In this document: one piece after another, positions 1-64,000 of the stretch
Numbering within the stretch: the first letter of the stretch is position 1
Layout of the letters: each line of letters starts with the position of its first letter
Origin: a virus
Taxonomy: Duplodnaviria > Heunggongvirae > Uroviricota > Caudoviricetes
Reading direction: 5' to 3' (one strand)
Length of the DNA stretch: 64,000 nucleotides
IMG/VR virus record: IMGVR_UViG_3300031920_000341
Coordinates: 144,267-208,266 of that record
The notes under the pieces: generated by a model
Told to the model about the DNA's origin: nothing
Databases searched by the model: none
What the model saw: the letters and a program-made list of their open reading frames with translations, nothing else
Made by a program: the position numbers and the translations under genes

Positions 1-331
1 AATATGGTATAAAATATATGCTATAAAGAATGGTATTTATTCTATTGCATTAACAGGAAATATAACACCAATTAATGATGTGGCTGATGTTACAAATATT
101 CTAATGGATGAATTTACAGAAGCATATGTAATGACCTGGGACAATCCAATCGATAGAAGACTTGATTATATTGAAGTGAAAGTAGATGCTCAATTAATAG
201 AAGCAAATTTAGCAGAAGGTAGTTCTAGTAGTGTATATCAAGGACTAGCGAGTAATTTTACATATAAAATTCTTAATGCTGATATTGATAAATATCATCA
301 GTTTTGGATATATACAATAACAAAAACATAA
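1..331 (+). CDS. tail fibre protein, C-terminal fragment (5' end lies outside window)
   Basis: Frame 2 is open from position 2 (IWYKIYAIKNGIYSIALTGNITPINDVADV...). The last ~100 aa are paralogous to the C-terminus of the downstream 1450-aa fibre (...NITPTNDVADVSGLITDEYYDNVVLHWVNPEDRRLDSVEVWVDAQ... vs ...NITPINDVADVTNILMDEFTEAYVMTWDNPIDRRLDYIEVKVDAQ...). Confidence 0.6.
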   Translation, partial: IWYKIYAIKNGIYSIALTGNITPINDVADVTNILMDEFTEAYVMTWDNPIDRRLDYIEVKVDAQLIEANLAEGSSSSVYQGLASNFTYKILNADIDKYHQFWIYTITKT

Positions 332-359
332 ATAATATAAATACAAATAATCGCAATAG

Positions 360-3300
360 ATGTCAGGAACAACAGGATCACAATTAAGAGAAAATTTTAC
401 AGACTTATCATATACTATACTTGATAATGGTATATATGGTGCGCCATCATCATTTGTAAGTAGCCAAGCTATTTGGAGACCTAGTCCAGATTATCTTACT
501 ACCGGTTTATTTTATTATGAAGATGTTGATTATGCATATATCTATTTTGGTTCGTTAGGCGAATATAAAATACCAGCTGATAATACTGGCAATATAAATA
601 ATCCGGCAGTTCTTCAACACTTACAAGTTGGTACTGGTACTATTGTAGAGACAATTCTTGATGAAGATAATATGGTATCTGATTCAGATATAGGCTTAGC
701 AACGCAACAATCAATTAAAGCATATGTTGATACTGCTGTATTAGGTGGAATATCTATACCAGATAATGAAATCGCATTTGGTAATGCAACAGGAACAGGA
801 TTAGATAGTAGTCCTGATCTTGTTTGGTATTCGAATAATTTATATGTTTCTGGTGGATTTACTTTCACAGGAGATACCAATAGTTATTTTTCATATACTT
901 GGGATGGCGAATTATTATTAAAATCTAATAATTTAAATATATTTGAAATAATATTAACTCCTACACAAGAATCACTTAGGTTTAATTCAAATTCAAATCC
1001 TATGATATATGCAAATCAAGATGGATTTGGATTAACAAATTACAGTACCGTAAAAGTAAATGAAATTGTAGATTCAATTACTGGAAGTCCAGTTGGTATT
1101 GGAAGTTGGAGCACTGATGATCAATTAGCAACAGCAGCTGCAATTTATGATTATGTTGAAGGTGAGATAGGTACATTACCTGGCGATATTTATGTTACTG
1201 GTGCTAGTTTCAATACTACAGATGGTATAATAACATTAACAAGAAGTGAATCACAATCAGATGTAACGGTTGATATTGATGGAAGATATGAACCAGAGTT
1301 TACTAAGGGAAATCTTACATCAGGTACAGCACAATTAACATTAACATCTGGAACAGGAACAGGAGTATTAGTAGATACAAGTGTAGAATTAAGCATAGTA
1401 ACAGGTGTAATCGCAAATGGATCAACAGATTTAGTATTATCTGGTGATATTCATTTTGCACTTGCTGATAAAGTAAATATATATCCTACTCCTGATACTG
1501 GTCATGTTGCAATATGGACAGATGGAACAACAATAGAAGGAAATCCTAATTTTACATATGATGCTACTGATGTGACAGTAACATCTGGTAGTATTATAAC
1601 TGATACGTCATTTAAAATTGATGCACTTCAATTATTAATAATAGAAGCAACAACACATGGTGTAACTGATATTATACAAATATCAGATGGTGGATCACAT
1701 GATTTTATTGGTATGAATAGCAATCAAGGTGTTTGGATTGGATCGCCTATAGTAGGTGATCTTCCAGGTTATGGCGATTTGACTATATATGGACAAACTG
1801 GCAGTGATGTATTTTTATCTATTACATCAGAAGATGGTAATGATCAATATATTGATTTTCATGATTATCTTAATGGGTATACATATTCAATTGGCCAAAA
1901 TGTTACTACTAGTAATTTTGAAATAGATTTTGGTTCAGGATTGGATCAAAGTACTTTATTATCAATAGACTCAAGTGGTACTTTAACAATAGCAGAAGCA
2001 TATTCATTTCCAATAGCCGATGGTTCCGCTGATTATGTTTTAGCGACAGATGGTTCAGGAACAGTATCATGGCAATCACTATCGGCAGTTGGTAGCGTAA
2101 TAGGTTCAGGTGTAGCCGGACAAGTTACATATTGGGATACAACAGACTCCATTACGGGTGACATTAGCTTTACTTGGAGTGGAACACTCTTAGATATTTC
2201 GGGTGCGATACAGCTTTCTGTAGGTACATCTGTGAACGAAATAGTAGATTCAATCACCGGAAGTCCAGTTGGAATAGGAAGTTGGAGCACAGATGATCAG
2301 TTAGTAACAGCAGCTGCTATTTATGATTATGTTGAACCAGAGTTTACTAAATACGATCTTACATCAGCAACAACAAATCAATTGACATTAACAAATGGAA
2401 CAGGTGCGATAATGGCAGCAGATGTAGAATTAAGTATAGCGATAGGTGAAATTACAAATGGATCTACACATTTAGTAACATCTGATACTATTTATGATTA
2501 TATTGCAGCAAATACATATTGGACAAGATCATCAACTATACTTTATCCTAAAACAACAGGTGATGATGTTTCTGTACCTGGTACTAGTAGATTATATATT
2601 TATGATACTGGTAATTATATTAATGGTTCAACCACTTCAATTAATTTTTACATAAATTCTGCGATTTTAATATTTAGTGATACAGATATACACCCTAATG
2701 TTAATACATATGATTTAGGTTCTGCTGGTAGTACTACTACATTTAATGCTTTATATCTAACACCAACTACTGATGCAAGTTTAATACCAACAGGTATACA
2801 TTTTTATCTTTATGATAAGTATACTCCAATTGATTCATCAATTTTTGCAGAAACATCAGTAGGAACAGATTTATACATAAAATATCAAGCATATACTGAA
2901 CATATGTTTTATGTATATAGCCATGCAGCTTGGACTAATATTGTAAATATTGGACCAGAAAATGTATATCCAAAAACAAATAATTCACTCAGTTTAGGCT
3001 CATCTACTAATCAATGGTATAATTTATATGTTGATAATATTGGTTATATTGATAATTTGCAATTAACAGCTGGTGCTACTGTAAATGTAATTGAAACTGT
3101 ATTAACAGATGATGATACACGTTTACCAACATCTGGTGCTGTATATGCAGCGATAAGTGGATTTTCTAGTGATAACTTTTACTTAGATGGTGTAACCGTT
3201 AATACTATCAATGATATTGATTTTACAATGACTGGCATTGCTGATATTACTGGCATTGATTTTGGACATGATTTAGAAACGCATGATAATGTAACTATAA

Positions 3301-4712
3301 CATCATTAGCCGATACACATATTTTAAAATATAATGGAACAGTATGGGTAAATGTTGCTGATGAAACCGGATTGAATTATTATGCGGATAGTTTAGGATT
3401 TCTTACAGGTACTGGTGTTTTAACAATAGGTCGTACATCACCATTGGGAGATCTAACACAAGATCTAGATGGAAGATATGCTATTATTTCTGGTACTATG
3501 GCAAGTTCATATGTTGGCGTATGGAACGGTACGCAAACATTAAGTGGAAACAGTGCTCTTATATGGACTCTTGGTGCTTCAAATACTCTTGGTATAAGTG
3601 GCGGTATTAGATTTGATGATACCTTTACGCCAACTGCATATGAACCTAGTATTAGTTGGAATAATGCATTAGGTATATCAATTAATACTGTTGCAACCGC
3701 AACAGTATTGTTTGGAATTTGGGATGAAGGATATTCACAACCATATGTACATATAGATCCAACTCCAGTATTTAATTTAACTATACCATTATCTTTTGGC
3801 GGAACAGCAGTAAGTTCAATTTCAACATCAATATCTACTTCAGATACTACACTTCCAACAGCTGGTGCTGTATATGATGCTATACAACAGACTGCATTAG
3901 GATATGTAAATTATACGGGAACACCTGTAAATAATCAAGTTGCAGTATTTACTGATGTAAATACGATAGAAGGAGTTTCTGGTCTCATTTGGAATGGAGC
4001 ACTATTGGATATTAATGGTGCCATACAGATTGGATTAGGAACCTTTGTAAGCGAAATAGTAGATTCAGTTACTGGAAGTCCAGCTGGTATAGGAAGTTGG
4101 AGTACGGATAATCAATTAGCAACAGCTAAAGCAATATGGGATACAATAGAAATTACATTAGATACACCTAGTACACCAGGTACAATAACACTTACTGAAG
4201 TAGGCGCAACCATAAGAATTGAATTTGTTGGCGATGATACAAATGACAGTTATGAAATATGGGCATCTCAAACATCTTCTTCAACTGGATTTAATTTGAT
4301 TAATATTGTTAAAAACGATGATTTGGTTGGTACGCCGATTGCATTAACATTATATGATAATACATATACAAGACAAAGTCAAATTTGGTATAAGGTTTAT
4401 GCAAGAAGATATGGCGTATATTCAATAGCAGCAACAGCTAACATTACACCAACAAATGATGTAGCAGATGTATCTGGATTAATTACAGATGAGTATTATG
4501 ACAATGTTGTATTACATTGGGTCAATCCAGAAGATCGTAGATTAGATAGTGTTGAAGTATGGGTAGATGCACAGGCAGTTGAATTAGATTTAGATATTAC
4601 CAATGCCACAAAATGTTATGACGGAAAAGATGAAAACTTTCAATATAAAATGTTAACGGCAGATCTTACTAAGTTTCATGAATTTTGGGTTATAACAACA
4701 ACTAAAACATAA
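360..4712 (+). CDS. giant tail fibre protein (1450 aa) with internal phage-fibre repeats
   Basis: Thr/Ser/Gly/Asn-rich beta-rich composition. Three in-frame ~35-aa repeats (VNEIVDSITGSPVGIGSWSTDDQLATAAAIYDYVE) and phage tail-fibre-repeat-like motifs (DEDNMVSDSDIGLATQQSIKAYVD; LPTAGAVYDAI). C-terminal domain shared with the upstream fragment. Confidence 0.75.
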   Translation: MSGTTGSQLRENFTDLSYTILDNGIYGAPSSFVSSQAIWRPSPDYLTTGLFYYEDVDYAYIYFGSLGEYKIPADNTGNINNPAVLQHLQVGTGTIVETILDEDNMVSDSDIGLATQQSIKAYVDTAVLGGISIPDNEIAFGNATGTGLDSSPDLVWYSNNLYVSGGFTFTGDTNSYFSYTWDGELLLKSNNLNIFEIILTPTQESLRFNSNSNPMIYANQDGFGLTNYSTVKVNEIVDSITGSPVGIGSWSTDDQLATAAAIYDYVEGEIGTLPGDIYVTGASFNTTDGIITLTRSESQSDVTVDIDGRYEPEFTKGNLTSGTAQLTLTSGTGTGVLVDTSVELSIVTGVIANGSTDLVLSGDIHFALADKVNIYPTPDTGHVAIWTDGTTIEGNPNFTYDATDVTVTSGSIITDTSFKIDALQLLIIEATTHGVTDIIQISDGGSHDFIGMNSNQGVWIGSPIVGDLPGYGDLTIYGQTGSDVFLSITSEDGNDQYIDFHDYLNGYTYSIGQNVTTSNFEIDFGSGLDQSTLLSIDSSGTLTIAEAYSFPIADGSADYVLATDGSGTVSWQSLSAVGSVIGSGVAGQVTYWDTTDSITGDISFTWSGTLLDISGAIQLSVGTSVNEIVDSITGSPVGIGSWSTDDQLVTAAAIYDYVEPEFTKYDLTSATTNQLTLTNGTGAIMAADVELSIAIGEITNGSTHLVTSDTIYDYIAANTYWTRSSTILYPKTTGDDVSVPGTSRLYIYDTGNYINGSTTSINFYINSAILIFSDTDIHPNVNTYDLGSAGSTTTFNALYLTPTTDASLIPTGIHFYLYDKYTPIDSSIFAETSVGTDLYIKYQAYTEHMFYVYSHAAWTNIVNIGPENVYPKTNNSLSLGSSTNQWYNLYVDNIGYIDNLQLTAGATVNVIETVLTDDDTRLPTSGAVYAAISGFSSDNFYLDGVTVNTINDIDFTMTGIADITGIDFGHDLETHDNVTITSLADTHILKYNGTVWVNVADETGLNYYADSLGFLTGTGVLTIGRTSPLGDLTQDLDGRYAIISGTMASSYVGVWNGTQTLSGNSALIWTLGASNTLGISGGIRFDDTFTPTAYEPSISWNNALGISINTVATATVLFGIWDEGYSQPYVHIDPTPVFNLTIPLSFGGTAVSSISTSISTSDTTLPTAGAVYDAIQQTALGYVNYTGTPVNNQVAVFTDVNTIEGVSGLIWNGALLDINGAIQIGLGTFVSEIVDSVTGSPAGIGSWSTDNQLATAKAIWDTIEITLDTPSTPGTITLTEVGATIRIEFVGDDTNDSYEIWASQTSSSTGFNLINIVKNDDLVGTPIALTLYDNTYTRQSQIWYKVYARRYGVYSIAATANITPTNDVADVSGLITDEYYDNVVLHWVNPEDRRLDSVEVWVDAQAVELDLDITNATKCYDGKDENFQYKMLTADLTKFHEFWVITTTKT
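1054..1165 (+). repeat. dispersed in-frame ~105-bp repeat in fibre gene (copies also at 2230-2340 and 4038-4140)
   Basis: GTAAATGAAATTGTAGATTCAATTACTGGAAGTCCAGTTGGTATTGGAAGTTGGAGCACTGATGATCAATTAGCAACAGCAGCTGCAATTTATGATTATGTTGAA; nucleotide-level similarity, third copy more diverged. Confidence 0.7.
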
Positions 4713-4725
4713 AAATAAACATAAT

Positions 4726-4938
4726 ATGGCTAAGAAGAAATATGATACCGATGAACAAGCAGAAATAGCTATTGAATGTATAATAATCAAAGCAACTTCA
4801 CTAGATTTAGGTCAAGATCAAATTGATAATTATATAGAAGAAATTGAATTTATCTGTAACGAACATAAGTTTGGAAAAGATAAAGAAGATGAATATAAAG
4901 AAAGAGGTATTGAAAAACATAAATTACATTGGCAGTAA
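4726..4938 (+). CDS. hypothetical small acidic protein
   Basis: 70-aa ORF between fibre genes, overlapping next gene by 10 nt; no recognisable motif. Confidence 0.35.
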   Translation: MAKKKYDTDEQAEIAIECIIIKATSLDLGQDQIDNYIEEIEFICNEHKFGKDKEDEYKERGIEKHKLHWQ

Positions 4939-6335
4939 CAGCAACAGTAACGGCAACAAAAATTGATATAACAAGTACAGGGGGTGTAGAAGCAACTTGG
5001 GCAGAATGTGTAACAGCTATAAATACACATACCGCTGGTACTATTACTATGACTGGTTCGCCTAATGAATATACTATTACTGCAGCATCTTATCGTGAAT
5101 TAGAAATTAGTTCTGGTTGTATTGTTAGATTTGAAGAAGGTGATACTATAAATTGGATGTGGGATGCAACAGCAAGTACATATGTTGTTCTTGAGTTTGC
5201 AAATGGTAGTGTTACTACAATAGAACCTAATGTAACATTTGATTTAGGTTCAAATTCTCAACTTTATATGAGAGGTTATGTGTATATGCACGGTTCAGTT
5301 ACAGCAGAAGCTACACTTGGTAATGAAATTATATTCAAACATTATCGATCATGTTATATGCTTCCATATCAAGCTCAATCTTTTGATTATGTAAATTTTG
5401 AAGATCTTACATATGCTGGATATGCATTATATTTTAGTAATTATAGCAATCTAAGTTGGGCTCAATGTGATATGGATCATATTACTTTTAGTAGTACAGT
5501 TGGTAATGTTTATTTTGTTAATGGTGGTATGATACCAACAAATCTTAATTTAACTAATTGGTTTATGGATGGTGGTACCAATGGCTTACTAATATATAGT
5601 CATGCTGGAGTATATTTTGATACATGGACTATAAAAAATACATCTGCCGCTCCGCTTGCTTATGGATCTGGTACTATTATTGGACCGTTATTTTATAATA
5701 GTCCAGGTGTTCGTGTTAAAAACGATCATCAACCATATATTTATTTTAAAGATTGTTTATTTGAAGATAATGATGCTGGGGTTTATAATTATCTTACTCA
5801 ATATCATTCAGTAACAGTATTTGATAATTGTGAATTTAAAGGAACAGGTACACGTATATATGCTACTAACTATGCAACAATGTTTTTAATTAATCCTACA
5901 TATACTGGAGCAAATGCCAATCCTGTAACTTTTAGTTCTACTGGTAATGTATTTATTGCCGAACATCTTACATTAAATGTTACAGCTGAAGGTAGTGCTG
6001 TTGAAGGTGCAGTAATATCAATAATTCAATCAGAAGGCCATATTGTAATTAATGGTACAACAGATAGTAATGGAAAATTACTTAATCCATATGGTAAAGA
6101 GACAGTATTACCGATAAGTCAACAAACAGCAACATCAGTATTTGATTTATGGGCAGATAGTATTGCAGGCGGTAGATATTATACGATAAGCATATATAAA
6201 GAAGGTGTTGGTGCTTATACTGAAGATTTTATATTTACGGGTTCTAAAACAATAAATGCGGTTTTATATCCAGTAGTAGAAACCAATAATGATTATAAGA
6301 GTATAACAACAAAAATAATAGGCGGAATATCATGA
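4929..6335 (+). CDS. tail-associated protein with right-handed beta-helix-like repeats (possible tailspike/depolymerase)
   Basis: 468 aa with repetitive N/G/T-rich segments typical of parallel beta-helix proteins (NVYFVNGGMIPTNLNLTNWFMDGGTNGLLIYSHAGVYFD...). Sits between two fibre genes and is translationally coupled (ATGA overlap with next gene). Confidence 0.4.
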   Translation: MAVTATVTATKIDITSTGGVEATWAECVTAINTHTAGTITMTGSPNEYTITAASYRELEISSGCIVRFEEGDTINWMWDATASTYVVLEFANGSVTTIEPNVTFDLGSNSQLYMRGYVYMHGSVTAEATLGNEIIFKHYRSCYMLPYQAQSFDYVNFEDLTYAGYALYFSNYSNLSWAQCDMDHITFSSTVGNVYFVNGGMIPTNLNLTNWFMDGGTNGLLIYSHAGVYFDTWTIKNTSAAPLAYGSGTIIGPLFYNSPGVRVKNDHQPYIYFKDCLFEDNDAGVYNYLTQYHSVTVFDNCEFKGTGTRIYATNYATMFLINPTYTGANANPVTFSSTGNVFIAEHLTLNVTAEGSAVEGAVISIIQSEGHIVINGTTDSNGKLLNPYGKETVLPISQQTATSVFDLWADSIAGGRYYTISIYKEGVGAYTEDFIFTGSKTINAVLYPVVETNNDYKSITTKIIGGIS

Positions 6336-9300
6336 GTGTAACTACAGGAACAACCGAAAGAGATGCGATACTTCAGTTAGAATCATTAAATTTTTTAACT
6401 GGTGTAACTATTACAGAAATTGAAGATACACTTTCTACAAGTTCTGTTAAAGTTCCTACATCAAATGCAGTAACCGATGCTATTGCAGCCGGCGGCGGCG
6501 GTACAGTTAGTGGAACTGGCGTAGATAATCAAATTGCAGTATGGACAGGTACAAATACAATTGAAGGTACAACTGGATTTATATGGGATGGTACTGATTT
6601 AGGTATTATTCCTACATCAGGTAATGCCTCAATTACATTTGGTGCTGCAGATGATATGGTATTAACTTGGGTATCTGGAAGTGATATATTTACTATTACA
6701 AAAGATGGTGCTGCAGGAGTAGGCGAGTATTTATTGCTTTTATCAATAGGAACTTCATATTTTGGTACTATTTCCAATGATACATATGCATATTATGCAT
6801 ATATTAATACTAATTCAAATGCTACATATGGCAATATATTATTTTATGTTGGTACAAAACAAATTGCTTTATTTCGTAGTGAAGCTACAGGTACTACAAT
6901 AAAAATAGGTTATCCAAGTGAAGAACATATGTATATAGATTCTATATCTGGTGCAATATATTTTAAGAATTTAATAGCTGTTAATATGACTATCACTGAT
7001 AGTGGTATACAATTGGCAACTGGTTCAGTTGTAAATGCAATACTTAACGAAGATGATATGGCATCTGATTTAGATACAGTATTAGCAACGCAACAATCAA
7101 TTAAAGCATATGTAGATGCAGCAACAGCTGGTGTTGGCGTTGGAGATGTAACAGCTGGGACTCAATCTGAAGATCAAGTTGCAGTATGGGATTCAACAGC
7201 AAAGCAAATAGGAGGTACAAGTGGTTTAACATTTAATAGTACAACAAATATATTAACAACGGTTAACTTAACATTAACCAGTAATTTACGATTTAATACT
7301 GGTCAACAAGTAACTTCAATTGGAACATCGATAACAGATAGTGATTCAATACTTCCAACAGCTGGAGCGGTATATGATAAACTCAATATAACAAATAATT
7401 ATATTGTAACAGGAACAGGAACAGGTATACAAGGTGAAAGTAATTTACAATTTGACGGTACCACATTAGATATAACTGGTGATTTAGTAACATCTTCTAC
7501 AATAGAAGCTGGTAGTATTCCTAACATGGCAACTACAGCTGCATTATTTTTAGTTTCAAATTCAGGTGAAATTAATTATAGAACAAAAACTGAAATGCGT
7601 GAAGATCTTGATGTTGCTTGGCCAACAATAGAAGTTTCTATAGAAGCTGAACTTGATGCTGCGATTATTACATTAAATGGATATAATTTTGGTGATATAG
7701 TTATAACAGCTGATTTTACAATTGCTGGAAATAAATCATGGGATTTAACTGGTATAACAATTAGAGGTACACAAAAATCAATAACACTTAATGGGAATAC
7801 TATAACTGTTACTGCCGGAAGTCCAATATTCCAAGATATGACATTTTATGGTAAACCCGCAAATACTAGTTGGGGTGCAGGTTATGATACACAAAATTTA
7901 TTTATTTCAGCCGGAGCTCAACATTGGTTATTTAAAAATGTTGGATTTGCAAATACCGTTGGTAATAATTCATCAACTAATCCGGTAATTGATATAACAT
8001 CGCCACAAGATTGGCAAAGAATGACTTTTATTGATTGTACAGTATCTACTGAAGGAATTGCAACATATACTGGATTTAGTATTGATGAATCAGGAGGAAC
8101 AGTAGGTTATTTATTTATTAATGTAGAAGGACAAAAAATAGATTCATCATTAAAAACAACTTCTCTTTATTATGTAATTACCGGTACAGTGCCAACTAGT
8201 AAGAAATCTTTTTATTCAGATGGCACTGCGTATATTTCAGCTGCTAATACCTATACCGTTAATAATGAAATGACAACTAAACCAGCACAGGCTTCACCGG
8301 CTGCCGGTGATAGATTCTTAATTAGTGATGCTACAACACAACAGTTGAAATATGTGACATATAGTCAAGTTGGCGGTGCAGGAGGCGGTATGGCTGATCC
8401 TATGACTACTGTAGGAGATATTATTATAAGAGATTCAACTAATGCAACAGATAGATTAGCAGTAGGAACAACTGGACAGATATTAACAACAGATGGGACA
8501 GATATTTATTGGGGATCTGGTGCGGGCGCAGGTGATGTAACAGCCGGTACACAAACAGAGGATCAAATTGGAGTATGGACTTCAACAGCAAAAGAAATAG
8601 AAGGTTCCGCTTACTTTAAATTTGATGGTACTACTATGACACTTGGTGGCTTAACTTCAAGTCATGATTATACATTACATATTTATGCTGAAGATTATGA
8701 TGAAAGCTTTAACGATTACCGGGCAAAAATTATATTAGATTCTGCCGCACCTTGGATTGAACTTGATTCATCGACTACTGGTAGTAATACATATGAACAA
8801 GCTGCTGGTATATCAATGGGTGAATCTGGTGTAGGTTCAGCTGCAATGCATTTGGTTTATACTGGTGACGGTAAGGCTATTATTGGAATGGGTGCATTAG
8901 TAAATACAGCATCTGATTTAAGACCAACATATCAATCGATACAATTAATGTATACTAATGATGCAGTTGGTATAGGTAAAGCAGCAAATGCAAGTTATCA
9001 ATTGGGTGTTGGTGGAAATTTACAAATAGATACTGTTACTGCATTATCAAGTGCAGTTGCTTCAACAAAAATAGCTACATTATCTGCTACTGGTGAAGTT
9101 GAATCAGTAACTGCCACATTATTAAGAGATTATATTGGAGATTATTGGACTAATTCAAGTGCAGTTGTATTATTAGATACTGGGTATGATACACTTAGAT
9201 TAACTAGTACATATAAACTTGAATTTTTAGATACTAATATATTTATGCATGCAACCTCAACAGGTTATCTTTCAATTGATGCAGCAACAAGAATTACTTT

Positions 9301-10387
9301 AGATTTTGGTACTGAAACTTTAATTTATACAAATGGACAAATATATCCAACTGGAACTTCACTTCAGTTAGGTACAGATACAAATCCATTTGGTGAAATA
9401 CATACACATGAACCATTATATATTAAACGTGATGCAGGAATAAGTGGACCAATTTTAACAATAGAAGGTCAAATATCTACTGATACATATATTAATATTA
9501 ATAATACAGTGCAATCACAATTATGGCAAATTGGACAAAATACAAGTGATAATTTCTTTATTAAAGATGATACTGGCGGAACGACTCCTTTATATATTGA
9601 TAGTGGATCACCTACAAATTCATTACATTTAAAAAGTACAGAGGTTGTAATTAATGAAGATAGCTTATCTACTATTGATTTTAGAGTAGAAACTGATACT
9701 GCTTCAAATGCTTTATTTATTGATGCTAGCACGAATATTTTATATACTAACATAGATACTCTTTTAGGTTCAGGTAGTGGTGCTAATTATACTGAATTTT
9801 CGGGTTCTACTGGTAAACAATCAATGGAAGGTAATGCACGATCATCTTTTGCTATGTGGCATAATGCTGAAGCAATGCATGTGGATACAGCTGGAGGCGC
9901 ATCATTTACAACATTACTATCATCAAGGGTAGTTGCATTCTCTCCTCCTGCTGATAATACAACAGAAGGATATATATTAACTAGTTTTGTATTACCTTAT
10001 AATAAAAAGGGATATTCAACAAATGAATTTTCATGGTGGGCTCATATGGTTGTTGATAATGCTACAGGAAATGATATACAATGGAAAGTTAGTTATTTAA
10101 TACTTCAACCCGATGATGTTTATAGTGCATTTACGTCATTTACTGATTTATTAGGAACACAAACTGTGGCAAATAGTACAAATGATAGACTATTAGTTGC
10201 CGGCGGTGGTTTTTTTGCGGGATCTAATATACCACCTGGCTCACGTTTAGTTATTAAATTTAGTAGATATGATAATAGAGCAACTGGTTTAACCGATAGT
10301 TATGCAGGTACGGCATATGTATTGGGGCTTGGTATACGATATAATACAGATCAACTAGGTGGAACATATAATACATGGGCATCATAA
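6332..10387 (+). CDS. giant tail fibre protein (1351 aa), modular paralog of 360-4712
   Basis: Shares repeat modules with the upstream fibre (ILNEDDMASDLDTVLATQQSIKAYVDAATAG; SDSILPTAGAVYDKLN; VDNQIAVWTGTNTIEGTTGFIWDGTDL). Internal duplicate GDVTAGTQSEDQVAVWDSTAKQIGGTSG / GDVTAGTQTEDQIGVWTSTAKEIEGSAY. Confidence 0.75.
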   Translation: MSVTTGTTERDAILQLESLNFLTGVTITEIEDTLSTSSVKVPTSNAVTDAIAAGGGGTVSGTGVDNQIAVWTGTNTIEGTTGFIWDGTDLGIIPTSGNASITFGAADDMVLTWVSGSDIFTITKDGAAGVGEYLLLLSIGTSYFGTISNDTYAYYAYINTNSNATYGNILFYVGTKQIALFRSEATGTTIKIGYPSEEHMYIDSISGAIYFKNLIAVNMTITDSGIQLATGSVVNAILNEDDMASDLDTVLATQQSIKAYVDAATAGVGVGDVTAGTQSEDQVAVWDSTAKQIGGTSGLTFNSTTNILTTVNLTLTSNLRFNTGQQVTSIGTSITDSDSILPTAGAVYDKLNITNNYIVTGTGTGIQGESNLQFDGTTLDITGDLVTSSTIEAGSIPNMATTAALFLVSNSGEINYRTKTEMREDLDVAWPTIEVSIEAELDAAIITLNGYNFGDIVITADFTIAGNKSWDLTGITIRGTQKSITLNGNTITVTAGSPIFQDMTFYGKPANTSWGAGYDTQNLFISAGAQHWLFKNVGFANTVGNNSSTNPVIDITSPQDWQRMTFIDCTVSTEGIATYTGFSIDESGGTVGYLFINVEGQKIDSSLKTTSLYYVITGTVPTSKKSFYSDGTAYISAANTYTVNNEMTTKPAQASPAAGDRFLISDATTQQLKYVTYSQVGGAGGGMADPMTTVGDIIIRDSTNATDRLAVGTTGQILTTDGTDIYWGSGAGAGDVTAGTQTEDQIGVWTSTAKEIEGSAYFKFDGTTMTLGGLTSSHDYTLHIYAEDYDESFNDYRAKIILDSAAPWIELDSSTTGSNTYEQAAGISMGESGVGSAAMHLVYTGDGKAIIGMGALVNTASDLRPTYQSIQLMYTNDAVGIGKAANASYQLGVGGNLQIDTVTALSSAVASTKIATLSATGEVESVTATLLRDYIGDYWTNSSAVVLLDTGYDTLRLTSTYKLEFLDTNIFMHATSTGYLSIDAATRITLDFGTETLIYTNGQIYPTGTSLQLGTDTNPFGEIHTHEPLYIKRDAGISGPILTIEGQISTDTYININNTVQSQLWQIGQNTSDNFFIKDDTGGTTPLYIDSGSPTNSLHLKSTEVVINEDSLSTIDFRVETDTASNALFIDASTNILYTNIDTLLGSGSGANYTEFSGSTGKQSMEGNARSSFAMWHNAEAMHVDTAGGASFTTLLSSRVVAFSPPADNTTEGYILTSFVLPYNKKGYSTNEFSWWAHMVVDNATGNDIQWKVSYLILQPDDVYSAFTSFTDLLGTQTVANSTNDRLLVAGGGFFAGSNIPPGSRLVIKFSRYDNRATGLTDSYAGTAYVLGLGIRYNTDQLGGTYNTWAS

Positions 10388-10448
10388 TTTTTAAAATTAA
10401 TTAAAACTTTTGTATTTTGATATGTATAATTAATAAAAATTTATTGAT

Positions 10449-10937
10449 ATGGAAATAACAAACAGTGAATTGATTAATATGCATCAGACATTAATTCAAT
10501 TATCGAAACAAAAATTACCTTTTAATGTTTTAATTGCAAAAAATTTACAACGCGTTGAAAAATTAGTTAATGATTACAGCGATACACGTACAGTACTTGT
10601 TGAACGTTATGCTAAAACAGACGAAGAGGGTAAATTACTTGGTATTGAAAAAACAATTAAAGATGAAGAAAGCAACGTTGTTGTAGAACGTATTAAAGAA
10701 CCTCAAATGATTGATGACATTGAATGGGACGATAAAGAAGCATTCATGAAAGAATTAATGACTTTAAATGAAACTAAAGTAACCCCTGCACTGGATTCAG
10801 TTTCAGTAAAAAAGAGTTTTTATCATATGGCTGCTAATCGTGATTTTACAATTGGCGAATATATGGATACCCAAATTGAACCTGGTATGATTTTATACTT
10901 AGAGAAAATTGGGATGATAACTGATCTCGATCTGTAA
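10449..10937 (+). CDS. hypothetical protein
   Basis: 162-aa ORF followed by an intrinsic terminator; no motif recognised. Confidence 0.4.
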   Translation: MEITNSELINMHQTLIQLSKQKLPFNVLIAKNLQRVEKLVNDYSDTRTVLVERYAKTDEEGKLLGIEKTIKDEESNVVVERIKEPQMIDDIEWDDKEAFMKELMTLNETKVTPALDSVSVKKSFYHMAANRDFTIGEYMDTQIEPGMILYLEKIGMITDLDL

Positions 10938-10960
10938 ATTCCATAATAAATTGATTATGT

Positions 10961-10991
10961 GGCGAATTGTTTTGCAATTCGCCTTTTTTTT
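10961..10991 (+). terminator. intrinsic terminator
   Basis: GGCGAATTG-TTTTG-CAATTCGCC followed by TTTTTTTT. Confidence 0.75.
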
Positions 10992-11018
10992 GATATATAA
11001 TAAAAAGAATGCATATGT

Positions 11019-11813
11019 ATGTCAGACAATGGTGGTAATTTAAAATCAGAACTTGATAACCTGATTGGTAACATGAATAGTGTATTATCAGATGGCGGTA
11101 ACGATCATTTTGATAAAGGTAACAGGAATCTTGATCGTATTAAGACCAGGATGAAAGATATACCCGATTTTGAGGACATTGATAAACAACTTAAGAATAA
11201 ATCGCTTAATGTTGTTAATGCTTTATTTGATTTTTACAATAAATATAATGGTGTAAACAAGAAGGATAAGTTTTACATGCATAGAATGTCATTAGATGCA
11301 TTAAACTTTTCTAATATATTTTATCAAATAAAGACAATTAAGTTAGCAATCAATCTTATCATGGAAGATATGTATATCAGTGGCGTGGATGCAAAATTAG
11401 CAACAGCATTAGCTTCATTGCAAGATAAATTAAGCGAAGCGATTAAAGCACAGGCAAACTTTGTATTATTCATTGAAGATCAATATAAGATTATGGTATT
11501 AGAAGGCGAATCCGAAAAAGAAAAATTACTTATTCAAACAGAACCTGGAGCAATAGCTCAGATAACAGAAGGAACCCAAACACAAACCCAAACACATATA
11601 TCAAAAAATAGTGCATATTTCTTAGCAACCAATACAAAAGATGTAATTAAGCAAATACGAAAAAATGAAGGTGTAGTTCCAATAAAAAGCGATGAACCAA
11701 GTCCACTAACTGATCCTAACAATAAAATAGAGTTGATGAAAGAACTTGATTTTGAGTTAGATGAAGATGAAAAATATGCTACAGACTATGATGGTCTGAT
11801 GGAAATAATCTAA
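11019..11813 (+). CDS. hypothetical protein (terminase small subunit suspected by position only)
   Basis: 264-aa ORF immediately upstream of the terminase large subunit; no recognisable motif. Confidence 0.25.
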   Translation: MSDNGGNLKSELDNLIGNMNSVLSDGGNDHFDKGNRNLDRIKTRMKDIPDFEDIDKQLKNKSLNVVNALFDFYNKYNGVNKKDKFYMHRMSLDALNFSNIFYQIKTIKLAINLIMEDMYISGVDAKLATALASLQDKLSEAIKAQANFVLFIEDQYKIMVLEGESEKEKLLIQTEPGAIAQITEGTQTQTQTHISKNSAYFLATNTKDVIKQIRKNEGVVPIKSDEPSPLTDPNNKIELMKELDFELDEDEKYATDYDGLMEII

Positions 11814-11817
11814 ATTT

Positions 11818-13725
11818 ATGCCAAAAGGAACTTTCGGTGGACGATTCGTAAATGTAAAAACTTCAGCTTTAGCACAAGATGATAATTTCAAGACTTCATC
11901 TGCAACAATATGGAGTACTGAACGTGTAGATAAATTGATTAATGATTATCATGATGGTTTAATTGATATAAAGGGTTCTAAAAATTCGCCATTCTTTTCT
12001 AACGATATACAATTAAGACGTTCTGGTATAACATTCGAATATACACAGGATGAGATGGAAGAACTCAGACGTTGTGCAGAAGATGTTGTATACTTCACTC
12101 AAAAATATGTTTATGTGCTTACTGATGAAGGTCGTGTTAAAATGGAACAACTTCGACCATATCAAAAAGAAATATTACTTGCATTTGTAAAGAACGATAG
12201 GAATATATTAATGGCGGCAAGGCAGATGGGTAAAACAGTAACATCTGCCATATTTATTGTATGGTATTTAATATTTAATTATGATAAGAATGCACTTGTG
12301 GTTGCGGATATTGCAGATACAACAAAAGAAGTAATTGATAAAGTAAAGGAAATTATAAATTACTTACCGTTTTATTTAAAACCAGGTATAAAGGTTAACA
12401 ACGTTAACAGTATGAGGTTTGATAACGGTTCAAGACTTATTGGTAGAAGTACTACAAAGAAAACAGGTATTGGATTTGCTATTAATCTATTATACATGGA
12501 TGAGTTTGCACACATTAATGCAGCATACTTAAAATATTTCTATCGATCGGTATATCCTACAGTAACATCATTTAAGGACTCAAAAGTAATAATAACGTCC
12601 ACACCAAATGGATTGAATATGTTTCATAATCTGTGGGTTGCAGCACTTGAGGGTCAAAGTTCCTATGTGCCATTGAGAGTTGATTATTGGCAATTGCCTA
12701 ATAGAGATGAAGATTGGAAAAATAGAACTATTGCCGATTTAGGCGGATCCCTTGAGGACTTTAAACAAGAATTCGGATTACAATTCTATGCTTCTGATGA
12801 TTTAATACTTGATTCATTAGATTTACATAAGATATATGGAATGAAATCTAAATATGTACAGAAAAATACAAACTTACTATATATTGATGGTGTAAATTAT
12901 TCAAAGTTTTTAGAATTCCATCCTGATTTTCTCGCAAAACACTTTACTCCTGATATGGAAGATTTGAAATTAGATCAAAATCAATATATTCTTTCAATTG
13001 ATACAGCAGATGGGGTAGGTCTTGATTATTCTGTAATAAATATATTTAAAGTTGCGCCATTGCCGTTATATTATTTATTTAAGAATAGATTTTCTGTAAT
13101 AAAGGATAATGATATATTTTCATTAATACAAGTTGGTAAATTTAGAACAAACACAATAAATATAAATGAACTCGCTAATGTAACAAATGCTATTGCATAT
13201 CGTTTATTTAATCAGGATAATGTAAAAATCGTTCTTGAAATGAATCATAAAGGCGATTATATTCATGATAGGTTAAAACATCATGGCGAATATTATATGG
13301 GAATGTTAATATTTAGCAAACATAGCGATAATGCAAAATTATTTGAACCAGGTGTTAAAATTGGTTCAATAAAGAAGAAAAAAGCATATTGCGATAAATT
13401 TAAATATAATTTATCAGTAGATAGAATGATAATAACCGAATATAATACCGTGCAGGAACTTGGTGGCTTAGGTAGAACCAAAGATGGTAATGGAATAAGA
13501 ACTCAATTAGGAAAAGATGACCTTGCAATGACTACAATAAATGCAAGTTCATTTTTTGAATCGCCTCAGTTTAATGAAGTGTGTGAAATTGCATACGAAA
13601 ACATTACTGATAAAGAATATCTTAATATAGTTAAAAAGGAAATAATTGATTTTAATTTGGAACTTCAGAATAGAGATTCGGGCTTAAATAAGTCTATGAT
13701 TCAGGAACTTAACTCAATGAGTTAA
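11818..13725 (+). CDS. terL: terminase large subunit
   Basis: Walker A-like ARQMGKT, Walker B LLYMDEFAHI, ATPase motif III VIITSTPNG, and a C-terminal nuclease-like region with acidic residues (LSIDTADGVGLDYSVINIF). Confidence 0.8.
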   Translation: MPKGTFGGRFVNVKTSALAQDDNFKTSSATIWSTERVDKLINDYHDGLIDIKGSKNSPFFSNDIQLRRSGITFEYTQDEMEELRRCAEDVVYFTQKYVYVLTDEGRVKMEQLRPYQKEILLAFVKNDRNILMAARQMGKTVTSAIFIVWYLIFNYDKNALVVADIADTTKEVIDKVKEIINYLPFYLKPGIKVNNVNSMRFDNGSRLIGRSTTKKTGIGFAINLLYMDEFAHINAAYLKYFYRSVYPTVTSFKDSKVIITSTPNGLNMFHNLWVAALEGQSSYVPLRVDYWQLPNRDEDWKNRTIADLGGSLEDFKQEFGLQFYASDDLILDSLDLHKIYGMKSKYVQKNTNLLYIDGVNYSKFLEFHPDFLAKHFTPDMEDLKLDQNQYILSIDTADGVGLDYSVINIFKVAPLPLYYLFKNRFSVIKDNDIFSLIQVGKFRTNTININELANVTNAIAYRLFNQDNVKIVLEMNHKGDYIHDRLKHHGEYYMGMLIFSKHSDNAKLFEPGVKIGSIKKKKAYCDKFKYNLSVDRMIITEYNTVQELGGLGRTKDGNGIRTQLGKDDLAMTTINASSFFESPQFNEVCEIAYENITDKEYLNIVKKEIIDFNLELQNRDSGLNKSMIQELNSMS

Positions 13726-13729
13726 TATT

Positions 13730-13765
13730 TACTTTTCCGTATGCAATTTTTTTGCTATATTTGTA
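13730..13765 (+). promoter_or_regulatory. bipartite promoter-like element, copy 1 (TACTTTTCCGTATGC-N11-TATATTTGTA)
   Basis: One of 8 copies of a 36-bp element with fixed 11-nt spacer; the downstream half matches the Bacteroidota -7 box TAnnTTTG. Confidence 0.55.
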
Positions 13766-13785
13766 CTATATTTAAAAGTAAAAAA

Positions 13786-14304
13786 ATGGAAACTTTAATA
13801 AAAAAAAGGATATTAGTTGATACCTTTACTTCTGTATTTTTAAAATCAGTATTAATTGCTGATAAAGTAGTTGGAATTACAGTAGAGGAAGATTCAGTTA
13901 AATTTATTGCGGATGGATTTCCTGGCGAGATAAAAAAACAAGAAGGCTCAGGTATAATTTATTTTGAAGTAATATATAAGGATTCTACTATTATAATTTG
14001 TTCGGCCGTTGAATATGAAACGATAAGACCATTTTATATAAATGATTATTCTGAATATATGGATAGGTATGAAATACTTAAATATATAAAAAGACATAAG
14101 AGTGAAAACATTAAAGATTATTTTATGGACTTACTTGAAAAAATGATGGAACATTACAGACAAATTATGGACGATACAGAAGTCTTTGAAAAGATGAACA
14201 AAGCACTTAATATGAGTCCATGTATTGTTCGTTTACCGGAATGCGATAAACTTGTACACAAAATTGGTGATAAATTAACCATTACCACTTATTATATGAA
14301 TTAA
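13786..14304 (+). CDS. hypothetical protein (start moved to METLIKK...)
   Basis: The ORF track starts at 13741, but that ATG lies inside the conserved promoter-like element 13730-13765; the first ATG downstream of it is 13786. Confidence 0.4.
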   Translation: METLIKKRILVDTFTSVFLKSVLIADKVVGITVEEDSVKFIADGFPGEIKKQEGSGIIYFEVIYKDSTIIICSAVEYETIRPFYINDYSEYMDRYEILKYIKRHKSENIKDYFMDLLEKMMEHYRQIMDDTEVFEKMNKALNMSPCIVRLPECDKLVHKIGDKLTITTYYMN

Positions 14305-14320
14305 AAAAAATCAATTATGA

Positions 14321-14959
14321 ATGCAAAAATTAATTCTTCGTAAATCGAAATTTTTATGGTTACTGGATCCAGGACATGGTGGTATCATTAATGGACAGTA
14401 TCAAACAGCAGGAAAAAGAGGTCCAGTTTGGCCAGATGGTCGACAATTATTTGAAGGCGAATTTAATCGTGAAATTGTTAAATTACTTGTTGAGAAATTA
14501 CAAAAAGCTGAAATAGATTTTATAAATCTAGTTCATACTGAACGTGATGTAGCATTAAAGACACGAACAAGAAAAGCCAATGAAATATATAAAACTGACA
14601 GAAGAGCAGTATATCTTTCAATTCATGGTAATGCCGGAGGTGGAACTGGATGGGAAGTTTGGACATCAAAAGGACAGACTAGATCTGATCTTTTGGCTAC
14701 TCGTTTCTTCAAAATAATGAATGATATGTTTCCTAACATGAGATTTAGGGCAGATAATAGTGATGGTGATCCCGATAAGGAAGCTAACTATTGGGTATTG
14801 AGAAAAACACATATGCCAGCTGTGCTGACAGAAAACTTTTTCATGGATACACTTAATCCCGATTGTGAAATTATGATGAGCAAAAAAGGGCAAGAAGCAA
14901 TAGCTGAGGCACATTTTTTAGCAATCATGAATATCGAGACATATGGTATAAATTTTTAA
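14321..14959 (+). CDS. N-acetylmuramoyl-L-alanine amidase (Amidase_3 family endolysin)
   Basis: LLDPGHGG...LSIHGNAGGG...AVLTENFFMD match the zinc-amidase (CwlV/AmiC-like) signature. Confidence 0.85.
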   Translation: MQKLILRKSKFLWLLDPGHGGIINGQYQTAGKRGPVWPDGRQLFEGEFNREIVKLLVEKLQKAEIDFINLVHTERDVALKTRTRKANEIYKTDRRAVYLSIHGNAGGGTGWEVWTSKGQTRSDLLATRFFKIMNDMFPNMRFRADNSDGDPDKEANYWVLRKTHMPAVLTENFFMDTLNPDCEIMMSKKGQEAIAEAHFLAIMNIETYGINF

Positions 14960-14969
14960 TTTTTAATGA

Positions 14970-15608
14970 ATGGATAAACAAGATATTTCGCTAAATATAA
15001 ATGATACAATTCAAGAATTAGCAATCAATTTCCAGAGAAAGGGCGAAAACTGGGAACGCGATTTAAATGAATTGTGCGTAATTTTAATGCCAAAATTACA
15101 ATATTTTATTTGGCGCTACATAAAAGATGAACATACAATTAATGATATTGTGAGTGATACGCTTTTAAAAATGATAAGTAAAATAGATACTTTCAATTAT
15201 TCTTTTAGATTCACAACATGGATATATCGTATTGCAACCAATTTAGCACTTGGCCATATCGATAAAACCAATAAGATAACTGAAATTGATATATCAACAG
15301 TTACAGATAGTATATACAACGAACCTAATTATACATTAGAGAACAATAAATTTGATTTTGATAAGTTGTATCAACTTACTATCGAAGCAATATTTAAAAT
15401 GCCAAATGATATTAATAAAAGTATCATAATCGAGAAGCATATTAATGATCTTAAAGGTTCTGAAATTGCTAATAAATTTGGTATAAATGAAAATACAGTT
15501 AAAACAAAACTTAGAGCGATGCGAAAACGTATACGCACTTATATTAAAGAAAATGATGCTGAACTTTACGGCAAAGTAAAGGAAATATTATACAAAAAAA
15601 TCGACTAA
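14970..15608 (+). CDS. RNA polymerase sigma factor, sigma-70/ECF-like
   Basis: Region 2-like FRFTTWIYRIATNLALGHIDK and region 4 HTH GSEIANKFGINENTVKTKLRAMRKRIRTYI. Confidence 0.75.
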   Translation: MDKQDISLNINDTIQELAINFQRKGENWERDLNELCVILMPKLQYFIWRYIKDEHTINDIVSDTLLKMISKIDTFNYSFRFTTWIYRIATNLALGHIDKTNKITEIDISTVTDSIYNEPNYTLENNKFDFDKLYQLTIEAIFKMPNDINKSIIIEKHINDLKGSEIANKFGINENTVKTKLRAMRKRIRTYIKENDAELYGKVKEILYKKID

Positions 15609-15609
15609 C

Positions 15610-16080
15610 GTGTTTTTAAACCCGATTACAATATTTAAAAAAACAAAAAGAATATTCAAAGAAATTTCATTATATTTTTTCTACAAGGAACAGAAACAAT
15701 TAATGGGTAAAAATGGTGATCTTTCTTTATATAATCTATTTAAGGATTATCTAGGTAATCTTTATATGGTTGTTAATCTTCAACCTGAGCTTAAGCTATA
15801 CAATAACGATGCAGACCTTGAGCGAGAAGAAAAAAAATATGTAGCAAACGAGGTATCAAAATTATTACCTATGTTTGAAAAATATGATACATATGAATTA
15901 ATTAGAATGAAACGTAAAAGATTTGATAGTGGTTTAAAATATGGCTATGGCATTGTTATCAAATATTTTTGGAAAGAAGTTGGTTTTTGGTGGTTACTAT
16001 GGTTAGCCATGTTTTATTCAGGACTTGGTTATGGTATCTATTACTTAATTACAACATATTTACTTAATCCTACATTATAA
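15610..16080 (+). CDS. membrane protein (holin candidate)
   Basis: C-terminal hydrophobic helices FWWLLWLAMFYSGLGYGIYYLITTYLL; located next to the endolysin region. Confidence 0.25.
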   Translation: MFLNPITIFKKTKRIFKEISLYFFYKEQKQLMGKNGDLSLYNLFKDYLGNLYMVVNLQPELKLYNNDADLEREEKKYVANEVSKLLPMFEKYDTYELIRMKRKRFDSGLKYGYGIVIKYFWKEVGFWWLLWLAMFYSGLGYGIYYLITTYLLNPTL

Positions 16081-16142
16081 GAGATTTGCATAAACCTATA
16101 TTGTTATTGTAGATAAATAAAATAGAAAAACAGTATAGTTTA

Positions 16143-16676
16143 ATGGCAACAGTAAATAATGTATGTGATTCCGCTAATGGTATTAAGAAATTAATAATGC
16201 TCGATGGGTGTTTCTCTATTCAATATAGGGAGAAAATACTTGCCGAGCTTTGTTGTTTAGACCTTTTGGCATATCCCTTAGATGGATTTGAAAGAAAATC
16301 AGAAAAGATAAATGCTGATTCTTCTATAATTATATTTGATAATGACTTTGATTTAAGTCCAACAGTTATTAATGATTATGTATATTCTGGTGCTATAATA
16401 TATGTACATTATCCAACATATACTACTGCTGGCGATTTAATCGATGATGCAAATAAAAATGTTATTATACGATTGGGTGATAGAACAACTACATTTGATA
16501 TACCAATTTATAATTTTTATTCACATTTATCTAATCCAATTACAAACGATAATTCAAAGTGGCTTAATAGTTTACAAATAATAAATCAAAATGGTTTTTA
16601 TGTTAATGTTGAGATACTTACTATAAAAATACCGAAAGATGGTGTTGATCTTACTGCAGCAGGTAGTGGGTGTTAA
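16143..16676 (+). CDS. hypothetical protein
   Basis: 177-aa ORF, same strand, tight spacing. Confidence 0.35.
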   Translation: MATVNNVCDSANGIKKLIMLDGCFSIQYREKILAELCCLDLLAYPLDGFERKSEKINADSSIIIFDNDFDLSPTVINDYVYSGAIIYVHYPTYTTAGDLIDDANKNVIIRLGDRTTTFDIPIYNFYSHLSNPITNDNSKWLNSLQIINQNGFYVNVEILTIKIPKDGVDLTAAGSGC

Positions 16677-16691
16677 AAAAATTTTTAAATA

Positions 16692-17087
16692 ATGAGCATT
16701 ACTAACAGTGCAACAAGAGCTATAGAAATAGTAAGAGATGTAGAATATAAACCAGAATGGATTTATGCAAATAGAACATTAGGAGCTGAGGTAGGAGCAA
16801 CAGCAAATGGTGCAGGGATGTATGATAAAGCTCCAATATATGCAATTCATGTTGTTGCTAATGGTTTGACAGCAGGAACACATTTTATTAGAATGTGGTT
16901 TTATGATCAAAGTGATGATAATTATGTTGATATGGATTCAGGTGGTTTTCTAGTTGGACACATATACCCAATATACTTACGCAAATTTACTATCGTGAAC
17001 GCGTCAGGGACGCCTGTAACGGACCAGGATGCTAATTATAGCATGATAGGTTATCAAGCCAAAAATATGCCTTACGAGCTAACATAA
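16692..17087 (+). CDS. hypothetical protein
   Basis: 131-aa ORF. Confidence 0.35.
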   Translation: MSITNSATRAIEIVRDVEYKPEWIYANRTLGAEVGATANGAGMYDKAPIYAIHVVANGLTAGTHFIRMWFYDQSDDNYVDMDSGGFLVGHIYPIYLRKFTIVNASGTPVTDQDANYSMIGYQAKNMPYELT

Positions 17088-17551
17088 TGCCAATCAGAAG
17101 ACCCATAGAAACTTTTAGAAACTTCCATCACCATTTACCTTACACTGGTAGGAACGATTACTTTGGATCTATTAATTCGAGTCCAGGGATGGGCGATGCA
17201 TTTTCAATACGACAACTTTCGCTTAAAGATGCCGCGCCCCCTGCAATAATGACAATGGATGAGTTTGATGTATTAGCTTATAATATTAGAACAAGTCTTG
17301 TTAAGGGTGAACGAATTAAAGCCGTACCAGTTACAGATAGAGAAGGTTCTGCAGTAAGCGGTAGAGTTTATGAAATAAAAATAGATTACGGCAAAAAGAA
17401 TATTCGTATATCCATGAGAACCGATGATATGAAAATAATTGAGATATATCCTGAAACAATATATCGTATTGATAGGGATACATTTGAAAATTTAAATTAT
17501 GTTCCAACCATAAATGAAACAGCAAATTATATAAAAAACATTAAATCGTAA
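17087..17551 (+). CDS. hypothetical protein
   Basis: 154-aa ORF, TAATG overlap with upstream gene. Confidence 0.35.
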   Translation: MPIRRPIETFRNFHHHLPYTGRNDYFGSINSSPGMGDAFSIRQLSLKDAAPPAIMTMDEFDVLAYNIRTSLVKGERIKAVPVTDREGSAVSGRVYEIKIDYGKKNIRISMRTDDMKIIEIYPETIYRIDRDTFENLNYVPTINETANYIKNIKS

Positions 17552-17597
17552 AACCTTTGTATATTTTTTCATAAAATATAAAAATAATACATTTATT

Positions 17598-18638
17598 ATG
17601 CCTAAAGATTTAATTCCTGCAGAGGAAGCAGGAAAGATTTTAGCTGAAAAGGAAGCTAATAATCAAGAAAATTTTCCAGATAAATCATCAAATAAACTTC
17701 CAACTGTGGAAGAATTACATGAGAAAGCTTTAAAGAATAGGGTTGACAAAGATAATAAGCTTAAACCACAAGAAACATCTGAAATACATGGTACTGCAGA
17801 TAATATGTGGAAAGGTATTGTAGTTGATCAAATGCCAACAAAAGGATTATTCTATCCTGATGATATACAAATAACAATTAGACCAGCAATGGTTGAAGAA
17901 ATTCGACATTGGTCGACAATGGATGAATTTGATCCAGTAAGTATTAATGAAAAGATTAATATGATTGTTGAGAAATGTGTTAGAATGCAGGACAATCAAC
18001 GATTAACACATGATTGGAGAGAAATTAAAGAGGTTGATAGACTTTGGCTTGTTATCAGAGTTTATGAATTATCATTCCCAAATAAAGAAAATGTACTTTA
18101 TCTTAAATTTGGTTGTAATCTTCAATGTAAAGGTGATGGTGATTATAAAGAAGATGTACCATTAACAAGTGATATGTTAAATATGTTTGAAGTTCCAGAA
18201 GAAGTAATGCAATATTATGATCCAGCAAGAAAATGTTTTATTGCACATTCTGATAAATTAAATAAGGATATAAAGTTTTATATGCCTTCAATTGGTGTAT
18301 CTCAACATATAAAAAACATAATACAAGAAGGAAGAACCAATAATAAACATGTTGATATTTCTTTTGCTAAAATTGCACCTTATTTATTTAATAAGTTTGC
18401 TGATATTAAAGAAGCAGGAGCATATGAAGAAAAACGTGCCGAATCATATCGTTGGGAAAAGAATGAACTTCTTTTTATTAATGGTATAGCTGATAAATTA
18501 GAAGCTGCGATTAACTTGAACATCAAAAAAGAATGCCCGAAATGTGGCGTAATACTTGAGATGCCATTGTTTTTTCGTGGAGGGTTTACAATCAAGAATT
18601 TTTTCGCTGTTTCAACTGGATTTAATGACCTTATATGA
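17598..18638 (+). CDS. hypothetical tail-module protein
   Basis: 346 aa with CPKCG zinc-ribbon-like motif near the C-terminus. Immediately upstream of an out-of-frame overlapping ORF and of the tape measure gene. Confidence 0.4.
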   Translation: MPKDLIPAEEAGKILAEKEANNQENFPDKSSNKLPTVEELHEKALKNRVDKDNKLKPQETSEIHGTADNMWKGIVVDQMPTKGLFYPDDIQITIRPAMVEEIRHWSTMDEFDPVSINEKINMIVEKCVRMQDNQRLTHDWREIKEVDRLWLVIRVYELSFPNKENVLYLKFGCNLQCKGDGDYKEDVPLTSDMLNMFEVPEEVMQYYDPARKCFIAHSDKLNKDIKFYMPSIGVSQHIKNIIQEGRTNNKHVDISFAKIAPYLFNKFADIKEAGAYEEKRAESYRWEKNELLFINGIADKLEAAINLNIKKECPKCGVILEMPLFFRGGFTIKNFFAVSTGFNDLI

Positions 18639-18891
18639 TATAGAAGATACACTAGCCGAACGTAGACCGGGATTAACACGCGAAGATATTCTTAATATGC
18701 CATTTTATGAATTCACACTCAAGCTTAACATCATTAAAAAGAAAGATGAAGATCGTGAGAAAGAAGAAAACAAAGAAAAGGGCACAAGTTATGATAAGAA
18801 TACCTATAATCCTGAGAAAATGATGAAGCAACAAATGAAAACGGCAAATTATAAACCTAATATAAAGTTGCCAAATAATTTAAAGATGTAG
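18625..18891 (+). CDS. hypothetical protein (overlapping ORF, +1 frame relative to 17598-18638)
   Basis: ORF open from 18556 (TTG); first ATG at 18625 (MTLYDIEDTL...). Lys/Glu-rich. Followed by intrinsic terminator 18903-18931. Confidence 0.35.
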   Translation: MTLYDIEDTLAERRPGLTREDILNMPFYEFTLKLNIIKKKDEDREKEENKEKGTSYDKNTYNPEKMMKQQMKTANYKPNIKLPNNLKM

Positions 18892-18902
18892 TCGGATAAA
18901 TA

Positions 18903-18931
18903 AAAAGGAGAGCGTTTGTCTCTCCTTTTTA
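18903..18931 (+). terminator. intrinsic terminator upstream of tape measure gene
   Basis: AAAAGGAGAG-CGTTTGT-CTCTCCTTTTT. Confidence 0.75.
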
Positions 18932-18946
18932 AAATTATGTGCATAA

Positions 18947-21900
18947 ATGGCAGATTACAGCAAAGAATTATATAGTAAACTATCAAATATTGAGAATCTA
19001 ATGCTCAATTCTGTTAAGGTTTTGCTTGAGGAAAGCGAGAAACAAACCAATGCACTAATTTCAATAACAGATATATTAAGACAAACAAATGAAAAACCAA
19101 CTGAACCTGATGCAACTAAGACATCAGAGGGTGCTGTTGGTTCATTAAAGAATTTATTTACTGATGCATTCACAGAAGGATTCAAAACTTTTGTAGATAT
19201 ACTTCCAGATTTTTTTAAGGGTATAAATGAATTTAGTTCAGCCGATACTGAAGAGTTTACTAAATTTATATCTGACATGAATAAAGCACTTACTTTAGAT
19301 GGTAAATATGATGATCCAAAAAAGATGGGTAAATTTTATAAAGCTGTTGGTGAAACATATGAATTACTCAGTACATCAATAGAAAATTTTTCTCGTGGTT
19401 TAATATTTTTTGCTAAAGCAGAGAAACTAAATGCACCGAAAAATTTTATTAAATTTACTGAAAAATTTTTCGATAAGAAATTTCTTAAAAAACTTGATCC
19501 AAAGAAAGCAAGAAAGGCAGGGTTGGCATATACAGCAATGGGTAATGGTATACTTAGATTTGCAATATCATTGGCTATATCTACGCCATTATTAATAATT
19601 GGATTACCAGCTTTGGCTATTGCATTACCAGTTATGATGGGACTTACTGCTTATTTTACTTGGTTGGGAAAATTTAATAAGGGTATAAAACGCGGTGCAC
19701 GTGCAATGAGAGATATGGGGATTGGAATGATGGCTTTTACTGCATCATTAGCTATGATGCGTTACGTACGTCCCGAGGACCTTGTATTAGCATTAGGAGT
19801 TATTGCCTTGTTTACTGTACTAGTTGGTGCAATAATGCTGCTAAATAAGTTTACTGGTGGTAAAATGAAAGACAGTGCAAAAATGATGATTGCCGCTGGT
19901 ATAGGTTTAGCAACATTTGCTGGTGCAATAATGTTAATGCAATTTATTCCAGAAGGATCTATTAGTACCTCATTTAAAGTAATTGGAATATTTGTTTTAT
20001 TTATGGGGGCAATGATGTTAATATCTAAACTCGGTAAAGGTAAAATGAAAGATAATGCTAAAGCATTATTAATGGCAACAGTATCTATAGGTATATTAGC
20101 TGGAGCTATTATGTTATATAAATTTGTTGATACAGAAGATCTGATAAAAGCAGGATTATCAATAACAGTATTGAGTTTAGTATTATTTGTATTAAGTAAA
20201 CAAAAAAATGTTAAAAAATCAGCAGCTGCTTTATTAATTACATCAATATCACTTGGTATACTTGCTTATACTATACAAATGTTTGAGGATGTAGAATATA
20301 GTCAAATTTTTAAAGCTGGTGTAGCATTAGCTGTAATAGGACTTGCCATGAGAACTATTGGAAAAGGTTCAACGAAAATCCTCAAAGGTACATTGGCATT
20401 AACTGCTGTTAGTGCATCATTATATGTTTTAGGTTTAAGTATTAGAGAATGGAAGAAACAAAATATTGGTTGGGAAGATATAGGTATAATTGGTGCAACA
20501 GTAGCTATGTTAGGTGTAATATATTTCATAGCTGGAAAAGCTTGGACTTCAATTCTTAAAGGATCATTAGCAATGGCAGCTGTTGGTGCTTCAATGTGGG
20601 TCATTGGTTGGGGAATTAGTGAATGGAAGAAACAAGGTTTAGAATGGGAAGATATAGCAATAATTGGTGCAACTGTTGTTGGTCTTGGTGTAGCATATGC
20701 AATAGCAGGACTAGCAATTGCTCCAATATTATTAGGATCATTAGCAATGACTGCCGTAGGAGCATCAATGTGGGTTATTGGCTGGGGAATTAGCAAATGG
20801 AAGAAACAAGGTTTAGAATGGGAAGATGTGGGTATAATCGGTGCAACAGTAGCTATGTTAGGTGTAGAATATGCGATAGCAGGATTAGCAATTGTTCCAA
20901 TAGCATTAGGTGCATTGGCAATGGCAGCAATAGGCGTATCAATGTGGGTACTTGGTTGGGGAATTAATAAATGGAACTCACATGAATTAGATATGGAAGA
21001 TGTAGGTGTAATTGGCGCAACAGTAGCTATGCTAGGTGTAGAATATGCGATAGCAGGATTAGCAATTATTCCAATAGCGGCTGGAGCAGTAGCAATGGCA
21101 CTTGCTGGAGCATCATTGTGGGTTGTTGGTTGGGGATTAGGTAAATTTCTTGAAGCAGCCGGAGGTTGGGACGAAGATGATAGTAAGAGTTTAGAATTAG
21201 CAATGCTTAGTATAAAAGCCGCATTTGGCGGTGGAGGTGGTTTATTATCATCATTATGGGCAACAGCTACTGGTGTTGTTGATACAGTTGCAATTGCAGC
21301 AAATGCAGCAGGTATTTTAATAGGCGCTGCAACATTATATGAAGTATCTGATAGTTTAAAAGAAATTAAAACATTAAACTGGACAGAAGAAGATAGTTTA
21401 TCAATAGAAATGGCTGTTGCTACCTTAAAATCAGCATTTGGCGGAGGACAAAGTTTCCTTAAGAGTATGGGTAATTTTGTTAGTGGTGTTATTGATACAG
21501 GATCAGCAGCAACACAAATGAATACATTAGAAAGATCAGCTGAATCATTAGTAACAATAAAAGAAAGTTTAGAAAGAGCACGTGGATTAAACTGGACCGA
21601 AAAGGATAGTAAATCAGTAGAATTAGCTGTAGCTTCAGTTAAAGCTGTTTTCGGTGGTGGTAAAGGTATAACTGGTGCTATAGGTAATTTTATTGTTAGT
21701 AGTCTGGATAAAAAAACCGCTAAAAACGAATTTGAATCTTTAAGAGGTACTGGTGATGAAATAATGCAATTAGTTGAAATAATGGGTAGTATTCAGGATT
21801 TACAAAAAAGTAAATTTACAATTGAAGATTCACAAAGATACCTTACTGGTGTAGTAAAAGCATTCACTGGTCCATTTGATGGTGGAAAATTAAAAGCACG

Positions 21901-22384
21901 TGATGCTGAAACTATTACTGGTTCTTACCGTAAAATGATAGAGGACGTTGTTAAGTTAGCTAAGCATGAAAGTAAACTTGGCAAAGTCGCAAGTCATATG
22001 GAAAGCATAAGTAACTCCATGATTGATGTGGTTAGTGCGTTTGATAAATTATCTAGTGATAAGTTAACAAGAAGCAAAGAATTCTTTGATTCACTTGTTG
22101 CAATGGAAAAGATTAATGCCGATACATTTAAGGCAAAATTAGATTCTACAAAGGAACTTGTACAAAGCCTAGAGACAGCTAGTAATAGTAATCCGGTTGT
22201 AGCATCTAATGCGGCACAAAATGATGAAACATCTAAACGTATTGAAATATTAGAAAATGGACTTACTATAATGCAAGAAATGATGGCTGCGATACATGGA
22301 ACATTGGAAACCATTAGTACTACATTACAAAGCAATACGCTTAAGGTTGACGTTGTAAGCATGGATCAGGATATAAATTTATAA
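18947..22384 (+). CDS. tape measure protein (probable)
   Basis: 1145 aa with N- and C-terminal coiled-coil segments, a central series of hydrophobic Gly/Ala-rich helix repeats (4 exact-period 58-aa repeats ...EWKKQGLEWEDIAIIGATV...GASMWVIGWGIS...) and a second repeat family (NWTEEDSLSIEMAVATLKSAFGGG x3). Architecture typical of tape measure proteins. Confidence 0.55.
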   Translation: MADYSKELYSKLSNIENLMLNSVKVLLEESEKQTNALISITDILRQTNEKPTEPDATKTSEGAVGSLKNLFTDAFTEGFKTFVDILPDFFKGINEFSSADTEEFTKFISDMNKALTLDGKYDDPKKMGKFYKAVGETYELLSTSIENFSRGLIFFAKAEKLNAPKNFIKFTEKFFDKKFLKKLDPKKARKAGLAYTAMGNGILRFAISLAISTPLLIIGLPALAIALPVMMGLTAYFTWLGKFNKGIKRGARAMRDMGIGMMAFTASLAMMRYVRPEDLVLALGVIALFTVLVGAIMLLNKFTGGKMKDSAKMMIAAGIGLATFAGAIMLMQFIPEGSISTSFKVIGIFVLFMGAMMLISKLGKGKMKDNAKALLMATVSIGILAGAIMLYKFVDTEDLIKAGLSITVLSLVLFVLSKQKNVKKSAAALLITSISLGILAYTIQMFEDVEYSQIFKAGVALAVIGLAMRTIGKGSTKILKGTLALTAVSASLYVLGLSIREWKKQNIGWEDIGIIGATVAMLGVIYFIAGKAWTSILKGSLAMAAVGASMWVIGWGISEWKKQGLEWEDIAIIGATVVGLGVAYAIAGLAIAPILLGSLAMTAVGASMWVIGWGISKWKKQGLEWEDVGIIGATVAMLGVEYAIAGLAIVPIALGALAMAAIGVSMWVLGWGINKWNSHELDMEDVGVIGATVAMLGVEYAIAGLAIIPIAAGAVAMALAGASLWVVGWGLGKFLEAAGGWDEDDSKSLELAMLSIKAAFGGGGGLLSSLWATATGVVDTVAIAANAAGILIGAATLYEVSDSLKEIKTLNWTEEDSLSIEMAVATLKSAFGGGQSFLKSMGNFVSGVIDTGSAATQMNTLERSAESLVTIKESLERARGLNWTEKDSKSVELAVASVKAVFGGGKGITGAIGNFIVSSLDKKTAKNEFESLRGTGDEIMQLVEIMGSIQDLQKSKFTIEDSQRYLTGVVKAFTGPFDGGKLKARDAETITGSYRKMIEDVVKLAKHESKLGKVASHMESISNSMIDVVSAFDKLSSDKLTRSKEFFDSLVAMEKINADTFKAKLDSTKELVQSLETASNSNPVVASNAAQNDETSKRIEILENGLTIMQEMMAAIHGTLETISTTLQSNTLKVDVVSMDQDINL
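20450..21145 (+). repeat. 4 x 174-bp in-frame tandem repeat inside tape measure gene
   Basis: Units begin TGGAAGAAACAA at 20450, 20624, 20798 and TGGAACTCACAT at 20972; exact 174-bp period, ~80% identity; each encodes a 58-aa hydrophobic module. Confidence 0.8.
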
Positions 22385-22392
22385 TATAAAGC

Positions 22393-22752
22393 ATGGAAAA
22401 AAACATAAAACAAACCGTAATTAGCTTAATTGATGATTACAATAGAACAAATTATCGACTTGATTTAATTGAGCGTGATGTTAATGTTCTTAAACAAAGT
22501 TTAGTTAAAATTTCAAGTATTCTAAATGATTCTGAAATTATGAATTCAGCTGAAATTTTAAATGCAAACATTAATGATGTAGAACGTAAAATTACCGTAC
22601 TTGAAAATGAAAAAACAGAAACTGTTGAAATATTAGAAAAACTTCGAGATAAGGAATACAAACTTATGGTAATTTTAAGATCTGATCCTAATCATAATGA
22701 AACGGAGTTTCAAGAAAGTATATTAGTTATGCTTAATGAACAAAAAAAATAA
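22393..22752 (+). CDS. hypothetical coiled-coil protein
   Basis: 119 aa. Confidence 0.35.
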   Translation: MEKNIKQTVISLIDDYNRTNYRLDLIERDVNVLKQSLVKISSILNDSEIMNSAEILNANINDVERKITVLENEKTETVEILEKLRDKEYKLMVILRSDPNHNETEFQESILVMLNEQKK

Positions 22753-22758
22753 TAAAGC

Positions 22759-23568
22759 ATGGTATTATCATTAATTTTAAATAAAGCATGGACATTCATA
22801 ACAAAGAAAGGCGGATGGAAAATATTAGTTGCAATAGGTATATTTTTACTTATTATGTGGAATGTTAATTTAAGACGTTCCAATAATGAAAAAGATGATG
22901 TTATTGAAACACAAAAAACCGAATACTCTCAAAATATGAGAGCACTTACAGAAGAAATGTCACTTGTTACAAATAAGTTAGGTGAAGTAGAAGCTAATAG
23001 TGAAGTATACATGGCTTCACAAGAAGACCTTATTGCATTGAACAGTGATTTATCAGATGAAATCAAGAAAGTTAAAGGTGATGTTATATCAGTAATAAAA
23101 TCATCTGTTGCTAGTGCAATAGATTCACTTAAAATACAAAATGAGATAAATTTATATAATGATAGTACATTTGGATTAGCATTTAATAGCTCAATGGAAG
23201 ATAATGGATTTAAATATACAATAAAAGGCGAAAGTAAATTTGGTGCAAGTATAATTGATAATAAAATTAATATTGTACCTGGTTTAACCGAGATACATCA
23301 AAATACATTTGAGATGGGTATCACATACGGATTCAAAGAAGAAGACGACCACTATAAAGTATTTGCAACATCACCATCTAGTTATGTAATAATCAATGAA
23401 TTAGAAGGTGCTCTTATATTAGATAAGAAGAAAGAAATTAAGAGAGTTAAACCATTAATTGTATTTGGTCCTAGTGTAGGTTGGTCATATTTGCCTATGG
23501 AAAATGTGCATGGTTTATCATTTGGTGTAACGGCTACTGTAAATTTGTTTGGAATGATTTACAAATAA
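22759..23568 (+). CDS. hypothetical membrane-anchored protein
   Basis: N-terminal TM helix WKILVAIGIFLLIMW. Confidence 0.35.
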   Translation: MVLSLILNKAWTFITKKGGWKILVAIGIFLLIMWNVNLRRSNNEKDDVIETQKTEYSQNMRALTEEMSLVTNKLGEVEANSEVYMASQEDLIALNSDLSDEIKKVKGDVISVIKSSVASAIDSLKIQNEINLYNDSTFGLAFNSSMEDNGFKYTIKGESKFGASIIDNKINIVPGLTEIHQNTFEMGITYGFKEEDDHYKVFATSPSSYVIINELEGALILDKKKEIKRVKPLIVFGPSVGWSYLPMENVHGLSFGVTATVNLFGMIYK

Positions 23569-23590
23569 ATAAAAATAAACAAATTATACA

Positions 23591-25486
23591 ATGCTCGAGA
23601 GCCGATTTATAAGACTTACTGATTATTGTGTAGTCGAATTTCAATTTTCTAATGTAGATTCACCGATTTTGACGTCTGCTGATATTGTATTTGTACAAAA
23701 TGAGCATATGAATATCCATCAGATATTCAATGATAATAATTCTACAACAAATAATATACAAGATAATACAGCCGTTCCCATTGGGGAAAATAAGTTCATG
23801 TATATTGATGAAGAAAAGATTCCTGATTACATAGATGCCGATTCAAAATTACATAAGACTGAACTTGGCGAATTAATATTTGCTTATGATAAAGTAAGGG
23901 TTCATTTTGTGACCGGATTTGCATTTACTGAATATGAAGCATTGATATTTGGTGTAAAGAATCAAGAGAATGATGGTAAGTATAATTTATTTACAAGTAT
24001 ACTGTTAACTGAATCTATTGCTGATGGTATATTAACATTTAACCCTAAACCTTTATTTCTTACAGATGTAATATACGATAGATATATTGATGTTATAATT
24101 CCTTCAATTAAGAAAATAAATAAAGATTACTATAATGATGCATTTGTTCAAGCTGACCAGCTTGGTGCAAAAATAACAACTGATCTTGATAATAGTTATA
24201 ATGGATTTTCTGATAATTCACCCATTATTTTAACAATGGATGAAGCAACATCTAAGAAAACCATTTATATTGATAGTATACCATATGATCAATATACCGT
24301 AGAAAATCATAGTGAAGTTTCACTTGAACAGTATAATGAATTTGATTCATTAGGTGGACATATCTCTGAATCAGAAGATGGTGATTATATTGAAGTTTAT
24401 GCTACATATAATGGTGGCTTTCCTGGTGAGTTAATGAGTTATCTTAATTCAAAGAATCCACATGATGATTGGATTATAATACACCAACTATCTTTATTTG
24501 AGCAAATTGGCAGTAGCTTTCTTAATACAAATAAAATGATGTTCTATCAAGAAGATTCTTATGATGAACCTTATCTTATTAGACCTGTATTAAAATATGC
24601 ACATAATGCTTTAAGTTTTTCATATGATTATATTATAAGATTGGTTAATCAAAGAGACGGCACGCAAATAATAAGAAGTGCATCGTTCAGTTCAACTAAT
24701 CCAAAGAAATATGGTAAGAATATTGTACCAATACAATTAGTTACTAATATTGTACCACATCGTGTATATAATAAATTGATAAAGAAAAGTTTTGAATCTG
24801 ATTTAATGTATATTCCAGATGAAACTCTTAATCCACCAATTTCAAAAAGCATACCAGTTGGTACATCTACTGTAACAAAAATATTTTTACCAATGTTTGT
24901 TTCAAATGCAAATGTAACTGTTTCTGATATTAATATAAATGTAAACAATACTGATGATTCTGAAACATTAATTTATGGACAGAATGAATTACATGTAATA
25001 TTAAATCCGTTTGATAACGTATTTCGTTTTTATTTCTTTGAAAAGAAAGATGATCAAATGTCTCCATTTAATCTTAATGTAAGCGATAATTATAAATTAG
25101 TATTTATGAATGGTTCTGAAGAAGTTTCGGTTAATCGTACAATATATACTACAACAGATGTTATAGTAGATACTACACATAATATAAAGGGTGAATTGAT
25201 TTTTGTATTTCCATCTGAAAGTGCTAAGAAAATTCTTAATTCGGATAATAGGAATTTTTATATAACAACTTCAACAGCAGAAAATGTTGAAACGGTATTT
25301 TATCATGGAGTATGGAATCCAGTAGAGGAGAGTAATTATGTTAAACAATTAAAGCAACAAAAAAAGGACGATGCTTTAGTTCTTGAAGAAACAATTGAAA
25401 CAGAAAATGATACTGGGTCAACAATAGATCCAGCAGTTTTAAATCAATCTATTGAAATAGCAGGTGATATTTCGGCTGGCGCTTAA
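23591..25486 (+). CDS. hypothetical structural protein
   Basis: 631-aa ORF in the morphogenesis region. Confidence 0.35.
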   Translation: MLESRFIRLTDYCVVEFQFSNVDSPILTSADIVFVQNEHMNIHQIFNDNNSTTNNIQDNTAVPIGENKFMYIDEEKIPDYIDADSKLHKTELGELIFAYDKVRVHFVTGFAFTEYEALIFGVKNQENDGKYNLFTSILLTESIADGILTFNPKPLFLTDVIYDRYIDVIIPSIKKINKDYYNDAFVQADQLGAKITTDLDNSYNGFSDNSPIILTMDEATSKKTIYIDSIPYDQYTVENHSEVSLEQYNEFDSLGGHISESEDGDYIEVYATYNGGFPGELMSYLNSKNPHDDWIIIHQLSLFEQIGSSFLNTNKMMFYQEDSYDEPYLIRPVLKYAHNALSFSYDYIIRLVNQRDGTQIIRSASFSSTNPKKYGKNIVPIQLVTNIVPHRVYNKLIKKSFESDLMYIPDETLNPPISKSIPVGTSTVTKIFLPMFVSNANVTVSDININVNNTDDSETLIYGQNELHVILNPFDNVFRFYFFEKKDDQMSPFNLNVSDNYKLVFMNGSEEVSVNRTIYTTTDVIVDTTHNIKGELIFVFPSESAKKILNSDNRNFYITTSTAENVETVFYHGVWNPVEESNYVKQLKQQKKDDALVLEETIETENDTGSTIDPAVLNQSIEIAGDISAGA

Positions 25487-25489
25487 TTT

Positions 25490-28336
25490 TTGCAGAAAGT
25501 CTTGGAAATAAATAATAAAAAATATAAAACTACAATGGTTTATGAAGTTTTGAAAACAGTTGGCACTTTAATAGCAGAGAATGACTCGTTATCTATGTCA
25601 CAAAATATTTCTCTTATCCTACAGAATGCAGGATTAAGAGCACAAGCAAAGCATCCAGAAGAAGAAATTCTGAATGAATTAAAAAATCAAATGGCAGCAA
25701 TTAACGAACAACTTAATAATGATATAGTCAAATCGATTGTTGAATTAGTTGAGGGTAAGATCATTGAAATGCAAAGACCTAATAAGTATAAAAATTATGA
25801 TATCATGTTAAATGAATATAACATGAATGATGTTGTAGTTAGACTTAAAGAATCTAGCGGTTACGCTGATCCAATATTAAAGGGGTTTGTTGATAATATG
25901 ACAACACAACTTAGTTATGCTAAAGTTCCACATTTCAAATATATTCCAGTTGTTCTTGACGGACTAAAGAATTTTGAAAATATTTCAGAAGTTAAATCTG
26001 AAACAGAAAAAATGCGTAAATATGTTGCTGATAATCATAAGAATTTACTTATTCTTGAAACAATATATGAACTTGATCGTACACCAGGTATAACATATTC
26101 ACCTCATATTGAAATGCTAAAAGAAGCATTGTTTACAAAGAATGTAAGTGCAGCAAGACTAACTAGTGGCTATAATAGTCTTCTTAAGACTCCTATTATT
26201 GAAAATCTAATAAAAGGTATAGCAAACGTAGAAAGTACTGAGATGGATACTGGTATGGATTCATTTACTGGTTCAAACAATCCGTATGTTAAAGTTAATT
26301 CATATGTTGGACCAGTTCTTAAAGAAGGTAAATCAATTACTATATTCTTTGATAATAACTATTTTAAAATTGCCGAATCAAACAAAGATATTAATGTTGA
26401 TGATTATACAAGTATAATTGAAAACAAAGAAGATCTATTTATTGGTGTAATGAATGAGAATAATGTTAATGAAAGTTATGTATCATTGGTTAAATCATTC
26501 AATAAATTACCGGCTAAATTTACAAATGAAGGTATTATATTTGATTTCAAACGTTTCACGACTGAATTCAAACTAAACGAAGATAATAAACTTGATATCT
26601 ATCTTAACAATACTAAGATTGATGAAGGACTTGATGATAAACTCGTAAGTAAATTATCGTTGTTACATCCATCAATTAAAAATAGTTTCAGAGCAGTACT
26701 TGAGAATATGGAAAATATTTTTTCTATTGATTTCGTGAAATTTGTTATTAACGAAAGAGTTAATGCCGAAACACCAGGTAATGGAATTTGTACAATTCGT
26801 GCCAATGAAACATTTGTTGTATATGAATATACCAATCAGTTACAGCGTAAGCTTTATAAGATGGACGATTATCAATATACTAACTATTTAATGGAAAACT
26901 ATAGGGTTGATGCATCTAATATTTTTAATGTTAAATTAACTGAGCGTGTTGAAGCAATTAAGTCATTAAGTACAAAACAAACTAAACTTACTAATGATAT
27001 TAGTGTACTTGAATCAAATGTTGATAAAATCAATAAAACATTAAATACTGATATACAAGAAAAACATCATGAAACATTAGTTACTCTTAAAGATGAAATT
27101 GAAGCTCTTATAATTAAAACCAATGAAGAGTTACTTGTATGTAAAGATGAATTATTAAAAGCATTACAACCTGAAAATTTAAATGAAGGCGATATTAATG
27201 CTGGCGATAGTGTAAAACTAACCGATGGTACTCTTGGTAGAGTTGTAAGCACAGCACCTGGTTTAGGTAAATATGTTATTGTAACCGAAAATGGAGAATC
27301 AAAAACAATCACTAATGAAGAGATTGATTTTAATACAAGTGATGTTAAATCCGAAGAAGAAACAGATGAAACAGAAGAAGAAGAAGATCCAGAAATAAAT
27401 CGTGAAGAAATAGTTGCTGAAAGTAAATCTTGGGATGAAGTAAAAGATAAACAGCATGATGCTAGTGGTTGTGATAAACCAGAAGAATGCACTTGGACTA
27501 TGACAAAAGGTACATATTATCCTGATAAAAAAGATGAAGATAAAAAGGATGATGATGAAGAAGAAGTTAACGAAAATGAAGAAGCTGCTACAGAAGTACC
27601 CGATGAAAATCAACCTACACAAGATAATGAAGCACAAGCTCCAGAACAAGTAGAAGGTGAATCAACTAATAATGATGATGCTAATGTTGATAATGATGAT
27701 GAGGAGTTAGATGATGAAGAAGGTGTAACTAAAATTGAAGAAGCACGAGTAGGAGCATCTACTAACATAACGAAAAAACATGGCAATAAAGTAAAAGAAG
27801 TTTCTAAAGAAGGTGAATTATTATTAGTAACAGTTACACTAACAGGTGAGAACGCTAAGAAATTCACATCGGTAGCTAAGAATTTACAAAAAGCCAAACG
27901 TGAACTTGATGCAGCAAAGGCAAAAGCCGATGAGGCAGATGCTAAAGTAAGATCCATGTTATCTGGAATGTTTTCAGTAGCAGATCAATTTGCAACAAGA
28001 ATAACAAAAACAGAAAGTATTACAGCTAAATTAAATAAAATGACTTCGGCCGAACGAGTTGATTATAAAAAGGTTGTAGATAAACTATCAATACAGAGTG
28101 CTAAGCTAGCTAAAATGGTTACTGAATTTAAAGGTGAATGTACAACAGGTGCAGGTAAATTTAAGAAAGAAGTGTTAAGATTAGATGTAAGTGAATCAAA
28201 GGTATCAGATGCGTTGAAACAACTTAAAGAAAAGATTAAGGAATATGTTACATCAATTAAAACTAAGGTTACAGAGTTCTTTGGAACATATGACACAGAG
28301 TTAAGTGCAATTAGTGCAGATATTTCAAAATTATAA
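25490..28336 (+). CDS. large hypothetical protein with coiled-coil segments and a poly-acidic tract
   Basis: 948 aa; D/E-rich low-complexity region (aa ~620-750); followed by intrinsic terminator 28363-28395. Confidence 0.4.
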   Translation: MQKVLEINNKKYKTTMVYEVLKTVGTLIAENDSLSMSQNISLILQNAGLRAQAKHPEEEILNELKNQMAAINEQLNNDIVKSIVELVEGKIIEMQRPNKYKNYDIMLNEYNMNDVVVRLKESSGYADPILKGFVDNMTTQLSYAKVPHFKYIPVVLDGLKNFENISEVKSETEKMRKYVADNHKNLLILETIYELDRTPGITYSPHIEMLKEALFTKNVSAARLTSGYNSLLKTPIIENLIKGIANVESTEMDTGMDSFTGSNNPYVKVNSYVGPVLKEGKSITIFFDNNYFKIAESNKDINVDDYTSIIENKEDLFIGVMNENNVNESYVSLVKSFNKLPAKFTNEGIIFDFKRFTTEFKLNEDNKLDIYLNNTKIDEGLDDKLVSKLSLLHPSIKNSFRAVLENMENIFSIDFVKFVINERVNAETPGNGICTIRANETFVVYEYTNQLQRKLYKMDDYQYTNYLMENYRVDASNIFNVKLTERVEAIKSLSTKQTKLTNDISVLESNVDKINKTLNTDIQEKHHETLVTLKDEIEALIIKTNEELLVCKDELLKALQPENLNEGDINAGDSVKLTDGTLGRVVSTAPGLGKYVIVTENGESKTITNEEIDFNTSDVKSEEETDETEEEEDPEINREEIVAESKSWDEVKDKQHDASGCDKPEECTWTMTKGTYYPDKKDEDKKDDDEEEVNENEEAATEVPDENQPTQDNEAQAPEQVEGESTNNDDANVDNDDEELDDEEGVTKIEEARVGASTNITKKHGNKVKEVSKEGELLLVTVTLTGENAKKFTSVAKNLQKAKRELDAAKAKADEADAKVRSMLSGMFSVADQFATRITKTESITAKLNKMTSAERVDYKKVVDKLSIQSAKLAKMVTEFKGECTTGAGKFKKEVLRLDVSESKVSDALKQLKEKIKEYVTSIKTKVTEFFGTYDTELSAISADISKL

Positions 28337-28362
28337 TTATTTTTCATTTTATATTATTTTTA

Positions 28363-28395
28363 GGGCCCAGGCATATGTTTGGGCCTTTTACTTTT
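28363..28395 (+). terminator. intrinsic terminator
   Basis: GGGCCCA-GGCATATGTT-TGGGCC followed by TTTTACTTTT. Confidence 0.65.
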
Positions 28396-28436
28396 ATTGT
28401 TGTTCTATTCCATGATATATAAAAATAAATGTTCAA

Positions 28437-29192
28437 ATGAAACAATATAAAAGAAATTGTCCTACTTGTAGTAAAGAATTAAATTATAAATCAAGGAGTG
28501 CATATTATATGGCAAATAAAAATGAAACAAATTGTAAATCATGTGGTGTAAAAAATCAATATAAAGATAATTTAACAAAAAATAAAGGTAAAAATAATGG
28601 GAGATTTGGCAAATCTTGTTATTCAATATGGGTAGATAAATATGGTAAAGTAGAAGCAGATATTAAATTACAAGAACTTAAAAAAAAACAAAGTATTAAT
28701 ACAAGTGGTATAAATAATCCAATGTATGGTAAAACATGTAGTAATAAATCTGGTGGAGGATGGTCAGGTAGATATAAACATTTATTTTTTAGAAGTTTAA
28801 CTGAATTATTTTTTATATTGGAGTTTGAAAAGCATAATATTATTGATAATTTAAAAAATGCAGAAACCAAAGAATATTATGTAAAATATAAGTATAAGGA
28901 TAAAATAAAAACATATAGACCTGATTTTGTATATGAAAATTGTATTTATGAAATTAAAAGTTTTAGATTTCCAGATACTGAAATTACATTAATAAAACAT
29001 GATTCAGCTGAAAACTATTTTAATAAAATTGGGTATAATTATAAAGTAATAAAAAATGATTTTTCAATATATAATTTTGTAAGACATACTTTAATTCGTT
29101 TAGTTAAAGAAAATATAGTTATATTAAATGAGTTAACTATTAAAAAATTAATAAAATATGCAGAACAGTCTAGATTTAAAATTGATATTTAA
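28437..29192 (+). CDS. zinc-ribbon protein with PD-(D/E)XK-like nuclease motif (homing-endonuclease-like)
   Basis: N-terminal CPTCS...CKSCG zinc ribbon; C-terminal YRPDFVYENCIYEIKSF resembles a PD...E.K nuclease core. Paralogous architecture to 60714-61571. Confidence 0.35.
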   Translation: MKQYKRNCPTCSKELNYKSRSAYYMANKNETNCKSCGVKNQYKDNLTKNKGKNNGRFGKSCYSIWVDKYGKVEADIKLQELKKKQSINTSGINNPMYGKTCSNKSGGGWSGRYKHLFFRSLTELFFILEFEKHNIIDNLKNAETKEYYVKYKYKDKIKTYRPDFVYENCIYEIKSFRFPDTEITLIKHDSAENYFNKIGYNYKVIKNDFSIYNFVRHTLIRLVKENIVILNELTIKKLIKYAEQSRFKIDI

Positions 29193-29706
29193 TAAAATTC
29201 CAACAGTAAATGAAATGAAACAAATACATACAAATATTTTATTGGATACATGTTCTAATTTTAAAGAACTAATGGAATTTATTCCACAAGATCTTTCAGA
29301 TTATATTAAAACATTAAAAAATGTACAACAGGATCCAGAATGGCATCCTGAGGGAAATGTGTACAATCACATAGAAATTGTTGTAAATAAAGCATTTAAA
29401 TATGACATTGATCTTATTTTAGCAGCACTATTTCATGACACAGCTAAGGATCGTACAACATACACTGATGATGAAGGAAGAGTTCGTTCACCTGGTCACG
29501 AAGAGTATTCTTTAGAAGTTGTTGATATGTATGAAGGCTGGATTAAAGAAATGGGTGCAGATTTTGGTATTGTACGTAATTTAGTGAAATATCATATGAT
29601 TATTAAGTTCCCAAATCAAATGGGTAGAAAACTTAAAAGTTTTTTAGAAAATAGTGATTTTTATGATAAATTAATACTATTCAGTAAATGTGACAAGATG
29701 ACATAA
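29158..29706 (+). CDS. HD-domain phosphohydrolase
   Basis: HPEGNVYNHIEIV...ALFHDTAKD = H...HD metal-binding signature. True start may be the internal ATG at 29215 (the ORF overlaps the upstream gene by 35 nt). Confidence 0.55.
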   Translation: MQNSLDLKLIFNKIPTVNEMKQIHTNILLDTCSNFKELMEFIPQDLSDYIKTLKNVQQDPEWHPEGNVYNHIEIVVNKAFKYDIDLILAALFHDTAKDRTTYTDDEGRVRSPGHEEYSLEVVDMYEGWIKEMGADFGIVRNLVKYHMIIKFPNQMGRKLKSFLENSDFYDKLILFSKCDKMT

Positions 29707-29724
29707 TTGTATGACATTATGTCT

Positions 29725-29760
29725 TACTTTTCTGTTTAATATATTATTCATATATTTGTA
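29725..29760 (+). promoter_or_regulatory. bipartite promoter-like element, copy 2 (TACTTTTCTGTTTAA-N11-TATATTTGTA)
   Basis: Same element, 28 nt upstream of ATG 29788. Confidence 0.55.
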
Positions 29761-29787
29761 CTTTTAAATTAATAAAAATTTATAATA

Positions 29788-30159
29788 ATGGAAAACATTT
29801 TTAGCGATGAGTTTAAAACTCTATTTACGCCATTTTTTAATCAATTATATGAAACACTACCACTCGCACGTGTTACATTTGAAAAAGAAGATGAGCATGG
29901 TATTATTGAATTTATATTACCTGGTTTTGAAAAAGACAATTTTTCTTTAACTTTACAAAATAACAGGAAATTAATTGTTGAATACAATAAACCAAATGAT
30001 TCTGAAAACGAATGGGATTTTTCATTCAAGAAAGTATATTCAATTAGTTTTGATATAGATTCTAAGAATGTTCGTGTTGGATTTGTTAATGGAATATTTT
30101 CTATTGAATTTAATGGTATTGATGCAGATATTATATCAGTAGACTTACCAATGGGTTAA
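29788..30159 (+). CDS. hypothetical protein
   Basis: Preceded by promoter-like element 29725-29760 and followed by bidirectional terminator 30164-30190. Confidence 0.4.
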   Translation: MENIFSDEFKTLFTPFFNQLYETLPLARVTFEKEDEHGIIEFILPGFEKDNFSLTLQNNRKLIVEYNKPNDSENEWDFSFKKVYSISFDIDSKNVRVGFVNGIFSIEFNGIDADIISVDLPMG

Positions 30160-30163
30160 AATA

Positions 30164-30190
30164 AAAAGAGGGACACATGTCCCTCTTTTC
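30164..30190. terminator. bidirectional intrinsic terminator between convergent genes
   Basis: AAAAAGAGGGAC-ACATG-GTCCCTCTTTTC: palindromic stem flanked by an A-run and a T-run, between plus-strand gene (ends 30159) and minus-strand gene (ends 30208). Confidence 0.7.
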
Positions 30191-30207
30191 TTACATTACT
30201 ATGATTA

Positions 30208-30567
30208 TTATAAAAGTGCACCAAATGTAGACTTGCCATTTATTATAGCATTTATAACTACAGCATACTTATGTTCTCCGTCTTTAATTTTATTAACGGC
30301 ATAATCAATTGCATAATTACGAGCTAATTCACAATATGTATTAGTTTGATCAACAAGAGCATTTGTGTATACCTTTGGTTCAAATCCATATGAAAATAAC
30401 TGTTCGGTTAATGACATACCAAAATTATATGAGCCCAATACTTCACCTGTACTAGTTAATAGTACCATACTCATTTGATATATTAGCGCTTCGATTTCAT
30501 TACTAATACTTAATATATCATCAGAATAATTTGGATCAGTTTCTGGTCTAATAAAAAATTCTTGCAT
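30208..30567 (-). CDS. hypothetical protein
   Basis: 119 aa, first gene (3'-most) of a minus-strand three-gene cassette. Confidence 0.4.
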   Translation of the reverse strand: MQEFFIRPETDPNYSDDILSISNEIEALIYQMSMVLLTSTGEVLGSYNFGMSLTEQLFSYGFEPKVYTNALVDQTNTYCELARNYAIDYAVNKIKDGEHKYAVVINAIINGKSTFGALL

Positions 30568-30580
30568 TGTTGTTTATATT

Positions 30581-31363
30581 TTAATCCTCATTGTCAAAAT
30601 CAAATTTAGGTATATCACCCTTTTTAGCAGAAGCAATCGCTGCTCTTTCCATGTCGGCATCACTTTTAACTAATTCTTTTTCTTCAGCTGCTGCATGTTT
30701 ATTTGCTGCTTTCCTTTCTTCTTTTTCTGTACTAAAAATATCATCTTTTTTAGCAGTATTACGTTTTTCAGCAGTAGTAGGAACTACATCTATATCAAAC
30801 CATAAAAGATATGGGCCTAATGGTTGATAAGGTTCAGCAAGTTCTTTCTTTTCAACTTTATCCCGAGCAATACTTTTATTTAAAACATCTCTATCTGATT
30901 TAGCAATAATATTAGGTTCTGGTAACATTGATTCATGATCAAGTTCCTTTTCAAATTCTTCATCGCTTTCGGGACGTTTATCAACAAATGTTAAACTTAT
31001 ATCCCAATCTGATATTTTTTCTATGAATTGTTCAACAGGATCATTAGTTAATGGTTCATGAAAACTAAGTTCATAATCAGCTATGTTATTTGTTTTAACA
31101 TATACTGTTGATGGAATACCAGTTTCTGGTTCAAATGTATGTTGTTTAACATTATATAATACTCCAGTATCATTACGACCTTTCAACATTCCATATATTT
31201 CATGTTTTATTTGTGCAACATCTTTTTCTGTAAAAAGTGGCGTTGAATCTTCAGTATCATCAATTTGAATTTCTTCTTCATTTAATTTAACTCTAAATTC
31301 ACCAAACGTATAAGGTTTATTATTTTCATTAAGAAAATCAATTTTATTAAGAAACTTATTCAT
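30581..31363 (-). CDS. hypothetical acidic protein with Lys/Glu-rich C-terminus
   Basis: 260 aa, minus strand, tightly spaced with neighbours. Confidence 0.4.
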   Translation of the reverse strand: MNKFLNKIDFLNENNKPYTFGEFRVKLNEEEIQIDDTEDSTPLFTEKDVAQIKHEIYGMLKGRNDTGVLYNVKQHTFEPETGIPSTVYVKTNNIADYELSFHEPLTNDPVEQFIEKISDWDISLTFVDKRPESDEEFEKELDHESMLPEPNIIAKSDRDVLNKSIARDKVEKKELAEPYQPLGPYLLWFDIDVVPTTAEKRNTAKKDDIFSTEKEERKAANKHAAAEEKELVKSDADMERAAIASAKKGDIPKFDFDNED

Positions 31364-31412
31364 AGTAAATGTATGTTTTTTTTATTTATTTTAATTTTTA
31401 GTATTAGAAACA

Positions 31413-32147
31413 TTACCAACGTTCTAGGAACATAAAGTCTGGTGTATTTTCTCCAACAAACATTTCTTCAACTTTAGCCATTTCTGTTTCGGCTTTTGTC
31501 ATCATTCTATCATATCTTAGCTTAACGCCACCCGGTAATTCAAATTCAAATGCTTCAAGCATTTCATTAAGTCTTAACTTAGCCTTTGCTCTAACATACC
31601 TTTGATATAGTTCATCATTATATAATGCTTCTGGTTCAATTGTTTTATATGTATCTATAACAACATTAACAAGAGGAGTCCTACCTTTGATTGCAAGAAG
31701 TCTTGTATTTTTATTATAATCAAATGCCATAGTATCAAGAACTAAATTCTTAGTTAAATCAAGAAATGAAAAAACAGCCGTTCTATACATTATACTCTCA
31801 CCCATAAATGGAGTAAGGAATATTTCTGATCCGACAAATTTTTGTTCTGAGAAGTCACGGTCAATTGTAGCAAATACCGAACCACCTTTTATTTCTTTAC
31901 ATTCAGTAACCATACGAATACAATCAGGTAGTTGAATTTGCCTGTGCTTTCTAAAATATTCGGTTCTAAACATTTCAAGTGGAAGCACCATATATTTGGG
32001 TTCAACAGAATGTCTCCAATTATCATAAAAAAATTCACGGGCAATTGTTAGGATACGTCCTATTTCTTTTTCATTAAGACTAAAGGGTAATGCGCCAGAA
32101 AAAGTAAGCTCATCATTTATATCTTTTATTAATTCTTGTTCGACCAT
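31413..32147 (-). CDS. hypothetical protein
   Basis: 244 aa, minus strand; divergent from the plus-strand genes starting at 32240. Confidence 0.4.
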   Translation of the reverse strand: MVEQELIKDINDELTFSGALPFSLNEKEIGRILTIAREFFYDNWRHSVEPKYMVLPLEMFRTEYFRKHRQIQLPDCIRMVTECKEIKGGSVFATIDRDFSEQKFVGSEIFLTPFMGESIMYRTAVFSFLDLTKNLVLDTMAFDYNKNTRLLAIKGRTPLVNVVIDTYKTIEPEALYNDELYQRYVRAKAKLRLNEMLEAFEFELPGGVKLRYDRMMTKAETEMAKVEEMFVGENTPDFMFLERW

Positions 32148-32239
32148 TGAAACAAATCTTTTTATTATTTATTCCTAATAAGTATCTGATATATGAAACT
32201 AATATTAAGTTTTTGATATAATTTAAAAAAATAATCATT

Positions 32240-32653
32240 ATGAATAGAGAAGACTGGAATAAAGCACATAAAGTATGTCCAAAATGTAATAATACAAAAA
32301 TAGCACAAACACTTGCTGGTCCTATAGAAATGGATGGAGTATATTTTGATGATATAAATAAAGCATGGTGTAATGAATGTGGTTGGAGAGGTATGGCAAT
32401 GGATTTAAAGCCAGATCCAAGCGAATCTAAAGAAATGAAAACAGCACAGACCGAACAACCAGTTAGAACCATAGAAGATGAAAAAGTTATATATGCTGCT
32501 ATACCTGATGTCATAGAAACTTTTACTACAATACAAAAAGCGGTTACTTCCGCATTACCACATGAATCTACAATAAAATATACTGATGAAATTTTTATGC
32601 AAATAAAGAAAACGTTAGCAAAAATAGAATCAACTCACCGTAACCAATCATAA
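32240..32653 (+). CDS. hypothetical zinc-ribbon protein
   Basis: CPKCNN...CNECG. Confidence 0.4.
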   Translation: MNREDWNKAHKVCPKCNNTKIAQTLAGPIEMDGVYFDDINKAWCNECGWRGMAMDLKPDPSESKEMKTAQTEQPVRTIEDEKVIYAAIPDVIETFTTIQKAVTSALPHESTIKYTDEIFMQIKKTLAKIESTHRNQS

Positions 32654-32655
32654 TA

Positions 32656-32691
32656 TACTTTTCTGTTTCATTTAAATTGCGTTAATTTGCT
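32656..32691 (+). promoter_or_regulatory. bipartite promoter-like element, copy 3 (TACTTTTCTGTTTCA-N11-TTAATTTGCT)
   Basis: Same element upstream of ATG 32699. Confidence 0.5.
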
Positions 32692-32698
32692 TTTAATT

Positions 32699-32905
32699 AT
32701 GGAAAAAGGAATCCAATATATTAGCAGCCAACGTGGATATGATAAGAACATTAAAGTTAATGTGAAACATATTACAAATGATAAGATTGCCGTAGAATTT
32801 TTATCGGTAACTTCGTTTTGTTGGATAGGTTGGTATAAGTGGTATTTTAGAAATGAATTTGATAATGTATTTGAAACAACTATAGGTACAATTCCAGATA
32901 AATAA
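32699..32905 (+). CDS. hypothetical small protein
   Basis: First ATG after promoter-like element 32656-32691 (the ORF track's TTG start at 32687 lies inside the element). Confidence 0.35.
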   Translation: MEKGIQYISSQRGYDKNIKVNVKHITNDKIAVEFLSVTSFCWIGWYKWYFRNEFDNVFETTIGTIPDK

Positions 32906-32921
32906 TAATAAATGAATTGTA

Positions 32922-33140
32922 ATGAGTAAAGATGATCAAAGTTGGAAACAAAGGAGAACAGAATTTTGTGCACATTTTGTGAACAAAAAGGATACTGATA
33001 TGCATATGTTAATAGTTCCCAGTTCAGCAAATTTAGATTGTTATCACGTTATTATTGAATTTAAAGATGATGATAGTAATATGGAATTTAATTACATGTG
33101 CGGAAATGAAATTGAGAAAAATTATGGTATTTTATTATAA
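32922..33140 (+). CDS. hypothetical small protein
   Basis: 72 aa. Confidence 0.35.
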   Translation: MSKDDQSWKQRRTEFCAHFVNKKDTDMHMLIVPSSANLDCYHVIIEFKDDDSNMEFNYMCGNEIEKNYGILL

Positions 33141-33176
33141 TACTTTTCTGTTTCGAAATAAAAACATATATTTGCA
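33141..33176 (+). promoter_or_regulatory. bipartite promoter-like element, copy 4 (TACTTTTCTGTTTCG-N11-TATATTTGCA)
   Basis: Same element, directly abutting ATG 33177. Confidence 0.5.
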
Positions 33177-33746
33177 ATGACAAATAGAATAAAAGATTTA
33201 CGTTCTTTAAATGAAGAAGTAGAAGTACAGGATACACAAGAATCTGCTCCAGTTGAAGGTGGTTCATTAGTAACAGAAATTATTAATGCTAATCCAGCAG
33301 AAGGATATACTTTATCATCAACTGATGATGGATTAAGTGTTCAAACTTCAACAGGATATACATTTACAATGTCAAATGGCGTACTTGATTTTTATAAACA
33401 ACTCTTTGATGATGGAGCAGAACATGTCAATAGCTACAATAGACATCTTGAAACAGTTGAAACTGCATTATCTACAAATGATTTAAAAGAAGTTGCTCGT
33501 TTATATAAAGTAATTGCAAAATCGTTAGCACCAATTGAAATTAAACCTGATTTATATGCTATACCTGCAATACTCTTAAGAGATGAATCAATTCAGTTTG
33601 AAGAATATAACAAACTTTTTAATGCTTATGCAAAAGAAAATTATGATTTGGATGAAGCAACATCAAGTAAGTTATCAGCAGCAGTTAATAATGGAATTGG
33701 TTACTATAAATTTATCCTACTTCTTTTTGAACATTTAGATAAGTAA
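33177..33746 (+). CDS. hypothetical protein
   Basis: 189 aa; ATG directly abuts promoter-like element 33141-33176. Confidence 0.4.
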   Translation: MTNRIKDLRSLNEEVEVQDTQESAPVEGGSLVTEIINANPAEGYTLSSTDDGLSVQTSTGYTFTMSNGVLDFYKQLFDDGAEHVNSYNRHLETVETALSTNDLKEVARLYKVIAKSLAPIEIKPDLYAIPAILLRDESIQFEEYNKLFNAYAKENYDLDEATSSKLSAAVNNGIGYYKFILLLFEHLDK

Positions 33747-33798
33747 AACTAAAAATTAATATTCAATATAATATAAACTATAATTTAAAACTATTATT

Positions 33799-33996
33799 AT
33801 GATTATAATTAAAATTTTATCATTATTATTTATTGTGTTTGCCTCATATATGATACTTGACTGGATTATACCAGCACTTATCGGTAGACAACCATTTGCT
33901 TTAATGCGTTATGTTTTTAAAGGAAAAGATATTGATGAAGAAATTAAAGACTTTGAATCCCAACAAATGAATAATCAACCTAAAAAAGAAAATTAG
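33799..33996 (+). CDS. small membrane protein
   Basis: IIIKILSLLFIVFASYMILDWIIPALIG hydrophobic N-terminus. Confidence 0.35.
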   Translation: MIIIKILSLLFIVFASYMILDWIIPALIGRQPFALMRYVFKGKDIDEEIKDFESQQMNNQPKKEN

Positions 33997-34051
33997 GTAT
34001 TATTATATCAATTAAATTATTTCAATTAATGTTTAACTAAAATTTTTAACA

Positions 34052-35281
34052 ATGAACAATCCAAATTTAAGCAGAACTAAAAAAAGTTCTGGAATGCTTT
34101 TTGCCATTATCGGGGTGGTATTTTTAATCTTCGGTGCGATTGCCCTAAACATGTCTATGGTAAACGTAGACGCAGATGAAATTGTAGTAACACAGGATCC
34201 ATATGATGGAGAACTACATTTCTATTTCTCACCAGGCCTTCAATTTACAAGGTTCGGCCAGGTAACACGATATACGAAAGAGAGTCCCTATTGGTTTTCT
34301 TCACAAGAAGATCAAGGTACAGATGCAGATCAATCAATTCGTATTAGATTCTCAGATGGTGGACATGCTAAAATATCCGGTTCTTTTAGGTGGAAATTAC
34401 CACTTGGTGAAGAAGCAATGCGTAATGTGCATACATTATATGGAAGTCAATTTAACGTAGAACAAGAATTAATTCGACCAGTTATTGAAAAAGCGGTATA
34501 TATGACTGGCCCGTTGATGTCTTCTAAAGAATCATATTCCGAAAAACGTAATGACCTATTATCTTATATAGAAGATCAAACAACAAATGGTGTATACAAA
34601 ACTAAAACAGAAGAAAAACGTGGAATTGATATTTTATCCGGTACTGAAAAAACATTTACCATTGTAACTATTAATGAAGATAAAGATGGAAATCAATTAA
34701 GGCAAGAGGTATCACCCTTTAAAACCTTTAATATTACATCTTATAACTATTCCATTAATACAATTACATATGATGCAACCGTTGAAACACAAATTAAGAC
34801 TCAACAGGAAGCCATGATGGCAGTTCAGACATCTATTGCAGAAGCAAAGAAAGCGGAACAGAATGCAATTAAAGTTGAAAAAGAAGGCCAAGCTAATGCA
34901 GCAAAGGCCAAGTGGGCACAAGAGGAGCTTAACTATAAAGAAATTGCTCTTGCTGAAAAAGATGTTATCGTAAGTGAAAATAAGATGAAATCTGCCGAAT
35001 TTTTCAAGAAAGAACAGATTCTTATAGGTGAAGGTGAAGCTGCACGTAAACGACTTGTAATGCAAGCTGATGGTGCTTTAGAAAAGAAACTTAAAACTTA
35101 TGAAAGAGTTATGGGACAGGCATTCAAAGCAATGGCAGAATATAGAGGAAACTGGGTACCTACTACAGTTATCGGTGCTGATGGTTCCGGTGGTGGATAT
35201 AATGGTGCACAAACTATGATTGATGCATTATCAGTAAAAACATTAAATGATCTTGCACTCGACATGAGAGTTAAAAAATAA
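34052..35281 (+). CDS. SPFH/band-7 (prohibitin/HflKC-like) domain membrane protein
   Basis: N-terminal TM anchor, central band-7-like region, Ala/Lys/Glu/Gln-rich coiled-coil tail (QQEAMMAVQTSIAEAKKAEQNAIKVEKEGQANAAKAKWAQEE); terminator 35321-35351. Confidence 0.55.
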   Translation: MNNPNLSRTKKSSGMLFAIIGVVFLIFGAIALNMSMVNVDADEIVVTQDPYDGELHFYFSPGLQFTRFGQVTRYTKESPYWFSSQEDQGTDADQSIRIRFSDGGHAKISGSFRWKLPLGEEAMRNVHTLYGSQFNVEQELIRPVIEKAVYMTGPLMSSKESYSEKRNDLLSYIEDQTTNGVYKTKTEEKRGIDILSGTEKTFTIVTINEDKDGNQLRQEVSPFKTFNITSYNYSINTITYDATVETQIKTQQEAMMAVQTSIAEAKKAEQNAIKVEKEGQANAAKAKWAQEELNYKEIALAEKDVIVSENKMKSAEFFKKEQILIGEGEAARKRLVMQADGALEKKLKTYERVMGQAFKAMAEYRGNWVPTTVIGADGSGGGYNGAQTMIDALSVKTLNDLALDMRVKK

Positions 35282-35320
35282 ACAGCCAATTTACATTTTT
35301 TATTATTGTCAAAAAAGACC

Positions 35321-35351
35321 GGCGTAAACCGGTCTTTTTTAGTTTAAAAAT
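35321..35351 (+). terminator. intrinsic terminator
   Basis: AAAAAAGACCGG-CGTAAA-CCGGTCTTTTTT. Confidence 0.8.
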
Positions 35352-35400
35352 TAAAACTAATTCTTATTTTTTCATATAATATTAAACTTAAATTTATTAT

Positions 35401-36429
35401 ATGAATTCATTAGACAAGCAATATTTACAATCATTAGAAACAATTCTCAATACTGGTAATAAAAGAGGTGATAGAACAGGAACTGGTACAATAAGTATAT
35501 TTGATTATACAATAGATCATAATATACAAGAGGGTTTCCCATTACTTACAACTAAACGAGTTTGGTTTAAAGGTGTTTTACATGAATTGTTATGGTTTTT
35601 ATCTGGTGATATGAATATTAAATATCTTGTTAAGAATAATGTTAATATATGGAATGATTGGCCATATAAGAAGTATACTGAAAATGTAGCTAATCCATTA
35701 TCAATGGAAGAGTATGTTAAGAAAATTATTGAAGATGATGATTTTGCAAAACAATATGGTGATGTCGGTCGTATATATGGTGCACAGTGGTTAAATTGGA
35801 CGGATACGACAGAGCGTGTTAATGGAGATGAAACTATACGTAAGCGTATTGGATTAAATCAAATAGATAACTTGATACATACGCTTAAAACTAACCCAGA
35901 GGATAGACGAATGATTGTTACTGCATGGAACCCTGCTGAAATTAAAGAAGCTGCACTTCCAAGTTGTCATTATAATTTTCAATGTTATTCTGAAGAACTT
36001 ACCGATCAAGAACGTGTTAATATAATAAACGAAAGATTTAATAATAAATGTAAAGTTAATCCAGAAACATTGCAAGACTTAGAAGCTTTTGGTATTCCAA
36101 AACGTAAATTATCATTGAAATGGGCGGGTCGTTCAATTGATTCCTTTTTAGGTGGACCGTTTGATATAGCATCATATGGATTATTTTTAATAATGCTTGC
36201 ACAAGTAACAAATCATATTCCACATAGATTAATTAGTACATTTGGTGATTATCATATTTATATGAATCATATAAATCAAGTGAAACAGCAATTACAAAAT
36301 GAAGGGCATGATTTACCAATCGTAAAAATTAATCCTGATATAAAATCAATTTATGATTTTAAGTATAAAGATTTTGAATTAATTAATTATAAACATGATG
36401 GTACAATAAAAGCACCAATTAGTGTTTAA
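35401..36429 (+). CDS. thyA: thymidylate synthase
   Basis: RTGTGTISIFDYTIDHN...GFPLLTTKRVWFKGVLHELLWFLSGDMN and active-site ALPSCHYNFQCY. Carries insertions in the small domain, as in some Gram-positive/phage ThyA. Confidence 0.9.
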   Translation: MNSLDKQYLQSLETILNTGNKRGDRTGTGTISIFDYTIDHNIQEGFPLLTTKRVWFKGVLHELLWFLSGDMNIKYLVKNNVNIWNDWPYKKYTENVANPLSMEEYVKKIIEDDDFAKQYGDVGRIYGAQWLNWTDTTERVNGDETIRKRIGLNQIDNLIHTLKTNPEDRRMIVTAWNPAEIKEAALPSCHYNFQCYSEELTDQERVNIINERFNNKCKVNPETLQDLEAFGIPKRKLSLKWAGRSIDSFLGGPFDIASYGLFLIMLAQVTNHIPHRLISTFGDYHIYMNHINQVKQQLQNEGHDLPIVKINPDIKSIYDFKYKDFELINYKHDGTIKAPISV

Positions 36430-36522
36430 TCAATATATTTATAATTTTTAAATTTAATATTTGGTGATTTTATTCTATGTTGTATTGTTGTATAATATAA
36501 AAAGGACATATCTATTTAAGAA

Positions 36523-36795
36523 ATGATATCATACAGTAATAAAGAAATAGAGAAATACAAAAGAATTCCGAATCATGCATATGATACATATTCATTTGAT
36601 ATTGTATATACTCATGAAGATGGAACTAAAGAGATTTGTAAATGTGAATCAACAGAAGATGAAGATGGATTAAAAACATGGGAGTTAGGAATGTTTACAA
36701 CAAAAGCAGGTGAAGATATTTTAGCCGTATTTGGCGGAAGAATTATTAATAAACAAGTAAAAAAATTAAAGAAAAATGGCAAATACAAAAAGTAG
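36523..36795 (+). CDS. hypothetical protein
   Basis: 90 aa. Confidence 0.35.
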   Translation: MISYSNKEIEKYKRIPNHAYDTYSFDIVYTHEDGTKEICKCESTEDEDGLKTWELGMFTTKAGEDILAVFGGRIINKQVKKLKKNGKYKK

Positions 36796-36961
36796 TGGAA
36801 TAGGTTTTGCTGGATTATTAGCAATAGTATTTATAGTATTAAAATTAGTAGGCACTATTACATGGTCCTGGTGGTGGATATTAAGTCCAATTTGGATTCC
36901 TAGTATAATTGGATTATCAATTTTTATTCTTATACTAGTTATAGCAGGTTTATTAGATTAA
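36776..36961 (+). CDS. small membrane protein
   Basis: Two hydrophobic helices (GFAGLLAIVFIVLKLVG...SIFILILVIAGLL). Confidence 0.35.
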   Translation: MANTKSSGIGFAGLLAIVFIVLKLVGTITWSWWWILSPIWIPSIIGLSIFILILVIAGLLD

Positions 36962-36983
36962 TTTAATTTAAATTTAATAAAGC

Positions 36984-37415
36984 ATGAGTTATAATACATA
37001 TGATGAAAATCAAACAATACCTACACCATTACCTCCTCTTTCAGAAAGAGATAAGGAAATATATATTTTAAAGAATAAGATTAAGGTATACATAGCAAGT
37101 CCATATACAAATGGTGATGTTGCAGTGAACGTAAAAAATCAGATAGATATTACCGATCAGTTAATGGATCTTGGATTTATACCATTTACTCCATTATACA
37201 GTCATTTTCAGCATATGGCTCATCCAAGATCATATCAAGAGTGGATTGAATATGGTAAGGCATGGGTTGTTATGTGTGATGCGCTTTATCGAATTCCCAG
37301 TGAGCTTATAAGTATTGGTGCAGACGATGAAGTAGAACTTGCACATGATTATGATATTCCTGTATTTTATGATATTGATTATATGGTTAAATACTTTAAA
37401 AAAATGGATAAATAA
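36984..37415 (+). CDS. hypothetical protein (nucleoside 2-deoxyribosyltransferase-like fold suspected)
   Basis: KVYIASPYTNGD...AWVVMCDALYRIPSELISIGADDEVELAH; weak resemblance only. Confidence 0.3.
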   Translation: MSYNTYDENQTIPTPLPPLSERDKEIYILKNKIKVYIASPYTNGDVAVNVKNQIDITDQLMDLGFIPFTPLYSHFQHMAHPRSYQEWIEYGKAWVVMCDALYRIPSELISIGADDEVELAHDYDIPVFYDIDYMVKYFKKMDK

Positions 37416-37663
37416 TGGACATTAAACACATATCGGAAGAAGATTTTAAAGAAATTATTATTACTGTTGATGATGAATTATATCATATAGCAAATAGTAT
37501 ACATAAGCATATTCCTAAAATGAAATATGAAGTCAATGAATTTCCAATTATGTGTTCATCAGATGGACAGAAATTATTTATTTCTAAATCATTTCCACGT
37601 GAAGTCGGTGAGAAAGATACACATAGATTTAAAATAACTATTGAAAAAATACCTTATGAATAA
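37415..37663 (+). CDS. hypothetical protein
   Basis: 82 aa, TAATG-coupled. Confidence 0.35.
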   Translation: MDIKHISEEDFKEIIITVDDELYHIANSIHKHIPKMKYEVNEFPIMCSSDGQKLFISKSFPREVGEKDTHRFKITIEKIPYE

Positions 37664-38028
37664 TGGATATTAAACAAACAAGTAAAGAAATACATGAGAA
37701 TGCTATTGATAAAGGATTTTGGTCAGAAGGTCAAAATATAGGCGAGAAACTTATGTTAATTGTATCTGAACTTGGTGAAGCAATGGCAGCACATCGTAAA
37801 GATAAATTTGCTTTTACTAAATTTGATCTATCTGAAATAACAGATATAAAATTATTTATACAAATTTTTGAAAATACAATAAAAGATACATTTGAAGATG
37901 AACTTGCTGATGCTATTATAGTATTACTTGATTTAGCATATGCAATGGGTATTGATATAGAAAAGCATATAATTCTAAAGAACAAGTATAATAAAACAAG
38001 AGAACATTTACACAGTAAAAAATATTAA
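37663..38028 (+). CDS. mazG: MazG-like nucleoside triphosphate pyrophosphohydrolase
   Basis: EKLMLIVSELGEAMAAHRK and EDELADAIIVLLDLAYAMGIDIEKHIILKNKYNKTR match the MazG EExxE/D signatures. Confidence 0.8.
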   Translation: MDIKQTSKEIHENAIDKGFWSEGQNIGEKLMLIVSELGEAMAAHRKDKFAFTKFDLSEITDIKLFIQIFENTIKDTFEDELADAIIVLLDLAYAMGIDIEKHIILKNKYNKTREHLHSKKY

Positions 38029-38088
38029 TATAGCTAGTCTAAAAATTGGTGACTATTTTAAAGAAAAATACGAAAACCCAGACGTACA

Positions 38089-38277
38089 ATGAATACATAC
38101 ACATCAAAACCGTATGATATATATGGACAGTTCAAACATGGTGGAGAAACCTGGATCCTCATTGAGGTAGATGGATACATGTTAAAAGGAATTAGTATTA
38201 CGCCACTTGGAAAAATTCATAAATTACATATTCATAAATTACAGGTTTATGATTTAATATATTTAACCGAAGAATAA
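38089..38277 (+). CDS. hypothetical protein
   Basis: 62 aa. Confidence 0.3.
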   Translation: MNTYTSKPYDIYGQFKHGGETWILIEVDGYMLKGISITPLGKIHKLHIHKLQVYDLIYLTEE

Positions 38278-38283
38278 TTAATT

Positions 38284-38496
38284 ATGAAAATAATATCATA
38301 TAGTAGAGAAGATCTACTTAATTTTATAAGCATAGATTATATTTCTAGTATACCTTATTGGCATACTCAATCAGATTTAAACGAACTATTGAATAAAGTG
38401 GCTGATTCACAAAATTTAGATATTAGTAGATGTAGTAATCTTAAGATTATACATCCTAAGAACATGTCACCAAGGTTTCAATTTCAATATGAATAA
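38284..38496 (+). CDS. hypothetical protein
   Basis: 70 aa. Confidence 0.3.
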   Translation: MKIISYSREDLLNFISIDYISSIPYWHTQSDLNELLNKVADSQNLDISRCSNLKIIHPKNMSPRFQFQYE

Positions 38497-38661
38497 TAAA
38501 TTTTGAATATATAATTAAAATAATCCAGTTCAATGAGACGAACAAATATTTCTTTACGATTGCGCACTGCACGAATTCGTCCATTGGGATTAATTTTACG
38601 ATGTAGGTAATTCCCATACTTTTCCATTTCAATTTAATTTTGTATATTTGTAAAATAATTT

Positions 38662-38734
38662 GGGTTTGTCGTCCAATTGAATAGGATTCCAGATTACGGA
38701 TCTGGGGATACGGGTTTGAATCCTGTCAAGCTCA
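38662..38734 (+). tRNA. tRNA-Arg (anticodon ACG) with non-canonical D/T loops
   Basis: Manual fold: acceptor GGGTTTG/CAAGCTC (5 Watson-Crick + 2 GU), D stem GTCC/GGAT, anticodon stem CCAGA/TCTGG with loop TTACGGA, T stem ACGGG/CCTGT with loop TTTGAAT. D loop AATTGAATA has A19 and the T loop has U56 (covarying replacement of G19:C56). TATATTTGTA box lies 8 nt upstream. Confidence 0.45.
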
Positions 38735-38749
38735 CTAAAATAAAAGATT

Positions 38750-39484
38750 ATGCTGATAGTTAGTAAATTTCATGATTATTATGATTCATCAATGGGAGTT
38801 CATGGTATTGATAAAACAATTGTATATGAACGACATACTAAAATGAAACATTTTAATAAACATGGAGATACTGTTGATTGGGATAAAAAGAATTCGGTCT
38901 TTGACATATTTGAAGAAAAATATAAAGCAAATTTTGGCCAAAGATATAGACCAGGTATTTTATCATATGATGATAATCATAATGGTGAATATTTTATAGT
39001 TGGATTTTGTGGTTATACATATCTTGGATTTAGATATAAACCATATTTGAAAGATCCTATATATTATTATGGCGAAGATATTTTAAAGTTCTTTAATCGT
39101 TATAAAAAAAGAAGACTTCATAAGAATCCTTCAAAATCAGACTTAAATAATATAAGCATACAATTCAATAAAGTAAAGAATTGGATTAATCTTATTCATG
39201 GCGCAGAGGTTATTGAGCAGTTTAGAGAATATAATACGCCTATATTTATAGAAATGAAAAATGCTATTGAAATTAATCCTAAACTTTTAGATTGGAGGTT
39301 TGTTGATGTATTTTCAAGTTATGCTGCATTTCAGCTCATACAATCATTTATAAGCGGTGTGCTAGGTACAAACGAGAATAAAGTATTAGATGTTGATGAG
39401 AAGCATCGTATAGCTCAACATGGTATGGATAAATGGTCATTTAGGAATCCTGACCCGCCTAAACGTAAACAAAAGAAAAAATGA
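38750..39484 (+). CDS. hypothetical protein with basic C-terminus
   Basis: 244 aa, ends PPKRKQKKK. Confidence 0.35.
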   Translation: MLIVSKFHDYYDSSMGVHGIDKTIVYERHTKMKHFNKHGDTVDWDKKNSVFDIFEEKYKANFGQRYRPGILSYDDNHNGEYFIVGFCGYTYLGFRYKPYLKDPIYYYGEDILKFFNRYKKRRLHKNPSKSDLNNISIQFNKVKNWINLIHGAEVIEQFREYNTPIFIEMKNAIEINPKLLDWRFVDVFSSYAAFQLIQSFISGVLGTNENKVLDVDEKHRIAQHGMDKWSFRNPDPPKRKQKKK

Positions 39485-39572
39485 AAATATACGTAATGTG
39501 TTATTATCTTTTAACGTTTACCTATTATTGTGTTTACTTATTGTAGATATATAATATAAATATAACACTATA

Positions 39573-40214
39573 ATGGATATAAAAAATCGTTGGTCAAAAC
39601 AAAATTTAGAACAATTAGTAAATGAATGTTCAACATTAACTGAAGTTTTAAATAAAATGAATGTATCAAAAAGTTCATTTAAAAAATTAAAAATAAAATT
39701 AAATGAACATGAAATTGATTATTCTAAATTTTATATAAGTAAAACTAAATATGAAAAAAATAATTTAATTGTTGTTATTAAAACTTCATATTCATTACGT
39801 GAAGTTTTATATAAATTAAAAGTAAAACAAGTAGGTGGTAATTATAAAACATTAAAAAAATATATTGAATTATATAATATAAATATATCACATTTTACTG
39901 GACAAGGATATAATGTTGGAGATAAATTTAAACAATTTTCAAGTAATAAAATAGATTTAAATGATATTTTAATTAATAATTCAACTTATACAAATACAAC
40001 AAGATTAAAAAAGAGATTAATAAAAAAAGAACTGCTTAAAAATAAATGTTATGAATGTGGGATTGATCCAAAATGGAATAATAAAATTTTAGTTTTACAA
40101 TTAGATCATATTAATGGAATTAATAATGATAATAGATTAAAAAATCTAAGAATACTTTGTCCTAATTGTCATTCGCAAACTAAAACATTTTGTGGATCAA
40201 ATAATAAAAAATAA
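39573..40214 (+). CDS. HNH homing endonuclease
   Basis: CYECG...LQLDHINGINNDNRLKNLRILCPNCHS = HNH motif. Immediately upstream of tRNA-Leu. Confidence 0.75.
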   Translation: MDIKNRWSKQNLEQLVNECSTLTEVLNKMNVSKSSFKKLKIKLNEHEIDYSKFYISKTKYEKNNLIVVIKTSYSLREVLYKLKVKQVGGNYKTLKKYIELYNINISHFTGQGYNVGDKFKQFSSNKIDLNDILINNSTYTNTTRLKKRLIKKELLKNKCYECGIDPKWNNKILVLQLDHINGINNDNRLKNLRILCPNCHSQTKTFCGSNNKK

Positions 40215-40215
40215 T

Positions 40216-40299
40216 GCTTCAATGTCGGAATTGGTTATACGAGATGGACTTAAAATTCATTGTCCTTGTGGCGTGTGAGTTCGAATCTCACTTGGAGTA
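40216..40299 (+). tRNA. tRNA-Leu (anticodon TAA), type II
   Basis: Acceptor GCTTCAA/TTGGAGT (5 Watson-Crick + 2 GU), 3-bp D stem TCG/CGA with 12-nt loop containing GG, anticodon stem ATGGA/TTCAT with loop CTTAAAA, 14-nt variable arm, T arm GTGAG-TTCGAAT-CTCAC, discriminator A. Confidence 0.7.
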
Positions 40300-40306
40300 C
40301 TAAATT

Positions 40307-40339
40307 AGAGTGGGAGTTCGACTCTCCTCTGAGCTACAG
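40307..40339 (+). other. orphan tRNA 3'-half-like fragment (T arm + 3' acceptor strand)
   Basis: GGGAG-TTCGACT-CTCCT-CTGAGCT-A has a canonical T loop and a 7-nt 3' acceptor-like strand but no matching 5' half; lies 8 nt after tRNA-Leu. Confidence 0.4.
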
Positions 40340-40374
40340 CATTAGAATTAGTATTAACATTTAAAAAATAAAAA

Positions 40375-40740
40375 ATGAACATTAGAAATTTTAAAATTGG
40401 TGATTGTATTTACAGAACAGCTCCAGCAGATCAAGACGGAAGTTACATGAATGAAAAAATGATTTTTGTTGGGATTAAGAATGGTATTATTCATTTAATT
40501 AAAGGAGAAGAAGAAAGATATTCATTAGGTATTGGACGTTTAGTTGAGGTTGGAATTAAAAGAGGTTGGGATGAAAATTGGGAATTATGGGAAAGTACTG
40601 AAGAAATGTATGATACTGCAATTGAAGTATTAATGGAAAAAAGAAAACAAAAAACAAAACAACGTATTGCTGATATGAAAAAATCAATTGAAGTGAAAAC
40701 AAATAAATTAATTTCAGCAATTATAATTAAATTACGCTGA
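40375..40740 (+). CDS. hypothetical protein
   Basis: 121 aa between two tRNA genes. Confidence 0.35.
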   Translation: MNIRNFKIGDCIYRTAPADQDGSYMNEKMIFVGIKNGIIHLIKGEEERYSLGIGRLVEVGIKRGWDENWELWESTEEMYDTAIEVLMEKRKQKTKQRIADMKKSIEVKTNKLISAIIIKLR

Positions 40741-40750
40741 ATTAATATAA

Positions 40751-40824
40751 AGGCACGTAGCTCAGTCTGGTAGAGCAATTCTCTGATAAGGAATAGGTCG
40801 GCAGTTCGAATCTGCCCGTCCCTA
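40751..40824 (+). tRNA. tRNA-Ile (anticodon GAT)
   Basis: AGGCACG-TA-GCTC-AGTCTGGTA-GAGC-A-ATTCT-CTGATAA-GGAAT-AGGTC-GGCAG-TTCGAAT-CTGCC-CGTCCCT-A; one C:C mismatch in the acceptor stem. Confidence 0.7.
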
Positions 40825-41192
40825 CGTAGATTGCTGTAGTTTCACCTGTTATTGCACCAGGAAAGAAAAGGCAGTAAGGGATTTATAGAGATACCAAAGG
40901 TTATGCAAGCCACTCTTAGTAAGAAAGTAGTTCTAATCCCCTATAAGGGAGACAGCTTAAAAGCAGTGTTGCGAAAGTTATGTTAAGGCATAAATCACTG
41001 ATCTTGTTGAAACTATTACTTATGATTTAAAATAATATACATATATGTTTAGTAAATTAAAACTTAAAAATGTATTACATAGAACCTGAAGATCAAACAT
41101 CTATTTCTGCTTATATAATCTGGGAAGAATGTGAAAATTTTATAATAAGTGTTTATACAGTAGTGGATAAATAATAAAAATATCAATTTGTT

Positions 41193-42185
41193 ATGTTTAG
41201 TCCATCAAAATATACTTGGCGATTCTTTGATTCAGAAAAAAAAATGATGTTAGAACAACCATTAGGTTGGGAAAATCAAAATAGTAATCATGAGGGTGAT
41301 GCGCTTTGGCGTACTGGGTTATCATATATTGCATATAAGGAACAAGTATTAAAAGAAGGAATACTTGGTTGTTATCGTAAATTTACTCAGATTAATAAAG
41401 AAGGAAAGTATTGGTATCAATCAATGCGATGTACTGGACGATATCGTGAAGATGATGTTAGCAGAGATCAAAATATTATAGCATTAAGTTCTCTATACAT
41501 TAATGGCGATATGGATGAATTTAATGAAATAGTAAATCATCTACCGTATAGATTAAGTCGTAGATTTATAATGGGACCAGCTATGTGGCTATGGTTAAAG
41601 GTATTAACTACAGGAAATAAATTATATCTTGTATTATATTCTTTAATTACCATGATTGAACTTATTATATCTACTTTGATTACAAAATCGGTTAATGTTC
41701 TTCTTAAAACAACAAAGGAATATACAGAAGAAGAATTAACACATGTTAATAATTCAACTGGGTTTTGGCATAAGAGAGATGGTAAAGAATGGGTATGGTT
41801 GGTTGAAGACGGTGTATCTGATGGTAAGAAGATGTATGGCACATATATGAAAAAATTAGATGATAATAAATTTTTAAAATTATTGGATAAAATGAAGCAT
41901 CCAGCATATGCGCTTCATTTAACAGGATGGATAGTTTACTGTCTTCCAAATGGATTTTGGAAAAAATCATTAAATAAATTACTATGGTGGGCATCTGAGA
42001 AGAATAATCTTTTATTGAAGAAACTTGTTGGTAAAGATATATCGCAACAAGAAATTGATAATTATAATCCAAGCTATGGATTTAGATGGTCGATTAGATT
42101 TGATGGAACAGAATATATTGATTTATTACAAGGAGAAGATGCTATTTACAATGTAATTGATAAAGATATATTAATGGCTTTATAG
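41193..42185 (+). CDS. hypothetical protein
   Basis: 330 aa. Confidence 0.4.
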   Translation: MFSPSKYTWRFFDSEKKMMLEQPLGWENQNSNHEGDALWRTGLSYIAYKEQVLKEGILGCYRKFTQINKEGKYWYQSMRCTGRYREDDVSRDQNIIALSSLYINGDMDEFNEIVNHLPYRLSRRFIMGPAMWLWLKVLTTGNKLYLVLYSLITMIELIISTLITKSVNVLLKTTKEYTEEELTHVNNSTGFWHKRDGKEWVWLVEDGVSDGKKMYGTYMKKLDDNKFLKLLDKMKHPAYALHLTGWIVYCLPNGFWKKSLNKLLWWASEKNNLLLKKLVGKDISQQEIDNYNPSYGFRWSIRFDGTEYIDLLQGEDAIYNVIDKDILMAL

Positions 42186-42247
42186 ATCAATGGATAGATC
42201 GTGGATCTCCTAAATCTGAGATATGGGTTCGAATCCTATTGGGGTTA
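42176..42247 (+). tRNA. tRNA-like element, anticodon CCT (Arg) with GU-rich acceptor stem
   Basis: Good D arm (GATC-AATGGATA-GATC), anticodon arm (TGGAT-CTCCTAA-ATCTG) and T arm (ATGGG-TTCGAAT-CCTAT). The acceptor GGCTTTA/TGGGGTT pairs only through 5 G-U wobbles + 2 Watson-Crick pairs, and it overlaps the last 10 nt of the upstream ORF. Confidence 0.3.
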
Positions 42248-42496
42248 CTAGTAATATTAATAAATATAATAATTATGAGAATATTAGCAATTAATACAAA
42301 GAAAAAATTTATTGGAAATGCACCTCTTGATGCATATAAATATAATCATATTCCAAATAAAGGAGATTCTATTTTATTTGGAAGTAAAAAATATAAAGTA
42401 ATTTCACGATATTTTCAATATCGTGATGATGAATTAGAAATAGTAAATGTTTATGTTAGACAATTAAGATGGTATGATTATTTTAATTGTTTATAA
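42239..42496 (+). CDS. hypothetical protein
   Basis: 85 aa. Confidence 0.3.
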   Translation: MGLLVILINIIIMRILAINTKKKFIGNAPLDAYKYNHIPNKGDSILFGSKKYKVISRYFQYRDDELEIVNVYVRQLRWYDYFNCL

Positions 42497-42508
42497 AAAA
42501 GAAACTAT

Positions 42509-42868
42509 ATGAGAATAAGTTTTGATTTTGATAGTACTCTTGAAATGATACCAGTCCAGTTATATGCACAAAATTTAGTTAAACTTGGTTTTGATGTATG
42601 GGTTACAACTCGAAGAGGTGAAGATTGGAATAATGAAGATTTAAAACGTGTTATTGAAAAAGTCGGTATACCATTTGAAAATGTTGTATTTCTTAATCTT
42701 AAAAATAAGTATACATTTTTTGAAGGTAGGAATGATTACCTTTGGCATATTGATGATGATCCAGATGATCTTATATTAATGAGCCAATGGACAAATGTAA
42801 TTGGAATAGATGTATATAGTGATTATCAATATCAATGTAATAAATTATTAGATGAAACCAACAAATAA
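42509..42868 (+). CDS. HAD-superfamily phosphatase-like protein (small, nucleotidase-like)
   Basis: Motif I ISFDFDSTL (DxDxT), motif II VWVTT, motif IV LWHIDDDPDD. Confidence 0.55.
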   Translation: MRISFDFDSTLEMIPVQLYAQNLVKLGFDVWVTTRRGEDWNNEDLKRVIEKVGIPFENVVFLNLKNKYTFFEGRNDYLWHIDDDPDDLILMSQWTNVIGIDVYSDYQYQCNKLLDETNK

Positions 42869-43070
42869 ACAAAAAGAAGTAGCTAAGATTATAAAAGATC
42901 AAGCAAGTTTCTGGGGTAGTACAAATGATATTAATTCACCAACACATCATTGTGATATAGATGAATGTGTTGGCAATGCTGTTTTTTTTGAAATAATAAC
43001 AAAACAAGAAGCAAATGAATTAGAAATCAAATTAAGGGATTTATTTGTATTTGTAAAAAAATTACAATAA
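42852..43070 (+). CDS. hypothetical protein
   Basis: 72 aa. Confidence 0.3.
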   Translation: MKPTNKQKEVAKIIKDQASFWGSTNDINSPTHHCDIDECVGNAVFFEIITKQEANELEIKLRDLFVFVKKLQ

Positions 43071-43462
43071 TGAAACAAGTTATAGTCGTAAGGAAAGATC
43101 TGGAAATGAGTCCAGGCAAAATGGGTATTCAAATGGCACACGCCGCAGTGAAATCATTTAAATTACATATGAAGAATCAAGGTAAACTTCATGGTGGCAT
43201 GGATTGTATTAACTATGTAGAAAATACAGATCTTGTTGAATGGAATATGACCGGTGAAGCTAAGATCGGTGTATGGTGTAAGAATATTAATCAATTTGAA
43301 AAAATACTAGTAGATGCACGAGATGCAGGAATAAATGTAGCAATGATTATTGATGAAGGTCGTACTGAATTAAAACCAAATACAATAACATGTATGGCAC
43401 TTGGCCCAGCAGAAGATAAATTAATGAATTCAATTACAGGTAAATTACAATTAATAAAATAA
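43070..43462 (+). CDS. peptidyl-tRNA hydrolase, PTH2 family
   Basis: MKQVIVVRKDLEMSPGKMGIQMAHAAV matches the PTH2 N-terminal signature (VVRxDLxMxxGKxxAQxxHA); ~130 aa, the typical PTH2 size. Confidence 0.75.
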   Translation: MKQVIVVRKDLEMSPGKMGIQMAHAAVKSFKLHMKNQGKLHGGMDCINYVENTDLVEWNMTGEAKIGVWCKNINQFEKILVDARDAGINVAMIIDEGRTELKPNTITCMALGPAEDKLMNSITGKLQLIK

Positions 43463-43473
43463 AATAAAATATT

Positions 43474-43683
43474 ATGTGGGCAAACCGAATTACTTTAGAA
43501 CGATTTATACATCACGATGCAGCAAAGGTGAAAATACAAAGCAAATTAGATGAAAAAGGTGCAACTGATGAATGGATAACAGATTTACACATATTTGCAG
43601 ATGGTGGATATGTTGGATATAAGGTAACATTATCAGATAAATCGTGTTTTACAATTTTTGATAATGGAAAAGAAATTAAATAA
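43474..43683 (+). CDS. hypothetical protein
   Basis: 69 aa. Confidence 0.3.
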   Translation: MWANRITLERFIHHDAAKVKIQSKLDEKGATDEWITDLHIFADGGYVGYKVTLSDKSCFTIFDNGKEIK

Positions 43684-44510
43684 TGATAAATACACCATTT
43701 AATTATACTGGAAGCAAATATAATTTGCTTGAATATATTTTACCTGAGTTAGATTACAGCAAACCATTCTTTGTTGATTTATTTGCAGGTGGCGGTTCAG
43801 TATATACTAATGTTGTAGATCAATATACCAATATACTTGTTAATGATATAATAGTTGATTTAATTGGAATACACAAAGGACTTATTGATAGTGATGATAT
43901 TATTGAAGCAACTAAATCTATTTGTCCGGACAAAAATAATCCTGAACAGTTTTTATCATTAAGAGAAAATTATAATAAAAACCCAACACCAGAAAAGCTA
44001 TGGGCATTAATGTTATCTTCTACAAATAATATGATGAGATTTTCAGGCGGCAAGAACGGTAAGCCATTTAAATATAATCAAACATTTGGTAAACGTACAT
44101 GGAATTCTAACACTGATACTAAAGTTATTAAATTTGTAAATCACATTAGATTATATAAAGATAATATTCACTTTAGCTCAAAACACTTTGCCGATATACC
44201 AATTGAAACAAATGATTTTATGGTTTATATCGATAGTCCATATACAGGAAGTGATGCAGGATATAATTGTTATTGGAATAATGATGATGATTTAAAACTT
44301 TATAATTATATTAAAAAGTTAGATTCAGTCGGTGCATCATTTATGATATCTGGAATACTAGGTGAACATAAAAAAGGAATACGTTGGGAATTGATTGATA
44401 AGTTAATTGCAGATGGTTACAAGTATAAATTAATCGATTTCAATTACAATAAAGTTGCTAGAAAGAAAGAAGAAAAAAATTCAAATGAAATAATTATAAT
44501 GAATTATTAA
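43683..44510 (+). CDS. dam: DNA adenine methyltransferase, Dam/D12 class
   Basis: N-terminal NYTGSKYNLLEYIL and FFVDLFAGGGSV (SAM-binding FxGxG); catalytic YIDSPY (DPPY variant). Confidence 0.8.
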   Translation: MINTPFNYTGSKYNLLEYILPELDYSKPFFVDLFAGGGSVYTNVVDQYTNILVNDIIVDLIGIHKGLIDSDDIIEATKSICPDKNNPEQFLSLRENYNKNPTPEKLWALMLSSTNNMMRFSGGKNGKPFKYNQTFGKRTWNSNTDTKVIKFVNHIRLYKDNIHFSSKHFADIPIETNDFMVYIDSPYTGSDAGYNCYWNNDDDLKLYNYIKKLDSVGASFMISGILGEHKKGIRWELIDKLIADGYKYKLIDFNYNKVARKKEEKNSNEIIIMNY

Positions 44511-44511
44511 G

Positions 44512-44584
44512 AAGAGTTACCTAAGTGGTTAAGGGGGCCGTCTGCAAAACGGTTATTCAAGGGTTCGAATCCCTTACTCTTCTC
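44512..44584 (+). tRNA. tRNA-Cys (anticodon GCA)
   Basis: Perfect 7-bp acceptor GAAGAGT/ACTCTTC, anticodon stem GCCGT/ACGGT with loop CTGCAAA, T arm AAGGG-TTCGAAT-CCCTT, discriminator U73 (Cys identity element). Confidence 0.85.
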
Positions 44585-44638
44585 TGGTGCTGACAATTCT
44601 TACTTTTATGTTTCAATTATATTTCTTATATTTGTATT

Positions 44639-45727
44639 ATGAAAAAAATAATTATTTTTGAATGCGATATTTGCAGAAATCAATATAGAGTTGAAAATCA
44701 TGATAGTATTGAAAAAGCAAAGATAGAGTGTGAAGCATGTGAAGCACGTGGATATGCTGATCCAAATCGTATTGATCATTATGTAATTAATCAAATAATA
44801 GATGGTGGTATTAGAATGACATTTTGTAATTTACCTTTTAGTGTTAATAAGCACCATCTAAGAGCTACATCATGGGCGGCCAGAGATCAATTTTTTAAAA
44901 ACACAGAAAATAAAATTATTCCAACAATAAATGATAATTATGGTGAAATGGTTTGTGCTGGTGGAAATGATAGTTTTATAGAAGCTATGTCTAATGTAGA
45001 ATTTTACAAAAGCAAAAAGGTTGTTGAATTTGGACCACACTTTTTAAGAATGGTTAGATATATGAGAAGCATTGGTTTACCTGCAAAATATTGGAATGGC
45101 GAAAGTGTTGTAATATATGATAAAGAACTTCCAACCAATGAAGAAGATTTTCTTCCACAAACAGAAGAACAGAAAGAAGAAGCAATTAGAAGTAAAACCA
45201 TGATAATTGTTGAACCTGTACTTAAACCTACAATAAAAGATTACAAAATACTTAAGGTAGACTTAGAAGAATTAGAAAAGTATAAAAAGGAAGGGTACAG
45301 TATATTTAAGCGAAGAGCAATATATTTTACCGATTATTCATATAGTGAAAAGGTACAATATGAAGAATTAGAAGGTATACTTAATAAATTTAGAAGACGT
45401 GGTAAAATAATCTTTGATAAGGATATAAAAATAACAAATTCACCACCATTCGATATGTCATTTCAAATATTATTTTTTGATTACGGCGGCGTAATGGGAG
45501 TTGGCGCAGATGATATGATATTTTCACATTGTAAACATCTTGTGCTTGATGCCAAAAAGAATCCACATAAGGATTATATCATAACAAGTGCATTTTCTAG
45601 CTTTGTTGGTTACATGAAAGAAGCAATGGAAGAATTTGGTTATTATACTGGAGATGATGTTCAAGAAAACATATATTTTGGAATTAATAATTATTTAAAG
45701 AAAAATAATTTATTTAAAGAAAAATAA
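44639..45727 (+). CDS. hypothetical protein with N-terminal Cys-rich zinc-finger-like motifs
   Basis: CDICRNQ...CEACEARG; C-terminal FFDYGGVMGVGADD weakly HAD-like. Confidence 0.35.
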   Translation: MKKIIIFECDICRNQYRVENHDSIEKAKIECEACEARGYADPNRIDHYVINQIIDGGIRMTFCNLPFSVNKHHLRATSWAARDQFFKNTENKIIPTINDNYGEMVCAGGNDSFIEAMSNVEFYKSKKVVEFGPHFLRMVRYMRSIGLPAKYWNGESVVIYDKELPTNEEDFLPQTEEQKEEAIRSKTMIIVEPVLKPTIKDYKILKVDLEELEKYKKEGYSIFKRRAIYFTDYSYSEKVQYEELEGILNKFRRRGKIIFDKDIKITNSPPFDMSFQILFFDYGGVMGVGADDMIFSHCKHLVLDAKKNPHKDYIITSAFSSFVGYMKEAMEEFGYYTGDDVQENIYFGINNYLKKNNLFKEK

Positions 45728-45728
45728 T

Positions 45729-46547
45729 ATGAAAGCAAATAATATGACAATTAGTGTGCCAACAGGACCTTGTGATAAATGTCCTTATTGTATTTCTAAA
45801 ATGACGCCTAGCGTTGAAACCAATATTGAAAATTTTTGGGGTAATTTTGATAAAGCAATGGCATATGCTGACAAAGCTGGTGTTACTACTGTATTGATTA
45901 CCGGTAAAGGTGAACCAATTGATAATATTGAACAGTTACAAACAGTTGTTAATGATTTGGCTAGACTTTCTTTTATTGTTGAATTGCAAACCAAACTTGT
46001 AACAAATAAAGATCTTAAAACAATAAAGGATGGTGATTTATATAATGTAGATGTATTTGCCATTTCAGTTGATAACATGAATCAATTATCGAAAATATAT
46101 AAACTTCATACTTATTATCCTAATGCTGTTATACGTATTACTTTTAATGTCAATGACAAGCTAAGCGGGTTTCTTGATAATCCACTTATCATGGATAAAA
46201 TGTTTGAGGACCTTAAAAATAATGGTGTACGTCAGGTGACATTCAGACTACTTACAATTCCAAATCACAGATTAAATACATATGAATCAGATGAAGTTGC
46301 TGATTATATAAAAAAATATACAACAATTGATATATTTAGTAGAATTTCATTATATGTAAAACCACATCGTGTAATACGTACACTTAATTTCGGTCCTGTT
46401 GTTTTTGATGTTAATGGAATATCTGTAACAGTTATGGATTATTGTATACAGGATAAAGAATCTGGAGATAATATAAGAAGTTTAATTTATCATTCTGATG
46501 GTCACATGTATACATCGTGGTCCAGTCTGGCAAGCATAATTTGGTAA
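45729..46547 (+). CDS. radical-SAM-like protein with non-canonical cysteine motif
   Basis: GPCDKCPYC (CxxCxxC rather than CxxxCxxC) followed by TGKGEPIDN resembling the radical-SAM GGEP motif. Confidence 0.35.
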   Translation: MKANNMTISVPTGPCDKCPYCISKMTPSVETNIENFWGNFDKAMAYADKAGVTTVLITGKGEPIDNIEQLQTVVNDLARLSFIVELQTKLVTNKDLKTIKDGDLYNVDVFAISVDNMNQLSKIYKLHTYYPNAVIRITFNVNDKLSGFLDNPLIMDKMFEDLKNNGVRQVTFRLLTIPNHRLNTYESDEVADYIKKYTTIDIFSRISLYVKPHRVIRTLNFGPVVFDVNGISVTVMDYCIQDKESGDNIRSLIYHSDGHMYTSWSSLASIIW

Positions 46548-46548
46548 T

Positions 46549-46791
46549 ATGAGTAACATAAAAAAATCCAATAGGCAAACAGCAAACTTTGAAATACTTA
46601 ATGAGTTATCAGAGTATTTTACTAAATATCCCGATATTAGGTTTAATCAAGCATTATTCAATTTAAATGTACTAGAAGTTATTAATTCAAGAATCAATGG
46701 ACCTTATGTTGTAGATAATCATCATGAGGAACCTAACATAACACTTAAAAAAATAAAAGATACAAAAGAAAAATTTGCTAAACAGAAATAA
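46549..46791 (+). CDS. hypothetical protein
   Basis: 80 aa. Confidence 0.3.
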   Translation: MSNIKKSNRQTANFEILNELSEYFTKYPDIRFNQALFNLNVLEVINSRINGPYVVDNHHEEPNITLKKIKDTKEKFAKQK

Positions 46792-47044
46792 TATGGATCA
46801 TTTTGGAATAATTAAAGCATCTTGTGGAGTATGTTGTTCAAAAATTATACTTTGTCCTAATTGTGAAATTTCAACATTGAAAACAAATAGATTGAAACTA
46901 GAACTTCAATCTGAAATATCAGGAAAATTGAATATGTGGCCAGGTAATGGTGGATTTAAATATTCTGATCTATATGACACACTTAGTGAATTAATGAAAC
47001 ATAAGAAAAACTATCAAATAGTAAACTATGAAACAACACCTTGA
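46775..47044 (+). CDS. hypothetical Cys-rich small protein
   Basis: CGVCCSKIILCPNC. Confidence 0.3.
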   Translation: MLNRNNMDHFGIIKASCGVCCSKIILCPNCEISTLKTNRLKLELQSEISGKLNMWPGNGGFKYSDLYDTLSELMKHKKNYQIVNYETTP

Positions 47045-47070
47045 TAGTACAGAATTAATATACAAATAAT

Positions 47071-47421
47071 ATGGACACACAAAAATATTTTGATGAATTA
47101 GATAAGCTTCAAGAATACATGGGAATGTATATTCAATTATTGCCACATCTTGTTGAATATGGCGGTATGAGATTACATAGACCATATTTACCCACACTTG
47201 AATATTTCAATGAATTTTATGACAATCCTAGTTATTCTTTAGCAAAGGCACACTTTAAAGATTCTATTGTTAAATATCCTTCTGGTACAATTGCTATGTA
47301 CCATGGCCATGGATTAGGGATTCCTGATGGTATTAAAAATAGATTATGTAATTATTGGATGGGTATTAAATTTTATACAAAAAATAACGTAAACGGAAAA
47401 TATGAAAACACCACACCCTGA
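47071..47421 (+). CDS. hypothetical protein
   Basis: 116 aa. Confidence 0.35.
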   Translation: MDTQKYFDELDKLQEYMGMYIQLLPHLVEYGGMRLHRPYLPTLEYFNEFYDNPSYSLAKAHFKDSIVKYPSGTIAMYHGHGLGIPDGIKNRLCNYWMGIKFYTKNNVNGKYENTTP

Positions 47422-47524
47422 CAGGATAGAAGCTAAACCTTATACAGGATTTAATATGGTTTTTGCCGAGCGTTTATTTAATTATGAACCTAAAGGATTA
47501 CATATAAATGAACTTGATCGTAAT

Positions 47525-47992
47525 ATGTTAAAGCAGATGAGATTTGATCTTATTTATTTACGTATGGCAGATGAATGGTCAAAAAATTCTTGTTGTACAA
47601 GAAAGAAAGTTGGATCGATTATTGTAAATGATAATAAGATAATATCCGATGGTTATAATGGAATGCCAAGCGGTTTTGAAAATCAATGCGAAGAACTTGT
47701 GTCTGGTAAAACTAAATGGAATGTACTGCATGCTGAAGCAAATGCTTTAATGAAATTGACGCAATCTAGTGATTCTGCAGAAGGATCCACAGTGTATCTA
47801 ACTTTTTCTCCTTGTAGAGAATGTAGCAAGCTCATGCACCAGGCAGGTATAAAACGTTTAGTATTTACTAGGACACATTCTAATGTTGATGGACTTCACT
47901 TTTTACATGATGCCGGAATTGAAATATGGAGATATCCTCATCCAGATTTTAATGAGTTTGATAAACTAAATAAAATGATTAATGAAAAATAA
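47525..47992 (+). CDS. dCMP deaminase
   Basis: VLHAEANAL (HxE zinc ligand/catalytic Glu) and SPCRECSKLM (PCxxC). ORF is open from 47402, but homology begins near MLKQMRFDLIYLRMADEW, so start set at 47525. Confidence 0.8.
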   Translation: MLKQMRFDLIYLRMADEWSKNSCCTRKKVGSIIVNDNKIISDGYNGMPSGFENQCEELVSGKTKWNVLHAEANALMKLTQSSDSAEGSTVYLTFSPCRECSKLMHQAGIKRLVFTRTHSNVDGLHFLHDAGIEIWRYPHPDFNEFDKLNKMINEK

Positions 47993-48020
47993 TATCTTAT
48001 TGTAACATAGTTTCATATTT

Positions 48021-48052
48021 AAAAAGGACGCATTTAATGCGTCCTTTCTTTA
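48021..48052 (+). terminator. intrinsic terminator
   Basis: AGGACGCAT-TTA-ATGCGTCCT followed by TTCTTT; a second palindrome (48082-48108, ACGCA...TGCGT) may terminate the convergent minus-strand gene. Confidence 0.65.
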
Positions 48053-48131
48053 TTTAAGCAACTTATACTCTGGAAATGAAAAAACGCACCAGGGGTCTCC
48101 TAATGCGTCATAAAATGAAAATTTGTGTATG

Positions 48132-48407
48132 TTATTTAGTAACCATATTGGCAAAAGATAAATTACTTTCAAATACATCAATATAAAGTTCATACTCACT
48201 TTCTTCAGTAAAAGCAATTAAATCTTTTTTTAAGAATTCACAAAACGCAGTTAACAATTCCTTTCGGTTGCTAACATGTTGTATACGTAATTGTTTTTTT
48301 AGTGCCTTTATATGTTTTTTGTGGTCAGAATAATATACATATTCACCATTTTTGTCTGTTACAGTACTATCTCCTGTTAAACTTGTAATTCTTTTTATTT
48401 TATCCAT
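48132..48407 (-). CDS. hypothetical protein
   Basis: 91 aa, minus strand. Confidence 0.35.
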   Translation of the reverse strand: MDKIKRITSLTGDSTVTDKNGEYVYYSDHKKHIKALKKQLRIQHVSNRKELLTAFCEFLKKDLIAFTEESEYELYIDVFESNLSFANMVTK

Positions 48408-48418
48408 CTTAATTTACT

Positions 48419-49369
48419 TTATTTACTATTATTGGATAGTTCTAACTCTTTTGCTAAAAAATACTTTCCTAATTCAATTTTTTCTTTAAGTGTAGCAGAT
48501 TTTAGTATTTCTTGTTTTTGTAGTTCAAGTTCTGTATTTAATTTTATTTGCTCTTGTTTTTTATTTTCCATTTCCAATAATAAATTAATAGTCTGTTCTA
48601 TTTTGGGATTTGCATTTAATGTATATGAAACACTGTCTACATGCATTCCAAGTGAATGTGGTACAAGATTACAATCACGCTTAGGATTTCCCTTTTTGTT
48701 TTTATCTAATGTATATATTGTTTTATTCGATTCAATAAAAGAATGAAATTGAAGTTTACCATTAATAAGTTGATCATTTAATAAACCTGTTATTATATCC
48801 ATTGTTTCTTGTTTTTTGTTTATAACATCAGATAATGATACGATTGGTGGCATTGAGTGTATAATATTTATTAATACTTTTTCTTGATGCTGTCGTATAT
48901 GTATTGCTTCGGTAAAATTCAATAATGTTTCTGGTGATGCTTTATCTAAATTATATGTAACTTTAGCATCCAATGATATAATTATACCATCTTGTGTTTT
49001 AAGTGGTAAACTTTTAAATTCATATGTGGTTGATTTTTGAAATGGAATAATATCATATAATCCAATATATGCTTGTGCTTTATTCCAAAATGTAATTGAA
49101 TCAATTTTTGAATAATCTTGATAGTGTCCTTTACCAATAAGGAATACATATCCTTCATTTGGTTGTGGATATTTCTTTTCTACTTTAACATGGAAATATA
49201 CTAGCATTAAAAACACTGATATAGCCACAAGTAATTTAACCAAAGTAAAACCTTTCTTACTTGCTGGTTCATTAAATCCATTTAGATTATAACGTTCATC
49301 TTTTATTGTTTTCATTTTTTTATTATTAAACATGTATATTATAAATTGAAAATTCAAATTTAGAAACAT
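48419..49369 (-). CDS. hypothetical membrane-anchored protein
   Basis: 316 aa, N-terminal hydrophobic anchor LVKLLVAISVFLMLVYF. Confidence 0.4.
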   Translation of the reverse strand: MFLNLNFQFIIYMFNNKKMKTIKDERYNLNGFNEPASKKGFTLVKLLVAISVFLMLVYFHVKVEKKYPQPNEGYVFLIGKGHYQDYSKIDSITFWNKAQAYIGLYDIIPFQKSTTYEFKSLPLKTQDGIIISLDAKVTYNLDKASPETLLNFTEAIHIRQHQEKVLINIIHSMPPIVSLSDVINKKQETMDIITGLLNDQLINGKLQFHSFIESNKTIYTLDKNKKGNPKRDCNLVPHSLGMHVDSVSYTLNANPKIEQTINLLLEMENKKQEQIKLNTELELQKQEILKSATLKEKIELGKYFLAKELELSNNSK

Positions 49370-49525
49370 CTGAAAGTAATTTATAAGGTGGCACTTGAGG
49401 TGTTGGAGATAATATTAATTCATTTACTCCACTACTAAAAGTATATGTAATATCCTCATAAAAAACATTTGAAATAATTTTTCTATTTTTTTCCATTTTT
49501 AATTATTATAAAACAAAGATACGAG

Positions 49526-50179
49526 ATGATTACGAAACAGAAAAGTAATATAAATAACAAAAAGCATTATTACTATATGTCTAAGATATTCCAGCTCCCA
49601 TTATTTGAAAGCTATGCGCCAAAAGTATTATTAATTGTAGATGTACAAAAACCATTTAAAGAATTCTTTCCATGTGAATATCTTAAAAAATTAAAATGGT
49701 ATGCTGGACAGTTTGAAACAGTATATCAAATCTGGGACGAAACTGAGGCAGAAGCACCTAGTTATCAATTTCATAATGAAGTACAAACAATAGTGAAACA
49801 ATACGGTGGAGACGTTGATGAATCTGATATGGAAAATATGACAGATGAATCAGCAGTAATTTTTAAACAAGAAGAATATGATTATAATACTAAGTTTGAT
49901 TTAAAAGATGGTGGTGCAATATATTATATTGGAAATGGCGGTGAAGGACCAGGTCATGAATGGTTTAGAGTATCAAAAGAATATATAGAATTTCTTAATG
50001 AATTAAAAAGACTTAATGCAGAAATCATATTGGTTGGCGGCGGTAAATTTGAATGTATATATGATGTTGAAATATCATTACTTGATGCTGATATAACTTT
50101 TAATTATAACGATCAATTAGTATACAATGCGAATAGTGGTTGTGATCAAAATCAGGATGAAGAAATTATTCAGGATTAA
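49526..50179 (+). CDS. hypothetical protein
   Basis: 217 aa. Confidence 0.35.
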   Translation: MITKQKSNINNKKHYYYMSKIFQLPLFESYAPKVLLIVDVQKPFKEFFPCEYLKKLKWYAGQFETVYQIWDETEAEAPSYQFHNEVQTIVKQYGGDVDESDMENMTDESAVIFKQEEYDYNTKFDLKDGGAIYYIGNGGEGPGHEWFRVSKEYIEFLNELKRLNAEIILVGGGKFECIYDVEISLLDADITFNYNDQLVYNANSGCDQNQDEEIIQD

Positions 50180-50678
50180 AATCATTTAAGTTTTTATCGT
50201 CCAATGAGTGTACTACAAGTTTGGTCATTATCATATTTAATAAATTAATATCATTTTGATTATTTCCAATTTCACTTAATGTTTTTAATCGTTTAATCTC
50301 AGGTAAGCTATTAATAAGCGTATTTTTTAAATTATGCGCGATATGTATTTTGCTATCGCCTTTTATTTTTAAACCATAAAATTCTTCAATATCCTTACCA
50401 TTTAAAATTTCAAATGTACTGTTAGCTACGGGATCACCGATATCTTCACATATAACATAATACATTTGTTCAGAATTTGGATCGCTTGTATTTGGCGTTG
50501 GCAATGGAATTAACATTAATACTAATGCTTTATCATCATTACGAGTTAACCATATTTCCATATTCCTAAAGCTAACTGATTGATAACGTGCCCATTTAAT
50601 TTTATCAGTATTAATTGGCGGTATATTTGCTTTATCAATTACATTAAAAAATTTTTCCATGTCATATTTTATGCTCAT
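50166..50678 (-). CDS. hypothetical protein
   Basis: 170 aa minus strand. Confidence 0.35.
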   Translation of the reverse strand: MSIKYDMEKFFNVIDKANIPPINTDKIKWARYQSVSFRNMEIWLTRNDDKALVLMLIPLPTPNTSDPNSEQMYYVICEDIGDPVANSTFEILNGKDIEEFYGLKIKGDSKIHIAHNLKNTLINSLPEIKRLKTLSEIGNNQNDINLLNMIMTKLVVHSLDDKNLNDFNPE

Positions 50679-50868
50679 TTAATATTTCTTTTATTTTTGA
50701 TATTTTATTTGTTAAATCTTTAAGATATTGTTTTTTGCCTTTTGTCATTTTGTCATAACTCCATTGACGTTCAAGTTTATCATGTGATTCTATTATCATT
50801 TTAAGATAATCTGGTAATACAGATATTTCAAAATAAGTTCCAGCAATTTTAATTCGTTCAGTATTCAT
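50662..50868 (-). CDS. hypothetical protein
   Basis: 68 aa minus strand, overlaps downstream minus gene by 17 nt. Confidence 0.3.
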   Translation of the reverse strand: MNTERIKIAGTYFEISVLPDYLKMIIESHDKLERQWSYDKMTKGKKQYLKDLTNKISKIKEILNEHKI

Positions 50869-50982
50869 TTTAATTTTATATAAAACTTTAAATTAGTTTT
50901 AATGCAAAGATAATTAATTTATTTGATAAGGAAAAGTAAACTTTAATAAAATTTTTGATATAATGATAAAACATTTCAACTT

Positions 50983-52080
50983 ATGCAAAAAGAATATACA
51001 GGAGATATTATTATCGGGATCAGTGGTAAATTATGTTCAGGAAAAGACACGGTAGCAGATTATTTGATTAAACGTATGGGTCATATAAATTTCACAAAGG
51101 AATCATTTGCACTAAATCTTAAAAAGATTATAGCAACAACATGTGGTACTGATTTAGAAACACAAATGACACAAGAAGGTAAAAATCAAGTTTGTCCAAT
51201 TTTCAATAAAACATATGGTACAATGCAGCAAGAAATTGGCGGTACCGTATTAAGAAGGTATGATGAAGATTATTGGTTAAAGTCTTTATTCGCAAAGCAT
51301 AAGACTGGTCAGAGTTGGATAATTTCTGATGTAAGATATCCTAATGAAGCAAACTACATTAAAAGTATAGGTGGAATATTAATTAGAGTTGAGGGTGATC
51401 CTGGTAAAATTAGAGCAAGTTCTACACGAGATATGACACATTCTTCTGAAATATCACTTGATAATTATGATTTCTTTGATATAACATGGCAGAACGAACC
51501 GCCAATCGGTAATTTATCTAAATTAGTTGGTGAGGTTGATAAATTAATACAACGTCGTCAACCTACTTATAAACCTAAATTTATGTTAAAGGCTATTGTC
51601 GCAATAGATGAAGCTAATGGTATCGGCAAAGATAATAAATTATTGGCTAAATTACCCAATGATATGAAACATTTTGTTAATTTAACAAAAGGCCATACTG
51701 TAATAATGGGCAGGAAAACCCATGAATCAATTGGATTTCCATTAAGTGAGCGGGTTAATATAATTTTAACACGAGATAAAAAATTCAAAGCAGATGGTTG
51801 TTTAGTCGTACATACGATTAAAGATGCTTTAACATTGGCTAGAAAATATCCAGTTGATTGTTATGTTATGGGCGGAGCAGAAATATATGAACAGATGCTA
51901 CCGTACTGCAATGAAATAGAAGCAACGGTAATACATTCAGTATTTGAAGCTGATGTATTTTTCCCACAACTTAATATATTAGAATGGGAATTAATAGGTG
52001 CAGCAGGTAACGAAGTTGATGAAAGAAATAAGTGGCCACATACGTTTGAAACATACGAAAGAATTAGTAGCTCATTTTAA
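50983..52080 (+). CDS. bifunctional deoxynucleoside monophosphate kinase (T4 gp1-like) / dihydrofolate reductase fusion
   Basis: N-terminal half: P-loop GISGKLCSGKDTVADYL, YWLKSLFA and IISDVRYPNEANYIK resemble T4 dNMP kinase (SGVKRSGKDTTADFI, YWVKLFA, IVPDTRQDHEMD). C-terminal half: classic DHFR IVAIDEANGIGKDNKLLAKLPNDMKHF...VIMGRKTHESIGFPLSERVNIILTRD. Single uninterrupted 365-aa frame. Confidence 0.75.
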   Translation: MQKEYTGDIIIGISGKLCSGKDTVADYLIKRMGHINFTKESFALNLKKIIATTCGTDLETQMTQEGKNQVCPIFNKTYGTMQQEIGGTVLRRYDEDYWLKSLFAKHKTGQSWIISDVRYPNEANYIKSIGGILIRVEGDPGKIRASSTRDMTHSSEISLDNYDFFDITWQNEPPIGNLSKLVGEVDKLIQRRQPTYKPKFMLKAIVAIDEANGIGKDNKLLAKLPNDMKHFVNLTKGHTVIMGRKTHESIGFPLSERVNIILTRDKKFKADGCLVVHTIKDALTLARKYPVDCYVMGGAEIYEQMLPYCNEIEATVIHSVFEADVFFPQLNILEWELIGAAGNEVDERNKWPHTFETYERISSSF

Positions 52081-52082
52081 AT

Positions 52083-52118
52083 TACTTTTTGATTTCATAA
52101 TTTTTCCGTATATTCGCG
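52083..52118 (+). promoter_or_regulatory. bipartite promoter-like element, copy 5 (TACTTTTTGATTTCA-N11-TATATTCGCG)
   Basis: Most divergent copy; upstream of ATG 52146. Confidence 0.45.
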
Positions 52119-52145
52119 TATAAATAAAAAATAAATAAAAACTTT

Positions 52146-52874
52146 ATGATTTCGAAAATACTAAAAATAGTAATATTTCTGGGATTTTTTATAATAAATC
52201 CAGGGCCCAAAATTAATGATGCTCAAGTTGTGGACAACTGGCATCCTCCTAAAGAAACTGTTAAACAAGAAATTGTTAAACCAGAGGTAATTGAAACTAA
52301 ATTTGTATTCAATATACCAAAGAAAAAATCACATCAAGCATTTTTACGATCGATGGGATTTAGAGAATCAACAAATCGATATGACACGATAAACAAATAC
52401 GGTTATCTTGGAAAGTATCAATTTTCAGAAAGAACACTTAAAGGGCTCGGCATAAACACCGAGCCTCAACTCTTTTTAAAGGATAGAGACTTACAAGAGT
52501 ATGCAATGCATAAGTATTTGAAACTCAATAGAAAGATACTCAGTAATATTATAAATCGATATAATGATACAATACTTTATATTAATGAGCGAGAGATACC
52601 AGATACATTAATTTTAGTTACACATGAACTCATTAATGATACATTATTGATAAGTGATACTGCTTATGCATATACTACAAAGATAATAGTAGATACTCTT
52701 TATTTAACTGAAAGCGGGATTCTTGCCGCTGCACACTTAGGTGGCGCAGGTAATGTTAAGAAGTTTTTTAAAGAACTTGATAATAATGATAAATATAATC
52801 CTAAAGATAAATTTGGTACTAGTCTAACTGATTATATGTTAAGGTTTTCTGGATATTCATTAGCACTACGATAA
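52146..52874 (+). CDS. hypothetical secreted/membrane protein, lytic-transglycosylase-like motif
   Basis: N-terminal hydrophobic segment; FRESTNRYDTINKYGYLGKYQF resembles the GH23 E-S...G-L-M-Q catalytic region. Preceded by promoter-like element 52083-52118. Confidence 0.3.
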   Translation: MISKILKIVIFLGFFIINPGPKINDAQVVDNWHPPKETVKQEIVKPEVIETKFVFNIPKKKSHQAFLRSMGFRESTNRYDTINKYGYLGKYQFSERTLKGLGINTEPQLFLKDRDLQEYAMHKYLKLNRKILSNIINRYNDTILYINEREIPDTLILVTHELINDTLLISDTAYAYTTKIIVDTLYLTESGILAAAHLGGAGNVKKFFKELDNNDKYNPKDKFGTSLTDYMLRFSGYSLALR

Positions 52875-52947
52875 TATTTTTTATTTAAGTAAAACTATAA
52901 CGTATTTTTGAATAAAATATATATATTGATAAAATAATGTATTATGA

Positions 52948-53856
52948 ATGGATTATTGTATATATCATTCACGAGATTTAGATGGGTTCAGCTCAGCGGC
53001 AATTGTGAAAAGAACATGGAATAAATGTGAATTAATTGGATATGATTATGGTGATGAACTTCCAGAAATACCTGATGGTAAAAATGTAATAATGGTAGAT
53101 ATATCATTAGCAAAAAAAGATAAAGATAAAGACAATCCAATGGAATTTATGATTGACCTTGCAAATAGGTGCAATCAGTTAGTTTGGATTGATCACCATA
53201 AATCTGCCATATTGGATTATGAAAACAGTAAAGATCAATTTCCTGATACATTCAGAGCATTTGTTAAATCAGGTGTAGCTGCATGTGAATTAACATGGGA
53301 AACACTTAATGCCGGTAAAAAAATGCCACTTGCAATAAAATGGCTAGGTATTTATGATACATTTAGAAAAGAAGAAGCTGGTGATACATGGGATACTGGT
53401 GTTATGCCATTTCAATATGGTTTAAGGGTTGCATGTAATGGACCTGAAGAATTTCCAAAAGAACTTTTTGATAATAATTCTTCAGCTCTTATACCTTATG
53501 TGGAAATGGGTAAAATTATATTAAAATATAATGATCAGTTCAATAAGAATTATGCTAAGTCTAGACAAGTGATTCAATTTGCTGGGTTAAATTGTGTTAC
53601 AATGAATACACCAATGAAAGCATCAACATCATTTGATTATGCATTTTCAAATACCGAAAATGATTTTATGATGGCATATAATAGAACTAAAGATATGTGG
53701 AATATAAGTTTTTATTCTGATGGCGATAAGGTTGATTGTAGTTTAATCGCTAAGCATTTTGGTGGTGGTGGACATGCTGGAGCATCTGGTTGTATGATGG
53801 ATGATAAAACTTTACTTGGTGTATTAAATGGCGAATTCACCGAAGCACTATTTTAA
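52948..53856 (+). CDS. DHH-family phosphoesterase (NrnA/RecJ-like)
   Basis: Motif I YHSRDLDGFSSAAI, motif II IMVDISL, motif III WIDHHKS, DHHA1 GGGGHAGASG. Confidence 0.75.
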   Translation: MDYCIYHSRDLDGFSSAAIVKRTWNKCELIGYDYGDELPEIPDGKNVIMVDISLAKKDKDKDNPMEFMIDLANRCNQLVWIDHHKSAILDYENSKDQFPDTFRAFVKSGVAACELTWETLNAGKKMPLAIKWLGIYDTFRKEEAGDTWDTGVMPFQYGLRVACNGPEEFPKELFDNNSSALIPYVEMGKIILKYNDQFNKNYAKSRQVIQFAGLNCVTMNTPMKASTSFDYAFSNTENDFMMAYNRTKDMWNISFYSDGDKVDCSLIAKHFGGGGHAGASGCMMDDKTLLGVLNGEFTEALF

Positions 53857-53886
53857 TATTAAATATATAAAAGAAAACAACATTCA

Positions 53887-54351
53887 ATGAATAATTTTAA
53901 ACAATCAGGAATAAATATTGGATATTATTATGTTATTGCTATTAGTTTTGTATTGTTATTATTGGGATTATTAATAATAAATCCAAGTAAAAGAACTATT
54001 GAAGATGAACTTATAAAATTTGACATATATCATACTGAATCTATTTGTATTAATACCGATAATAATAATATAAAGAAAATTACATATATTATTGATGCTA
54101 CTGTTAAATTTAGATGTTATCTTAGTGATACTACATTAATACCACAATATAAAGAATTTGTCACTAATGATATGCGAATGAAAATAAAGGATGGACTCAG
54201 AGAATTGTATAACAATAAAGATAAAGATCATAATGAAATAGAACTTATACATACATTTGATAATGTTTTGCCATATTTAAAAATAAATCGCATATATACA
54301 GAATTAATAGAAGTATATAAATTAACTATTGATTCAACATATAATAAATAA
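53887..54351 (+). CDS. hypothetical membrane protein
   Basis: N-terminal TM YYYVIAISFVLLLLGLLII. Confidence 0.35.
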   Translation: MNNFKQSGINIGYYYVIAISFVLLLLGLLIINPSKRTIEDELIKFDIYHTESICINTDNNNIKKITYIIDATVKFRCYLSDTTLIPQYKEFVTNDMRMKIKDGLRELYNNKDKDHNEIELIHTFDNVLPYLKINRIYTELIEVYKLTIDSTYNK

Positions 54352-54784
54352 TGTAATGTCACAAAAAGCTGGAATATTTATAATACACGATAATCAAATC
54401 TTAGTTGGACATCCTACAAGACATCCGCAGGATTTTCTTAGTATTCCCAAAGGCAAGATTGATAAAGGGGAAGATTCCGTTGGGGCAATGCTAAGAGAAT
54501 TAGAAGAAGAAACATCATATCTACTTGAGGACTTTGATACAGACATGGCACCAGAATATGTTGGTAGGTTTGTCTATAGAAACAAGAAACACGCATTACA
54601 TGTTTTTTATATTATAATTAACAGTAAACCAGAAAAGGAAGCTGTATGTACTTCTATTGTTGATAATGATCCAACTTTCTTAGAAGTTGATTGGTATACG
54701 TGGATATCATTCGAAGATGTACCAAAATATTGCCATGAGGCTCAAATAAGCGCATTTAAGGCACTTTTAAATAAAATCAAATAA
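54329..54784 (+). CDS. NUDIX hydrolase
   Basis: Nudix box GKIDKGEDSVGAMLRELEEETS (Gx5Ex7REUxEExGU). Confidence 0.8.
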   Translation: MIQHIINNVMSQKAGIFIIHDNQILVGHPTRHPQDFLSIPKGKIDKGEDSVGAMLRELEEETSYLLEDFDTDMAPEYVGRFVYRNKKHALHVFYIIINSKPEKEAVCTSIVDNDPTFLEVDWYTWISFEDVPKYCHEAQISAFKALLNKIK

Positions 54785-54787
54785 AGT

Positions 54788-55129
54788 ATGTTTAAAAAAT
54801 TAGTTAAGGCAATAGAGTTAATGTATGTGAATCAAATAATGAAAAAATTTGGTACACATTTACATGAGCTTGATAATATAATGAGTAAGCAATGGAATAA
54901 ATTAGGGGAAGGTGAAGAACTTGAGAAAGTCAATGAGTTTATTAAATTACATAAATCATATGATTTACCGGCATATAAAAAAATGCTAAGTAGTATACCA
55001 ATTAATCTTAACATATATCAATTATTTGCATTCTATATTAATACTATTGAATTTGGAATTAATCCAAATTCATTAACATCATTGTATAGAGGAATAAACA
55101 TGATATTACATTATAAAGAAGGCGAATAA
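54788..55129 (+). CDS. hypothetical protein
   Basis: 113 aa. Confidence 0.35.
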   Translation: MFKKLVKAIELMYVNQIMKKFGTHLHELDNIMSKQWNKLGEGEELEKVNEFIKLHKSYDLPAYKKMLSSIPINLNIYQLFAFYINTIEFGINPNSLTSLYRGINMILHYKEGE

Positions 55130-55148
55130 ATAACAATAAATCAAAACA

Positions 55149-55526
55149 ATGGAACCTGATGTAATAAATCAAACAATTAAAACTAATATTGGTAATACAA
55201 TTTTTAGAACTAAATTGGGAAAAGTTATAGATACTGGAAAATATGATCATCCCAGTATGCTTAAGTTTATTGTTAATTTACAATCAATGAGCGAGATATT
55301 AAGTCAATATGGTTATAGTGTTGATTTTATGAATATACAGAATAAATTAGTATGCAGTATATTTAATTCAAAAGAAGAGGAAAATGAATATAGTCTTTAT
55401 TTTGACTATGATGATAATGTTGCTGGAATATTTGATACTGCACTTAACGTAATTCTTCCTGTTGATAGTGATATTGATCTTTTATTTAATATGTTTACAA
55501 GTGGATATCTAAAAATTTTACCATAA
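55149..55526 (+). CDS. hypothetical protein
   Basis: 125 aa. Confidence 0.35.
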   Translation: MEPDVINQTIKTNIGNTIFRTKLGKVIDTGKYDHPSMLKFIVNLQSMSEILSQYGYSVDFMNIQNKLVCSIFNSKEEENEYSLYFDYDDNVAGIFDTALNVILPVDSDIDLLFNMFTSGYLKILP

Positions 55527-55545
55527 TAAATTAAATTAATAAAGT

Positions 55546-55776
55546 ATGATTTTAATTAAAATTACAGAAAAAGGCGAAAAGGGTGCTTGGCACAATAAAT
55601 ATGTTGACAACCTCTTTCTTGCTACACCCAATGGTGACGACTTCGCCATAAATTTTCTATCTAATCTTGATAGCGATAAACTTAATAACTTCAGTGGAAA
55701 ATATATTCCTCGTTCAAGTTGTTTAGTAATGCAAAAGCCAAAGCAATTTGGTGTAACTGGTATCGTAAATAAGTAG
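55546..55776 (+). CDS. hypothetical protein
   Basis: 76 aa. Confidence 0.3.
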   Translation: MILIKITEKGEKGAWHNKYVDNLFLATPNGDDFAINFLSNLDSDKLNNFSGKYIPRSSCLVMQKPKQFGVTGIVNK

Positions 55777-55778
55777 AT

Positions 55779-56759
55779 ATGAAAAAAGTAAAGGCAATTG
55801 TATTATTCAGTGGAGGGCTGGATAGCATGCTCGTGGCAAAAATGTTATATGAGCAGAATATAGAAGTAATACTTTTATATATTGATAATGGTTTTGAATC
55901 TAATGATCGATCAGATGAATTTAAAATTTTTGCTAAAAGTATTAATTCTAAATTAATTATTGAAAATGTTATTGATGATTTCTGCAGTACTGTACTTATT
56001 AATCCAACAAAAGGATATGGCAAAGCCATGAATCCTTGTATTGATTGCCATGGATATATGATCAACATAGCAAGTAAGATAGCCGAGCAAGAAGGTGCTA
56101 GCTTTATTGCAACAGGTGAAGTTATCGGTCAACGTCCTATGTCTCAAACCAGAGATGCAATGTTAATGGTTGACAATTTATCAAATTCTAAAGTTCCTAT
56201 AGTTCGTCCGCTATCAGCAAAGATAATGGATGAAACTAAAGTAGAAACCGATGGTATAATAGATAGAGAAAAGTTTGAAGGCATAGCAGGAAGAACAAGA
56301 ACAAGACAAATTGAATTGGCTGAATCATTAGGATTAAATAATTATCCTAATCCAGCGGGTGGATGTTTACTTACAGAAGTTAAATTTGCTAATAAACTTT
56401 CAAATGCTTTAAAGGTAACAAAATACATAAATAGTGATGATATTACGGTTGTAAGACACGGTAGAATGTTTCAAGTTGGAAATGCTTTATTTGTGTTAGG
56501 AAGAAATAAAGAAGATAATGAAGCACTTAGGAAATTAAATAAGAATAAGTATTTGGTGATAGAACCACCAGTTGAGAGAGGTCCAGTTGCTGTAGTATCA
56601 GGTGAATTTGATTTAGATGAAGCATTAGTAATGGCTTCTATTATGTTAAGGTATTGTGATATTGATCAAAATATTGCACATCAAGTTAAGTTTACTGAAT
56701 TTATATTTGATGTATTACCAATGAGCGAAAAAGAAATTGAGGGTTATAAACTAACGTAA
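55779..56759 (+). CDS. PP-loop ATP pyrophosphatase, ThiI-like (putative sulfurtransferase / nucleic-acid-modification enzyme)
   Basis: PP-loop SGGLDS at the N-terminus; ATGEVIGQRPMSQTRDAMLMVDN...PIVRPL aligns with the ThiI GESLGQVASQT...IRPL block; PCIDCH cysteine pair. Confidence 0.55.
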   Translation: MKKVKAIVLFSGGLDSMLVAKMLYEQNIEVILLYIDNGFESNDRSDEFKIFAKSINSKLIIENVIDDFCSTVLINPTKGYGKAMNPCIDCHGYMINIASKIAEQEGASFIATGEVIGQRPMSQTRDAMLMVDNLSNSKVPIVRPLSAKIMDETKVETDGIIDREKFEGIAGRTRTRQIELAESLGLNNYPNPAGGCLLTEVKFANKLSNALKVTKYINSDDITVVRHGRMFQVGNALFVLGRNKEDNEALRKLNKNKYLVIEPPVERGPVAVVSGEFDLDEALVMASIMLRYCDIDQNIAHQVKFTEFIFDVLPMSEKEIEGYKLT

Positions 56760-56765
56760 TAAACA

Positions 56766-57137
56766 ATGACAGCAATAGAAGATTTATCAGAAATCAAATT
56801 TGAACATTCAGAACGTATACATAAAATTCTTATTCATAAGAGACATAATAAAGATATACAAAAATGGATGAGAAAATTAGGGGTTATTGTAAGAAATGAA
56901 ACTAAAATAGATAATAATGTTAAATTAATTTTTTATTGCAGTAAAATTCAATATGATACAATACTTGAAATATTAGAAGTATATTTAGTTAAGCCAAAAC
57001 AATTACCCTTAATAGATATAATGGTATCTTCAGCTAGTATGATTGAATCTTTTGGACTTGACGATATCTGGGATAATACTAAAAATAAGTTAGCCAATCT
57101 ATTATTTTATATGGTTGGTCCAAAAAAATCTAAATAA
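56766..57137 (+). CDS. hypothetical protein
   Basis: 123 aa. Confidence 0.35.
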   Translation: MTAIEDLSEIKFEHSERIHKILIHKRHNKDIQKWMRKLGVIVRNETKIDNNVKLIFYCSKIQYDTILEILEVYLVKPKQLPLIDIMVSSASMIESFGLDDIWDNTKNKLANLLFYMVGPKKSK

Positions 57138-57426
57138 AATGAGTGTACAAAACGGACGTGTCCTTGTTCATCTAAAATTTGATCAACATGACTCAACATC
57201 AGAAGGAACAGTATTAAAAATAAATACACATAGTATTACAATAAAATGTGCAATGGATACAATACTTAGTTTCGATGCAAAAACAGGTAAAGCAAAAGGA
57301 GGAAACCATTGGGTAAATCCACTTGAAGCACAACGTGCATACCAGTTAGGAATTGATAATGCAGTTGATAATGTAGCAAGAGCAAAAGCTGGCAAGAAAA
57401 GACCAGGTACAATAATTCACGATTAA
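57115..57426 (+). CDS. hypothetical protein
   Basis: 103 aa. Confidence 0.35.
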   Translation: MVQKNLNKMSVQNGRVLVHLKFDQHDSTSEGTVLKINTHSITIKCAMDTILSFDAKTGKAKGGNHWVNPLEAQRAYQLGIDNAVDNVARAKAGKKRPGTIIHD

Positions 57427-57437
57427 AATTTAAAGAT

Positions 57438-57728
57438 ATGGTACAATTAGACGCAAAAAAAGAAAATGGGAATATAATAATAACTGAAGATAGTTTTGAT
57501 CATTTACTAAATTGCTTAGACAATCAGAAGTTTATTCCTGAGTATGACAAACAAACCGAGGATCATAAAACAATGTTCCAGGATTATATTGATGATTTCA
57601 ATATTCAATGTAGAAACCTATTACATAATGGTGGATACTATCCAATAGCAAATCAACTTAAATTATTTGAAGATGAATCAGATAAAGCATTTGATGCATT
57701 ATTTGATGCAGTACAAAAAGAACTTTAA
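57438..57728 (+). CDS. hypothetical protein
   Basis: 96 aa. Confidence 0.35.
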   Translation: MVQLDAKKENGNIIITEDSFDHLLNCLDNQKFIPEYDKQTEDHKTMFQDYIDDFNIQCRNLLHNGGYYPIANQLKLFEDESDKAFDALFDAVQKEL

Positions 57729-57739
57729 TATTTACAGAT

Positions 57740-58045
57740 ATGGAATTTTATAGATACGAATGGATAGGGTTAGAATCAGCAAGAGATTCACTTCCTATTA
57801 TTAAGTTAAAACTAAGGATATTTAAATTACTTAGAGAGACTGAAAAGGGTTATTGGATTGATTTGGAATATAAAGATAGATGGATTTCTAAAACTTCAAC
57901 AAAACGGTATGCTTACCCTACCAAAAAAGAAGCATTAAATAATTTTATAATAAGAACAAAACGTAGATTGCAGTTTGTTGAAGCTACAATACATGGTTGT
58001 AAACAATCACTACGTTTAGCAGATATTGAATTAAATAAAATTTAA
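57740..58045 (+). CDS. hypothetical protein
   Basis: 101 aa. Confidence 0.35.
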   Translation: MEFYRYEWIGLESARDSLPIIKLKLRIFKLLRETEKGYWIDLEYKDRWISKTSTKRYAYPTKKEALNNFIIRTKRRLQFVEATIHGCKQSLRLADIELNKI

Positions 58046-58046
58046 T

Positions 58047-58082
58047 GACTTTTCTGTTTCATTTGCTTTTAGTATATTTGTA
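58047..58082 (+). promoter_or_regulatory. bipartite promoter-like element, copy 6 (GACTTTTCTGTTTCA-N11-TATATTTGTA)
   Basis: Upstream of ATG 58100. Confidence 0.55.
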
Positions 58083-58099
58083 TCGTAATTAAAATATTA

Positions 58100-58267
58100 T
58101 GACAAAAACAGGAAAAAGACGTAAAAAAGATAAGCGTCTCAATAAAATCACAGTATCTGGCTATTCTATTCACTGGTCTAGTGAATGGTCAATACGTAGT
58201 AAACTTGCCAAACATTATAAAAGACTTCAAAGTTTATTGTTTAATCAAAAAGAGGAAGGATATTAAT
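58100..58267 (+). CDS. hypothetical small basic protein
   Basis: 55-aa ORF (MTKTGKRRKKDKRLNKITVSGYSIHW...), first ATG 18 nt after promoter-like element 58047-58082; not in the ORF track (<60 aa). Confidence 0.35.
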
Positions 58268-58477
58268 ATGTTTAGTTCAGGAAGTCATATTCATTCACTT
58301 ATATCAATGACATATATGTTTGATGATATTAGAGAAAAGAATAAAGAGAAGTGTGATGAAATCGTAAACGAATATTGGGCAATAAGTAAATGGCCACGTA
58401 AGAAAAAGAAAAGACGAAGAAAAGAATTAAAAATAGATTATTCTATATTTTCTTGGGATTTATTTGGAAATTATTAA
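58268..58477 (+). CDS. hypothetical protein (start adjusted to MFSSGSHIH)
   Basis: ORF-track entry 58181-58477 overlaps the 55-aa ORF; first in-frame ATG after the latter's stop is 58268; basic C-terminus KKKKRRRK. Confidence 0.3.
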   Translation: MFSSGSHIHSLISMTYMFDDIREKNKEKCDEIVNEYWAISKWPRKKKKRRRKELKIDYSIFSWDLFGNY

Positions 58478-58519
58478 TTATAAAAATCTAATGATAAATA
58501 ATTAAAATAATTATGTACT

Positions 58520-58900
58520 ATGTCAGAAAATTTTAAAGTACCAATGTTTGAAGAATTTGATATGAAACCAATTGAAAATTTGATGGATGATGAAATTGAA
58601 AAGTTAAACAAAATAAAAGATACAGAACCAGAAACAGATATTGAAATAGAATCAGAAACCGATATCGATGAACCAGAAACCGAGTCTAATATAGAAGCAG
58701 ATATCGATGCAGCAATGCAATTATATCTTGATCTTAGAGATAGACTAGGCGAAATACAAGATACAATTGAAAATTCACCAAAAGAAGCATGGGTTGCATT
58801 ACATAATCATATGACAGAAATGTATAATGAAACACCTAGTGATCAATTCGATGAATTAGATGAATTGGTACTTCAGTTTTTAACTAAAAAAATTGGTTAA
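58520..58900 (+). CDS. hypothetical acidic protein
   Basis: 126 aa with TEPETDIEIESETDIDEPETESNIEADID acidic repeat. Confidence 0.35.
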   Translation: MSENFKVPMFEEFDMKPIENLMDDEIEKLNKIKDTEPETDIEIESETDIDEPETESNIEADIDAAMQLYLDLRDRLGEIQDTIENSPKEAWVALHNHMTEMYNETPSDQFDELDELVLQFLTKKIG

Positions 58901-59279
58901 TATGTATAGTTTTCAAATCCCATTGTTTGAATCATGGGAAGATGTTAATGATAAAATAAAAGACATACAAGATAACCTATCAAGTTATGTCCCACCTTTT
59001 ACTTATGCTGATTATACAACTGATGCCGATAAAAAGAATGATGGTTCAGGCGATTATAGCGTATGGATAGAATACAATGAAGCACCTCTCGATACCATTA
59101 CAAAACTTAATGATTCAGAATTTTATAATAAAATGATAGAACATTTTAATGTTTGGGTAACTGAAAATAAATTTGAACTGTACGATATTGAAATATTGAG
59201 TACACATAATTCAATATCATATTCAATCACTATGGCAACCGGTACACGAAAACTTAAAAGAGCAACAGGTAGAAGATAA
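58893..59279 (+). CDS. hypothetical protein
   Basis: 128 aa. Confidence 0.35.
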   Translation: MVNMYSFQIPLFESWEDVNDKIKDIQDNLSSYVPPFTYADYTTDADKKNDGSGDYSVWIEYNEAPLDTITKLNDSEFYNKMIEHFNVWVTENKFELYDIEILSTHNSISYSITMATGTRKLKRATGRR

Positions 59280-59304
59280 TTTAATTCAATAAATATTTAA
59301 TATT

Positions 59305-59610
59305 ATGACAGAAGACCAAAAAGATGCTATTATAGATATAGAAAAAATAAATGAAAAATTATACGATAAGTATGAAAAAGATAATAACATAGATAATTTA
59401 CCTATTGTTAGTATTACGATTGCAGATGTATATTTTTTTATTGCAATATCTATATCCGATGAATTTGACGGACAAGAAATAAAAATTTTTAATTCTGAAA
59501 ATAATGATAGAATATATTATGAAAAATCCAATACATATGAAACATTCTATAAGTTAATTAAAAGAAAATTTTTAGATATTAAAAATGAAATTAATAATGT
59601 AACGTTGTAA
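59305..59610 (+). CDS. hypothetical protein
   Basis: 101 aa. Confidence 0.35.
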   Translation: MTEDQKDAIIDIEKINEKLYDKYEKDNNIDNLPIVSITIADVYFFIAISISDEFDGQEIKIFNSENNDRIYYEKSNTYETFYKLIKRKFLDIKNEINNVTL

Positions 59611-59622
59611 AATATTAATTTT

Positions 59623-59658
59623 TACTTTTCTGTTTCAAAATAAAGTAGTATGTTTGCA
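59623..59658 (+). promoter_or_regulatory. bipartite promoter-like element, copy 7 (TACTTTTCTGTTTCA-N11-TATGTTTGCA)
   Basis: Upstream of micro-ORF 59767 and the tRNA cluster. Confidence 0.5.
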
Positions 59659-59766
59659 TCATAATTAATTAACTAATAAAATAAAAAGAAAAAAGTAAAA
59701 CTTTTTAGAATATATAAATATAATTATAACTCGCTGCAAATAGCAGCAACGAAAATTTAACTAAAG

Positions 59767-59880
59767 ATGAAACAAATTTTAAACATACAAGTAACGAAAG
59801 CAACTAAAAGAACACCCGATTTTAATTATGAAGGTGATCCAAGTTGTAATACCCGTGGTAAAAAATCTGTTTGCATGTAA
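59767..59880 (+). CDS. hypothetical micro-protein (37 aa)
   Basis: MKQILNIQVTKATKRTPDFNYEGDPSCNTRGKKSVCM; lies between promoter-like element 59623-59658 and strong terminator 59904-59934; could instead be a non-coding leader. Confidence 0.2.
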   Translation: MKQILNIQVTKATKRTPDFNYEGDPSCNTRGKKSVCM

Positions 59881-59903
59881 ACAATGTTTAACTTAACAGG
59901 ACT

Positions 59904-59934
59904 AAGCCTCGGGATTCAATCTCGAGGCTTTTTT
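59904..59934 (+). terminator. strong intrinsic terminator upstream of tRNA cluster
   Basis: AAGCCTCGGGA-TTCAA-TCTCGAGGCTT followed by TTTTTTC; 11-bp stem including one GU. Confidence 0.8.
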
Positions 59935-59946
59935 CATTTATAATAT

Positions 59947-60023
59947 CGAGGTATTGGGGAGCCAGGCCACCCCGCTTGCTTTGGGAGCAAGAGAACTCGT
60001 AAGTTCGAATCTTACTACCTCGA
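59947..60023 (+). tRNA. tRNA-Pro (anticodon TGG)
   Basis: Perfect acceptor CGAGGTA/TACCTCG, D arm GGGG-(10 nt)-CCCC, anticodon stem CTTGC/GCAAG with loop TTTGGGA, 7-nt variable region, T arm GTAAG-TTCGAAT-CTTAC. Confidence 0.7.
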
Positions 60024-60064
60024 CTTAATAATTAAAACGATCTTTGACGTCTTGAAAGAAAAAC

Positions 60065-60136
60065 GCCGGTGTAGCTCAGTGGTCGAGCGGAACGCTGTTA
60101 ACGTTAGGGTCGGGAGTTCGAATCTCTCCACCGGCG
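60065..60136 (+). tRNA. tRNA-Asn (anticodon GTT)
   Basis: Perfect acceptor GCCGGTG/CACCGGC, D arm GCTC-AGTGGTC-GAGC, anticodon loop CTGTTAA, T arm GGGAG-TTCGAAT-CTCTC. Confidence 0.8.
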
Positions 60137-60151
60137 CAATACAATTTAAAT

Positions 60152-60234
60152 GCCTCCTTGGCTCAGTGGTCGACAGCGCCTGCCTTGTAAGCAGGATTCT
60201 TAGGAACGCGTAGGTTCGAATCCTACAGGAGGCT
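60152..60234 (+). tRNA. type-II (long variable arm) tRNA with anticodon TGT (nominally Thr; Ser-like body)
   Basis: Perfect acceptor GCCTCCT/AGGAGGC, Ser-like D arm GCT-CAGTGGTCGAC-AGC, perfect anticodon stem CCTGC/GCAGG with loop CTTGTAA, 14-nt variable arm ATTCTTAGGAACGC, T arm GTAGG-TTCGAAT-CCTAC, discriminator U. Confidence 0.6.
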
Positions 60235-60442
60235 CACAAACCTTTAGTGTAGATTGATCGTCTTGCTATTGGGGCAATCTTTAGGGGTAGGAGACAACAG
60301 TATTGAATTCAGTTACTGAACGTATGGATTTCTGGTAAAACAAGAATGACAAAATTATGGACAGTACCGAGATTCACTTGATTTGGGAAGGAATCAGTAC
60401 AGTGTAAGTTTAAGGCTTACGTAGATTGCCAGCGCTAAAAAT

Positions 60443-60561
60443 GAAGGGGTAGCATTAGCTGGTTATGTTCAGGGACGTCTGATCACCCGGCTGGAAAGCA
60501 ACGCGAGTAGTACGCTTGCGCTTCTACGGAAGTGATGTTGGTTCGAGTCCGGCTCCCTTCA
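60443..60561 (+). ncRNA. 119-nt tRNA-like RNA with expanded central domain
   Basis: Acceptor GAAGGGG/TCCCTTC (extendable to 8 bp), D arm GCAT-TAGCTGGTT-ATGT, canonical T arm GTTGG-TTCGAGT-CCGGC. Between D and T arms lie ~67 nt forming at least two extra hairpins (GCAACGCG-AGUAGUA-CGCUUGC and CUUC-UACG-GAAG tetraloop); no standard 7-nt anticodon loop. Packed 5 nt upstream of tRNA-Lys. Confidence 0.4.
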
Positions 60562-60566
60562 CAAAT

Positions 60567-60640
60567 AGGCCCGTAGCTCAGTTGGTCAGAGCACCTGACT
60601 TTTAATCAGGGCGTCGAGGATTCGAATTCCTCCGGGCCTA
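60567..60640 (+). tRNA. tRNA-Lys (anticodon TTT)
   Basis: Perfect acceptor AGGCCCG/CGGGCCT, D arm GCTC-AGTTGGTCA-GAGC, anticodon stem CCTGA/TCAGG with loop CTTTTAA, T arm GAGGA-TTCGAAT-TCCTC. Confidence 0.85.
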
Positions 60641-60713
60641 CATGTTTTTATTTGTAAATCAGGTTCGATTATATTTTATTCGGCATAATTTAGATATATA
60701 AAAATAAAAGCAT

Positions 60714-61571
60714 ATGACATATACTGAAATATCTAAATTAGTAAAAAATGGTATAGAATACAATGATTTAGCTAATAAATTAAATATATCAATTGATGCA
60801 TTGTATAGTAGACTAAATAGACATGGTATTAAAAAACCAAAACAAAAAACTACAATAGATAAAATATGTTTAAATTGCGGTAAAAAATTTACGGTTAAAA
60901 TAAGTAGTGATAAAAAATATAATCATAAATTTTGCAATAAATCATGTTCTGCTACATATAATAATAAAAAAAGAGGTGCGCGATCAAAAGAAACAAAAGA
61001 AAAGATATCAAATTCATTAGCAAAGAATAATAAAATAATAAAAATATGTTTAAATTGCAGTAATGAATTTTTAACAAGAAATCATAAAAGAAAATTTTGT
61101 TCACGTACATGTTCAGATAAAGGAAGTAAAAAATTTGGTTGGATTAATATGCATAAGACAATGACATTTCAAAAATGGTCTGATATTAATAAAAAGGCAT
61201 ATGCTGAAGGTAGAAATTATGTAGCAGGAGGAACAACGAAATGGTATGATTATAAGAATATTAGAGTACAAGGAACTTATGAATTAAGAACATGTTATCT
61301 TTTAGATGAAATGAAAAGAATTTTTGTAATAAATGATTGGGAATATACAAATGATAGATTTAAATATTTAGATGTAGACAATAAGCAAAGAACATATTTA
61401 GTTGATTTTAAAATTTTTAATACAGATGGAACTTTTTATTATTTAGAAATAAAAGGTTATGAAAAAGATAATGATAAACTAAAGTGGCAAGCAGTACGTA
61501 ATAAAGGATATGAATTAATTGTTTGGTTTAATAAAGATATAATAAAAAATGAGAAAAAATATTTAAAATAA
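60714..61571 (+). CDS. zinc-ribbon protein with PD-(D/E)XK-like motif (homing-endonuclease-like), downstream of tRNA cluster
   Basis: Two CxxC...C(x)C zinc-ribbon units (CLNCGKKF...CNKSCS; CLNCSNEF...CSRTCSD) and C-terminal YLVDFKIFNTDGTFYYLEIKG resembling D...E.K; same architecture as 28437-29192. Confidence 0.35.
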   Translation: MTYTEISKLVKNGIEYNDLANKLNISIDALYSRLNRHGIKKPKQKTTIDKICLNCGKKFTVKISSDKKYNHKFCNKSCSATYNNKKRGARSKETKEKISNSLAKNNKIIKICLNCSNEFLTRNHKRKFCSRTCSDKGSKKFGWINMHKTMTFQKWSDINKKAYAEGRNYVAGGTTKWYDYKNIRVQGTYELRTCYLLDEMKRIFVINDWEYTNDRFKYLDVDNKQRTYLVDFKIFNTDGTFYYLEIKGYEKDNDKLKWQAVRNKGYELIVWFNKDIIKNEKKYLK

Positions 61572-61908
61572 AATCGTTCATTGTGCCCAGTGGTTGGGAA
61601 CGGGGCTGTCACCCTCGTAAAATTAACGGATCGTAACCGTTATGGACGGCAACATCAACGAAGATAGAGCAGAGACTCTTGACCCATCGTTCTGACTGGA
61701 CGGTGGGAACAAGTACATGTCGTGTGTATGATTGTGATAAGTTGTTATTTTTGATAAATAATAAGGGTTAATATATTATACTTTAAATATAAAAATCTGG
61801 TTTAGGGTTTAATATATTGCTCATTAAATTGTAAGTCGGTACCTGGCGTGCGTTGTTGCCGTCGACCTTCCGTTGTAGTTCATAGTCCTTCCCAGCAACG
61901 GGAGGTGG

Positions 61909-61944
61909 TACTTTTCGGTTTCATTTATAAATTGTATATTTGTA
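61909..61944 (+). promoter_or_regulatory. bipartite promoter-like element, copy 8 (TACTTTTCGGTTTCA-N11-TATATTTGTA)
   Basis: Upstream of micro-ORF 61972, at the 3' edge of a GC-rich structured island. Confidence 0.55.
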
Positions 61945-61971
61945 TCATACGAATTTTAAATTAACTAAAAA

Positions 61972-62091
61972 ATGAAATATACTTTATGTGACGAGATTTT
62001 AAGTGAATTAGGTGAGATAGAAAGATATGAAGATGTAAAAAAAGCAATGATGAATATGTTCTTTTTTGGACAAGTAGATGGTAGTAAATAA
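61972..62091 (+). CDS. hypothetical micro-protein (39 aa)
   Basis: MKYTLCDEILSELGEIERYEDVKKAMMNMFFFGQVDGSK; first ATG 28 nt after promoter-like element 61909-61944. Confidence 0.25.
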   Translation: MKYTLCDEILSELGEIERYEDVKKAMMNMFFFGQVDGSK

Positions 62092-62175
62092 TTTTTTATT
62101 GTTTATAACGTTACGAGGCTATGACCAGTAGCGGATTACAAAGAGATAAATTTTCAAACTAAAAGAATTTTTGAT

Positions 62176-62460
62176 ATGAGTACAAAACTTAAAAATACCA
62201 CTAAACCAGCTATTGGTTATGAGCCTGTGTTAGCAGCTTTTAAAAATGGGCGGCTAAAAGAGTGGTTCTATTTATTGCAAAACGGACACCCATTTCTATT
62301 GAAAGAAGAGGCTGATATAATTTTAGAAACAAGATTGAATGACAAAGCAAGTAAATGGATGAATGACATTCAAATACAGGTGTTAGTTAAAATGAGAGTG
62401 AAAGCAATGTATAAAAAGAAATACCCTGATGCAAAACGATGGTCGTTAGCCCATTTTTAA
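62176..62460 (+). CDS. hypothetical protein
   Basis: 94 aa. Confidence 0.35.
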   Translation: MSTKLKNTTKPAIGYEPVLAAFKNGRLKEWFYLLQNGHPFLLKEEADIILETRLNDKASKWMNDIQIQVLVKMRVKAMYKKKYPDAKRWSLAHF

Positions 62461-62522
62461 TTGCTGCTAACGTTTAGTATATGGTTAGTTTTTAGGCGAT
62501 TTAATAACGAAAAATAAATAAG

Positions 62523-62738
62523 ATGAAAGTAGTAGAAGAATTTGAATACCAAGGATATATGAGTCAAGAAGCACAGAAGTTTTTTGAAGGTAAATTAATT
62601 ACAGAAGAACGTGATGGATGTGCCGTAGTTGGAAGTTTTGTAAAGTTAGCAAATGGAAATACTCATTTGCCTTCAAAAAGCGACAAGTTTAAAAAGTATG
62701 AAAATGGTAGTGTAACGGTGACTTCAATTTACCGATAA
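62523..62738 (+). CDS. hypothetical protein
   Basis: 71 aa. Confidence 0.3.
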   Translation: MKVVEEFEYQGYMSQEAQKFFEGKLITEERDGCAVVGSFVKLANGNTHLPSKSDKFKKYENGSVTVTSIYR

Positions 62739-62931
62739 TGTTAGCCTAAAAATTAACTATATACAGTGTTGTAAAATCGTTTTAATGTTTTACAACGCTT
62801 AGTATATGATTTCGGTGGCGATTGATTGCAGAACTTTTCACATACCGACAAACTAATAAAACTGCACAGTGGTTCAAAAAGACACGCTAACGCTACTGAA
62901 TTATATACATTGTTAGGGTGCGTTTTTAATT

Positions 62932-63120
62932 ATGAAACATTTTGATAAAAAAGTGACTGAAATTATTGATGGTGCTAAATGCCCATTACCATTAGAGGTA
63001 ATACCCAACTATATGGGCATAAACTTAGTATCTGTTGAAAGTATTGAATGGAGTGAATTTGATGATGGGCAGATTGATAAGCTGACAATTAATTTTATAC
63101 CCGAAGTAAAGGGTGAATAA
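62932..63120 (+). CDS. hypothetical protein
   Basis: 62 aa. Confidence 0.3.
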   Translation: MKHFDKKVTEIIDGAKCPLPLEVIPNYMGINLVSVESIEWSEFDDGQIDKLTINFIPEVKGE

Positions 63121-63188
63121 CTAAAGTTTAGGGTGTATTACGAGTTAATGCACCCTAACGTTTAGAATATGAATTTTAAAATTACGAC

Positions 63189-63329
63189 ATGATAGGAATA
63201 GTAACATTAATAGGAACATTAACAGTGATAATTATTCATAGTGGATTGAAAGATATTACTATTGAATTGAGGTACAAAAACAAGTTGATAGAAGAACAAA
63301 ATGAAATATTAAAAACAGAACGTAAGTAA
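63189..63329 (+). CDS. hypothetical small membrane protein (46 aa)
   Basis: MIGIVTLIGTLTVIIIHSG... hydrophobic N-terminus then charged coil; follows hairpin/motif element 63128-63171. Confidence 0.25.
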   Translation: MIGIVTLIGTLTVIIIHSGLKDITIELRYKNKLIEEQNEILKTERK

Positions 63330-63486
63330 TTTTATTATTTATATTCTGTGTTAGGCAATCGTTTTAATGTTGCCCTAACGGTTTGTATAAGATTTGAAGG
63401 GCAAACCACTAATGATAATTAAGAGAGTAAAAGGCTATATTGCCCTTTTAATTTTATACTTTGTTATAGCCAGTTAATTATTAGAT

Positions 63487-63630
63487 ATGAAAATACCACA
63501 TGTACCAAAACACGACAGAGCAAACATATACGGATACAATAACAAGAAATGGTGTAAGTGCGAAAAATGTAAGGCACTAAGAGAACGCCATAAAAAGATA
63601 TATAAATGCCGATGGTTTAATTGGCTATAA
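63487..63630 (+). CDS. hypothetical Cys-rich micro-protein (47 aa)
   Basis: MKIPHVPKHDRANIYGYNNKKWCKCEKCKALRERHKKIYKCRWFNWL; end coordinate approximate. Confidence 0.2.
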   Translation: MKIPHVPKHDRANIYGYNNKKWCKCEKCKALRERHKKIYKCRWFNWL

Positions 63631-63686
63631 CGGTTTAGGTATGGCAATGTAATTTTACGAAAAAATAAGTACTAAAAAATAATAAG

Positions 63687-63998
63687 ATGAATTTAGCAGA
63701 AAAATATAAAGAATTAACAGGTAAAGATGCTATATATTATGATGGCATAGGTGATGCTTTAAGTAGTGATTATATAGATTGGCTGGAACAGTGTGCAGTA
63801 AAATTATTTGCTATACCTGTTGTTATTAACTGGGTGGCTGTTAAAGATGAAGTGCCGCCCGAAAGAATACCAATTATTATTTGGGGAAAAGGAACTATAT
63901 ATGAAGAATCAGTTTATACTAAAAAACACGGTTTTGCTGGCAGATTTGATTACGATGTTACCCATTGGACACTAATGCCTTCGCCACCTTGTTTATAA
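63687..63998 (+). CDS. hypothetical protein
   Basis: 103 aa, stop codon at window end. Confidence 0.35.
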   Translation: MNLAEKYKELTGKDAIYYDGIGDALSSDYIDWLEQCAVKLFAIPVVINWVAVKDEVPPERIPIIIWGKGTIYEESVYTKKHGFAGRFDYDVTHWTLMPSPPCL

Positions 63999-64000
63999 CG

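Follow-up and report, generated by a model that had tools for sequence, protein, structure and literature searches.

A 36-bp two-part promoter type, probably read by the host sigma factor, in an uncultured Bacteroidota jumbo phage

What kind of signal is the 36-bp two-part motif that recurs between the genes of an uncultured Bacteroidota jumbo phage, and what reads it? We addressed this question in the window, a 64-kb stretch of the ~208-kb phage genome. The initial annotation had listed eight copies, and all eight of its coordinates were right; these copies carry 1, 1, 1, 2, 2, 4, 4 and 6 mismatches to its consensus, with those at 13730, 32656 and 52083 being degenerate. A renewed search of the window raised the total to 12, the overlooked copies being those at 38617(+), 44601(+), 49512(-) and 50903(-). 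All 12 stand clear of background, with leave-one-out position weight matrix (PWM) scores of 19.2 to 37.8 bits as against 4.8 bits for the best of the ~128,000 other positions, and dinucleotide shuffles yielded no match to the consensus. Given the gulf between 19.2 and 4.8 bits, there are no marginal or intragenic copies, and the intergenic placement first described holds for 12 of 12, as does the gap of exactly 11 nt between the halves. The supposed restriction to the plus strand does not hold: ten copies are on the plus strand and two (49512 and 50903) on the minus strand, each facing minus-strand genes, so the rule that all 12 copies follow is to point the same way as the next gene or tRNA.

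The downstream half, with the consensus TATATTTG, is the Bacteroidota sigma-A -7 element TAHHTTTG, as had been recognized from the first eight copies. Ten of the 12 window copies contain an exact TAnnTTTG and the other two are off at one or two positions, and the half has the same invariant positions as the -7 element of F. johnsoniae (T-12, A-11, T-8, T-7, T-6 and G-5; transcription starts 4-5 nt past the element; PMC6847099). Numbered as in F. johnsoniae, the upstream half, ACTTTTCnGTTTCA, extends from -38 to -24 and does not supply the -33 element TTTG of sigma-A promoters, an element that is itself weak in F. johnsoniae (PMC6847099): bases -35 to -31 are TTTTC, and the TTTG site reads TTTT/C, its G being absent in ~98 of 98 copies from the window and its relatives. 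The upstream box is asymmetric and invariant over ~13 bp, including a GTTTC at -29 to -25, and the motif is T-rich at -35 to -32 with AT-rich stretches near -18 and -28. Its geometry is rigid, in that the offset from ACTTTT to TAHHTTTG is 25 in all 92 cases from the relatives, among which there were no spacing variants of +/-1. In Bacteroides promoters, the -33 and -7 elements are usually 19-21 nt apart. Among the window copies, which are dispersed and all differ in their spacers, pairwise identity is 83% and 81% in the two halves, 43% in the spacer and 33% in the 5' flank; because conservation is restricted to the halves, it reflects constraint on them and not recent duplication.

The predicted start site (+1), ~3 nt past the end of the 36-mer, is a purine in nine of the 12 window copies and, in the relatives, the A of a conserved TCATAAT. 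From this position to the first ATG the distance is tightly distributed, with a median of 22 nt; the leaders are A-rich in the Bacteroidota style, and a Shine-Dalgarno-like 4-mer occurs in only one of 69 genes. Copy 13730..13765 (+; 20.4 bits leave-one-out; predicted +1 near 13768) begins 4 nt past the terminase stop and heads an operon of g172, an amidase gene and an ECF-type sigma gene, and the start of g172 that had been re-positioned to 13786 agrees with the one called independently by a gene finder on a Logan contig from this phage. Further along the plus strand, copy 29725..29760 (33.8 bits) heads a monocistronic Hsp20-like gene (29788-30159), and copy 32656..32691 (28.6 bits), with the variant -7 box TTAATTTG, heads a small ORF whose start is at 32699. 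Copy 33141..33176 (+; 34.1 bits) lies directly before ATG 33177 of a 189-aa gene, for which a leaderless or near-leaderless mRNA is predicted, and at copy 44601..44636 (+; 35.5 bits), between tRNA-Cys and a 362-aa gene, the predicted +1 is itself the A of the ATG at 44639. On the minus strand, copy 49512..49547 (33.5 bits) heads a 56-aa ORF (ATG 49496) and an SPFH-domain gene (48419-49369), and the more degenerate copy 50903..50938 (27.2 bits leave-one-out; recovered at 23.1 bits by a PWM trained without it) heads ORFs of 68 and 170 aa (ATG 50868). The most degenerate copy of all, 52083..52118 (+; 19.2 bits; -7 box TATATTCG), lies ahead of a gene at 52146 and of a long operon with DHH-like and ThiI-like members, while copy 58047..58082 (+; 32.1 bits) heads a series of small unknown ORFs (58099-59610) and copy 61909..61944 (+; 36.9 bits) heads small ORFs at 61972 and 62176. 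Hairpins adjoin two of the copies on their upstream side, an AT-rich one at copy 29725 and a GC hairpin (61887-61905) at copy 61909.

Pfam and PHROG scans of the window agree with the original description of the genes headed by the motif as mostly small unknowns plus tRNAs. The assignment of copy 59623..59658 (+; 32.7 bits) as leader of the tRNA cluster is weakened: this copy heads a 37-aa ORF (59767-59880), which, together with a strong intrinsic terminator (59904-59930), intervenes before tRNA-Pro at 59947. The clear tRNA promoter is instead the one predicted at the overlooked copy 38617..38652 (+; 37.8 bits): its putative +1 is 38655, and tRNA-Arg(ACG) lies 7 nt further on, at 38662. Most of the genes that follow a motif copy, whether in the window or in a relative, had no family in Pfam or PHROG, so the timing of their expression cannot be read from function. 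E. coli-type sigma-70 promoters were not enriched (132 against an expected 155, and 127 against 128), and Rfam and ARAGORN found nothing in the GC-richer non-coding stretches.

The motif is not confined to this phage. Metagenomic fragments of related phages contain ~86 more copies, situated before small ORFs and in some cases arranged as divergent back-to-back pairs, and in two relatives, L001 and the higher-GC L081, a syntenic copy lies just past TerL. Exact TAHHTTTG occurs 169 times in the relatives, of which 92 are within the motif; since ~79 occurrences would be expected by a rough estimate from base composition, practically all of those above chance belong to the motif. No INPHARED phage matched 20 kb of the window by megablast, and two exact-pattern scans of IMG/VR gave zero matches. 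Across the 185,579 species-representative genomes of GTDB, we obtained 28 single hits, of which 11 fell in Bacteroidota and some lay within ORFs, and no genome had more than one, save for one phage-like contig. This failure to recur in representative bacterial genomes indicates that the upstream box is phage-specific. Derivation of the box from a host promoter was considered and rejected, as it is not repeated within any of these genomes, the phage-like contig aside.

The 36-bp element is thus almost certainly a promoter type of the phage's own. Its anatomy, placement, orientation, rigid geometry and conservation among relatives are shown by the sequences; where transcription starts, which polymerase and sigma act, the early timing and what the upstream box does are inferred. 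As to what reads it, we give slightly better than even odds (a probability of about 0.55) to a strong early-type promoter at which the host sigma-A holoenzyme initiates and to which a phage-specific -31 box has been added. According to this model, the element would be the chief promoter class of the phage lineage: host RNA polymerase with Bacteroidota sigma-A would recognise TATATTTG as its -7 element and begin transcription ~3 nt past the 36-mer, and ACTTTTCnGTTTCA (at about -38 to -24) would take the position of the weak host -33 element, as a lineage-specific addition that strengthens the promoters or confers phage-specific control. The class would drive genes required before phage protein synthesis, namely the small unknowns, the tRNAs, several nucleotide-metabolism operons and the sigma operon, and the phage ECF-type sigma would then probably serve another promoter class. 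Such a division has precedents, in that phages with their own sigma have host-type early promoters and place late genes on dissimilar phage-sigma promoters (PMC8948821), SPO1 being another such case (PMC13401047); moreover, the early promoters of T4 have a consensus that goes beyond the host elements and use no dedicated factor (PMC2988021). Against early timing, tRNAs and nucleotide-metabolism operons are among those that the class would drive, and in T4 these belong to the middle genes; canonical early promoters may lie elsewhere in the 208-kb genome, beyond the 64-kb window. In addition, a box liked by the host polymerase alone would be expected in some host promoters, and its lack of repeated use in any of the genomes scanned counts against a host-only reading.

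These last considerations bear on a second possibility, to which we give a distinctly smaller chance: that host sigma-A reads the -7 box while a phage DNA-binding protein, either an activator or a repressor, reads the box from -38 to -24, replacing the contact of sigma region 4 with the -33 element in the manner of MotA-AsiA or later shutting the class off. Because the box has no -33 G, is invariant over ~13 bp, sits at a rigid 11-bp distance and does not recur in bacterial genomes, a phage-encoded reader fits at least as well, and the asymmetry of the box points the same way. The form is that of T4 middle promoters, in which the -35 gives way to a phage box lying 12 +/- 1 bp upstream of a host -10 and which serve tRNAs and nucleotide-metabolism genes (PMC2988021). 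However, PHROG and Pfam detected no MotA, AsiA or other regulator-like protein among the ~40 window proteins, most of which have no match at all, and no separate canonical host promoter class from which such a factor could be expressed first was seen in the window or the relatives' fragments; in Flavobacteriia, moreover, a good -7 box alone appears to be enough (PMC6847099).

A third candidate reader, suggested by the initial annotation, is encoded by the phage itself at 14970-15608 (+), where the predicted protein matches Pfam Sigma70_r2 and r4_2, a PHROG sigma family and NCBIfam ECF families, resembles the SigW structure 5wuq (E = 7e-13) and has regions 2 and 4 only. Were the whole 36-bp element the cognate promoter of this sigma, the factor would autoregulate via copy 13730, which we consider improbable. 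ECF sigmas commonly autoregulate through a promoter that precedes the operon they belong to, and copy 13730 stands where that promoter would be, although such a position is equally expected of a host-read early promoter. A bipartite motif of fixed spacing is typical of alternative sigmas, such as gp47 of phage 7-11 (PMC8948821), and the window phage and L081 each have both motif and sigma; but sigma homologues are also found near TerL in many distant relatives that have no motif. The -7 half, moreover, is identical to the primary-sigma element. ECF promoters typically pair a -35 containing AAC with a CGT-like -10 at 16-17 nt, and the sense strand of the consensus has neither core. Nor can a sigma start its own expression: gaps in the g172-amidase-sigma operon measure 16 and 10 nt, and with copy 13730 upstream and no other promoter gap before the sigma gene, this gene would first be expressed by the host holoenzyme. 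The better candidate for its target is a single-element motif, GATATATAA, which precedes structural genes.

That the element is chiefly something other than a promoter (a cassette for recombination or mobility, the T-tract of a terminator, or a signal in the RNA, for instance for processing) is highly improbable. In the relatives the flanks are indeed mosaic, with four mosaic pairs whose breakpoints fall at the motif, and there are tandem 77-bp promoter repeats; 12 of 96 copies also have a GC hairpin next to the ACTTTT tract, compared with 4.5% of control positions, in resemblance to the PeSL cassettes of T4-type phages (PMC2839356). But a hairpin at 12% of copies is too few for a rule, the two halves share no complementarity, orientation follows the downstream gene at a tightly distributed distance from the ATG, the exact -7 box would be left unexplained, and recombination between repeats follows from having promoters repeated and is no alternative to them. 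Within the window, no mosaic pairs or tandem duplications were seen, and the coupling of terminators to promoters amounts to a weak association.

For an uncultured jumbo phage of ~208 kb, the promoter assignment yields a precise and testable map: it predicts 12 transcription units across the 64 kb, corrects several start codons and points to two probable leaderless mRNAs. As a compact and highly conserved module, the element could serve for strong expression in Bacteroidota, where the upstream promoter region is poorly understood. Since it departs systematically from the -33 element while its spacing is fixed, it also offers a well-defined test case for how that region is recognized, be it by sigma-A or by a phage factor. 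We regard it as a tentative idea, and rather unlikely, that a phage factor docks at the upstream box and redirects the primary-sigma holoenzyme, having evolved independently of T4 MotA/AsiA; if true, a clade of uncultured Bacteroidota jumbo phages would possess a system resembling sigma appropriation or a dedicated activator or repressor. Only such a dedicated phage reader would make this a new kind of biology, and otherwise the element belongs to a known promoter type.

Among the known systems closest to the motif are the sigma-ABfr promoters of Bacteroidota (-33 TTTG / -7 TAnnTTTG), with which it shares a near-perfect -7, a T-rich region from -35 to -32, AT-rich stretches near -18 and -28 and short leaders without a Shine-Dalgarno sequence, but from which it differs in lacking the -33 TTTG, in its extra GTTTC, in its rigid spacing and in not recurring in representative bacterial genomes. 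If host-read, it would share with the early ('uber') promoters of T4 the many strong host-sigma copies before small early genes, the extended consensus and the independence from any phage factor (PMC2988021), whereas the T4 promoters match every host element excellently and the upstream element of the motif departs systematically from the -33. The likeness to T4 middle promoters (a MotA box plus the sigma-70 -10) is one of form only, consisting of a phage box ~11-12 bp upstream of a host element and of service to tRNA and nucleotide-metabolism genes: the box is unrelated to (a/t)(a/t)(a/t)TGCTTtA, its spacing does not tolerate +/-1, and no MotA or AsiA homologue was detected among the ~40 proteins of the 64 kb analysed out of 208 kb. 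PeSL cassettes likewise have repeated early promoters flanking single small ORFs, and in the relatives there are signs of recombination between motif copies, but only ~12% of motif copies have a stem-loop, so that the coupling of promoter to terminator that defines these cassettes is here an enrichment and not a rule. Finally, the promoters of phiEco32 gp36, 7-11 gp47 and SPO1 gp28 are unlike the host consensus and stand before middle or late genes, whereas here a host -7 box is part of the motif, and the genes that follow it are small, tRNA or metabolic ones.

A PWM scan of both strands of the window recovered 12 copies of the two-part, 36-nt promoter-like motif, ten on the plus strand (beginning at 13730, 29725, 32656, 33141, 38617, 44601, 52083, 58047, 59623 and 61909) and two on the minus strand (49512 and 50903). 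All eight copies listed in the initial annotation are among them, but its count was too low, and its view that every copy lies on the plus strand gives way to a rule of co-orientation: each of the 12 points in the direction of the next gene, both minus-strand copies facing minus-strand genes. Scored with a leave-one-out PWM, every copy reached 19-38 bits against 4.8 bits for the best non-motif position on either strand, so that the family is sharply bounded. The consensus originally proposed, with mismatches allowed, yielded eight matches as opposed to none in shuffles, although this set differs from the eight copies listed, and copies 13730, 32656 and 52083 depart from that consensus at 4-6 positions. 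Two other original observations extend to the full set: all 12 copies are intergenic, the PWM finding none within genes on either strand, and exactly 11 nt separate the halves in each.

Compared pairwise, the two halves of the 12 copies are 83% and 81% identical, the spacer 43% and the 5' flank 33%, and no two spacers are the same, a pattern that reflects constraint acting on two boxes rather than recent duplication. In Flavobacterium johnsoniae, T-12, A-11, T-8, T-7, T-6 and G-5 of the -7 element are invariant, transcription starts 4-5 nt downstream, and the -33 element is barely visible (PMC6847099). Under this numbering, the upstream half of the 36-mer spans -38 to -24, with ACTTTTC at -37 to -31 and GTTTC at -29 to -25, and transcription is predicted to start (+1) at the third base 3' of the 36-mer. 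The downstream half, TAHHTTTG, was rightly recognized from the start as the Bacteroidota housekeeping -7 box, matching the host primary-sigma element. The T-run of the upstream half exactly occupies the place of the host TTTG, but the G is never present there; the motif thus has the -7 of the Bacteroidota promoter family and lacks its -33.

Predicted leaders have a median length of 22 nt across the window and its relatives. For copies 33141 and 44601 (33141-33179 and 44601-44641), the predicted +1 falls on the ATG or at most 2 nt from it, and leaderless or near-leaderless mRNAs are therefore predicted for the 189-aa and 362-aa genes; that of copy 38617 lies seven nt 5' of tRNA-Arg. The ATG at 13741 lies within copy 13730, so that the gene start shifts to 13786, as first suggested; gene calling carried out independently on a Logan contig from this phage gives the same start. 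Copy 59623, originally described as the leader of the tRNA cluster, deserves that name only loosely, because a 37-aa ORF separates it from tRNA-Pro (59947), as does a strong intrinsic terminator at 59904-59930, just 5' of that tRNA. This unit (59767-59930) could be a small-protein or short-RNA unit, and the tRNA cluster may rely either on read-through or on TTTATAAT just 5' of 59947.

The source is an uncultured jumbo phage (208,266-bp contig), whose large terminase (11818-13725) is distantly related to those of Sphingomonas phage PAU, Tenacibaculum phage PTm1 and the Prevotella Lak phages. The first 29.7 kb of the window, with large structural-type genes, contain a single motif copy; the other 11 lie between 29.7 and 62 kb, along with ten tRNAs, genes for thymidylate synthase, Dam methylase, dCMP deaminase and a dNMP kinase-DHFR fusion (365 aa, 50983-52080), radical-SAM, ThiI-like and HNH genes, and many small unknown genes. 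The HNH endonuclease-like gene (60714-61571) sits within the second tRNA cluster. Three non-coding stretches adjoining tRNA genes (60236-60566, 61651-61908 and 40826-41060) lack ORFs and gave no match to Rfam or with ARAGORN, and the first two (44% and 39% G+C) exceed the remainder of the window in G+C content (29.8% for the window overall). The 3' end of 60236-60566 resembles a tRNA T-arm and acceptor (GGTTCGAGTCCGGCTCCCTTCA), for which a complementing GAAGGGG lies about 150 nt upstream, and could belong to an interrupted or atypical tRNA-like gene. Only 1 of the 69 window genes of at least 80 aa has a Shine-Dalgarno-like 4-mer, and leaders are A-rich, strongly so and G-poor at -10 to -17. 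Translation initiation in Bacteroidota is marked by the same absence of Shine-Dalgarno sequences and A-rich leaders (PMC6847099), which fits a Bacteroidota host and the -7 box.

Two relatives with terminases 74-75% identical have the motif at the equivalent position, directly after the terminase stop (TACTTTTTAATATCA-N11-TATATTTGTA in L001; CACTTTTCGGTTCCG-N11-TATACTTGTG in L081, which is higher in G+C); after the terminase of relatives at or below 55% identity it is absent. An exact-pattern scan of metagenome contigs matched 87 stretches, of which about 22 are short fragments from few samples with 2-17 copies apiece, up to the 17 copies, almost all on one strand, within 6.2 kb of L089. About 86 distinct metagenome copies give the consensus yACTTTTCnGTTTCr-N10-G-TATATTTGTA-TCATAAT, in which conservation of the 36 positions is inflated by exact-pattern retrieval; the pattern searched for did not include TCATAAT, whose conservation therefore owes nothing to retrieval and which aligns C-1/A+1 with the predicted start. 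All 92 cases show an offset of 25 from ACTTTT to TAHHTTTG, and some relatives of 41-47% G+C keep both boxes. Copies in relatives precede small ORFs, some arranged as divergent pairs, back to back, or as tandem repeats of 77 bp, with the same gene's opening codons in each repeat (L156 7916-9801 and 10677-11056; L113; L089). A few copy pairs have one flank in common and the other different, which suggests recombination between promoter copies like that described for PeSL cassettes. Neither IMG/VR (exact-pattern scans) nor INPHARED (megablast of 20 kb) holds a record of the motif.

The same exact pattern, scanned against one genome from each of 185,579 species, returned 29 stretches, 28 of them single matches, several inside long ORFs and 11 in Bacteroidota, where -7 boxes are plentiful. 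The remaining stretch (CAYOHQ010000023.1), a 17.5-kb phage-like contig of 32% G+C with four motif copies, was binned into a 'Thioalkalispiraceae' (Gammaproteobacteria) MAG and most probably represents phage sequence placed in the wrong bin. Because no bacterial genome in this set uses the two-box combination repeatedly, the upstream box is specific to this phage lineage.

Since the -7 half is a primary-sigma element, and covers essentially all above-chance occurrences of TAHHTTTG, the simplest reading is that host polymerase initiates there with host sigma-A, and we put the probability that host polymerase alone reads the motif at about 0.55, judging from sequence. A phage protein might instead read the upstream box, much as MotA reads its box at T4 middle promoters; the invariance of the upstream box, its missing TTTG guanine, its rigid spacing and its absence from host genomes as a repeated element keep this a live alternative, to which we give a lower probability. 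ECF-type sigmas usually recognize an AAC-type -35 and a CGT-type -10. The phage's own ECF-type sigma (14970-15608, downstream of an amidase gene at 14321-14959), a typical group-4 protein with Sigma70_r2 and r4_2 that the initial annotation proposed, alongside a phage activator, as the dedicated reader, is a very improbable one, given that the motif has neither box, that transcription of the sigma gene is itself predicted to begin at copy 13730, no other gap for a promoter being present, that homologues lie near the terminase in many distant, motif-less relatives, and that studied sigma-encoding phages have host-type early promoters, those of their own sigma being unlike the host consensus and preceding late genes (PMC8948821; for SPO1, PMC13401047).

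A better candidate target for this sigma is a second promoter-like motif, the single element (G/C)ATATA(T/A)A(A/T), which resembles T4 late TATAAATA. It occurs on the plus strand at 10992, 28414, 39546, 50957, 60693 and 307, 18-35 nt 5' of start codons (11019, 28437, 39573, 50983, 60714 and perhaps 360) of structural-region genes, the dNMP kinase-DHFR gene and the HNH gene, often directly 3' of a terminator hairpin, and is syntenically conserved in L001 (~630) and L081 (~190). In distant relatives (L016-L030), GATATATA also flanks a hairpin 3' of the terminase gene. A third repeat family, a hairpin followed by CTAACGTTTAGTATATGATT, has four copies (62455-62486, 62780-62811, 63143-63174 and 63363-63394), each 5' of a small ORF, and may be a further promoter class; the related TTTAGTAT lies 3' of the terminase stop in relatives L006-L015.

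In its behavior the 36-mer resembles an early-promoter cassette of phages. As an annotation it is solid and useful, and it would be of greater interest if a phage factor devoted to reading the upstream box were found. The PeSL cassettes of T4-type phages (PMC2839356) are a close analogue of the motif as seen in relatives, although, unlike in PeSL cassettes, a hairpin abuts just 12 of 96 copies. T4 early promoters are also among its closest analogues, and an upstream box read by host polymerase would parallel their extended consensus. T4 middle promoters are analogous in form, their MotA box lying 12 +/- 1 bp from the -10, and they too serve tRNA and nucleotide-metabolism genes (PMC2988021).

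Follow-up and report, generated by a model that had tools for sequence, protein, structure and literature searches.

Within a 64,000-nt stretch of phage DNA (the window), a single complete gene on the forward strand (50983–52080; ATG start, TAA stop) encodes a 365-residue, 41.4-kDa protein that joins an N-terminal domain of the T4 gp1 family of deoxynucleoside monophosphate (dNMP) kinases to a C-terminal, FolA-type dihydrofolate reductase (DHFR). This kinase–DHFR fusion is a rare but real joining of two well-known enzymes, and a new architecture made from known parts, not a new kind of system. Judged from its sequence, the gene product is probably a genuine bifunctional enzyme with both predicted activities. 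We infer its activities, substrate range and origin, and consider it likely that this bifunctional polypeptide belongs to the thymidylate module of the phage and arose by fusion of neighbouring genes. The source is an uncultivated, AT-rich jumbo phage with a T4-like terminase, and its host is probably a member of the Bacteroidota.

The reading frame runs through 365 codons without an internal stop, and the remaining two forward frames carry 33 and 56 stops over the same interval. With a stop probability of 0.089 per random codon, taken from the base composition of the window (29.8% GC), the chance of 365 open codons is p ~1.6e-15. The 365-residue fusion also has an exact match in a public protein collection (P0001), whose source contig is ~208 kb long. 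The original prediction, that a T4 gp1-like kinase and a DHFR share one continuous frame and that such a fusion is unusual, is thus borne out: the frame is uninterrupted from ATG to TAA, HMM, profile, structure and database searches agree on the two parts, and the rarity is documented below.

The C-terminal domain (residues 201–360; 51583–52062, forward strand) starts at M201-LKAIVAIDEANGIGKDNKL, exactly where it had been placed from the sequence. Its assignment draws on Pfam, the Protein Data Bank, model confidence and a map of catalytic residues. Pfam DHFR_1 (PF00186) matches residues 201–360 over its full length (profile positions 1–159 of 159; E = 2.6e-51; 173.9 bits, cut-off 25), the sequence matches PDB 8uvz at E = 3.3e-37, the AF2 model has the DHFR fold with pLDDT above 90 over residues 201–350, and the best Foldseek matches in BFVD are viral DHFRs at an rmsd of ~2 Å. 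Equivalents of E. coli DHFR I5, A7, D27, F31, T35, M42-G43-R44, T46, S49, I50, L54, R57, G95-G96, Y100, T113 and D122 are kept in all four fusions. These invariant positions include the catalytic acid D27 (D227 here), T113 (T315) and Y100 (Y302), folate-binding F31, L54 and R57 (F231, L254 and R257), and the NADPH-binding GR(x)T and GG motifs (G243-R244-K245-T246 and G297-G298). The Met20 loop is unusual (M20L, P21L and W22A; also R52F): P21-W22 is replaced by L221-A222 in the window protein, and V stands in place of A222 in the relative P0003. We considered loss of W22 as a mark of a dead DHFR and rejected it, as 27 of the 150 nearest DHFRs (18%) also have another residue for W22 and the fusion keeps every other key residue; the missing P21-W22 is a frequent variation and not a defining failure. 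A full-length DHFR_1 domain is common to the fusion and to FolA-type enzymes (E. coli FolA; 8uvz and 3jw3 of Bacillus/Staphylococcus; Bacteroidota FolA), and the DHFR half is 41–50% identical to Bacteroidota and Bacillota enzymes. However, chromosomal FolA stands without a kinase, whereas the window DHFR sits behind a kinase domain; the Met20 loop reads MPWN in ordinary FolA and LLAK in the window; and thyA precedes 67 of 80 metagenomic DHFR loci among the matches listed, whereas the fusion has no preceding thyA. Within the overall explanation, which we hold to be likely, the predicted activity of this half is DHF + NADPH → THF + NADP+.

The N-terminal domain (residues 10–192; 51010–51558, forward strand) belongs with the T4 gp1/Pfam DNMK family by PHROG 139, a profile comparison with PDB 1DEK, AF2 modelling and Foldseek. 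Pfam DNMK (PF21448) scores 37.4 bits (cut-off 27.1) in two stretches, the better at residues 10–55, and PHROG 139 (‘deoxynucleoside monophosphate kinase’) matches residues 9–192 at E = 2.7e-31. The P-loop (Walker A; 51025–51051, forward strand), G15-KLCSGKD-T23, maps by hmmalign onto T4 gp1 G8-VKRSGKD-T16, and 32 homologues all share its G15, G20 and K21. The description ‘T4 gp1-like’ stands at the level of family and fold and fails beyond it: a profile of the 32 homologues matches 1DEK at E = 9.7e-22 over residues 2–239 of 241, whereas the single kinase-half sequence reaches only E = 0.04. The AF2 model of the kinase domain has a pLDDT of 91.5, and its top three Foldseek matches are the phosphomevalonate kinases (PMKs) 7xnd and 3ch4, followed by T4 1dek_A (rank 3; E = 3.5e-7; TM 0.66/0.55), so that animal PMKs are equally close in structure. 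Of the functional residues that Table 2 of PMC10653934 gives for 1DEK, hmmalign finds equivalents of K37 (K47), W152 (W98), D175 (D116), R177 (R118), E181 (E122), H206 (H153), T208 (S155), E209 (E156), N223 (N171) and the P-loop SGKDT; D116, R118, E122, E156 and N171 are invariant in the 32 homologues. T4 gp1 (PDB 1DEK/1DEL) and the window domain have in common the family, the fold, the xSGKDT P-loop, the D-x-R-x-x-x-E substrate motif, an H-x-[ST]-E motif and a C-terminal N, but they are only ~16% identical, and T4 gp1 is a stand-alone protein of 241 residues whereas the window domain comprises ~190 residues inside a fusion. Missing from the kinase half are three T4 arginines (R11→C18, R132→G79 and R197→G138) and the T4 gp1 insertion of ~57 residues (about 67–125, carrying R68), in whose place the window domain has a longer GDPxxIRxxSTRD loop. 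Most of the 32 family members likewise lack the insertion and the three arginines; by this comparison they mark T4 gp1 itself and not the family, and the kinase half appears as a minimal form of that family. With these features missing, the kinase half may accept a different set of substrates from T4 gp1. The predicted reaction is ATP + dNMP → ADP + dNDP, most likely with dTMP among the substrates. In P. putida, an essential TMP-kinase function is provided by a gp1-family kinase (PMC10653934).

Three further, independent metagenome assemblies carry the same in-frame junction, at 55–75% identity and, in two of them, in GC-rich sequence. P0002 (locus L003) is 73% identical with a gene GC of 30%. 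P0003 (L002) is 55% identical with a gene GC of 53%, and its downstream synteny is that of the window: a cell-wall hydrolase, then a DHH/DHHA1 protein, then a NUDIX protein. P0004 (L004) is GC-rich and 74–75% identical, but upstream of the final 60 kinase residues its contig is either chimeric or rearranged, so we rejected it as a clean fourth full-length copy and counted only its junction. Between the window and L003, dN/dS is 0.14 for the kinase half and 0.09 for the DHFR half at dS of ~1.5–1.8. Both halves are under purifying selection, and the reading frame has survived near-saturating synonymous change.

Among 1.84 billion representative proteins we found the architecture in this one clade only, and we found no such fusion in 50,697 phage records. 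Among the matches listed, none of 80 IMG/VR kinase loci had a DHFR within 6 kb, none of 80 metagenome DHFR loci had a kinase, and none of 80 GTDB genome DHFR loci was fused. We found no description of such a fusion in the literature outside subscription journals. Several apparent candidates were rejected. The ‘diacylglycerol kinase’ DHFR matches of Tenacibaculum phage pT24 and Erwinia phage Wellington are plain DHFRs of 172–176 residues under a wrong label, and P0117 (594 residues, matched in two stretches) is an artificial GFP–DHFR construct. The 537-residue ‘DHFR’ gp122 of Erwinia jumbo phage Desertfox (PHROG 11777 type) is likewise not a kinase fusion: its 363-residue N-terminal region has no match in Pfam or PDB, and hhalign against the kinase profile gives a probability of 0.1%. 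Other metagenome and phage fusions indicate that DHFR, as in the window protein, readily becomes one module of a two-domain protein, but with different partners: HAD phosphatase, HIT, thioredoxin_9, 4HBT thioesterase, DUF1599 and a Pr2TM membrane domain.

Two further enzymes of the pathway are also encoded in the window. Thymidylate synthase ThyA (342 residues; 35401–36429, forward strand) matches PF00303 at E = 6.2e-91 and the NCBIfam equivalog NF002496 at 332.8 bits (cut-off 325), and its gene stands apart from the fusion gene, at a distance of 15 kb. A dCMP deaminase of 196 residues (47402–47992, forward strand) matches Pfam PF00383 at E = 2.1e-21. Neither a second DHFR nor a second dNMP kinase is present in the 64-kb window. 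A stand-alone kinase 44% identical to the kinase half was found directly after thyX. A putative promoter-like box, TGaTATAAT (50956–50964, forward strand), lies 24 nt upstream of the start codon of the fusion, and similar boxes precede thyA and three other genes; a generic promoter and terminator scan covering the region performed at chance level (16 matches, 14.4 expected). In the pathway that these genes suggest, the deaminase would make dUMP and so supply ThyA, ThyA would make dTMP and DHF from dUMP and methylene-THF, and the fusion would take away both products, dTMP towards dTTP and DHF back to THF, with its two enzymes held at a 1:1 stoichiometry and co-localised.

The two halves are joined by a short linker (residues 193–200, RQPTYKPK-F; 51559–51582, forward strand), delimited by alignment and of low model confidence, and it is probable, as part of the same explanation, that they fold as two independent domains held by a conserved connection of ~8–10 residues. 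R192, Y196 and F200 are invariant in the sequences that span the junction. In the full-length model, pLDDT falls below 50 at residues 194–198, and confidence in the kinase half is lower because only three sequences were aligned there. A more ambitious and, in our view, doubtful proposal makes the fusion the covalent core of a ‘thymidylate metabolon’, in which the DHFR half would dock ThyA, DHF and dTMP would pass straight from ThyA to the two active sites on the single polypeptide, and the conserved R-x-x-x-Y-x-x-x-F linker would set the geometry. The pTM of the full-length model is 0.51 and domain orientation is not confidently predicted, so nothing speaks for such a channel. If the metabolon were real, the fusion would stand as natural proof, of the Rosetta-stone kind, that dNMP kinase and DHFR are in contact, as has long been postulated for the T4 dNTP synthetase complex.

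Could the fusion, or its status as the sole product, be mistaken? Separate, adjacent kinase and dhfr genes do exist in the Bacillus phages phiAGATE and BSP14, and a stop lost from the consensus, or a frameshift in it, could have merged such a pair during assembly or sequencing. This concern, raised with the original prediction, is countered by four independent assemblies, of different samples and very different GC, that all keep the junction in frame, by the invariant linker residues and by dN/dS far below 1 on either side of the junction, which leave an artefact only the slightest chance. A true fusion gene might still yield two products, the fusion and a free DHFR translated from the internal ATG of Met201 (51583–51585, forward strand), so that the locus would supply two enzymes. 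That ATG stands exactly at the DHFR N terminus, it has A/T-rich sequence ahead of it, P0002 and P0004 carry a Met one codon later, and Shine–Dalgarno-independent initiation is common in Bacteroidota. Yet the position of the Met varies among relatives, and the P0003 locus reads AAG TTC ACG CTC AAG across the junction, with no ATG, GTG or TTG at all, so the fusion protein is the conserved product. The internal ATG of the window also has no Shine–Dalgarno-like sequence ahead of it, the promoter scan is at chance level, and the conserved linker argues for selection on the joined form. Independent DHFR expression, suggested from the window sequence, thus finds no support as a conserved feature, and dual expression is improbable.

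Other doubts concern function. One half might be catalytically dead and serve as a scaffold or regulator, for instance a kinase-like nucleotide sensor controlling DHFR or a DHFR-like tether to ThyA; the missing equivalents of T4 R11, R132 and R197, a P-loop GKG for GKD in P0003 and a Met20 loop without P21 and W22 would fit such a loss. We regard it as quite unlikely, since every fusion keeps the family-invariant kinase residues and the canonical catalytic and cofactor residues of DHFR, dN/dS is low in both halves, the window offers no other enzyme for either role, and nearly one in five of the nearest ordinary DHFRs also replaces W22. A kinase acting on a non-dNMP substrate, of the cofactor or isoprenoid type as in phosphomevalonate or dephospho-CoA kinases, with the DHFR coupled to a different reaction, is suggested by the PMK structures at the top of the Foldseek list, by a Pfam P-mevalo_kinase (PF04275) score of 30.7 bits and by family members variously labelled dephospho-CoA kinase or adenylate kinase (PMC4528723). 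That score, however, lies below the cut-off of 33.8 bits for the animal-type PMK family, and the profile match to T4 gp1 (9.7e-22) is ten orders better than that to PMK 7xnd (2e-12). The T4 contacts to the dNMP base and phosphate (D175, R177, E181, K37, H206 and E209) are conserved, and the neighbours are thyA or thyX, dhfr and dCMP deaminase; a different substrate is accordingly very improbable.

As both enzymes are textbook ones, a bifunctional kinase–DHFR would bring no new chemistry. Its value is that a fusion, when conserved and under selection, gives strong comparative evidence for physical cooperation of phage dNMP kinase with DHFR, the type of contact that has been suggested for the T4 dNTP-synthesising complex and is difficult to prove, and that it offers a compact, one-polypeptide system in which to test whether clearing both products of thymidylate synthase from one scaffold brings a kinetic gain. 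Automatic pipelines would name the protein ‘dihydrofolate reductase’ alone and overlook its kinase; in related contigs, the kinase half registers only as a ‘faint’ precomputed Pfam match.

A close known arrangement is that of Bastille-like Bacillus phages, in which thyA, the kinase gene and dhfr are separate and follow one another in that order (PMC4528723). We find this order in phiAGATE and BSP14, with a kinase–dhfr spacer of 14 nt in phiAGATE and of 111 nt, in the same frame, in BSP14. Bastille-like phages (phiAGATE, Bobb, Bp8p and BSP14) have the same three enzymes as the window, with the kinase immediately upstream of dhfr. Their genes, however, are unfused, with 14–111-nt spacers that contain stops, their kinase is only 26% identical to that of the window, and their thyA adjoins the kinase gene instead of lying 15 kb away. 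The fusion would most likely have come about when the stop codon and spacer that separated such neighbouring kinase and dhfr genes were lost.

Protozoa and plants have a bifunctional DHFR–thymidylate synthase, in which, as in the window fusion, DHFR is covalently tied to an enzyme of the thymidylate cycle, with the shared rationale that ThyA products are coupled to their consumers. There the partner is thymidylate synthase at the DHFR C terminus, whereas in the window it is a dNMP kinase at the N terminus; the fusion has no Thymidylat_synt match, and ThyA is encoded by its own gene. In T4, the dNTP synthetase complex studied by Mathews and co-workers reportedly joins dNMP kinase, DHFR, thymidylate synthase, dCMP deaminase and other enzymes. 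That complex is non-covalent and built from the products of separate genes, whereas the window fusion, known from sequence, would be a covalent version of one of its contacts.

The kinase–dihydrofolate reductase (DHFR) fusion gene occupies a single ORF on the + strand (50983–52080) that runs through 365 codons from an ATG start to a TAA stop, confirming the original prediction of a continuous frame. Because the G+C content of the window is only 29.8%, stop codons are frequent in it; over these coordinates the remaining two forward frames are interrupted by stops 33 and 56 times, and 365 consecutive sense codons would arise by chance with p of about 1.6e-15 given the window's composition. The predicted mass of the protein is 41.4 kDa, and an identical protein (P0001), from a 208-kb contig present in JGI and Logan data, is listed in a public protein collection.

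Across 5.8 billion protein clusters, a word-indexed search recovered three more proteins with the same kinase–DHFR junction: P0002 (73% identity and 99% coverage to the window fusion), P0003 (55% identity and 97% coverage) and the junction-spanning fragment P0004 (74% identity). The contigs that carry them originate in different samples, and the G+C content of the fusion gene is 53% in L002, the contig of P0003, versus 32% in the window, with L004, the contig of P0004, likewise GC-rich; the copies are therefore not re-assemblies of one phage. This recurrence of the in-frame junction, across samples and base compositions, argues against a sequencing frameshift as its source. Downstream of fusions only 55% identical, L002 (1301–4683) and the window (52146–54784) share the order cell-wall hydrolase-like gene, DHH/DHHA1 phosphoesterase and NUDIX. 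In L004 (1–660), a frame-1 ORF (exonuclease- and helicase-like sequence) runs into the last ~60 kinase residues in another frame; this contig looks chimeric or rearranged upstream of those residues, so only its junction was used as evidence.

Selection was estimated by the Nei–Gojobori method between the window and L003, the contig of P0002, more distant pairs being saturated at synonymous sites. Values of dS = 1.5 and dN/dS = 0.14 for the kinase half, and of dS = 1.8 and dN/dS = 0.09 for the DHFR half, indicate purifying selection on both halves and a frame kept through extensive divergence. The linker is short (aa 193–200), with R192, Y196 and F200 invariant in the alignment of fusion sequences. 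In the full-length AlphaFold model, pLDDT exceeds 90 throughout the DHFR half and falls below 50 at linker aa 194–198, with an overall pTM of 0.51, which means that the two domains fold independently and that the model leaves their relative orientation unpredicted.

Both halves score above their Pfam cut-offs (DNMK for the N-terminal half; DHFR_1 for aa 201–360), and the assignments of the original prediction, a T4-type deoxynucleoside monophosphate (dNMP) kinase followed by a DHFR, hold for each. The C-terminal half matches DHFR_1 end to end (profile 1–159 of 159, E = 2.6e-51, 173.9 bits against a cut-off of 25), PHROG 316 'dihydrofolate reductase' and dozens of solved DHFRs, led by 8uvz (E = 3.3e-37), with Bacillus and Staphylococcus structures down to about 1e-35. 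In a profile-guided alignment to E. coli FolA (fusion numbering is E. coli + 200), the window and the three related fusions all keep I5, A7, D27, F31, T35, M42-G43-R44, T46, S49, I50, L54, R57, G95-G96, Y100, T113 and D122. Departures from FolA are M20L, P21L, W22A and N23K in the Met20 loop, plus R52F. Loss of W22 was considered as a sign of inactivation and rejected: 27 of the 150 nearest DHFRs collected lack this residue (replaced by C, A, F, V, Y and others), and the change is therefore common variation.

The kinase half is divergent from T4 gp1. Pfam DNMK (PF21448, the T4 gp1 family) scores 37.4 bits, above its cut-off of 27.1, although the match is split over two stretches, and PHROG 139 'deoxynucleoside monophosphate kinase' spans aa 9–192 (E = 2.7e-31). 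A single-sequence search of the PDB barely found T4 gp1 (1DEK, E = 0.04), whereas a profile of 32 homologues (A3) matched residues 2–239 of 241 in 1DEK with E = 9.7e-22, the next family, animal phosphomevalonate kinase, being ten orders of magnitude weaker. The predicted model of aa 1–199 is confident (pLDDT 91.5, pTM 0.85), and its best Foldseek matches in the PDB are two phosphomevalonate kinases and 1DEK. Mapping of the functional residues of 1DEK tabulated in PMC10653934 shows that the P-loop S-G-K-D-T, K37, D175, R177, E181, H206, E209, N223 and W152 are kept, as is T208 if its replacement by S is counted as conserved. R11, R132 and R197 of T4 gp1 are not conserved, and R68 sits inside a stretch of some 57 extra residues in T4 gp1 that the window kinase and most relatives lack in the A3–1DEK alignment. 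In the numbering of the fusion, D116, R118, E122, E156 and N171 are invariant in 32/32 kinase homologues. Together, the profile, model and residue-map evidence indicates that the N-terminal domain is a bona fide gp1/DNMK member in minimal form, an assignment at the level of family and not of exact substrate range.

The suggestion that an internal ATG might allow independent DHFR expression fared less well. The window has an ATG at codon 201, but P0002 and P0004 have their Met one codon further on, and the L002 junction reads ACG CTC at that site, with no ATG, GTG or TTG. No Shine–Dalgarno-like sequence was seen before the window's internal ATG, and a generic promoter scan of the fusion region stayed at chance level. 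A separate DHFR start is possible but unlikely in the window's phage, and it is not a conserved feature of the locus.

The fusion is rare, as originally proposed. An exhaustive HMMER search over 1.84 billion representative proteins placed one two-domain entry in its best 150, P0003, standing for this clade; fusions at about 60 bits per domain would appear in that list, more divergent ones not. Other long proteins there join a DHFR or kinase to HAD, HIT, thioredoxin_9, 4HBT, DUF1599 or artificial GFP. Among 50,697 GenBank phage records, the query is covered to 80% or more in only nine, all from Bacillus phages in which two separate genes account for the match. Pattern scans found no DHFR within 6 kb of any of the 80 kinase loci listed from IMG/VR, no kinase among 80 DHFR loci listed from JGI metagenomes (thyA adjoins DHFR in 67 of them) and no fusion among 80 DHFR loci listed from GTDB (185,579 genomes). 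Full-text literature searches returned no description of a kinase–DHFR fusion.

The window also encodes a dCMP deaminase and a genuine thymidylate synthase, ThyA (35401–36429, +; Pfam E = 6e-91, above the NCBIfam equivalog cut-off). At 342 aa, ThyA exceeds thymidylate synthase profiles (264–318 positions) by about 25–80 aa, and they match it as two or three separate segments, a pattern suggestive of insertions within the protein. ThyA makes dTMP and dihydrofolate; dTMP would be phosphorylated to dTDP by the kinase half and dihydrofolate reduced to tetrahydrofolate by the DHFR half, so that the fusion would unite the consumers of both products. ThyX, by contrast, makes no dihydrofolate; fittingly, in another phage contig (L251, 4279–5654), a stand-alone kinase (44% identical to the window kinase) overlaps the end of thyX (Thy1) by 4 nt, and no DHFR was seen near the pair. 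In Bastille-like Bacillus phages, thyA, dNMP kinase and dhfr form a conserved cluster of separate genes (PMC4528723), and in Pseudomonas putida the essential TMP-kinase activity comes from a gp1-family kinase (PMC10653934). These three comparisons support a tie between the kinase family and thymidylate synthesis. Given the Bacillus-phage arrangement, the fusion would most simply have arisen when neighbouring kinase and dhfr genes lost the stop codon and spacer that separated them; this spacer measures 14 nt in phiAGATE and 111 nt in BSP14, where it preserves the frame and contains five stops.

By its gene content, the window is phage DNA. Its T4-type large terminase (11818–13725) has its nearest relatives, at 31–36% identity, in huge uncultured phages, Sphingomonas phage PAU, Tenacibaculum phages PTm1 and PTm5 and Prevotella Lak phages. 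The closest cellular DHFRs, among the GTDB loci listed, are overwhelmingly from Bacteroidota (Mucilaginibacter, Chryseobacterium, Flavobacteriaceae; 41–50% identity). Together with composition and the terminase relatives, they tentatively suggest a Bacteroidota host. Interspersed with metabolic genes at 38662–61650 are ten tRNA genes (Arg ×2, Leu, Ile, Cys, Pro, Asn, Thr, Lys, Asp); tRNA-Pro, to a crAss-like phage, is the sole nucleotide-level match of 40000–60000 to any GenBank phage. A TATAAT box, often after TTTTTGA or TG, lies 23–26 nt upstream of five + strand start codons, those of the fusion (box 50956–50964) and of genes starting at 10449, 11019, 35401 (thyA) and 39573; a TATAAT is likewise present ahead of the fusion gene in L002 and L003, and the box may be a shared phage promoter co-regulating thymidylate genes. 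Two SPFH/Band 7 genes on opposite strands (34052–35281 and 48419–49369) are not the usual cargo of a nucleotide-metabolism region in a phage. In a 326-aa protein (55779–56759), a PP-loop ATPase (ThiI/tRNA-methyltransferase-like HUP domain) is joined to an NFACT-R_2 RNA-binding domain; the protein may be an enzyme that modifies tRNA or nucleic acids. The 54 + strand ORFs strongly favour TAA as their stop (48, against 5 TGA and 1 TAG) and are dense under the standard code, so that nothing points to the recoding of stop codons known from some related huge phages.

Erwinia phage Desertfox gp122 (L168, 1412–3025; 537 aa), annotated as DHFR, has its DHFR domain only at residues 366–516, and its 363-aa N-terminal region matched nothing in Pfam, the PDB or the DNMK profile, making gp122 a further phage DHFR fusion, so far uncharacterised, of PHROG 11777 type. 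Two 'diacylglycerol kinase' genes, in Tenacibaculum phage pT24 (BPT24_210; L166, 3007–3537) and Erwinia phage Wellington (gp71; L167, 2504–3022), proved to be single-domain DHFRs, the GenBank label probably being a propagated mis-annotation.

Taken together, the comparisons indicate that the fusion is real, conserved and rare, with predicted enzymatic activities. Its chief value is as Rosetta-stone evidence for a kinase–DHFR partnership in phage dTTP supply. Each half belongs to a well-known enzyme family and is unremarkable within it, with only the architecture new. The nearest conceptual parallel is the bifunctional DHFR–thymidylate synthase of protozoa and plants, and the nearest biological one is the non-covalent dNTP synthetase complex of T4.

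Follow-up and report, generated by a model that had tools for sequence, protein, structure and literature searches.

The sequence under study is a viral window of 64,000 nt (IMGVR_UViG_3300031920_000341:144267-208266; "the window" denotes this whole stretch throughout), with a G+C content of about 30%. ARAGORN calls ten tRNA genes in it, and the only Thr(UGU) gene among them is an 84-nt tRNA-Thr(tgt) on the plus strand at 60152-60235. The Rfam tRNA model (RF00005) matches 60152-60234 with 61.5 bits, compared with a gathering score of 29 (E=2e-12), and its alignment places an 11-nt insertion within the variable region. The gene belongs to a cluster of tRNA genes (Table 1), beyond which lie an HNH endonuclease gene and then a tRNA-Asp gene. 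Directly downstream of the tRNA-Thr(UGU) gene there is also a 120-nt tRNA-like RNA. For the large terminase of the window, the best counterparts (31-36% identity) come from Sphingomonas phage PAU, Tenacibaculum phage PTm1, the Lak megaphages of Prevotella and uncultured phages whose size is 460-640 kb; we therefore take the window to be a piece of a large phage, AT-rich and of the jumbo type.

Table 1. Features of the tRNA-Thr(UGU) locus, in window coordinates
Feature	Position	Strand	Description	Basis
tRNA cluster	59947-60641	+	ORF-free; Pro(UGG) 59947-60024, Asn(GUU) 60065-60137, Thr(UGU), GC-rich spacer, Lys(UUU) 60567-60641	ARAGORN, Rfam
tRNA-Thr(UGU) gene	60152-60234	+	Class II architecture; 83 nt to the discriminator; no encoded CCA	ARAGORN; Rfam tRNA, 61.5 bits; cloverleaf
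Acceptor stem, 5' strand	60152-60158	+	GCCTCCT, pairs with 60227-60233 (AGGAGGC); G1-C72 and C2-G71 are Thr-type pairs	Sequence; identity-nucleotide counts
D arm	60161-60177	+	GCTCAGTGGTCGACAGC; 3-bp stem (GCT/AGC), 11-nt loop, class II type	Cloverleaf; covarying pairs; coupling to long variable region in 52/53 independent matches
Anticodon arm	60179-60195	+	CCTGC-CTTGTAA-GCAGG; anticodon TGT at 60186-60188	Sequence, ARAGORN, Rfam
Variable arm	60196-60209	+	ATTCTTAGGAACGC; A, stem TTC/GAA, loop TTAG, 3' CGC	Cloverleaf; covariation
T arm	60210-60226	+	GTAGG-TTCGAAT-CCTAC	Rfam match, cloverleaf
Discriminator	60234	+	U73; neither the G73 typical of tRNA-Ser nor the A73 needed by LeuRS and TyrRS	Sequence; statistics; PMC9976931

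Architecture of the gene

Read directly from the sequence, the acceptor strands GCCUCCU and AGGAGGC form seven Watson-Crick pairs, and the 5' strand is followed by U8 and G9. The D arm (GCUCAGUGGUCGACAGC as RNA) has a GCU/AGC stem and a loop of 11 nt, and G26 separates it from the anticodon arm, in which the CCUGC/GCAGG stem closes a CUUGUAA loop with the anticodon UGU (G35 and U36). Position 39 is a G, which gives the sequence U36-A-A-G-C-A41. The variable region (AUUCUUAGGAACGC) is 14 nt long and consists of one unpaired base, a UUC/GAA stem (3 bp), a UUAG loop and three unpaired 3' bases, CGC. The acceptor and T stems have the canonical 7/5 lengths, and the bases that make tertiary interactions are all in place (U8, A14, G15 with C48, G18G19, and the T-loop UUCGAAU). 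The same anticodon hairpin is kept in the free-energy fold of the single sequence, for which the z-score of -1.2 is uninformative, and neither ARAGORN nor Rfam yields a fold with another anticodon for 60152-60234. The interval is thereby confirmed as a genuine tRNA gene with a UGU anticodon on a class II frame. The type I body typical of tRNA-Thr, with a variable loop of 4-5 nt and a 4-bp D stem, is absent, and the 14-nt arm and 3-bp D stem stand in its place. To our knowledge, the type I body is typical of tRNA-Thr without being an identity requirement.

The structural description in the original prediction is correct throughout by the sequence, ARAGORN and Rfam: the perfect acceptor stem, 3-bp D stem, perfect anticodon stem, 14-nt variable arm and UGU anticodon are all present, and the CUUGUAA loop is indeed one substitution away from the Ser(UGA) loop. 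The alternative fold with a different anticodon, which had been named as a reason for withdrawing it, was found by neither program. The prediction was also right that a long-arm frame on an anticodon other than those of Ser, Leu and Tyr lies outside the textbook rule; in bacteria, according to textbooks and identity reviews, only the tRNAs for Ser, Leu, Tyr and Sec have long variable arms.

A phage family of long tRNA-Thr(UGU) genes

Relatives of the gene were collected from IMG/VR with two patterns. Pattern 1 (anticodon arm, a gap of 13-28 nt, T loop) retrieves 21 contigs, each of which has an 81-92-nt tRNA-Thr(tgt) called by ARAGORN, and the same pattern with a normal gap retrieves 51, so that about 29% of the phage Thr(UGU) genes with this anticodon arm are long. 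Pattern 2, which is independent and specifies only the class II D arm and the CUUGUAA loop, retrieves 58 contigs, 53 of them new. These 53 genes have a variable region of 10-18 nt in 52 cases, G1-C72 together with C2-G71 in 51, and U73 in 52; since they were selected without regard to the arm, the D-arm type is evidently coupled to the long variable region. The family as a whole comprises about 74 IMG/VR contigs, 94 records of T5-like phages, a Rhizobium phage and a cyanophage (∼170 relatives). Its variable region spans 10-21 nt and comes in two subtypes, one with a hairpin arm of 13-18 nt, often with a GNRA-like loop, and the other with an unstructured, A/C-rich loop of 10-12 nt. The window gene has every trait of the family: G1-C72/C2-G71 with U or A at position 73, the CUUGUAA loop, a variable region of 10-21 nt, a 3-bp stem in a D arm of 17-18 nt, and a place among clustered phage tRNA genes. 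We reject an intron or an assembly artefact as the source of the long form, since the architecture recurs in independently sampled relatives.

The closest relatives (contigs L089-L093, from a metagenome scan) have D and anticodon arms identical to those of the window. Their variable arm reads A-UCC-(GCAA/ACAA/UUCG)-GGA-CGC, compared with A-UUC-UUAG-GAA-CGC in the window, and the middle pair of the stem thus differs by a compensatory change from C-G to U-A between conserved flanks. An ungapped alignment of nine members (the window gene and eight others) has 98% of its cells paired, and 14 of the 23 pairs are changed on both sides, including all three pairs of the variable stem. Covariation supports all five helices, the D stem included; none of 500 shuffles is as good (0/500), and no slid register comes close. 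The variable-arm hairpins likewise beat their shuffles in 1000 of 1000 trials.

Class II-shaped tRNAs for Asn, Lys, Met, Gly, Cys, Ile, Val, Gln, Glu and Arg also occur at these loci. Almost every one has a discriminator typical of its isotype, and the class II frame therefore seems to be a module that spares identity. Contigs L089 and L091 carry type I and class II-shaped Thr(UGU) genes side by side; in L091 a host-like type I copy with U39 stands beside a long copy with G39, and the arrangement is the same for Asn. Many family members retain U39-C40-A41. In 185,579 bacterial and archaeal species, each represented by one genome, a pattern that contained the phage-type anticodon arm gave two matches, both on MAG contigs. 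One of these (L025) looks like a phage tRNA array and the other (L026) carries this one tRNA alone. As the pattern included that anticodon arm and was run without a control, the scan is weak evidence that the long form may be specific to phages.

Long and ordinary forms in T5-like phages

The 94 T5-like records contain an 87-nt class II-shaped tRNA-Thr(UGU), mostly annotated simply as tRNA-Thr, and related genes occur in Rhizobium phage RHph_I1_18 and Synechococcus phage BUCT-ZZ01. The T5-like version (Tequintavirus: HildyBeyeler/Bas33, Salmonella phage 5, T5_ev212) shares with the window gene G1-C72/C2-G71, a 17-nt D arm with a 3-bp stem, the UGU anticodon, the GGTTCGAATCC T arm and the position in a tRNA cluster, as do the genes of RHph_I1_18 and BUCT-ZZ01; overall, these long genes are ∼70-75% identical to that of the window. 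The T5-like and Synechococcus genes also share the arm, which is 14-15 nt long with one unpaired base, a 3-bp stem, a tetraloop and three or four unpaired bases, whereas RHph_I1_18 has an 11-nt variable region without a clear stem. The T5-like version further differs in having A73, an encoded CCA, U39 (UAAUCA) and enterobacterial hosts, where the window gene has U73, no CCA and G39. The gene is thus one more member of a kind that is already, unremarked, in the GenBank annotations of T5-like and other phages; our limited search of the literature found no description of long-armed phage Thr tRNAs.

Reference T5 itself has a 75-nt type I tRNA-Thr(UGU) gene (T5t03), the 87-nt form being confined to the T5-like relatives. 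Identity between T5 and a T5-like genome is about 90% on either side of the gene, reaching to within 3 nt ahead of it; the gene itself is swapped (75-nt type I for 87-nt), and the two forms therefore serve the same slot in near-identical phages. Type I tRNA-Thr(UGU) genes (T5t03; JBP901) have in common with the window gene the acceptor pairs, the CUUGUAA loop, the codon role and, in the T5 group, the slot, and T5 also shares CTTGTAAGCA. They differ in the body, with a 4-bp D stem and a variable loop of 4-5 nt against the 3-bp D stem, 11-nt D loop and 14-nt hairpin arm of the window gene.

HildyBeyeler is the same phage as Bas33 (PMC11619597). Its 87-nt gene is its sole Thr tRNA; it also has an 86-nt class II-shaped tRNA-Asn(GUU), and is without tRNA-Lys(UUU). 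[quoted passage not shown] Recognition involves U36-A-A-U-C, with the cut made before A41, and a contact to the D loop (PMC12409363). The tRNA-less phage T7 needs both the Lys and the Thr(UGU) tRNAs of T5 to escape from PARIS, whereas Bas33 is rescued by T5 tRNA-Lys alone (PMC12409363). Because tRNA-Lys alone suffices, the long tRNA-Thr of Bas33 would appear to work in translation and to survive AriB although it keeps UAAUCA. On this reading, which is ours and is not drawn in the paper (the arm is never mentioned there), the published results imply that the long tRNA-Thr functions in vivo.

Threonine and serine identity

The original prediction called the body Ser-like and proposed insertion of Ser at ACA codons, or recoding. 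Table 2 gives the identity positions of the acceptor end among 605 non-redundant phage tRNAs from the collected phage loci. With G1-C72, C2-G71 and U73, the window gene has the acceptor pairs of Thr and lacks the G2-C71 and G73 of Ser; the A73 of Leu and Tyr and the GUA anticodon of Tyr are absent too. Identity rules, which are drawn mainly from E. coli and a few other species and may not be those of the phage's host, assign Thr identity to the acceptor pairs and the anticodon, with little weight on position 73 (Giegé and Eriani, PMC9976931). The same authors note that bacterial tRNA-Ser conserve G1-C72 and G2-C71, that C2-G71 works as an antideterminant to E. coli SerRS, and that the major Ser element is the size of the arm, SerRS reading mainly shape and arm size and not the anticodon; for LeuRS, A73 is essential (PMC9976931). 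We reject charging with Leu or Tyr, to which both the anticodon and U73 are opposed. For tRNA-Ser, two defining features are missing, G2-C71 (here C2-G71) and G73 (here U73), although U73 by itself does not exclude Ser, since 8 of the 47 phage tRNA-Ser have it.

Table 2. Acceptor-end nucleotides of phage tRNAs, by isotype and body
tRNA	n	Pair 1:72	Pair 2:71	Position 73
tRNA-Ser	47	Not decisive	G-C in 45	G in 39, U in 8
Type I tRNA-Thr(UGU)	36	G-C in 36	C-G in 36	U in 20, A in 14, C in 2
Long tRNA-Thr	26	G-C in 26	C-G in 26	U in 18, A in 8
tRNA-Leu	29	Not decisive	Not decisive	A in 29
tRNA-Tyr	17	Not decisive	Not decisive	A in 17

As a stand-in for the isotype models of tRNAscan-SE we used a profile of 24 columns, none of which occurs in any search pattern (acceptor stem, positions 8, 9 and 26, three T-stem pairs, and position 73). 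The Thr set was gathered via the anticodon arm, and the columns of that arm were left out of the scoring. The window gene scores best as type I Thr (+14.2 bits), with Ser near the bottom (-14.2 bits); the stand-in thus gives the outcome, a body classified as Thr, that the original prediction had named as refuting it. Consistent matches are found by BLAST among 50,697 phage records, where the best full-length hits are ordinary 74-nt tRNA-Thr(UGU) genes of Bacillus phages, with close acceptor strands. The inner 15 nt of the anticodon arm (CTGCCTTGTAAGCAG) recur unchanged in the type I tRNA-Thr(UGU) of Bacillus phage JBP901, and a 14-nt piece of the T arm (GGTTCGAATCCTAC) is likewise identical in Bacillus phage tRNA-Thr(UGU).

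The variable arm itself also departs from that of tRNA-Ser. Its stem averages 3.2 bp in the Thr family, with about one unpaired base on the 5' side and about three on the 3' side, which is the geometry of phage tRNA-Tyr arms. Phage tRNA-Ser arms average 17.6 nt and 5.2 bp, with one unpaired base per side; against these, the window arm has 3 bp and 1 + 3 unpaired bases. More widely, tRNA-Ser shares with the window gene the 3-bp D stem, a GAGTGGTCGA-like D loop, a long arm and an anticodon loop that in Ser(UGA) is one base away, and differs in G2-C71, G73 and longer arms. The description "Ser-like body" therefore holds for the class II shape and fails for identity (C2-G71, U73, Ser score): judged by its nucleotides, the body is Ser-like in architecture only, and apparently not where identity is decided.

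Decoding of ACA

ACA accounts for 622 of the 1131 Thr codons (55%) and for 4% of all codons in 47 ORFs of the window. When the terminase, the single protein used for this comparison, is aligned with five homologues, the residues that face its 18 ACA codons are Thr in 38% and Ser in 15% of cases. The corresponding values for ACT codons are 28% and 5%; opposite the Ser codons, Ser makes up 18-43% of the residues and Thr 0-17%. In five ACA columns, four or more of the five homologues have Thr (all five do in one column), and one ACA column is all Ser. ACA being the main Thr codon, and standing at conserved Thr positions, recoding or tolerated insertion of Ser is unlikely. The alignment speaks against a reassignment of ACA, and wholesale Ser insertion at 4% of codons would be implausible.

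A missense tRNA, accepted by SerRS for its long arm irrespective of the anticodon and placing Ser at ACA by mistranslation or recoding, would draw on the class II frame, the 3-bp D stem, the C11-G24 pair and the all-Ser terminase column. Since SerRS is reported to rely mainly on the size and shape of the arm (PMC9976931), some mis-serylation is possible on sequence grounds. There is precedent as well, in that class II tRNAs with foreign anticodons are known: the nev-tRNAs of nematodes (PMC3333845) carry Gly or Ile anticodons and are charged with Leu. These points are opposed by C2-G71 and U73 throughout the family, where Ser has G2-C71 and G73; by an arm that differs from the Ser arms found in these phages, with a 3-bp stem and three unpaired bases on its 3' side; by the Ser profile score; by the frequency of ACA and its alignment with conserved Thr; and by the replacement of an ordinary tRNA-Thr by the long form at the T5-like locus, together with the reliance of Bas33 on that form. 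ThrRS, in addition, edits Ser-tRNA-Thr. We consider a Ser-charged tRNA most improbable, and with the Thr-type acceptor and the use of ACA the proposal of Ser insertion or recoding loses its footing.

The tRNAs that depart from the textbook rule in this way share with the window gene a long arm on an anticodon other than those of Ser, Leu and Tyr. They include the allo-tRNAs, reportedly described by Mukai and co-workers in 2017, which are said to be bacterial, to have 8/4 or 9/3 acceptor/T stems and to have Ser identity. An allo-tRNA is ruled out here by the canonical 7/5 stems. Both nev-tRNAs and allo-tRNAs keep the identity of their class II parent, and hence mistranslate or suppress; the window gene is unlike the nev-tRNAs in that its acceptor identity agrees with its anticodon and its setting is a phage.

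Probable function of the tRNA

The product of the gene is, with good probability, a working elongator tRNA that is charged with Thr and supplies the dominant Thr codon, both its charging and its activity on the ribosome being deduced from the nucleotides present. It would read ACA, and probably ACG too, for an AT-rich, jumbo-type phage. The nucleotides that ThrRS is expected to recognise are kept on the class II frame (G1-C72, C2-G71, G35 and U36, with a permissive U73), and the features that SerRS (G2-C71, G73, a longer arm), LeuRS (A73) and TyrRS (A73, GUA anticodon) would need are absent. The class II-shaped family appears to be interchangeable with type I tRNA-Thr(UGU), as judged from the shared slot in T5-like phages.

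Alternatively, the RNA might not translate at all, and be a decaying duplicate or a decoy that occupies host tRNA-targeting nucleases or tRNA-binding factors. Inhibition of AriB through competition by overexpressed viral tRNAs has been raised as a possibility (Belukhina et al., PMC12409363), the joint presence of type I and class II-shaped Thr(UGU) genes in L089 and L091 would fit a division of labour, and the 120-nt tRNA-like RNA lies directly downstream. A decoy would, however, have no use for acceptor identity pairs, yet roughly 100 diverse genes keep those of Thr, together with the tertiary bases and a perfect cloverleaf. The gene is moreover the sole Thr(UGU) tRNA of the window, as is its counterpart in Bas33, and it matches the Thr codon that the phage uses most. 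A non-translating RNA is thus very unlikely, and we retain the Thr-charged elongator as the preferred reading.

The long arm and host nucleases

What the class II frame might do for such an elongator is a separate matter. One speculative suggestion, to which we give a rather low probability, is that host tRNA-cleaving nucleases such as AriB act poorly on the tRNA because of its frame and the G39 beside the cleavage site; decoding of ACA would then continue once the host's tRNA-Thr(UGU) is destroyed. Of the anti-host function raised in the original prediction, such a possible counter-defence role is all that is left. The arm emerges three to four nt from the AriB cut site and lies beside the D loop that AriB contacts, and G39 replaces the U39 of the AriB recognition sequence, just as in the T5 tRNA-Thr that was tested. 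The Pro-Asn-Thr-Lys cluster also corresponds to four of the six tRNAs with in vivo AriB cleavage products, a match that was noticed post hoc, and its Asn, Thr and Lys members are the same isoacceptor set as the T5 Lys(UUU), Thr(UGU) and Asn(GUU) tRNAs that resist AriB (PMC12409363). The tested tRNA-Thr of T5 is, however, of type I and not long-armed. Further points against a defensive role are that the window tRNA-Lys keeps the sensitive UAAUCA and that many family members keep U39-C40-A41. The host, moreover, is not E. coli. Anticodon-loop variants form another group of defence-resistant phage tRNAs (PMC10264068).

The suggestion can be broadened, more doubtfully, to the frame on Thr, Asn, Lys, Met, Gly, Cys, Ile, Val, Gln and other isotypes, which might together represent a phage-specific "armoured tRNA" adaptation. 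With the D loop, the variable region and the anticodon stem's 3' strand presenting an altered face, these tRNAs would no longer be accepted by AriB-type and other tRNA-cleaving immune nucleases of the host, or by the phage's own enzymes that destroy host tRNAs, and cognate synthetases, which read the acceptor end and the anticodon, would still charge them.

The main alternative to a counter-defence role leaves the Thr-charged elongator as it is and gives the arm no role of its own: the frame would be a tolerated, inherited variant, spread by exchange of tRNA-gene cassettes. We rate this neutral origin as a serious prospect, its chances falling somewhat short of even. The arm varies in sequence, in length (10-21 nt) and even in the presence of a hairpin, one subgroup having only the unstructured A/C-rich region of 10-12 nt; U39 is retained in many members; type I and long forms swap freely at one locus; and homing endonucleases lie within these tRNA clusters. 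Selection on the hairpin, at least in the window's subgroup, is nevertheless indicated by the compensatory changes and stable tetraloops, and a neutral arm accounts less readily for the coupling of D-arm type to long arm in 52 of 53 genes, for the recurrence of the frame on many isotypes in phages, and for its near absence from the 185,579 bacterial and archaeal genomes (two matches to the uncontrolled pattern with the phage-type anticodon arm, at least one of them, L025, phage-like).

Implications and related loci

The single gene is ordinary in function, and its interest lies in the pattern seen at the level of the family. Together with some 170 relatives it shows that phages routinely give tRNA-Thr, like many further isotypes, a class II frame without loss of the cognate identity nucleotides. 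In annotation, such genes may look like cases of isotype mismatch or recoding and should not be read as such. ThrRS and other synthetases apparently tolerate the long arm. For phage-host conflict, Bas33 in E. coli offers a ready system for asking whether the arm protects against PARIS-type defences.

Searches for close copies of the locus gave few matches. A near-identity search of the tRNA region against cultured phages matched only the neighbouring tRNA-Pro (86%, in a crAss-like phage), the exact D-arm 18-mer occurs in IMG/VR in one chance match within a coding region and in no tRNA, and a protein-anchored search with the protein encoded at 55779-56759 found no syntenic loci. The exact-protein look-up of the HNH gene gave one match, a 4.4-kb Logan contig (L030) that carries that gene. 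Homing endonucleases are present in tRNA clusters of this type.

Long-armed tRNAs of many isotypes in phages

Phages encode class-II-shaped tRNAs for Asn, Gly, Met, Cys, Ile, Lys, Val, Gln, Glu and Arg, with examples in phage Bas33 (HildyBeyeler), at two of the metagenome loci that carry the closest relatives of the window tRNA-Thr(UGU) (L091 and L092; see table), and at many IMG/VR loci. All have a long variable arm, and in most the D stem is 3 bp. Because this shape is found for so many isotypes, the long frame is general among phages and is not a peculiarity of Thr. The discriminator is of the type belonging to the tRNA's own isotype in nearly all of these molecules, one exception being the long Asn tRNA of L091, which has U73 rather than G73. 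In some phages, two copies of one isoacceptor adjoin each other, one of type I and one class-II-shaped; such pairs are seen for Thr(UGU) and for Asn(GUU). In these pairs (L089, another of the metagenome loci, and L091), residue 39 is U in the type-I copy and G or C in the long copy.

Coordinates of tRNAs and associated elements in the window and at comparison loci
Locus	Feature	Position	Strand	Remarks
Bas33 (L037)	class-II-shaped tRNA	11551-11636
L091	class-II-shaped tRNAs	6627-6716, 4900-4988, 3572-3659, 6721-6805, 7155-7238
L092	class-II-shaped tRNA	12351-12433
L089	paired type-I/long copies	3882-4048
L091	paired type-I/long copies	2789-2955, 6546-6716
Window	326-aa protein, PP-loop ATPase and NFACT-R_2 RNA-binding domains	55779-56759	+	
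Window	terminator-like hairpin, strong	59904-59930	+	12 bp, then T run
Window	tRNA-Pro(UGG), 78 nt	59947-60024	+	Rfam 49.5 bits (modest)
Window	tRNA-like element, ~120 nt	60443-60562	+	3' portion of spacer
Window	HNH-type endonuclease gene	60714-61571	+	flanked by tRNA-Lys and tRNA-Asp

Exchange of tRNA-Thr genes

The tRNA-Thr(UGU) gene is exactly swapped between phage T5 (NC_005859; L036 668-742) and the T5-like phage T5_ev212 (L027 1501-1587), which are ~90% identical. Homology between the two ends 3 nt upstream of the tRNA and picks up again downstream, and the T5_ev212 side has ~180 nt of additional DNA, including an annotated 168-nt ORF (L027 1602-1769). The window has an HNH-type endonuclease gene among its tRNAs, and the tRNA clusters of T5 (hegA, hegC and hegD) and of Bacillus phage JBP901 contain homing endonuclease genes. 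This arrangement is consistent with a cassette-like mobility of phage tRNA genes.

Other elements of the window

The spacer between tRNA-Thr and tRNA-Lys (60236-60566) has no ORFs, and its G+C content is 40-50%, versus 20-25% in the flanking genes. Within it lies a tRNA-like element that has a 7-bp acceptor stem (GAAGGGG/TCCCTTC), A73, and both a D arm and a T arm (GTTGG-TTCGAGT-CCGGC), with a middle enlarged by additional hairpins, one of which is capped by UACG. The element is detected by ARAGORN at relaxed threshold only, matches no Rfam family, and is reminiscent of RNAs that the annotation of the T5 tRNA region lists as "tRNA-like stable RNAs of unknown function".

The tRNA cluster opens with the terminator-like hairpin, which lies 17 nt upstream of tRNA-Pro(UGG). 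The variable loop of this tRNA is somewhat enlarged. Over 69 nt it shares 86% identity with its tRNA-Pro counterpart in the crAss-like phage cr111_1 (human faeces), the sole near match of the tRNA region among catalogued phages in a near-identity search.

In the terminase (11818-13725), the ACA at codon 250 aligns with Ser in all five homologues, and several other ACA codons fall in columns dominated by Thr, which four or more of the five homologues carry there; we take codon 250 to be a lone case of ordinary Thr/Ser exchange.

The 326-aa protein, encoded 3.4 kb upstream of the tRNA cluster, has a PP-loop ATPase domain of the ThiI/MnmA-type HUP, QueC-like kind, and is a candidate phage enzyme for thiolating or otherwise modifying tRNA.

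Follow-up and report, generated by a model that had tools for sequence, protein, structure and literature searches.

A 119-nt stretch in a tRNA cluster of an uncultured 208-kb phage raises the question of what kind of RNA it specifies and whether that RNA could still read a codon. The stretch had been put forward, in a preliminary description made from the sequence, as a tRNA-like RNA with canonical acceptor, D, and T arms around an expanded, hairpin-rich core in place of an anticodon arm; an intron-like insertion, a tRNA-derived RNA, a processing decoy, and an unusual suppressor tRNA were among the readings offered.

Anatomy and genomic setting of the element

The window, by which we mean the whole 64,000-nt stretch of DNA that was analyzed, has a G+C content of 29.8%, and its genes lie almost all on the + strand. 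Among catalogued phages, the large terminase of the source phage has its nearest counterparts, at only 31 to 36% identity, in huge phages (Sphingomonas phage PAU, Tenacibaculum PTm1, and the Lak phages); the closest terminase fragment in IMG/VR is 74% identical and comes from a contig of only 4 kb. ARAGORN identified 10 tRNAs in two clusters, 9 of which were confirmed by Rfam. An ARAGORN "tRNA-Asp" at 61575-61650 is doubtful, being without Rfam support, and the T-arm-like sequence GTTCGACTC at 40316-40324, directly after tRNA-Leu, is a degenerate tRNA-like remnant.

The second cluster begins with tRNA-Pro(UGG), tRNA-Asn(GUU), and tRNA-Thr(UGU) (59947-60235, + strand; ARAGORN and Rfam), which are followed by a 207-nt noncoding spacer (60236-60442, + strand), the element itself (60443-60561, + strand), the 5-nt spacer CAAAU (60562-60566), tRNA-Lys(UUU) (60567-60641, + strand; ARAGORN, with 72 bits in Rfam), and an HNH-type homing-endonuclease-like open reading frame (ORF). 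The position 5 nt before tRNA-Lys that had been described was thus confirmed. The 207-nt spacer (38% G+C) contains no ORF of at least 50 amino acids and had no match in Rfam; it folds with a minimum free energy (MFE) z score of −2.14 and is closed by a helix, GGCAAUCU/AGAUUGCC. Kinship of this spacer with other spacers sharing GTAGATTG was considered and rejected. The leader immediately upstream of the element is A/U-rich.

In what follows, RNA position p corresponds to window coordinate 60442 + p. The 5′ strand of the acceptor stem, GAAGGGG (G1 to G7; 60443-60449), pairs at all seven positions with UCCCUUC (RNA 112 to 118; 60554-60560), giving six Watson-Crick pairs and G7·U112. The 3′ strand is followed by a discriminator A (60561) and a C (60562); CCA is not encoded at the 3′ end of the element, and a C after the discriminator is likewise present in all nine of the nine tRNAs compared from the window. 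The 3′ strand of the acceptor stem is preceded by the T arm, GUUGG-UUCGAGU-CCGGC (RNA 95 to 111; 60537-60553), which matches the T-arm columns of the Rfam tRNA model and constitutes one of 10 GTTCRANTC sites in the window. Its 5-bp stem includes two G·U pairs, and its loop is of the consensus type. In these two arms the element agrees with a canonical tRNA: 7 bp plus discriminator in the one, and a 5-bp stem with a consensus UUCRANY loop in the other.

The sequence between these arms is less conventional. U8 and A9 are followed by a D-arm-like segment, GCAU-UAGCUGGUU-AUGU (60450-60468), whose D-loop sequence, AGCUGGUUA, bears the GG. When deletion variants of the element are submitted to ARAGORN, this segment is drawn as a D arm of 4 bp, whereas the thermodynamic model pairs it with 60487-60494 instead. 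In the predicted fold, a 48-nt arm (RNA 10 to 57; 60452-60499) occupies the D-arm position; it has G10-C57 and C11-G56 at its base, an 8-bp helix between positions 13 to 20 and 45 to 52, and the apical hairpin UCAGG-GACG-UCUGA (60469-60482), and it contains the palindromes GACGUC and UGAUCA. In the energy models, the D-loop sequence AGCUGGUUA at positions 13 to 20 pairs with 45 to 52, a pairing that bears on whether G18 and G19 would be free to contact the T loop, as in a canonical tRNA. The long arm was predicted in the MFE and centroid folds and in folds constrained to keep the acceptor stem and T arm, with a model energy of −45.3 kcal/mol, compared with −34.4 kcal/mol for the canonical D arm and −27.5 kcal/mol for a split anticodon stem. 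The D arm of real tRNAs depends on tertiary contacts that lie outside such energy models, and the core of the element could be drawn with either an extended arm or a canonical D arm. Of the D arm with GG in the preliminary description, the D-loop sequence is thus present, whereas the arm itself is not retained by the thermodynamic model.

A central hairpin (60498-60520) is predicted in the anticodon-arm position by the folds and by the ARAGORN variants, in two registers. The first pairs GCAA(C)GCG with CGCUUGC around the loop AGUAGUA; the second pairs (C)GCGAG(U) with (G)CUUGC(G) and has a loop of 5 or 7 nt (UAGUACG in the latter case). Immediately 3′ to it, a variable-arm-like hairpin, (G)CUUC-UACG-GAAG(U), spans 60520-60533 and is capped by a UNCG-type tetraloop, by virtue of which the RNA looks like a class II (long variable arm) tRNA. 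The energy models concur on this UACG hairpin, the central hairpin, the acceptor stem, and the T arm. Both hairpins named in the preliminary description, CUUC-UACG-GAAG at RNA positions 79 to 90 and the helix GCAACGCG/CGCUUGC read from the sequence at positions 56 to 77, could therefore be located.

We then asked how readily such a frame arises by chance. The window was scanned for a 5-bp T stem and a UUCRANY loop followed by 7/7 acceptor pairing, over total lengths of 95 to 160 nt, and exactly one match was obtained, at 60443-60561. The element, with its 7-bp acceptor stem and consensus T arm, is therefore the sole long frame in the window, and its description as a 119-nt tRNA-like RNA holds. 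Random first-order Markov sequences of 64 kb contained a mean of 0.087 frames, and at least one frame was present in 25 of 300 (~8%); on its own, the tRNA frame is only modestly improbable by chance. The folding z score is also modest (MFE, −45.8 kcal/mol; z = −2.27; 5 of 200 shuffled sequences fold as well). The element lies on the tRNA strand, in a 330-nt gap between two tRNAs, and its G+C content is 54.6%, compared with 55 to 62% for the adjacent tRNAs and 29.8% for the window. Given the frame, the position, the G+C content, the C after the discriminator, and the fold, we regard the element as a real RNA gene.

Comparison with tRNAs and other RNA classes

Neither ARAGORN at its default setting nor Rfam at its gathering threshold called the element a tRNA. 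In a permissive search, the Rfam tRNA model (RF00005; threshold, 29 bits) aligned with only the 3′ 73 nt (60489-60561), at 14.9 bits and an E value of 2.4. The preliminary description had held, as one half of its own refuting test, that covariance models scoring the element like random sequence would speak against it, and the score that the tRNA model returned, over the 3′ part, is indeed below its threshold. The permissive search of the element yielded nothing else beyond a sub-threshold alignment with YrlA.

The anticodon arm is where the element departs from a canonical tRNA. U33 is near-universal in tRNA anticodon loops, and the loop AGUAGUA has G33 and U37, while UAGUACG has A33 and C37. 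The claim that a 7-nt anticodon loop is missing was hence too strong in one respect, as two 7-nt loops can be formed, and sound in another, as both are without U33 and purine 37.

Since an insertion could disguise an ordinary tRNA, we generated all contiguous deletions of 5 to 55 nt (3,876 variants) and submitted them to ARAGORN at increasing stringency. Ninety-one variants passed at 100% of the default threshold, 6 passed at 103%, and none passed at 104%; the tRNAs of the window itself pass at up to 103 to 117%. The anticodons of the surviving variants conflict with one another (Tyr GUA, Leu UAG, Thr AGU, Arg UCU, Ala, Ile, and Phe). Some surviving variants have loops with just two anticodon bases. 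Deletion of positions 31 to 60 leaves a clean class II cloverleaf with the loop AGUAGUA and the anticodon UAG, and deletion of positions 11 to 47 leaves a 5-bp stem, GCGAG/CUUGC, with GUA centered in the 7-nt loop UAGUACG. When introns were allowed and the threshold was lowered to 90%, ARAGORN reported the intact element as a tRNA-Thr(AGU) with a 32-nt intron.

Genes that do yield tRNAs upon excision provided a standard for these scores. We searched for GGGGTARY, a gap of 70 to 100 nt, GGTTCRANTCC, and then RRY plus seven pyrimidines. In IMG/VR and metagenomes this pattern matched 44 loci with 26 distinct sequences, 13 of which were true frames (7/7 acceptor pairing), whereas in 596 Gb of bacterial and archaeal genomes there were 4 matches and no true frame, 3 of the 4 being ordinary tRNA-Tyr genes after a chance GGGGTA. 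To judge from these counts, tRNA-shaped genes of excess length seem to be widespread in contigs from phages and metagenomes, and cellular genomes to have next to none. On several contigs, two or three such genes lie side by side. A single excision makes top-scoring tRNAs of many of them, the clear cases reaching 116 to 122% of the ARAGORN threshold. Excisions of 45 to 59 nt after anticodon-stem position 28 to 30 sufficed for loci L142/L122 (Asn[GUU], 122%, with 56 nt removed at 28/29; Rfam, 49 bits for L122), L137 (Asn, 122%), L136 and L146 (Leu[CAG], 120%), and L139 (Gly, 116%), and D-loop excisions of 32 to 52 nt sufficed for L145 (Ile[GAU], 118%) and L143 (Lys, 112%); L155 became a CUA suppressor at 120%. 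The insertion-bearing genes from these scans match the oversized tRNAs with "enigmatic introns" of the Lak megaphages (preprint 10.1101/356790).

By analogy, the element could be an interrupted class II tRNA (Tyr-, Leu-, or Ser-like) with an insertion of 26 to 38 nt that is either spliced out or tolerated as an extra arm, so that the product works. Like the insertion-bearing genes of Lak phages, IMG/VR, and metagenomes (105 to 133 nt), it is over-long, has canonical acceptor and T arms, and lies in a phage tRNA cluster, and the excellent tRNAs recovered from L142/L122, L137, L136, L146, and L145 by one excision lend this reading some weight, as do the intron-bearing ARAGORN call and the cloverleaves obtained by the two deletions above. 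It also shares with class II tRNAs (Tyr, Leu, and Ser) the 7-bp acceptor stem, the discriminator A, the D-loop GG, the variable-arm hairpin, and the T arm, and established identity rules associate such a discriminator, together with a long variable arm, with Leu or Tyr. In contrast to the insertion-bearing genes, however, whose extra sequence interrupts either the D loop or the anticodon stem on its 5′ side, the element reaches no more than 103% after any excision and has no canonical loop, and in contrast to class II tRNAs it lacks U33 and R37, carries 30 to 40 extra nucleotides, and scores below the Rfam threshold. No excision is unique (91 variants pass at 100% and none at 104%, with discordant anticodons), and every solution either lacks U33 and purine 37 or has a mismatched stem. 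Judged as an insertion-bearing tRNA, which one excision should turn into a high-scoring tRNA with a canonical loop, the element falls short, and no tRNA-splicing or RNA-ligase enzyme was detected among the 17 window ORFs scanned with Pfam.

The kind of intron is constrained as well. Group I introns are about 200 nt or more in length, and the element has only 30 to 45 nt of extra sequence and no Rfam intron match, which rejects a tRNA with a group I intron and upholds the view that the element is far too short for one. The insertion proposed in the preliminary description is thus a weak case, resting on single deletions that are marginal and mutually contradictory (≤103%, against 116 to 122% for genuine cases), and we consider an interrupted tRNA unlikely.

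Nor could an isotype be recovered. A covariance model built from the element's single sequence aligns end to end with class II tRNAs when ~38 to 40 nt of the D region is skipped, the best such alignment being with a GUA tRNA at locus L134 (39.6 bits). The best-scoring genes were tRNA-Tyr genes, most of which had been preselected by the search pattern itself. With the unbiased set of T5 tRNAs, the scores were 24.1 bits for Ser, 22.6 for Lys, 21.8 for His, 18.2 for Tyr, and 15.8 for Leu. Because the Tyr matches were preselected and the T5 test was inconsistent and gave no confirmation, an origin from a tyrosine tRNA was rejected and no isotype was assigned, a result that also counts against an interrupted tRNA.

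The tRNA-like frame and its long extra arm could also suggest a nonsense suppressor, a tRNA-Sec, a tmRNA in miniature, or an RNA of the Y-RNA-like (YrlA) type, and YrlA (RF02553) aligned weakly, at 21.3 bits. That alignment covers 60511-60618, straddling the element and tRNA-Lys, and its score is far under the gathering score of 69. None of the stop anticodons CUA, UUA, and UCA occurs in a 7-nt loop of the element, and a suppressor is unlikely because the genome uses the standard code: 48 long standard-code ORFs occupy 72% of the window, ending in TAA (43), TGA (4), or TAG (1). A tmRNA has G3·U70, pseudoknots, and a tag reading frame; the 3:70 pair of the element is A-U, the ARAGORN tmRNA search was negative, and Rfam gave no tmRNA match at E values of ≤10. 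Rfam gave no tRNA-Sec match at E values up to 10 either. This group of readings, the unusual suppressor tRNA of the preliminary description included, is effectively refuted.

Search for relatives and precedents in phages T5 and T4

A search with blastn of the element against 50,697 phage records recovered the flanking tRNAs only, and two "spliced" versions of it had no match in phages or Escherichia coli genomes. Exact and degenerate patterns found no homologue in IMG/VR, JGI metagenomes, or GTDB genomes (the source contig is absent there). The covariance model of the element detected no homologue at 172 loci, including 80 loci around relatives of the terminase. The surroundings were no more informative: a ThiI-like neighbor gene had only bacterial relatives, at ≤44% identity, exact look-ups of neighbors gave no match, and homologues of the ORF at 57740-58045 lie in unrelated contexts without tRNAs. 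The element is thus an orphan, with no relative in the phage, metagenome, and genome collections searched.

Its orphan status, together with the off-consensus anticodon loop and the presence of other degenerate remnants in the window (GTTCGACTC at 40316-40324 and the "tRNA-Asp" at 61575-61650), would fit a decaying tRNA pseudogene that has gained insertions and lost its anticodon loop and that is still transcribed, and perhaps processed, without serving a function. Against such decay, all of the helices are intact, including those formed by the extra sequence, and the spacing is still that of a tRNA, with the C that follows the discriminator retained. Moreover, unconstrained sequence in a genome of 29.8% G+C should drift toward A+T, whereas the element maintains 54.6% G+C over 119 nt. 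We therefore find a pseudogene improbable.

A closer fit is offered by the tRNA-like stable RNAs of phages T4 and T5, which were found some fifty years ago, in the 1970s. In the T5 record (NC_005859), RNA1 (144 nt) and RNA2 (125 nt) bear the annotation "tRNA-like stable RNA with unknown functions"; they are located within the tRNA region, beside tRNAs and HNH homing-endonuclease genes, and in the folds of both an expanded core is enclosed by an acceptor stem and a T arm. The element resembles them in its location in a tRNA region, its excess size, its acceptor stem with a consensus-type T arm, and its hairpin-rich core. RNA1, for its part, has a long variable arm and a D arm of class II type, features to which the variable-type hairpin and the D-arm-like segment of the element may correspond. 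They differ in that the expansion lies in the anticodon arm in the T5 RNAs, whereas the predicted expansion of the element involves the D region, and the host and phage lineage are different. When the covariance model of the element was run over the T5 tRNA region, it scored 6.1 bits (E = 4) over a portion of RNA1 and had no match in RNA2.

In T4, rnaC (species 1 RNA or RNA C; 139 nt) and rnaD (119 nt) are annotated next to tRNA-Arg, and the two RNAs accumulate in infection; reviews and an omics study from 2022 describe their roles as unknown (PMC3014915, PMC9697503). Our alignment of rnaC from seven Tevenvirinae revealed a consensus T arm that runs directly into the 3′ strand of an acceptor-like helix, and the two strands of this helix covary (CGAUUCG/CGUUUCG in T4 versus CGGUCCG/CGGACUG in phage TG1). 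The D position is taken by a long arm, and a 10-bp hairpin is also present; compensatory changes were seen in 22 of 44 pairs. The rnaC genes of other genera are flanked by tRNAs at distances of 5 to 7 nt. The element is like rnaC in its location in a tRNA cluster, its tRNA-like spacing, the T arm leading into the acceptor 3′ strand, the long arm, predicted in the element, that takes the place of the D arm, and another hairpin with a non-anticodon loop. Unlike the element, rnaC has two U·U mismatches in the acceptor stem of most members and no variable-type hairpin, whereas the element, unlike rnaC, keeps a recognizable D-loop sequence. Membership in the rnaC family was rejected, as the 7-sequence covariance model, run at E values up to 10 with filters off, produced no match covering 60443-60561. 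T4 rnaD was also rejected as a relative: although also 119 nt long, it lacks a T arm and shows no significant fold.

Because the covariance models detect no homology to rnaC or to T5 RNA1 and RNA2, the likeness to the T4 and T5 RNAs is one of architecture and genomic context rather than of demonstrable descent. On this basis we favor, with moderate confidence, the interpretation that the element is a tRNA-derived, non-decoding tRNA-like RNA gene of the same kind as T5 RNA1/RNA2 and T4 RNA C. The anatomy, the genomic context, and these precedents all support the tRNA-derived RNA of the preliminary description.

Proposed processing, function, and significance

tRNA-processing and CCA-adding enzymes read the acceptor/T-arm minihelix, and the element retains the corresponding half of a tRNA, namely, the acceptor stacked on the T arm, the discriminator, and the encoded C. 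The decoding half appears to have given way to the long arm, the central hairpin, whose loop is off-consensus, and the UACG-capped variable-type arm. With these G+C-rich hairpins in place of the decoding half, the element has no usable anticodon loop, and it follows that its product should be unable to read a codon.

Processing of this non-decoding RNA could proceed along the lines of its neighbors. The element would be cotranscribed with the flanking tRNAs, and RNase P would cut just 5′ of G60443. The 3′ end would then be trimmed, with 5′ processing of tRNA-Lys setting the element's 3′ trailer, and addition of CCA would give a stable RNA of ~119 to 122 nt. Excision of the element would also free the 207-nt upstream spacer as a separate fragment.

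What such an RNA might do is a matter for conjecture. Our likeliest guess is a tRNA mimic that would occupy a tRNA-binding factor, such as a host defense nuclease that targets tRNAs or a modification or charging enzyme. Defense systems that cleave tRNAs have been documented, as have phage tRNAs by which they are counteracted, and Septu and retron-Eco7 cut the variable arm of tRNA-Tyr (PMC13096335, PMC11555353, PMC10264068); it is because of these precedents that a decoy mimic is the most attractive guess.

A broader proposal is that the element is one member of a wider class of expanded tRNA-shaped RNAs of large phages, in which the extra arms are functional as part of a tRNA mimic. Such a class might range from RNAs with a working anticodon arm plus an inserted hairpin to RNAs, like the element, in which decoding is wholly lost. 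Its members may be CCA-tagged, and possibly aminoacylated, mimics that titrate or resist host tRNA-targeting nucleases, for example, nucleases that cleave in the variable arm or the anticodon loop; another possibility is that the mimic recruits a phage factor. We hold this proposal to be rather doubtful; if true, it would provide a function for T4 RNA C and T5 RNA1/RNA2.

This kind of RNA has long been known from T4 and T5, and the element is a new, orphan example of it in another lineage. Standard tRNA finders miss such genes. The element shows the same design, with the acceptor/T-arm half intact and the decoding half rebuilt, in the tRNA cluster of an unrelated, uncultured phage lineage, and if such RNAs are tRNA mimics directed against tRNA-cleaving defenses, they would represent a general counter-defense tool of phages.

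The 3' end of the element and its upstream spacer

In the 119-nt tRNA-like element, as in each of the window's nine tRNAs, the discriminator is followed directly by a C (window positions 38735, 40300, 40825, 42248, 44584, 60024, 60137, 60235, 60562, and 60641). C makes up only about 13% of the bases in the window. The remaining bases of CCA are not encoded in any of these 10 genes. This C is a 3'-end signature common to the window tRNAs and the element.

A noncoding spacer of 207 nt (60236 to 60442) has tRNA-Thr on one side and the element on the other. Its G+C content is 38%, versus a background of 30%, and folding predicted a long-range closing helix, GGCAAUCU/AGAUUGCC (z = -2.14); an Rfam search of the spacer returned no match. 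By analogy with the phage T4 stable RNA rnaD, which is similarly placed between tRNA-Arg and rnaC, the spacer may represent a second stable RNA that is freed by processing. Additional RNAs are also found in the tRNA region of phage T5, whose record (coordinates 28000 to 42000) lists six beyond RNA1 and RNA2. In its annotation, five of these, namely, RNAI, RNAIII, RNAIV, RNA2H, and the 719-nt RNAX, are labeled stable RNAs of unknown function, and the 73-nt RNA3 is described as a putative tRNA-like RNA; no Rfam entry was apparent for any of the six in our scans.

Degenerate tRNA-like sequences and a repeated motif in the window

ARAGORN called a "tRNA-Asp" at 61575 to 61650, although the call was marginal (103% of the threshold), its T loop is odd, and it lacked Rfam support. 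The 260 nt on its 3' side have a higher G+C content and end in terminator-like hairpins (61887 to 61917). The region from 61575 to 61910 could be a further degenerate tRNA-like or structured RNA. Within 40301 to 40340, a T-arm-like sequence, GGGAGTTCGACTCTCC, which includes GTTCGACTC at 40316 to 40324, stands alone 16 nt downstream of tRNA-Leu(UAA) and just downstream of the end of an HNH-like ORF. No matching 5' half accompanies this sequence, which may be the leftover 3' half of a tRNA, possibly one generated by homing-endonuclease activity.

Five copies of a motif, ACTTTTCnGTTTCA...GTATATTTGTAT, each about 43 nt long, are positioned at the edges of gene blocks and tRNA clusters (window 38618, 44602, 58048, 59624, and 61910). 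The motif looks like a phage-specific promoter or terminator-promoter junction.

Over-long tRNA genes in other contigs

Over-long tRNA genes (104 to 139 nt) are clustered in huge-phage and metagenome contigs, often with two or three adjacent to each other: L122/L142 (minus strand, 2289 to 2160, about 2070 to 1932, and 1849 to 1731), L134 (5604 to 5980), L146 (97 to 357), L148 (5558 to 5953), and L160 (5985 to 6572). Many are excellent tRNAs interrupted by a single segment, either of 45 to 59 nt after position 28 to 30 of the anticodon stem or of 32 to 52 nt in the D loop. Since the insertion site and size recur, these genes appear to carry a specific, uncharacterized type of insertion or intron. 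The same frame pattern identified no true over-long frames in 596 Gb of cellular genomes.

In metagenome contigs Ga0256407_10043967 and Ga0310695_10006145, a 43-nt segment adjoins the anticodon of a 131-nt tRNA-like gene; removal of this segment leaves a top-scoring tRNA with the anticodon CUA (amber suppressor). A 165-kb viral contig (L121/L143, 5408 to 5692) encodes a tmRNA within its tRNA cluster (Rfam, 135 bits; tag ADNAALPLAA), accompanied by a tRNA-Lys-like gene whose D loop carries an insertion.

A putative tRNA-thiolation gene

Near genes for a NUDIX protein and a DHH phosphoesterase, the ORF at 55779 to 56759 encodes a PP-loop ATPase with ThiI/MnmA-like and NFACT-R_2 RNA-binding domains, a composition that resembles that of a tRNA-thiolation enzyme. 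Its closest relatives are bacterial (40 to 46% identity), and many of those with a source name are labeled Campylobacterota. These features give a hint of the host and of tRNA modification directed by the phage.
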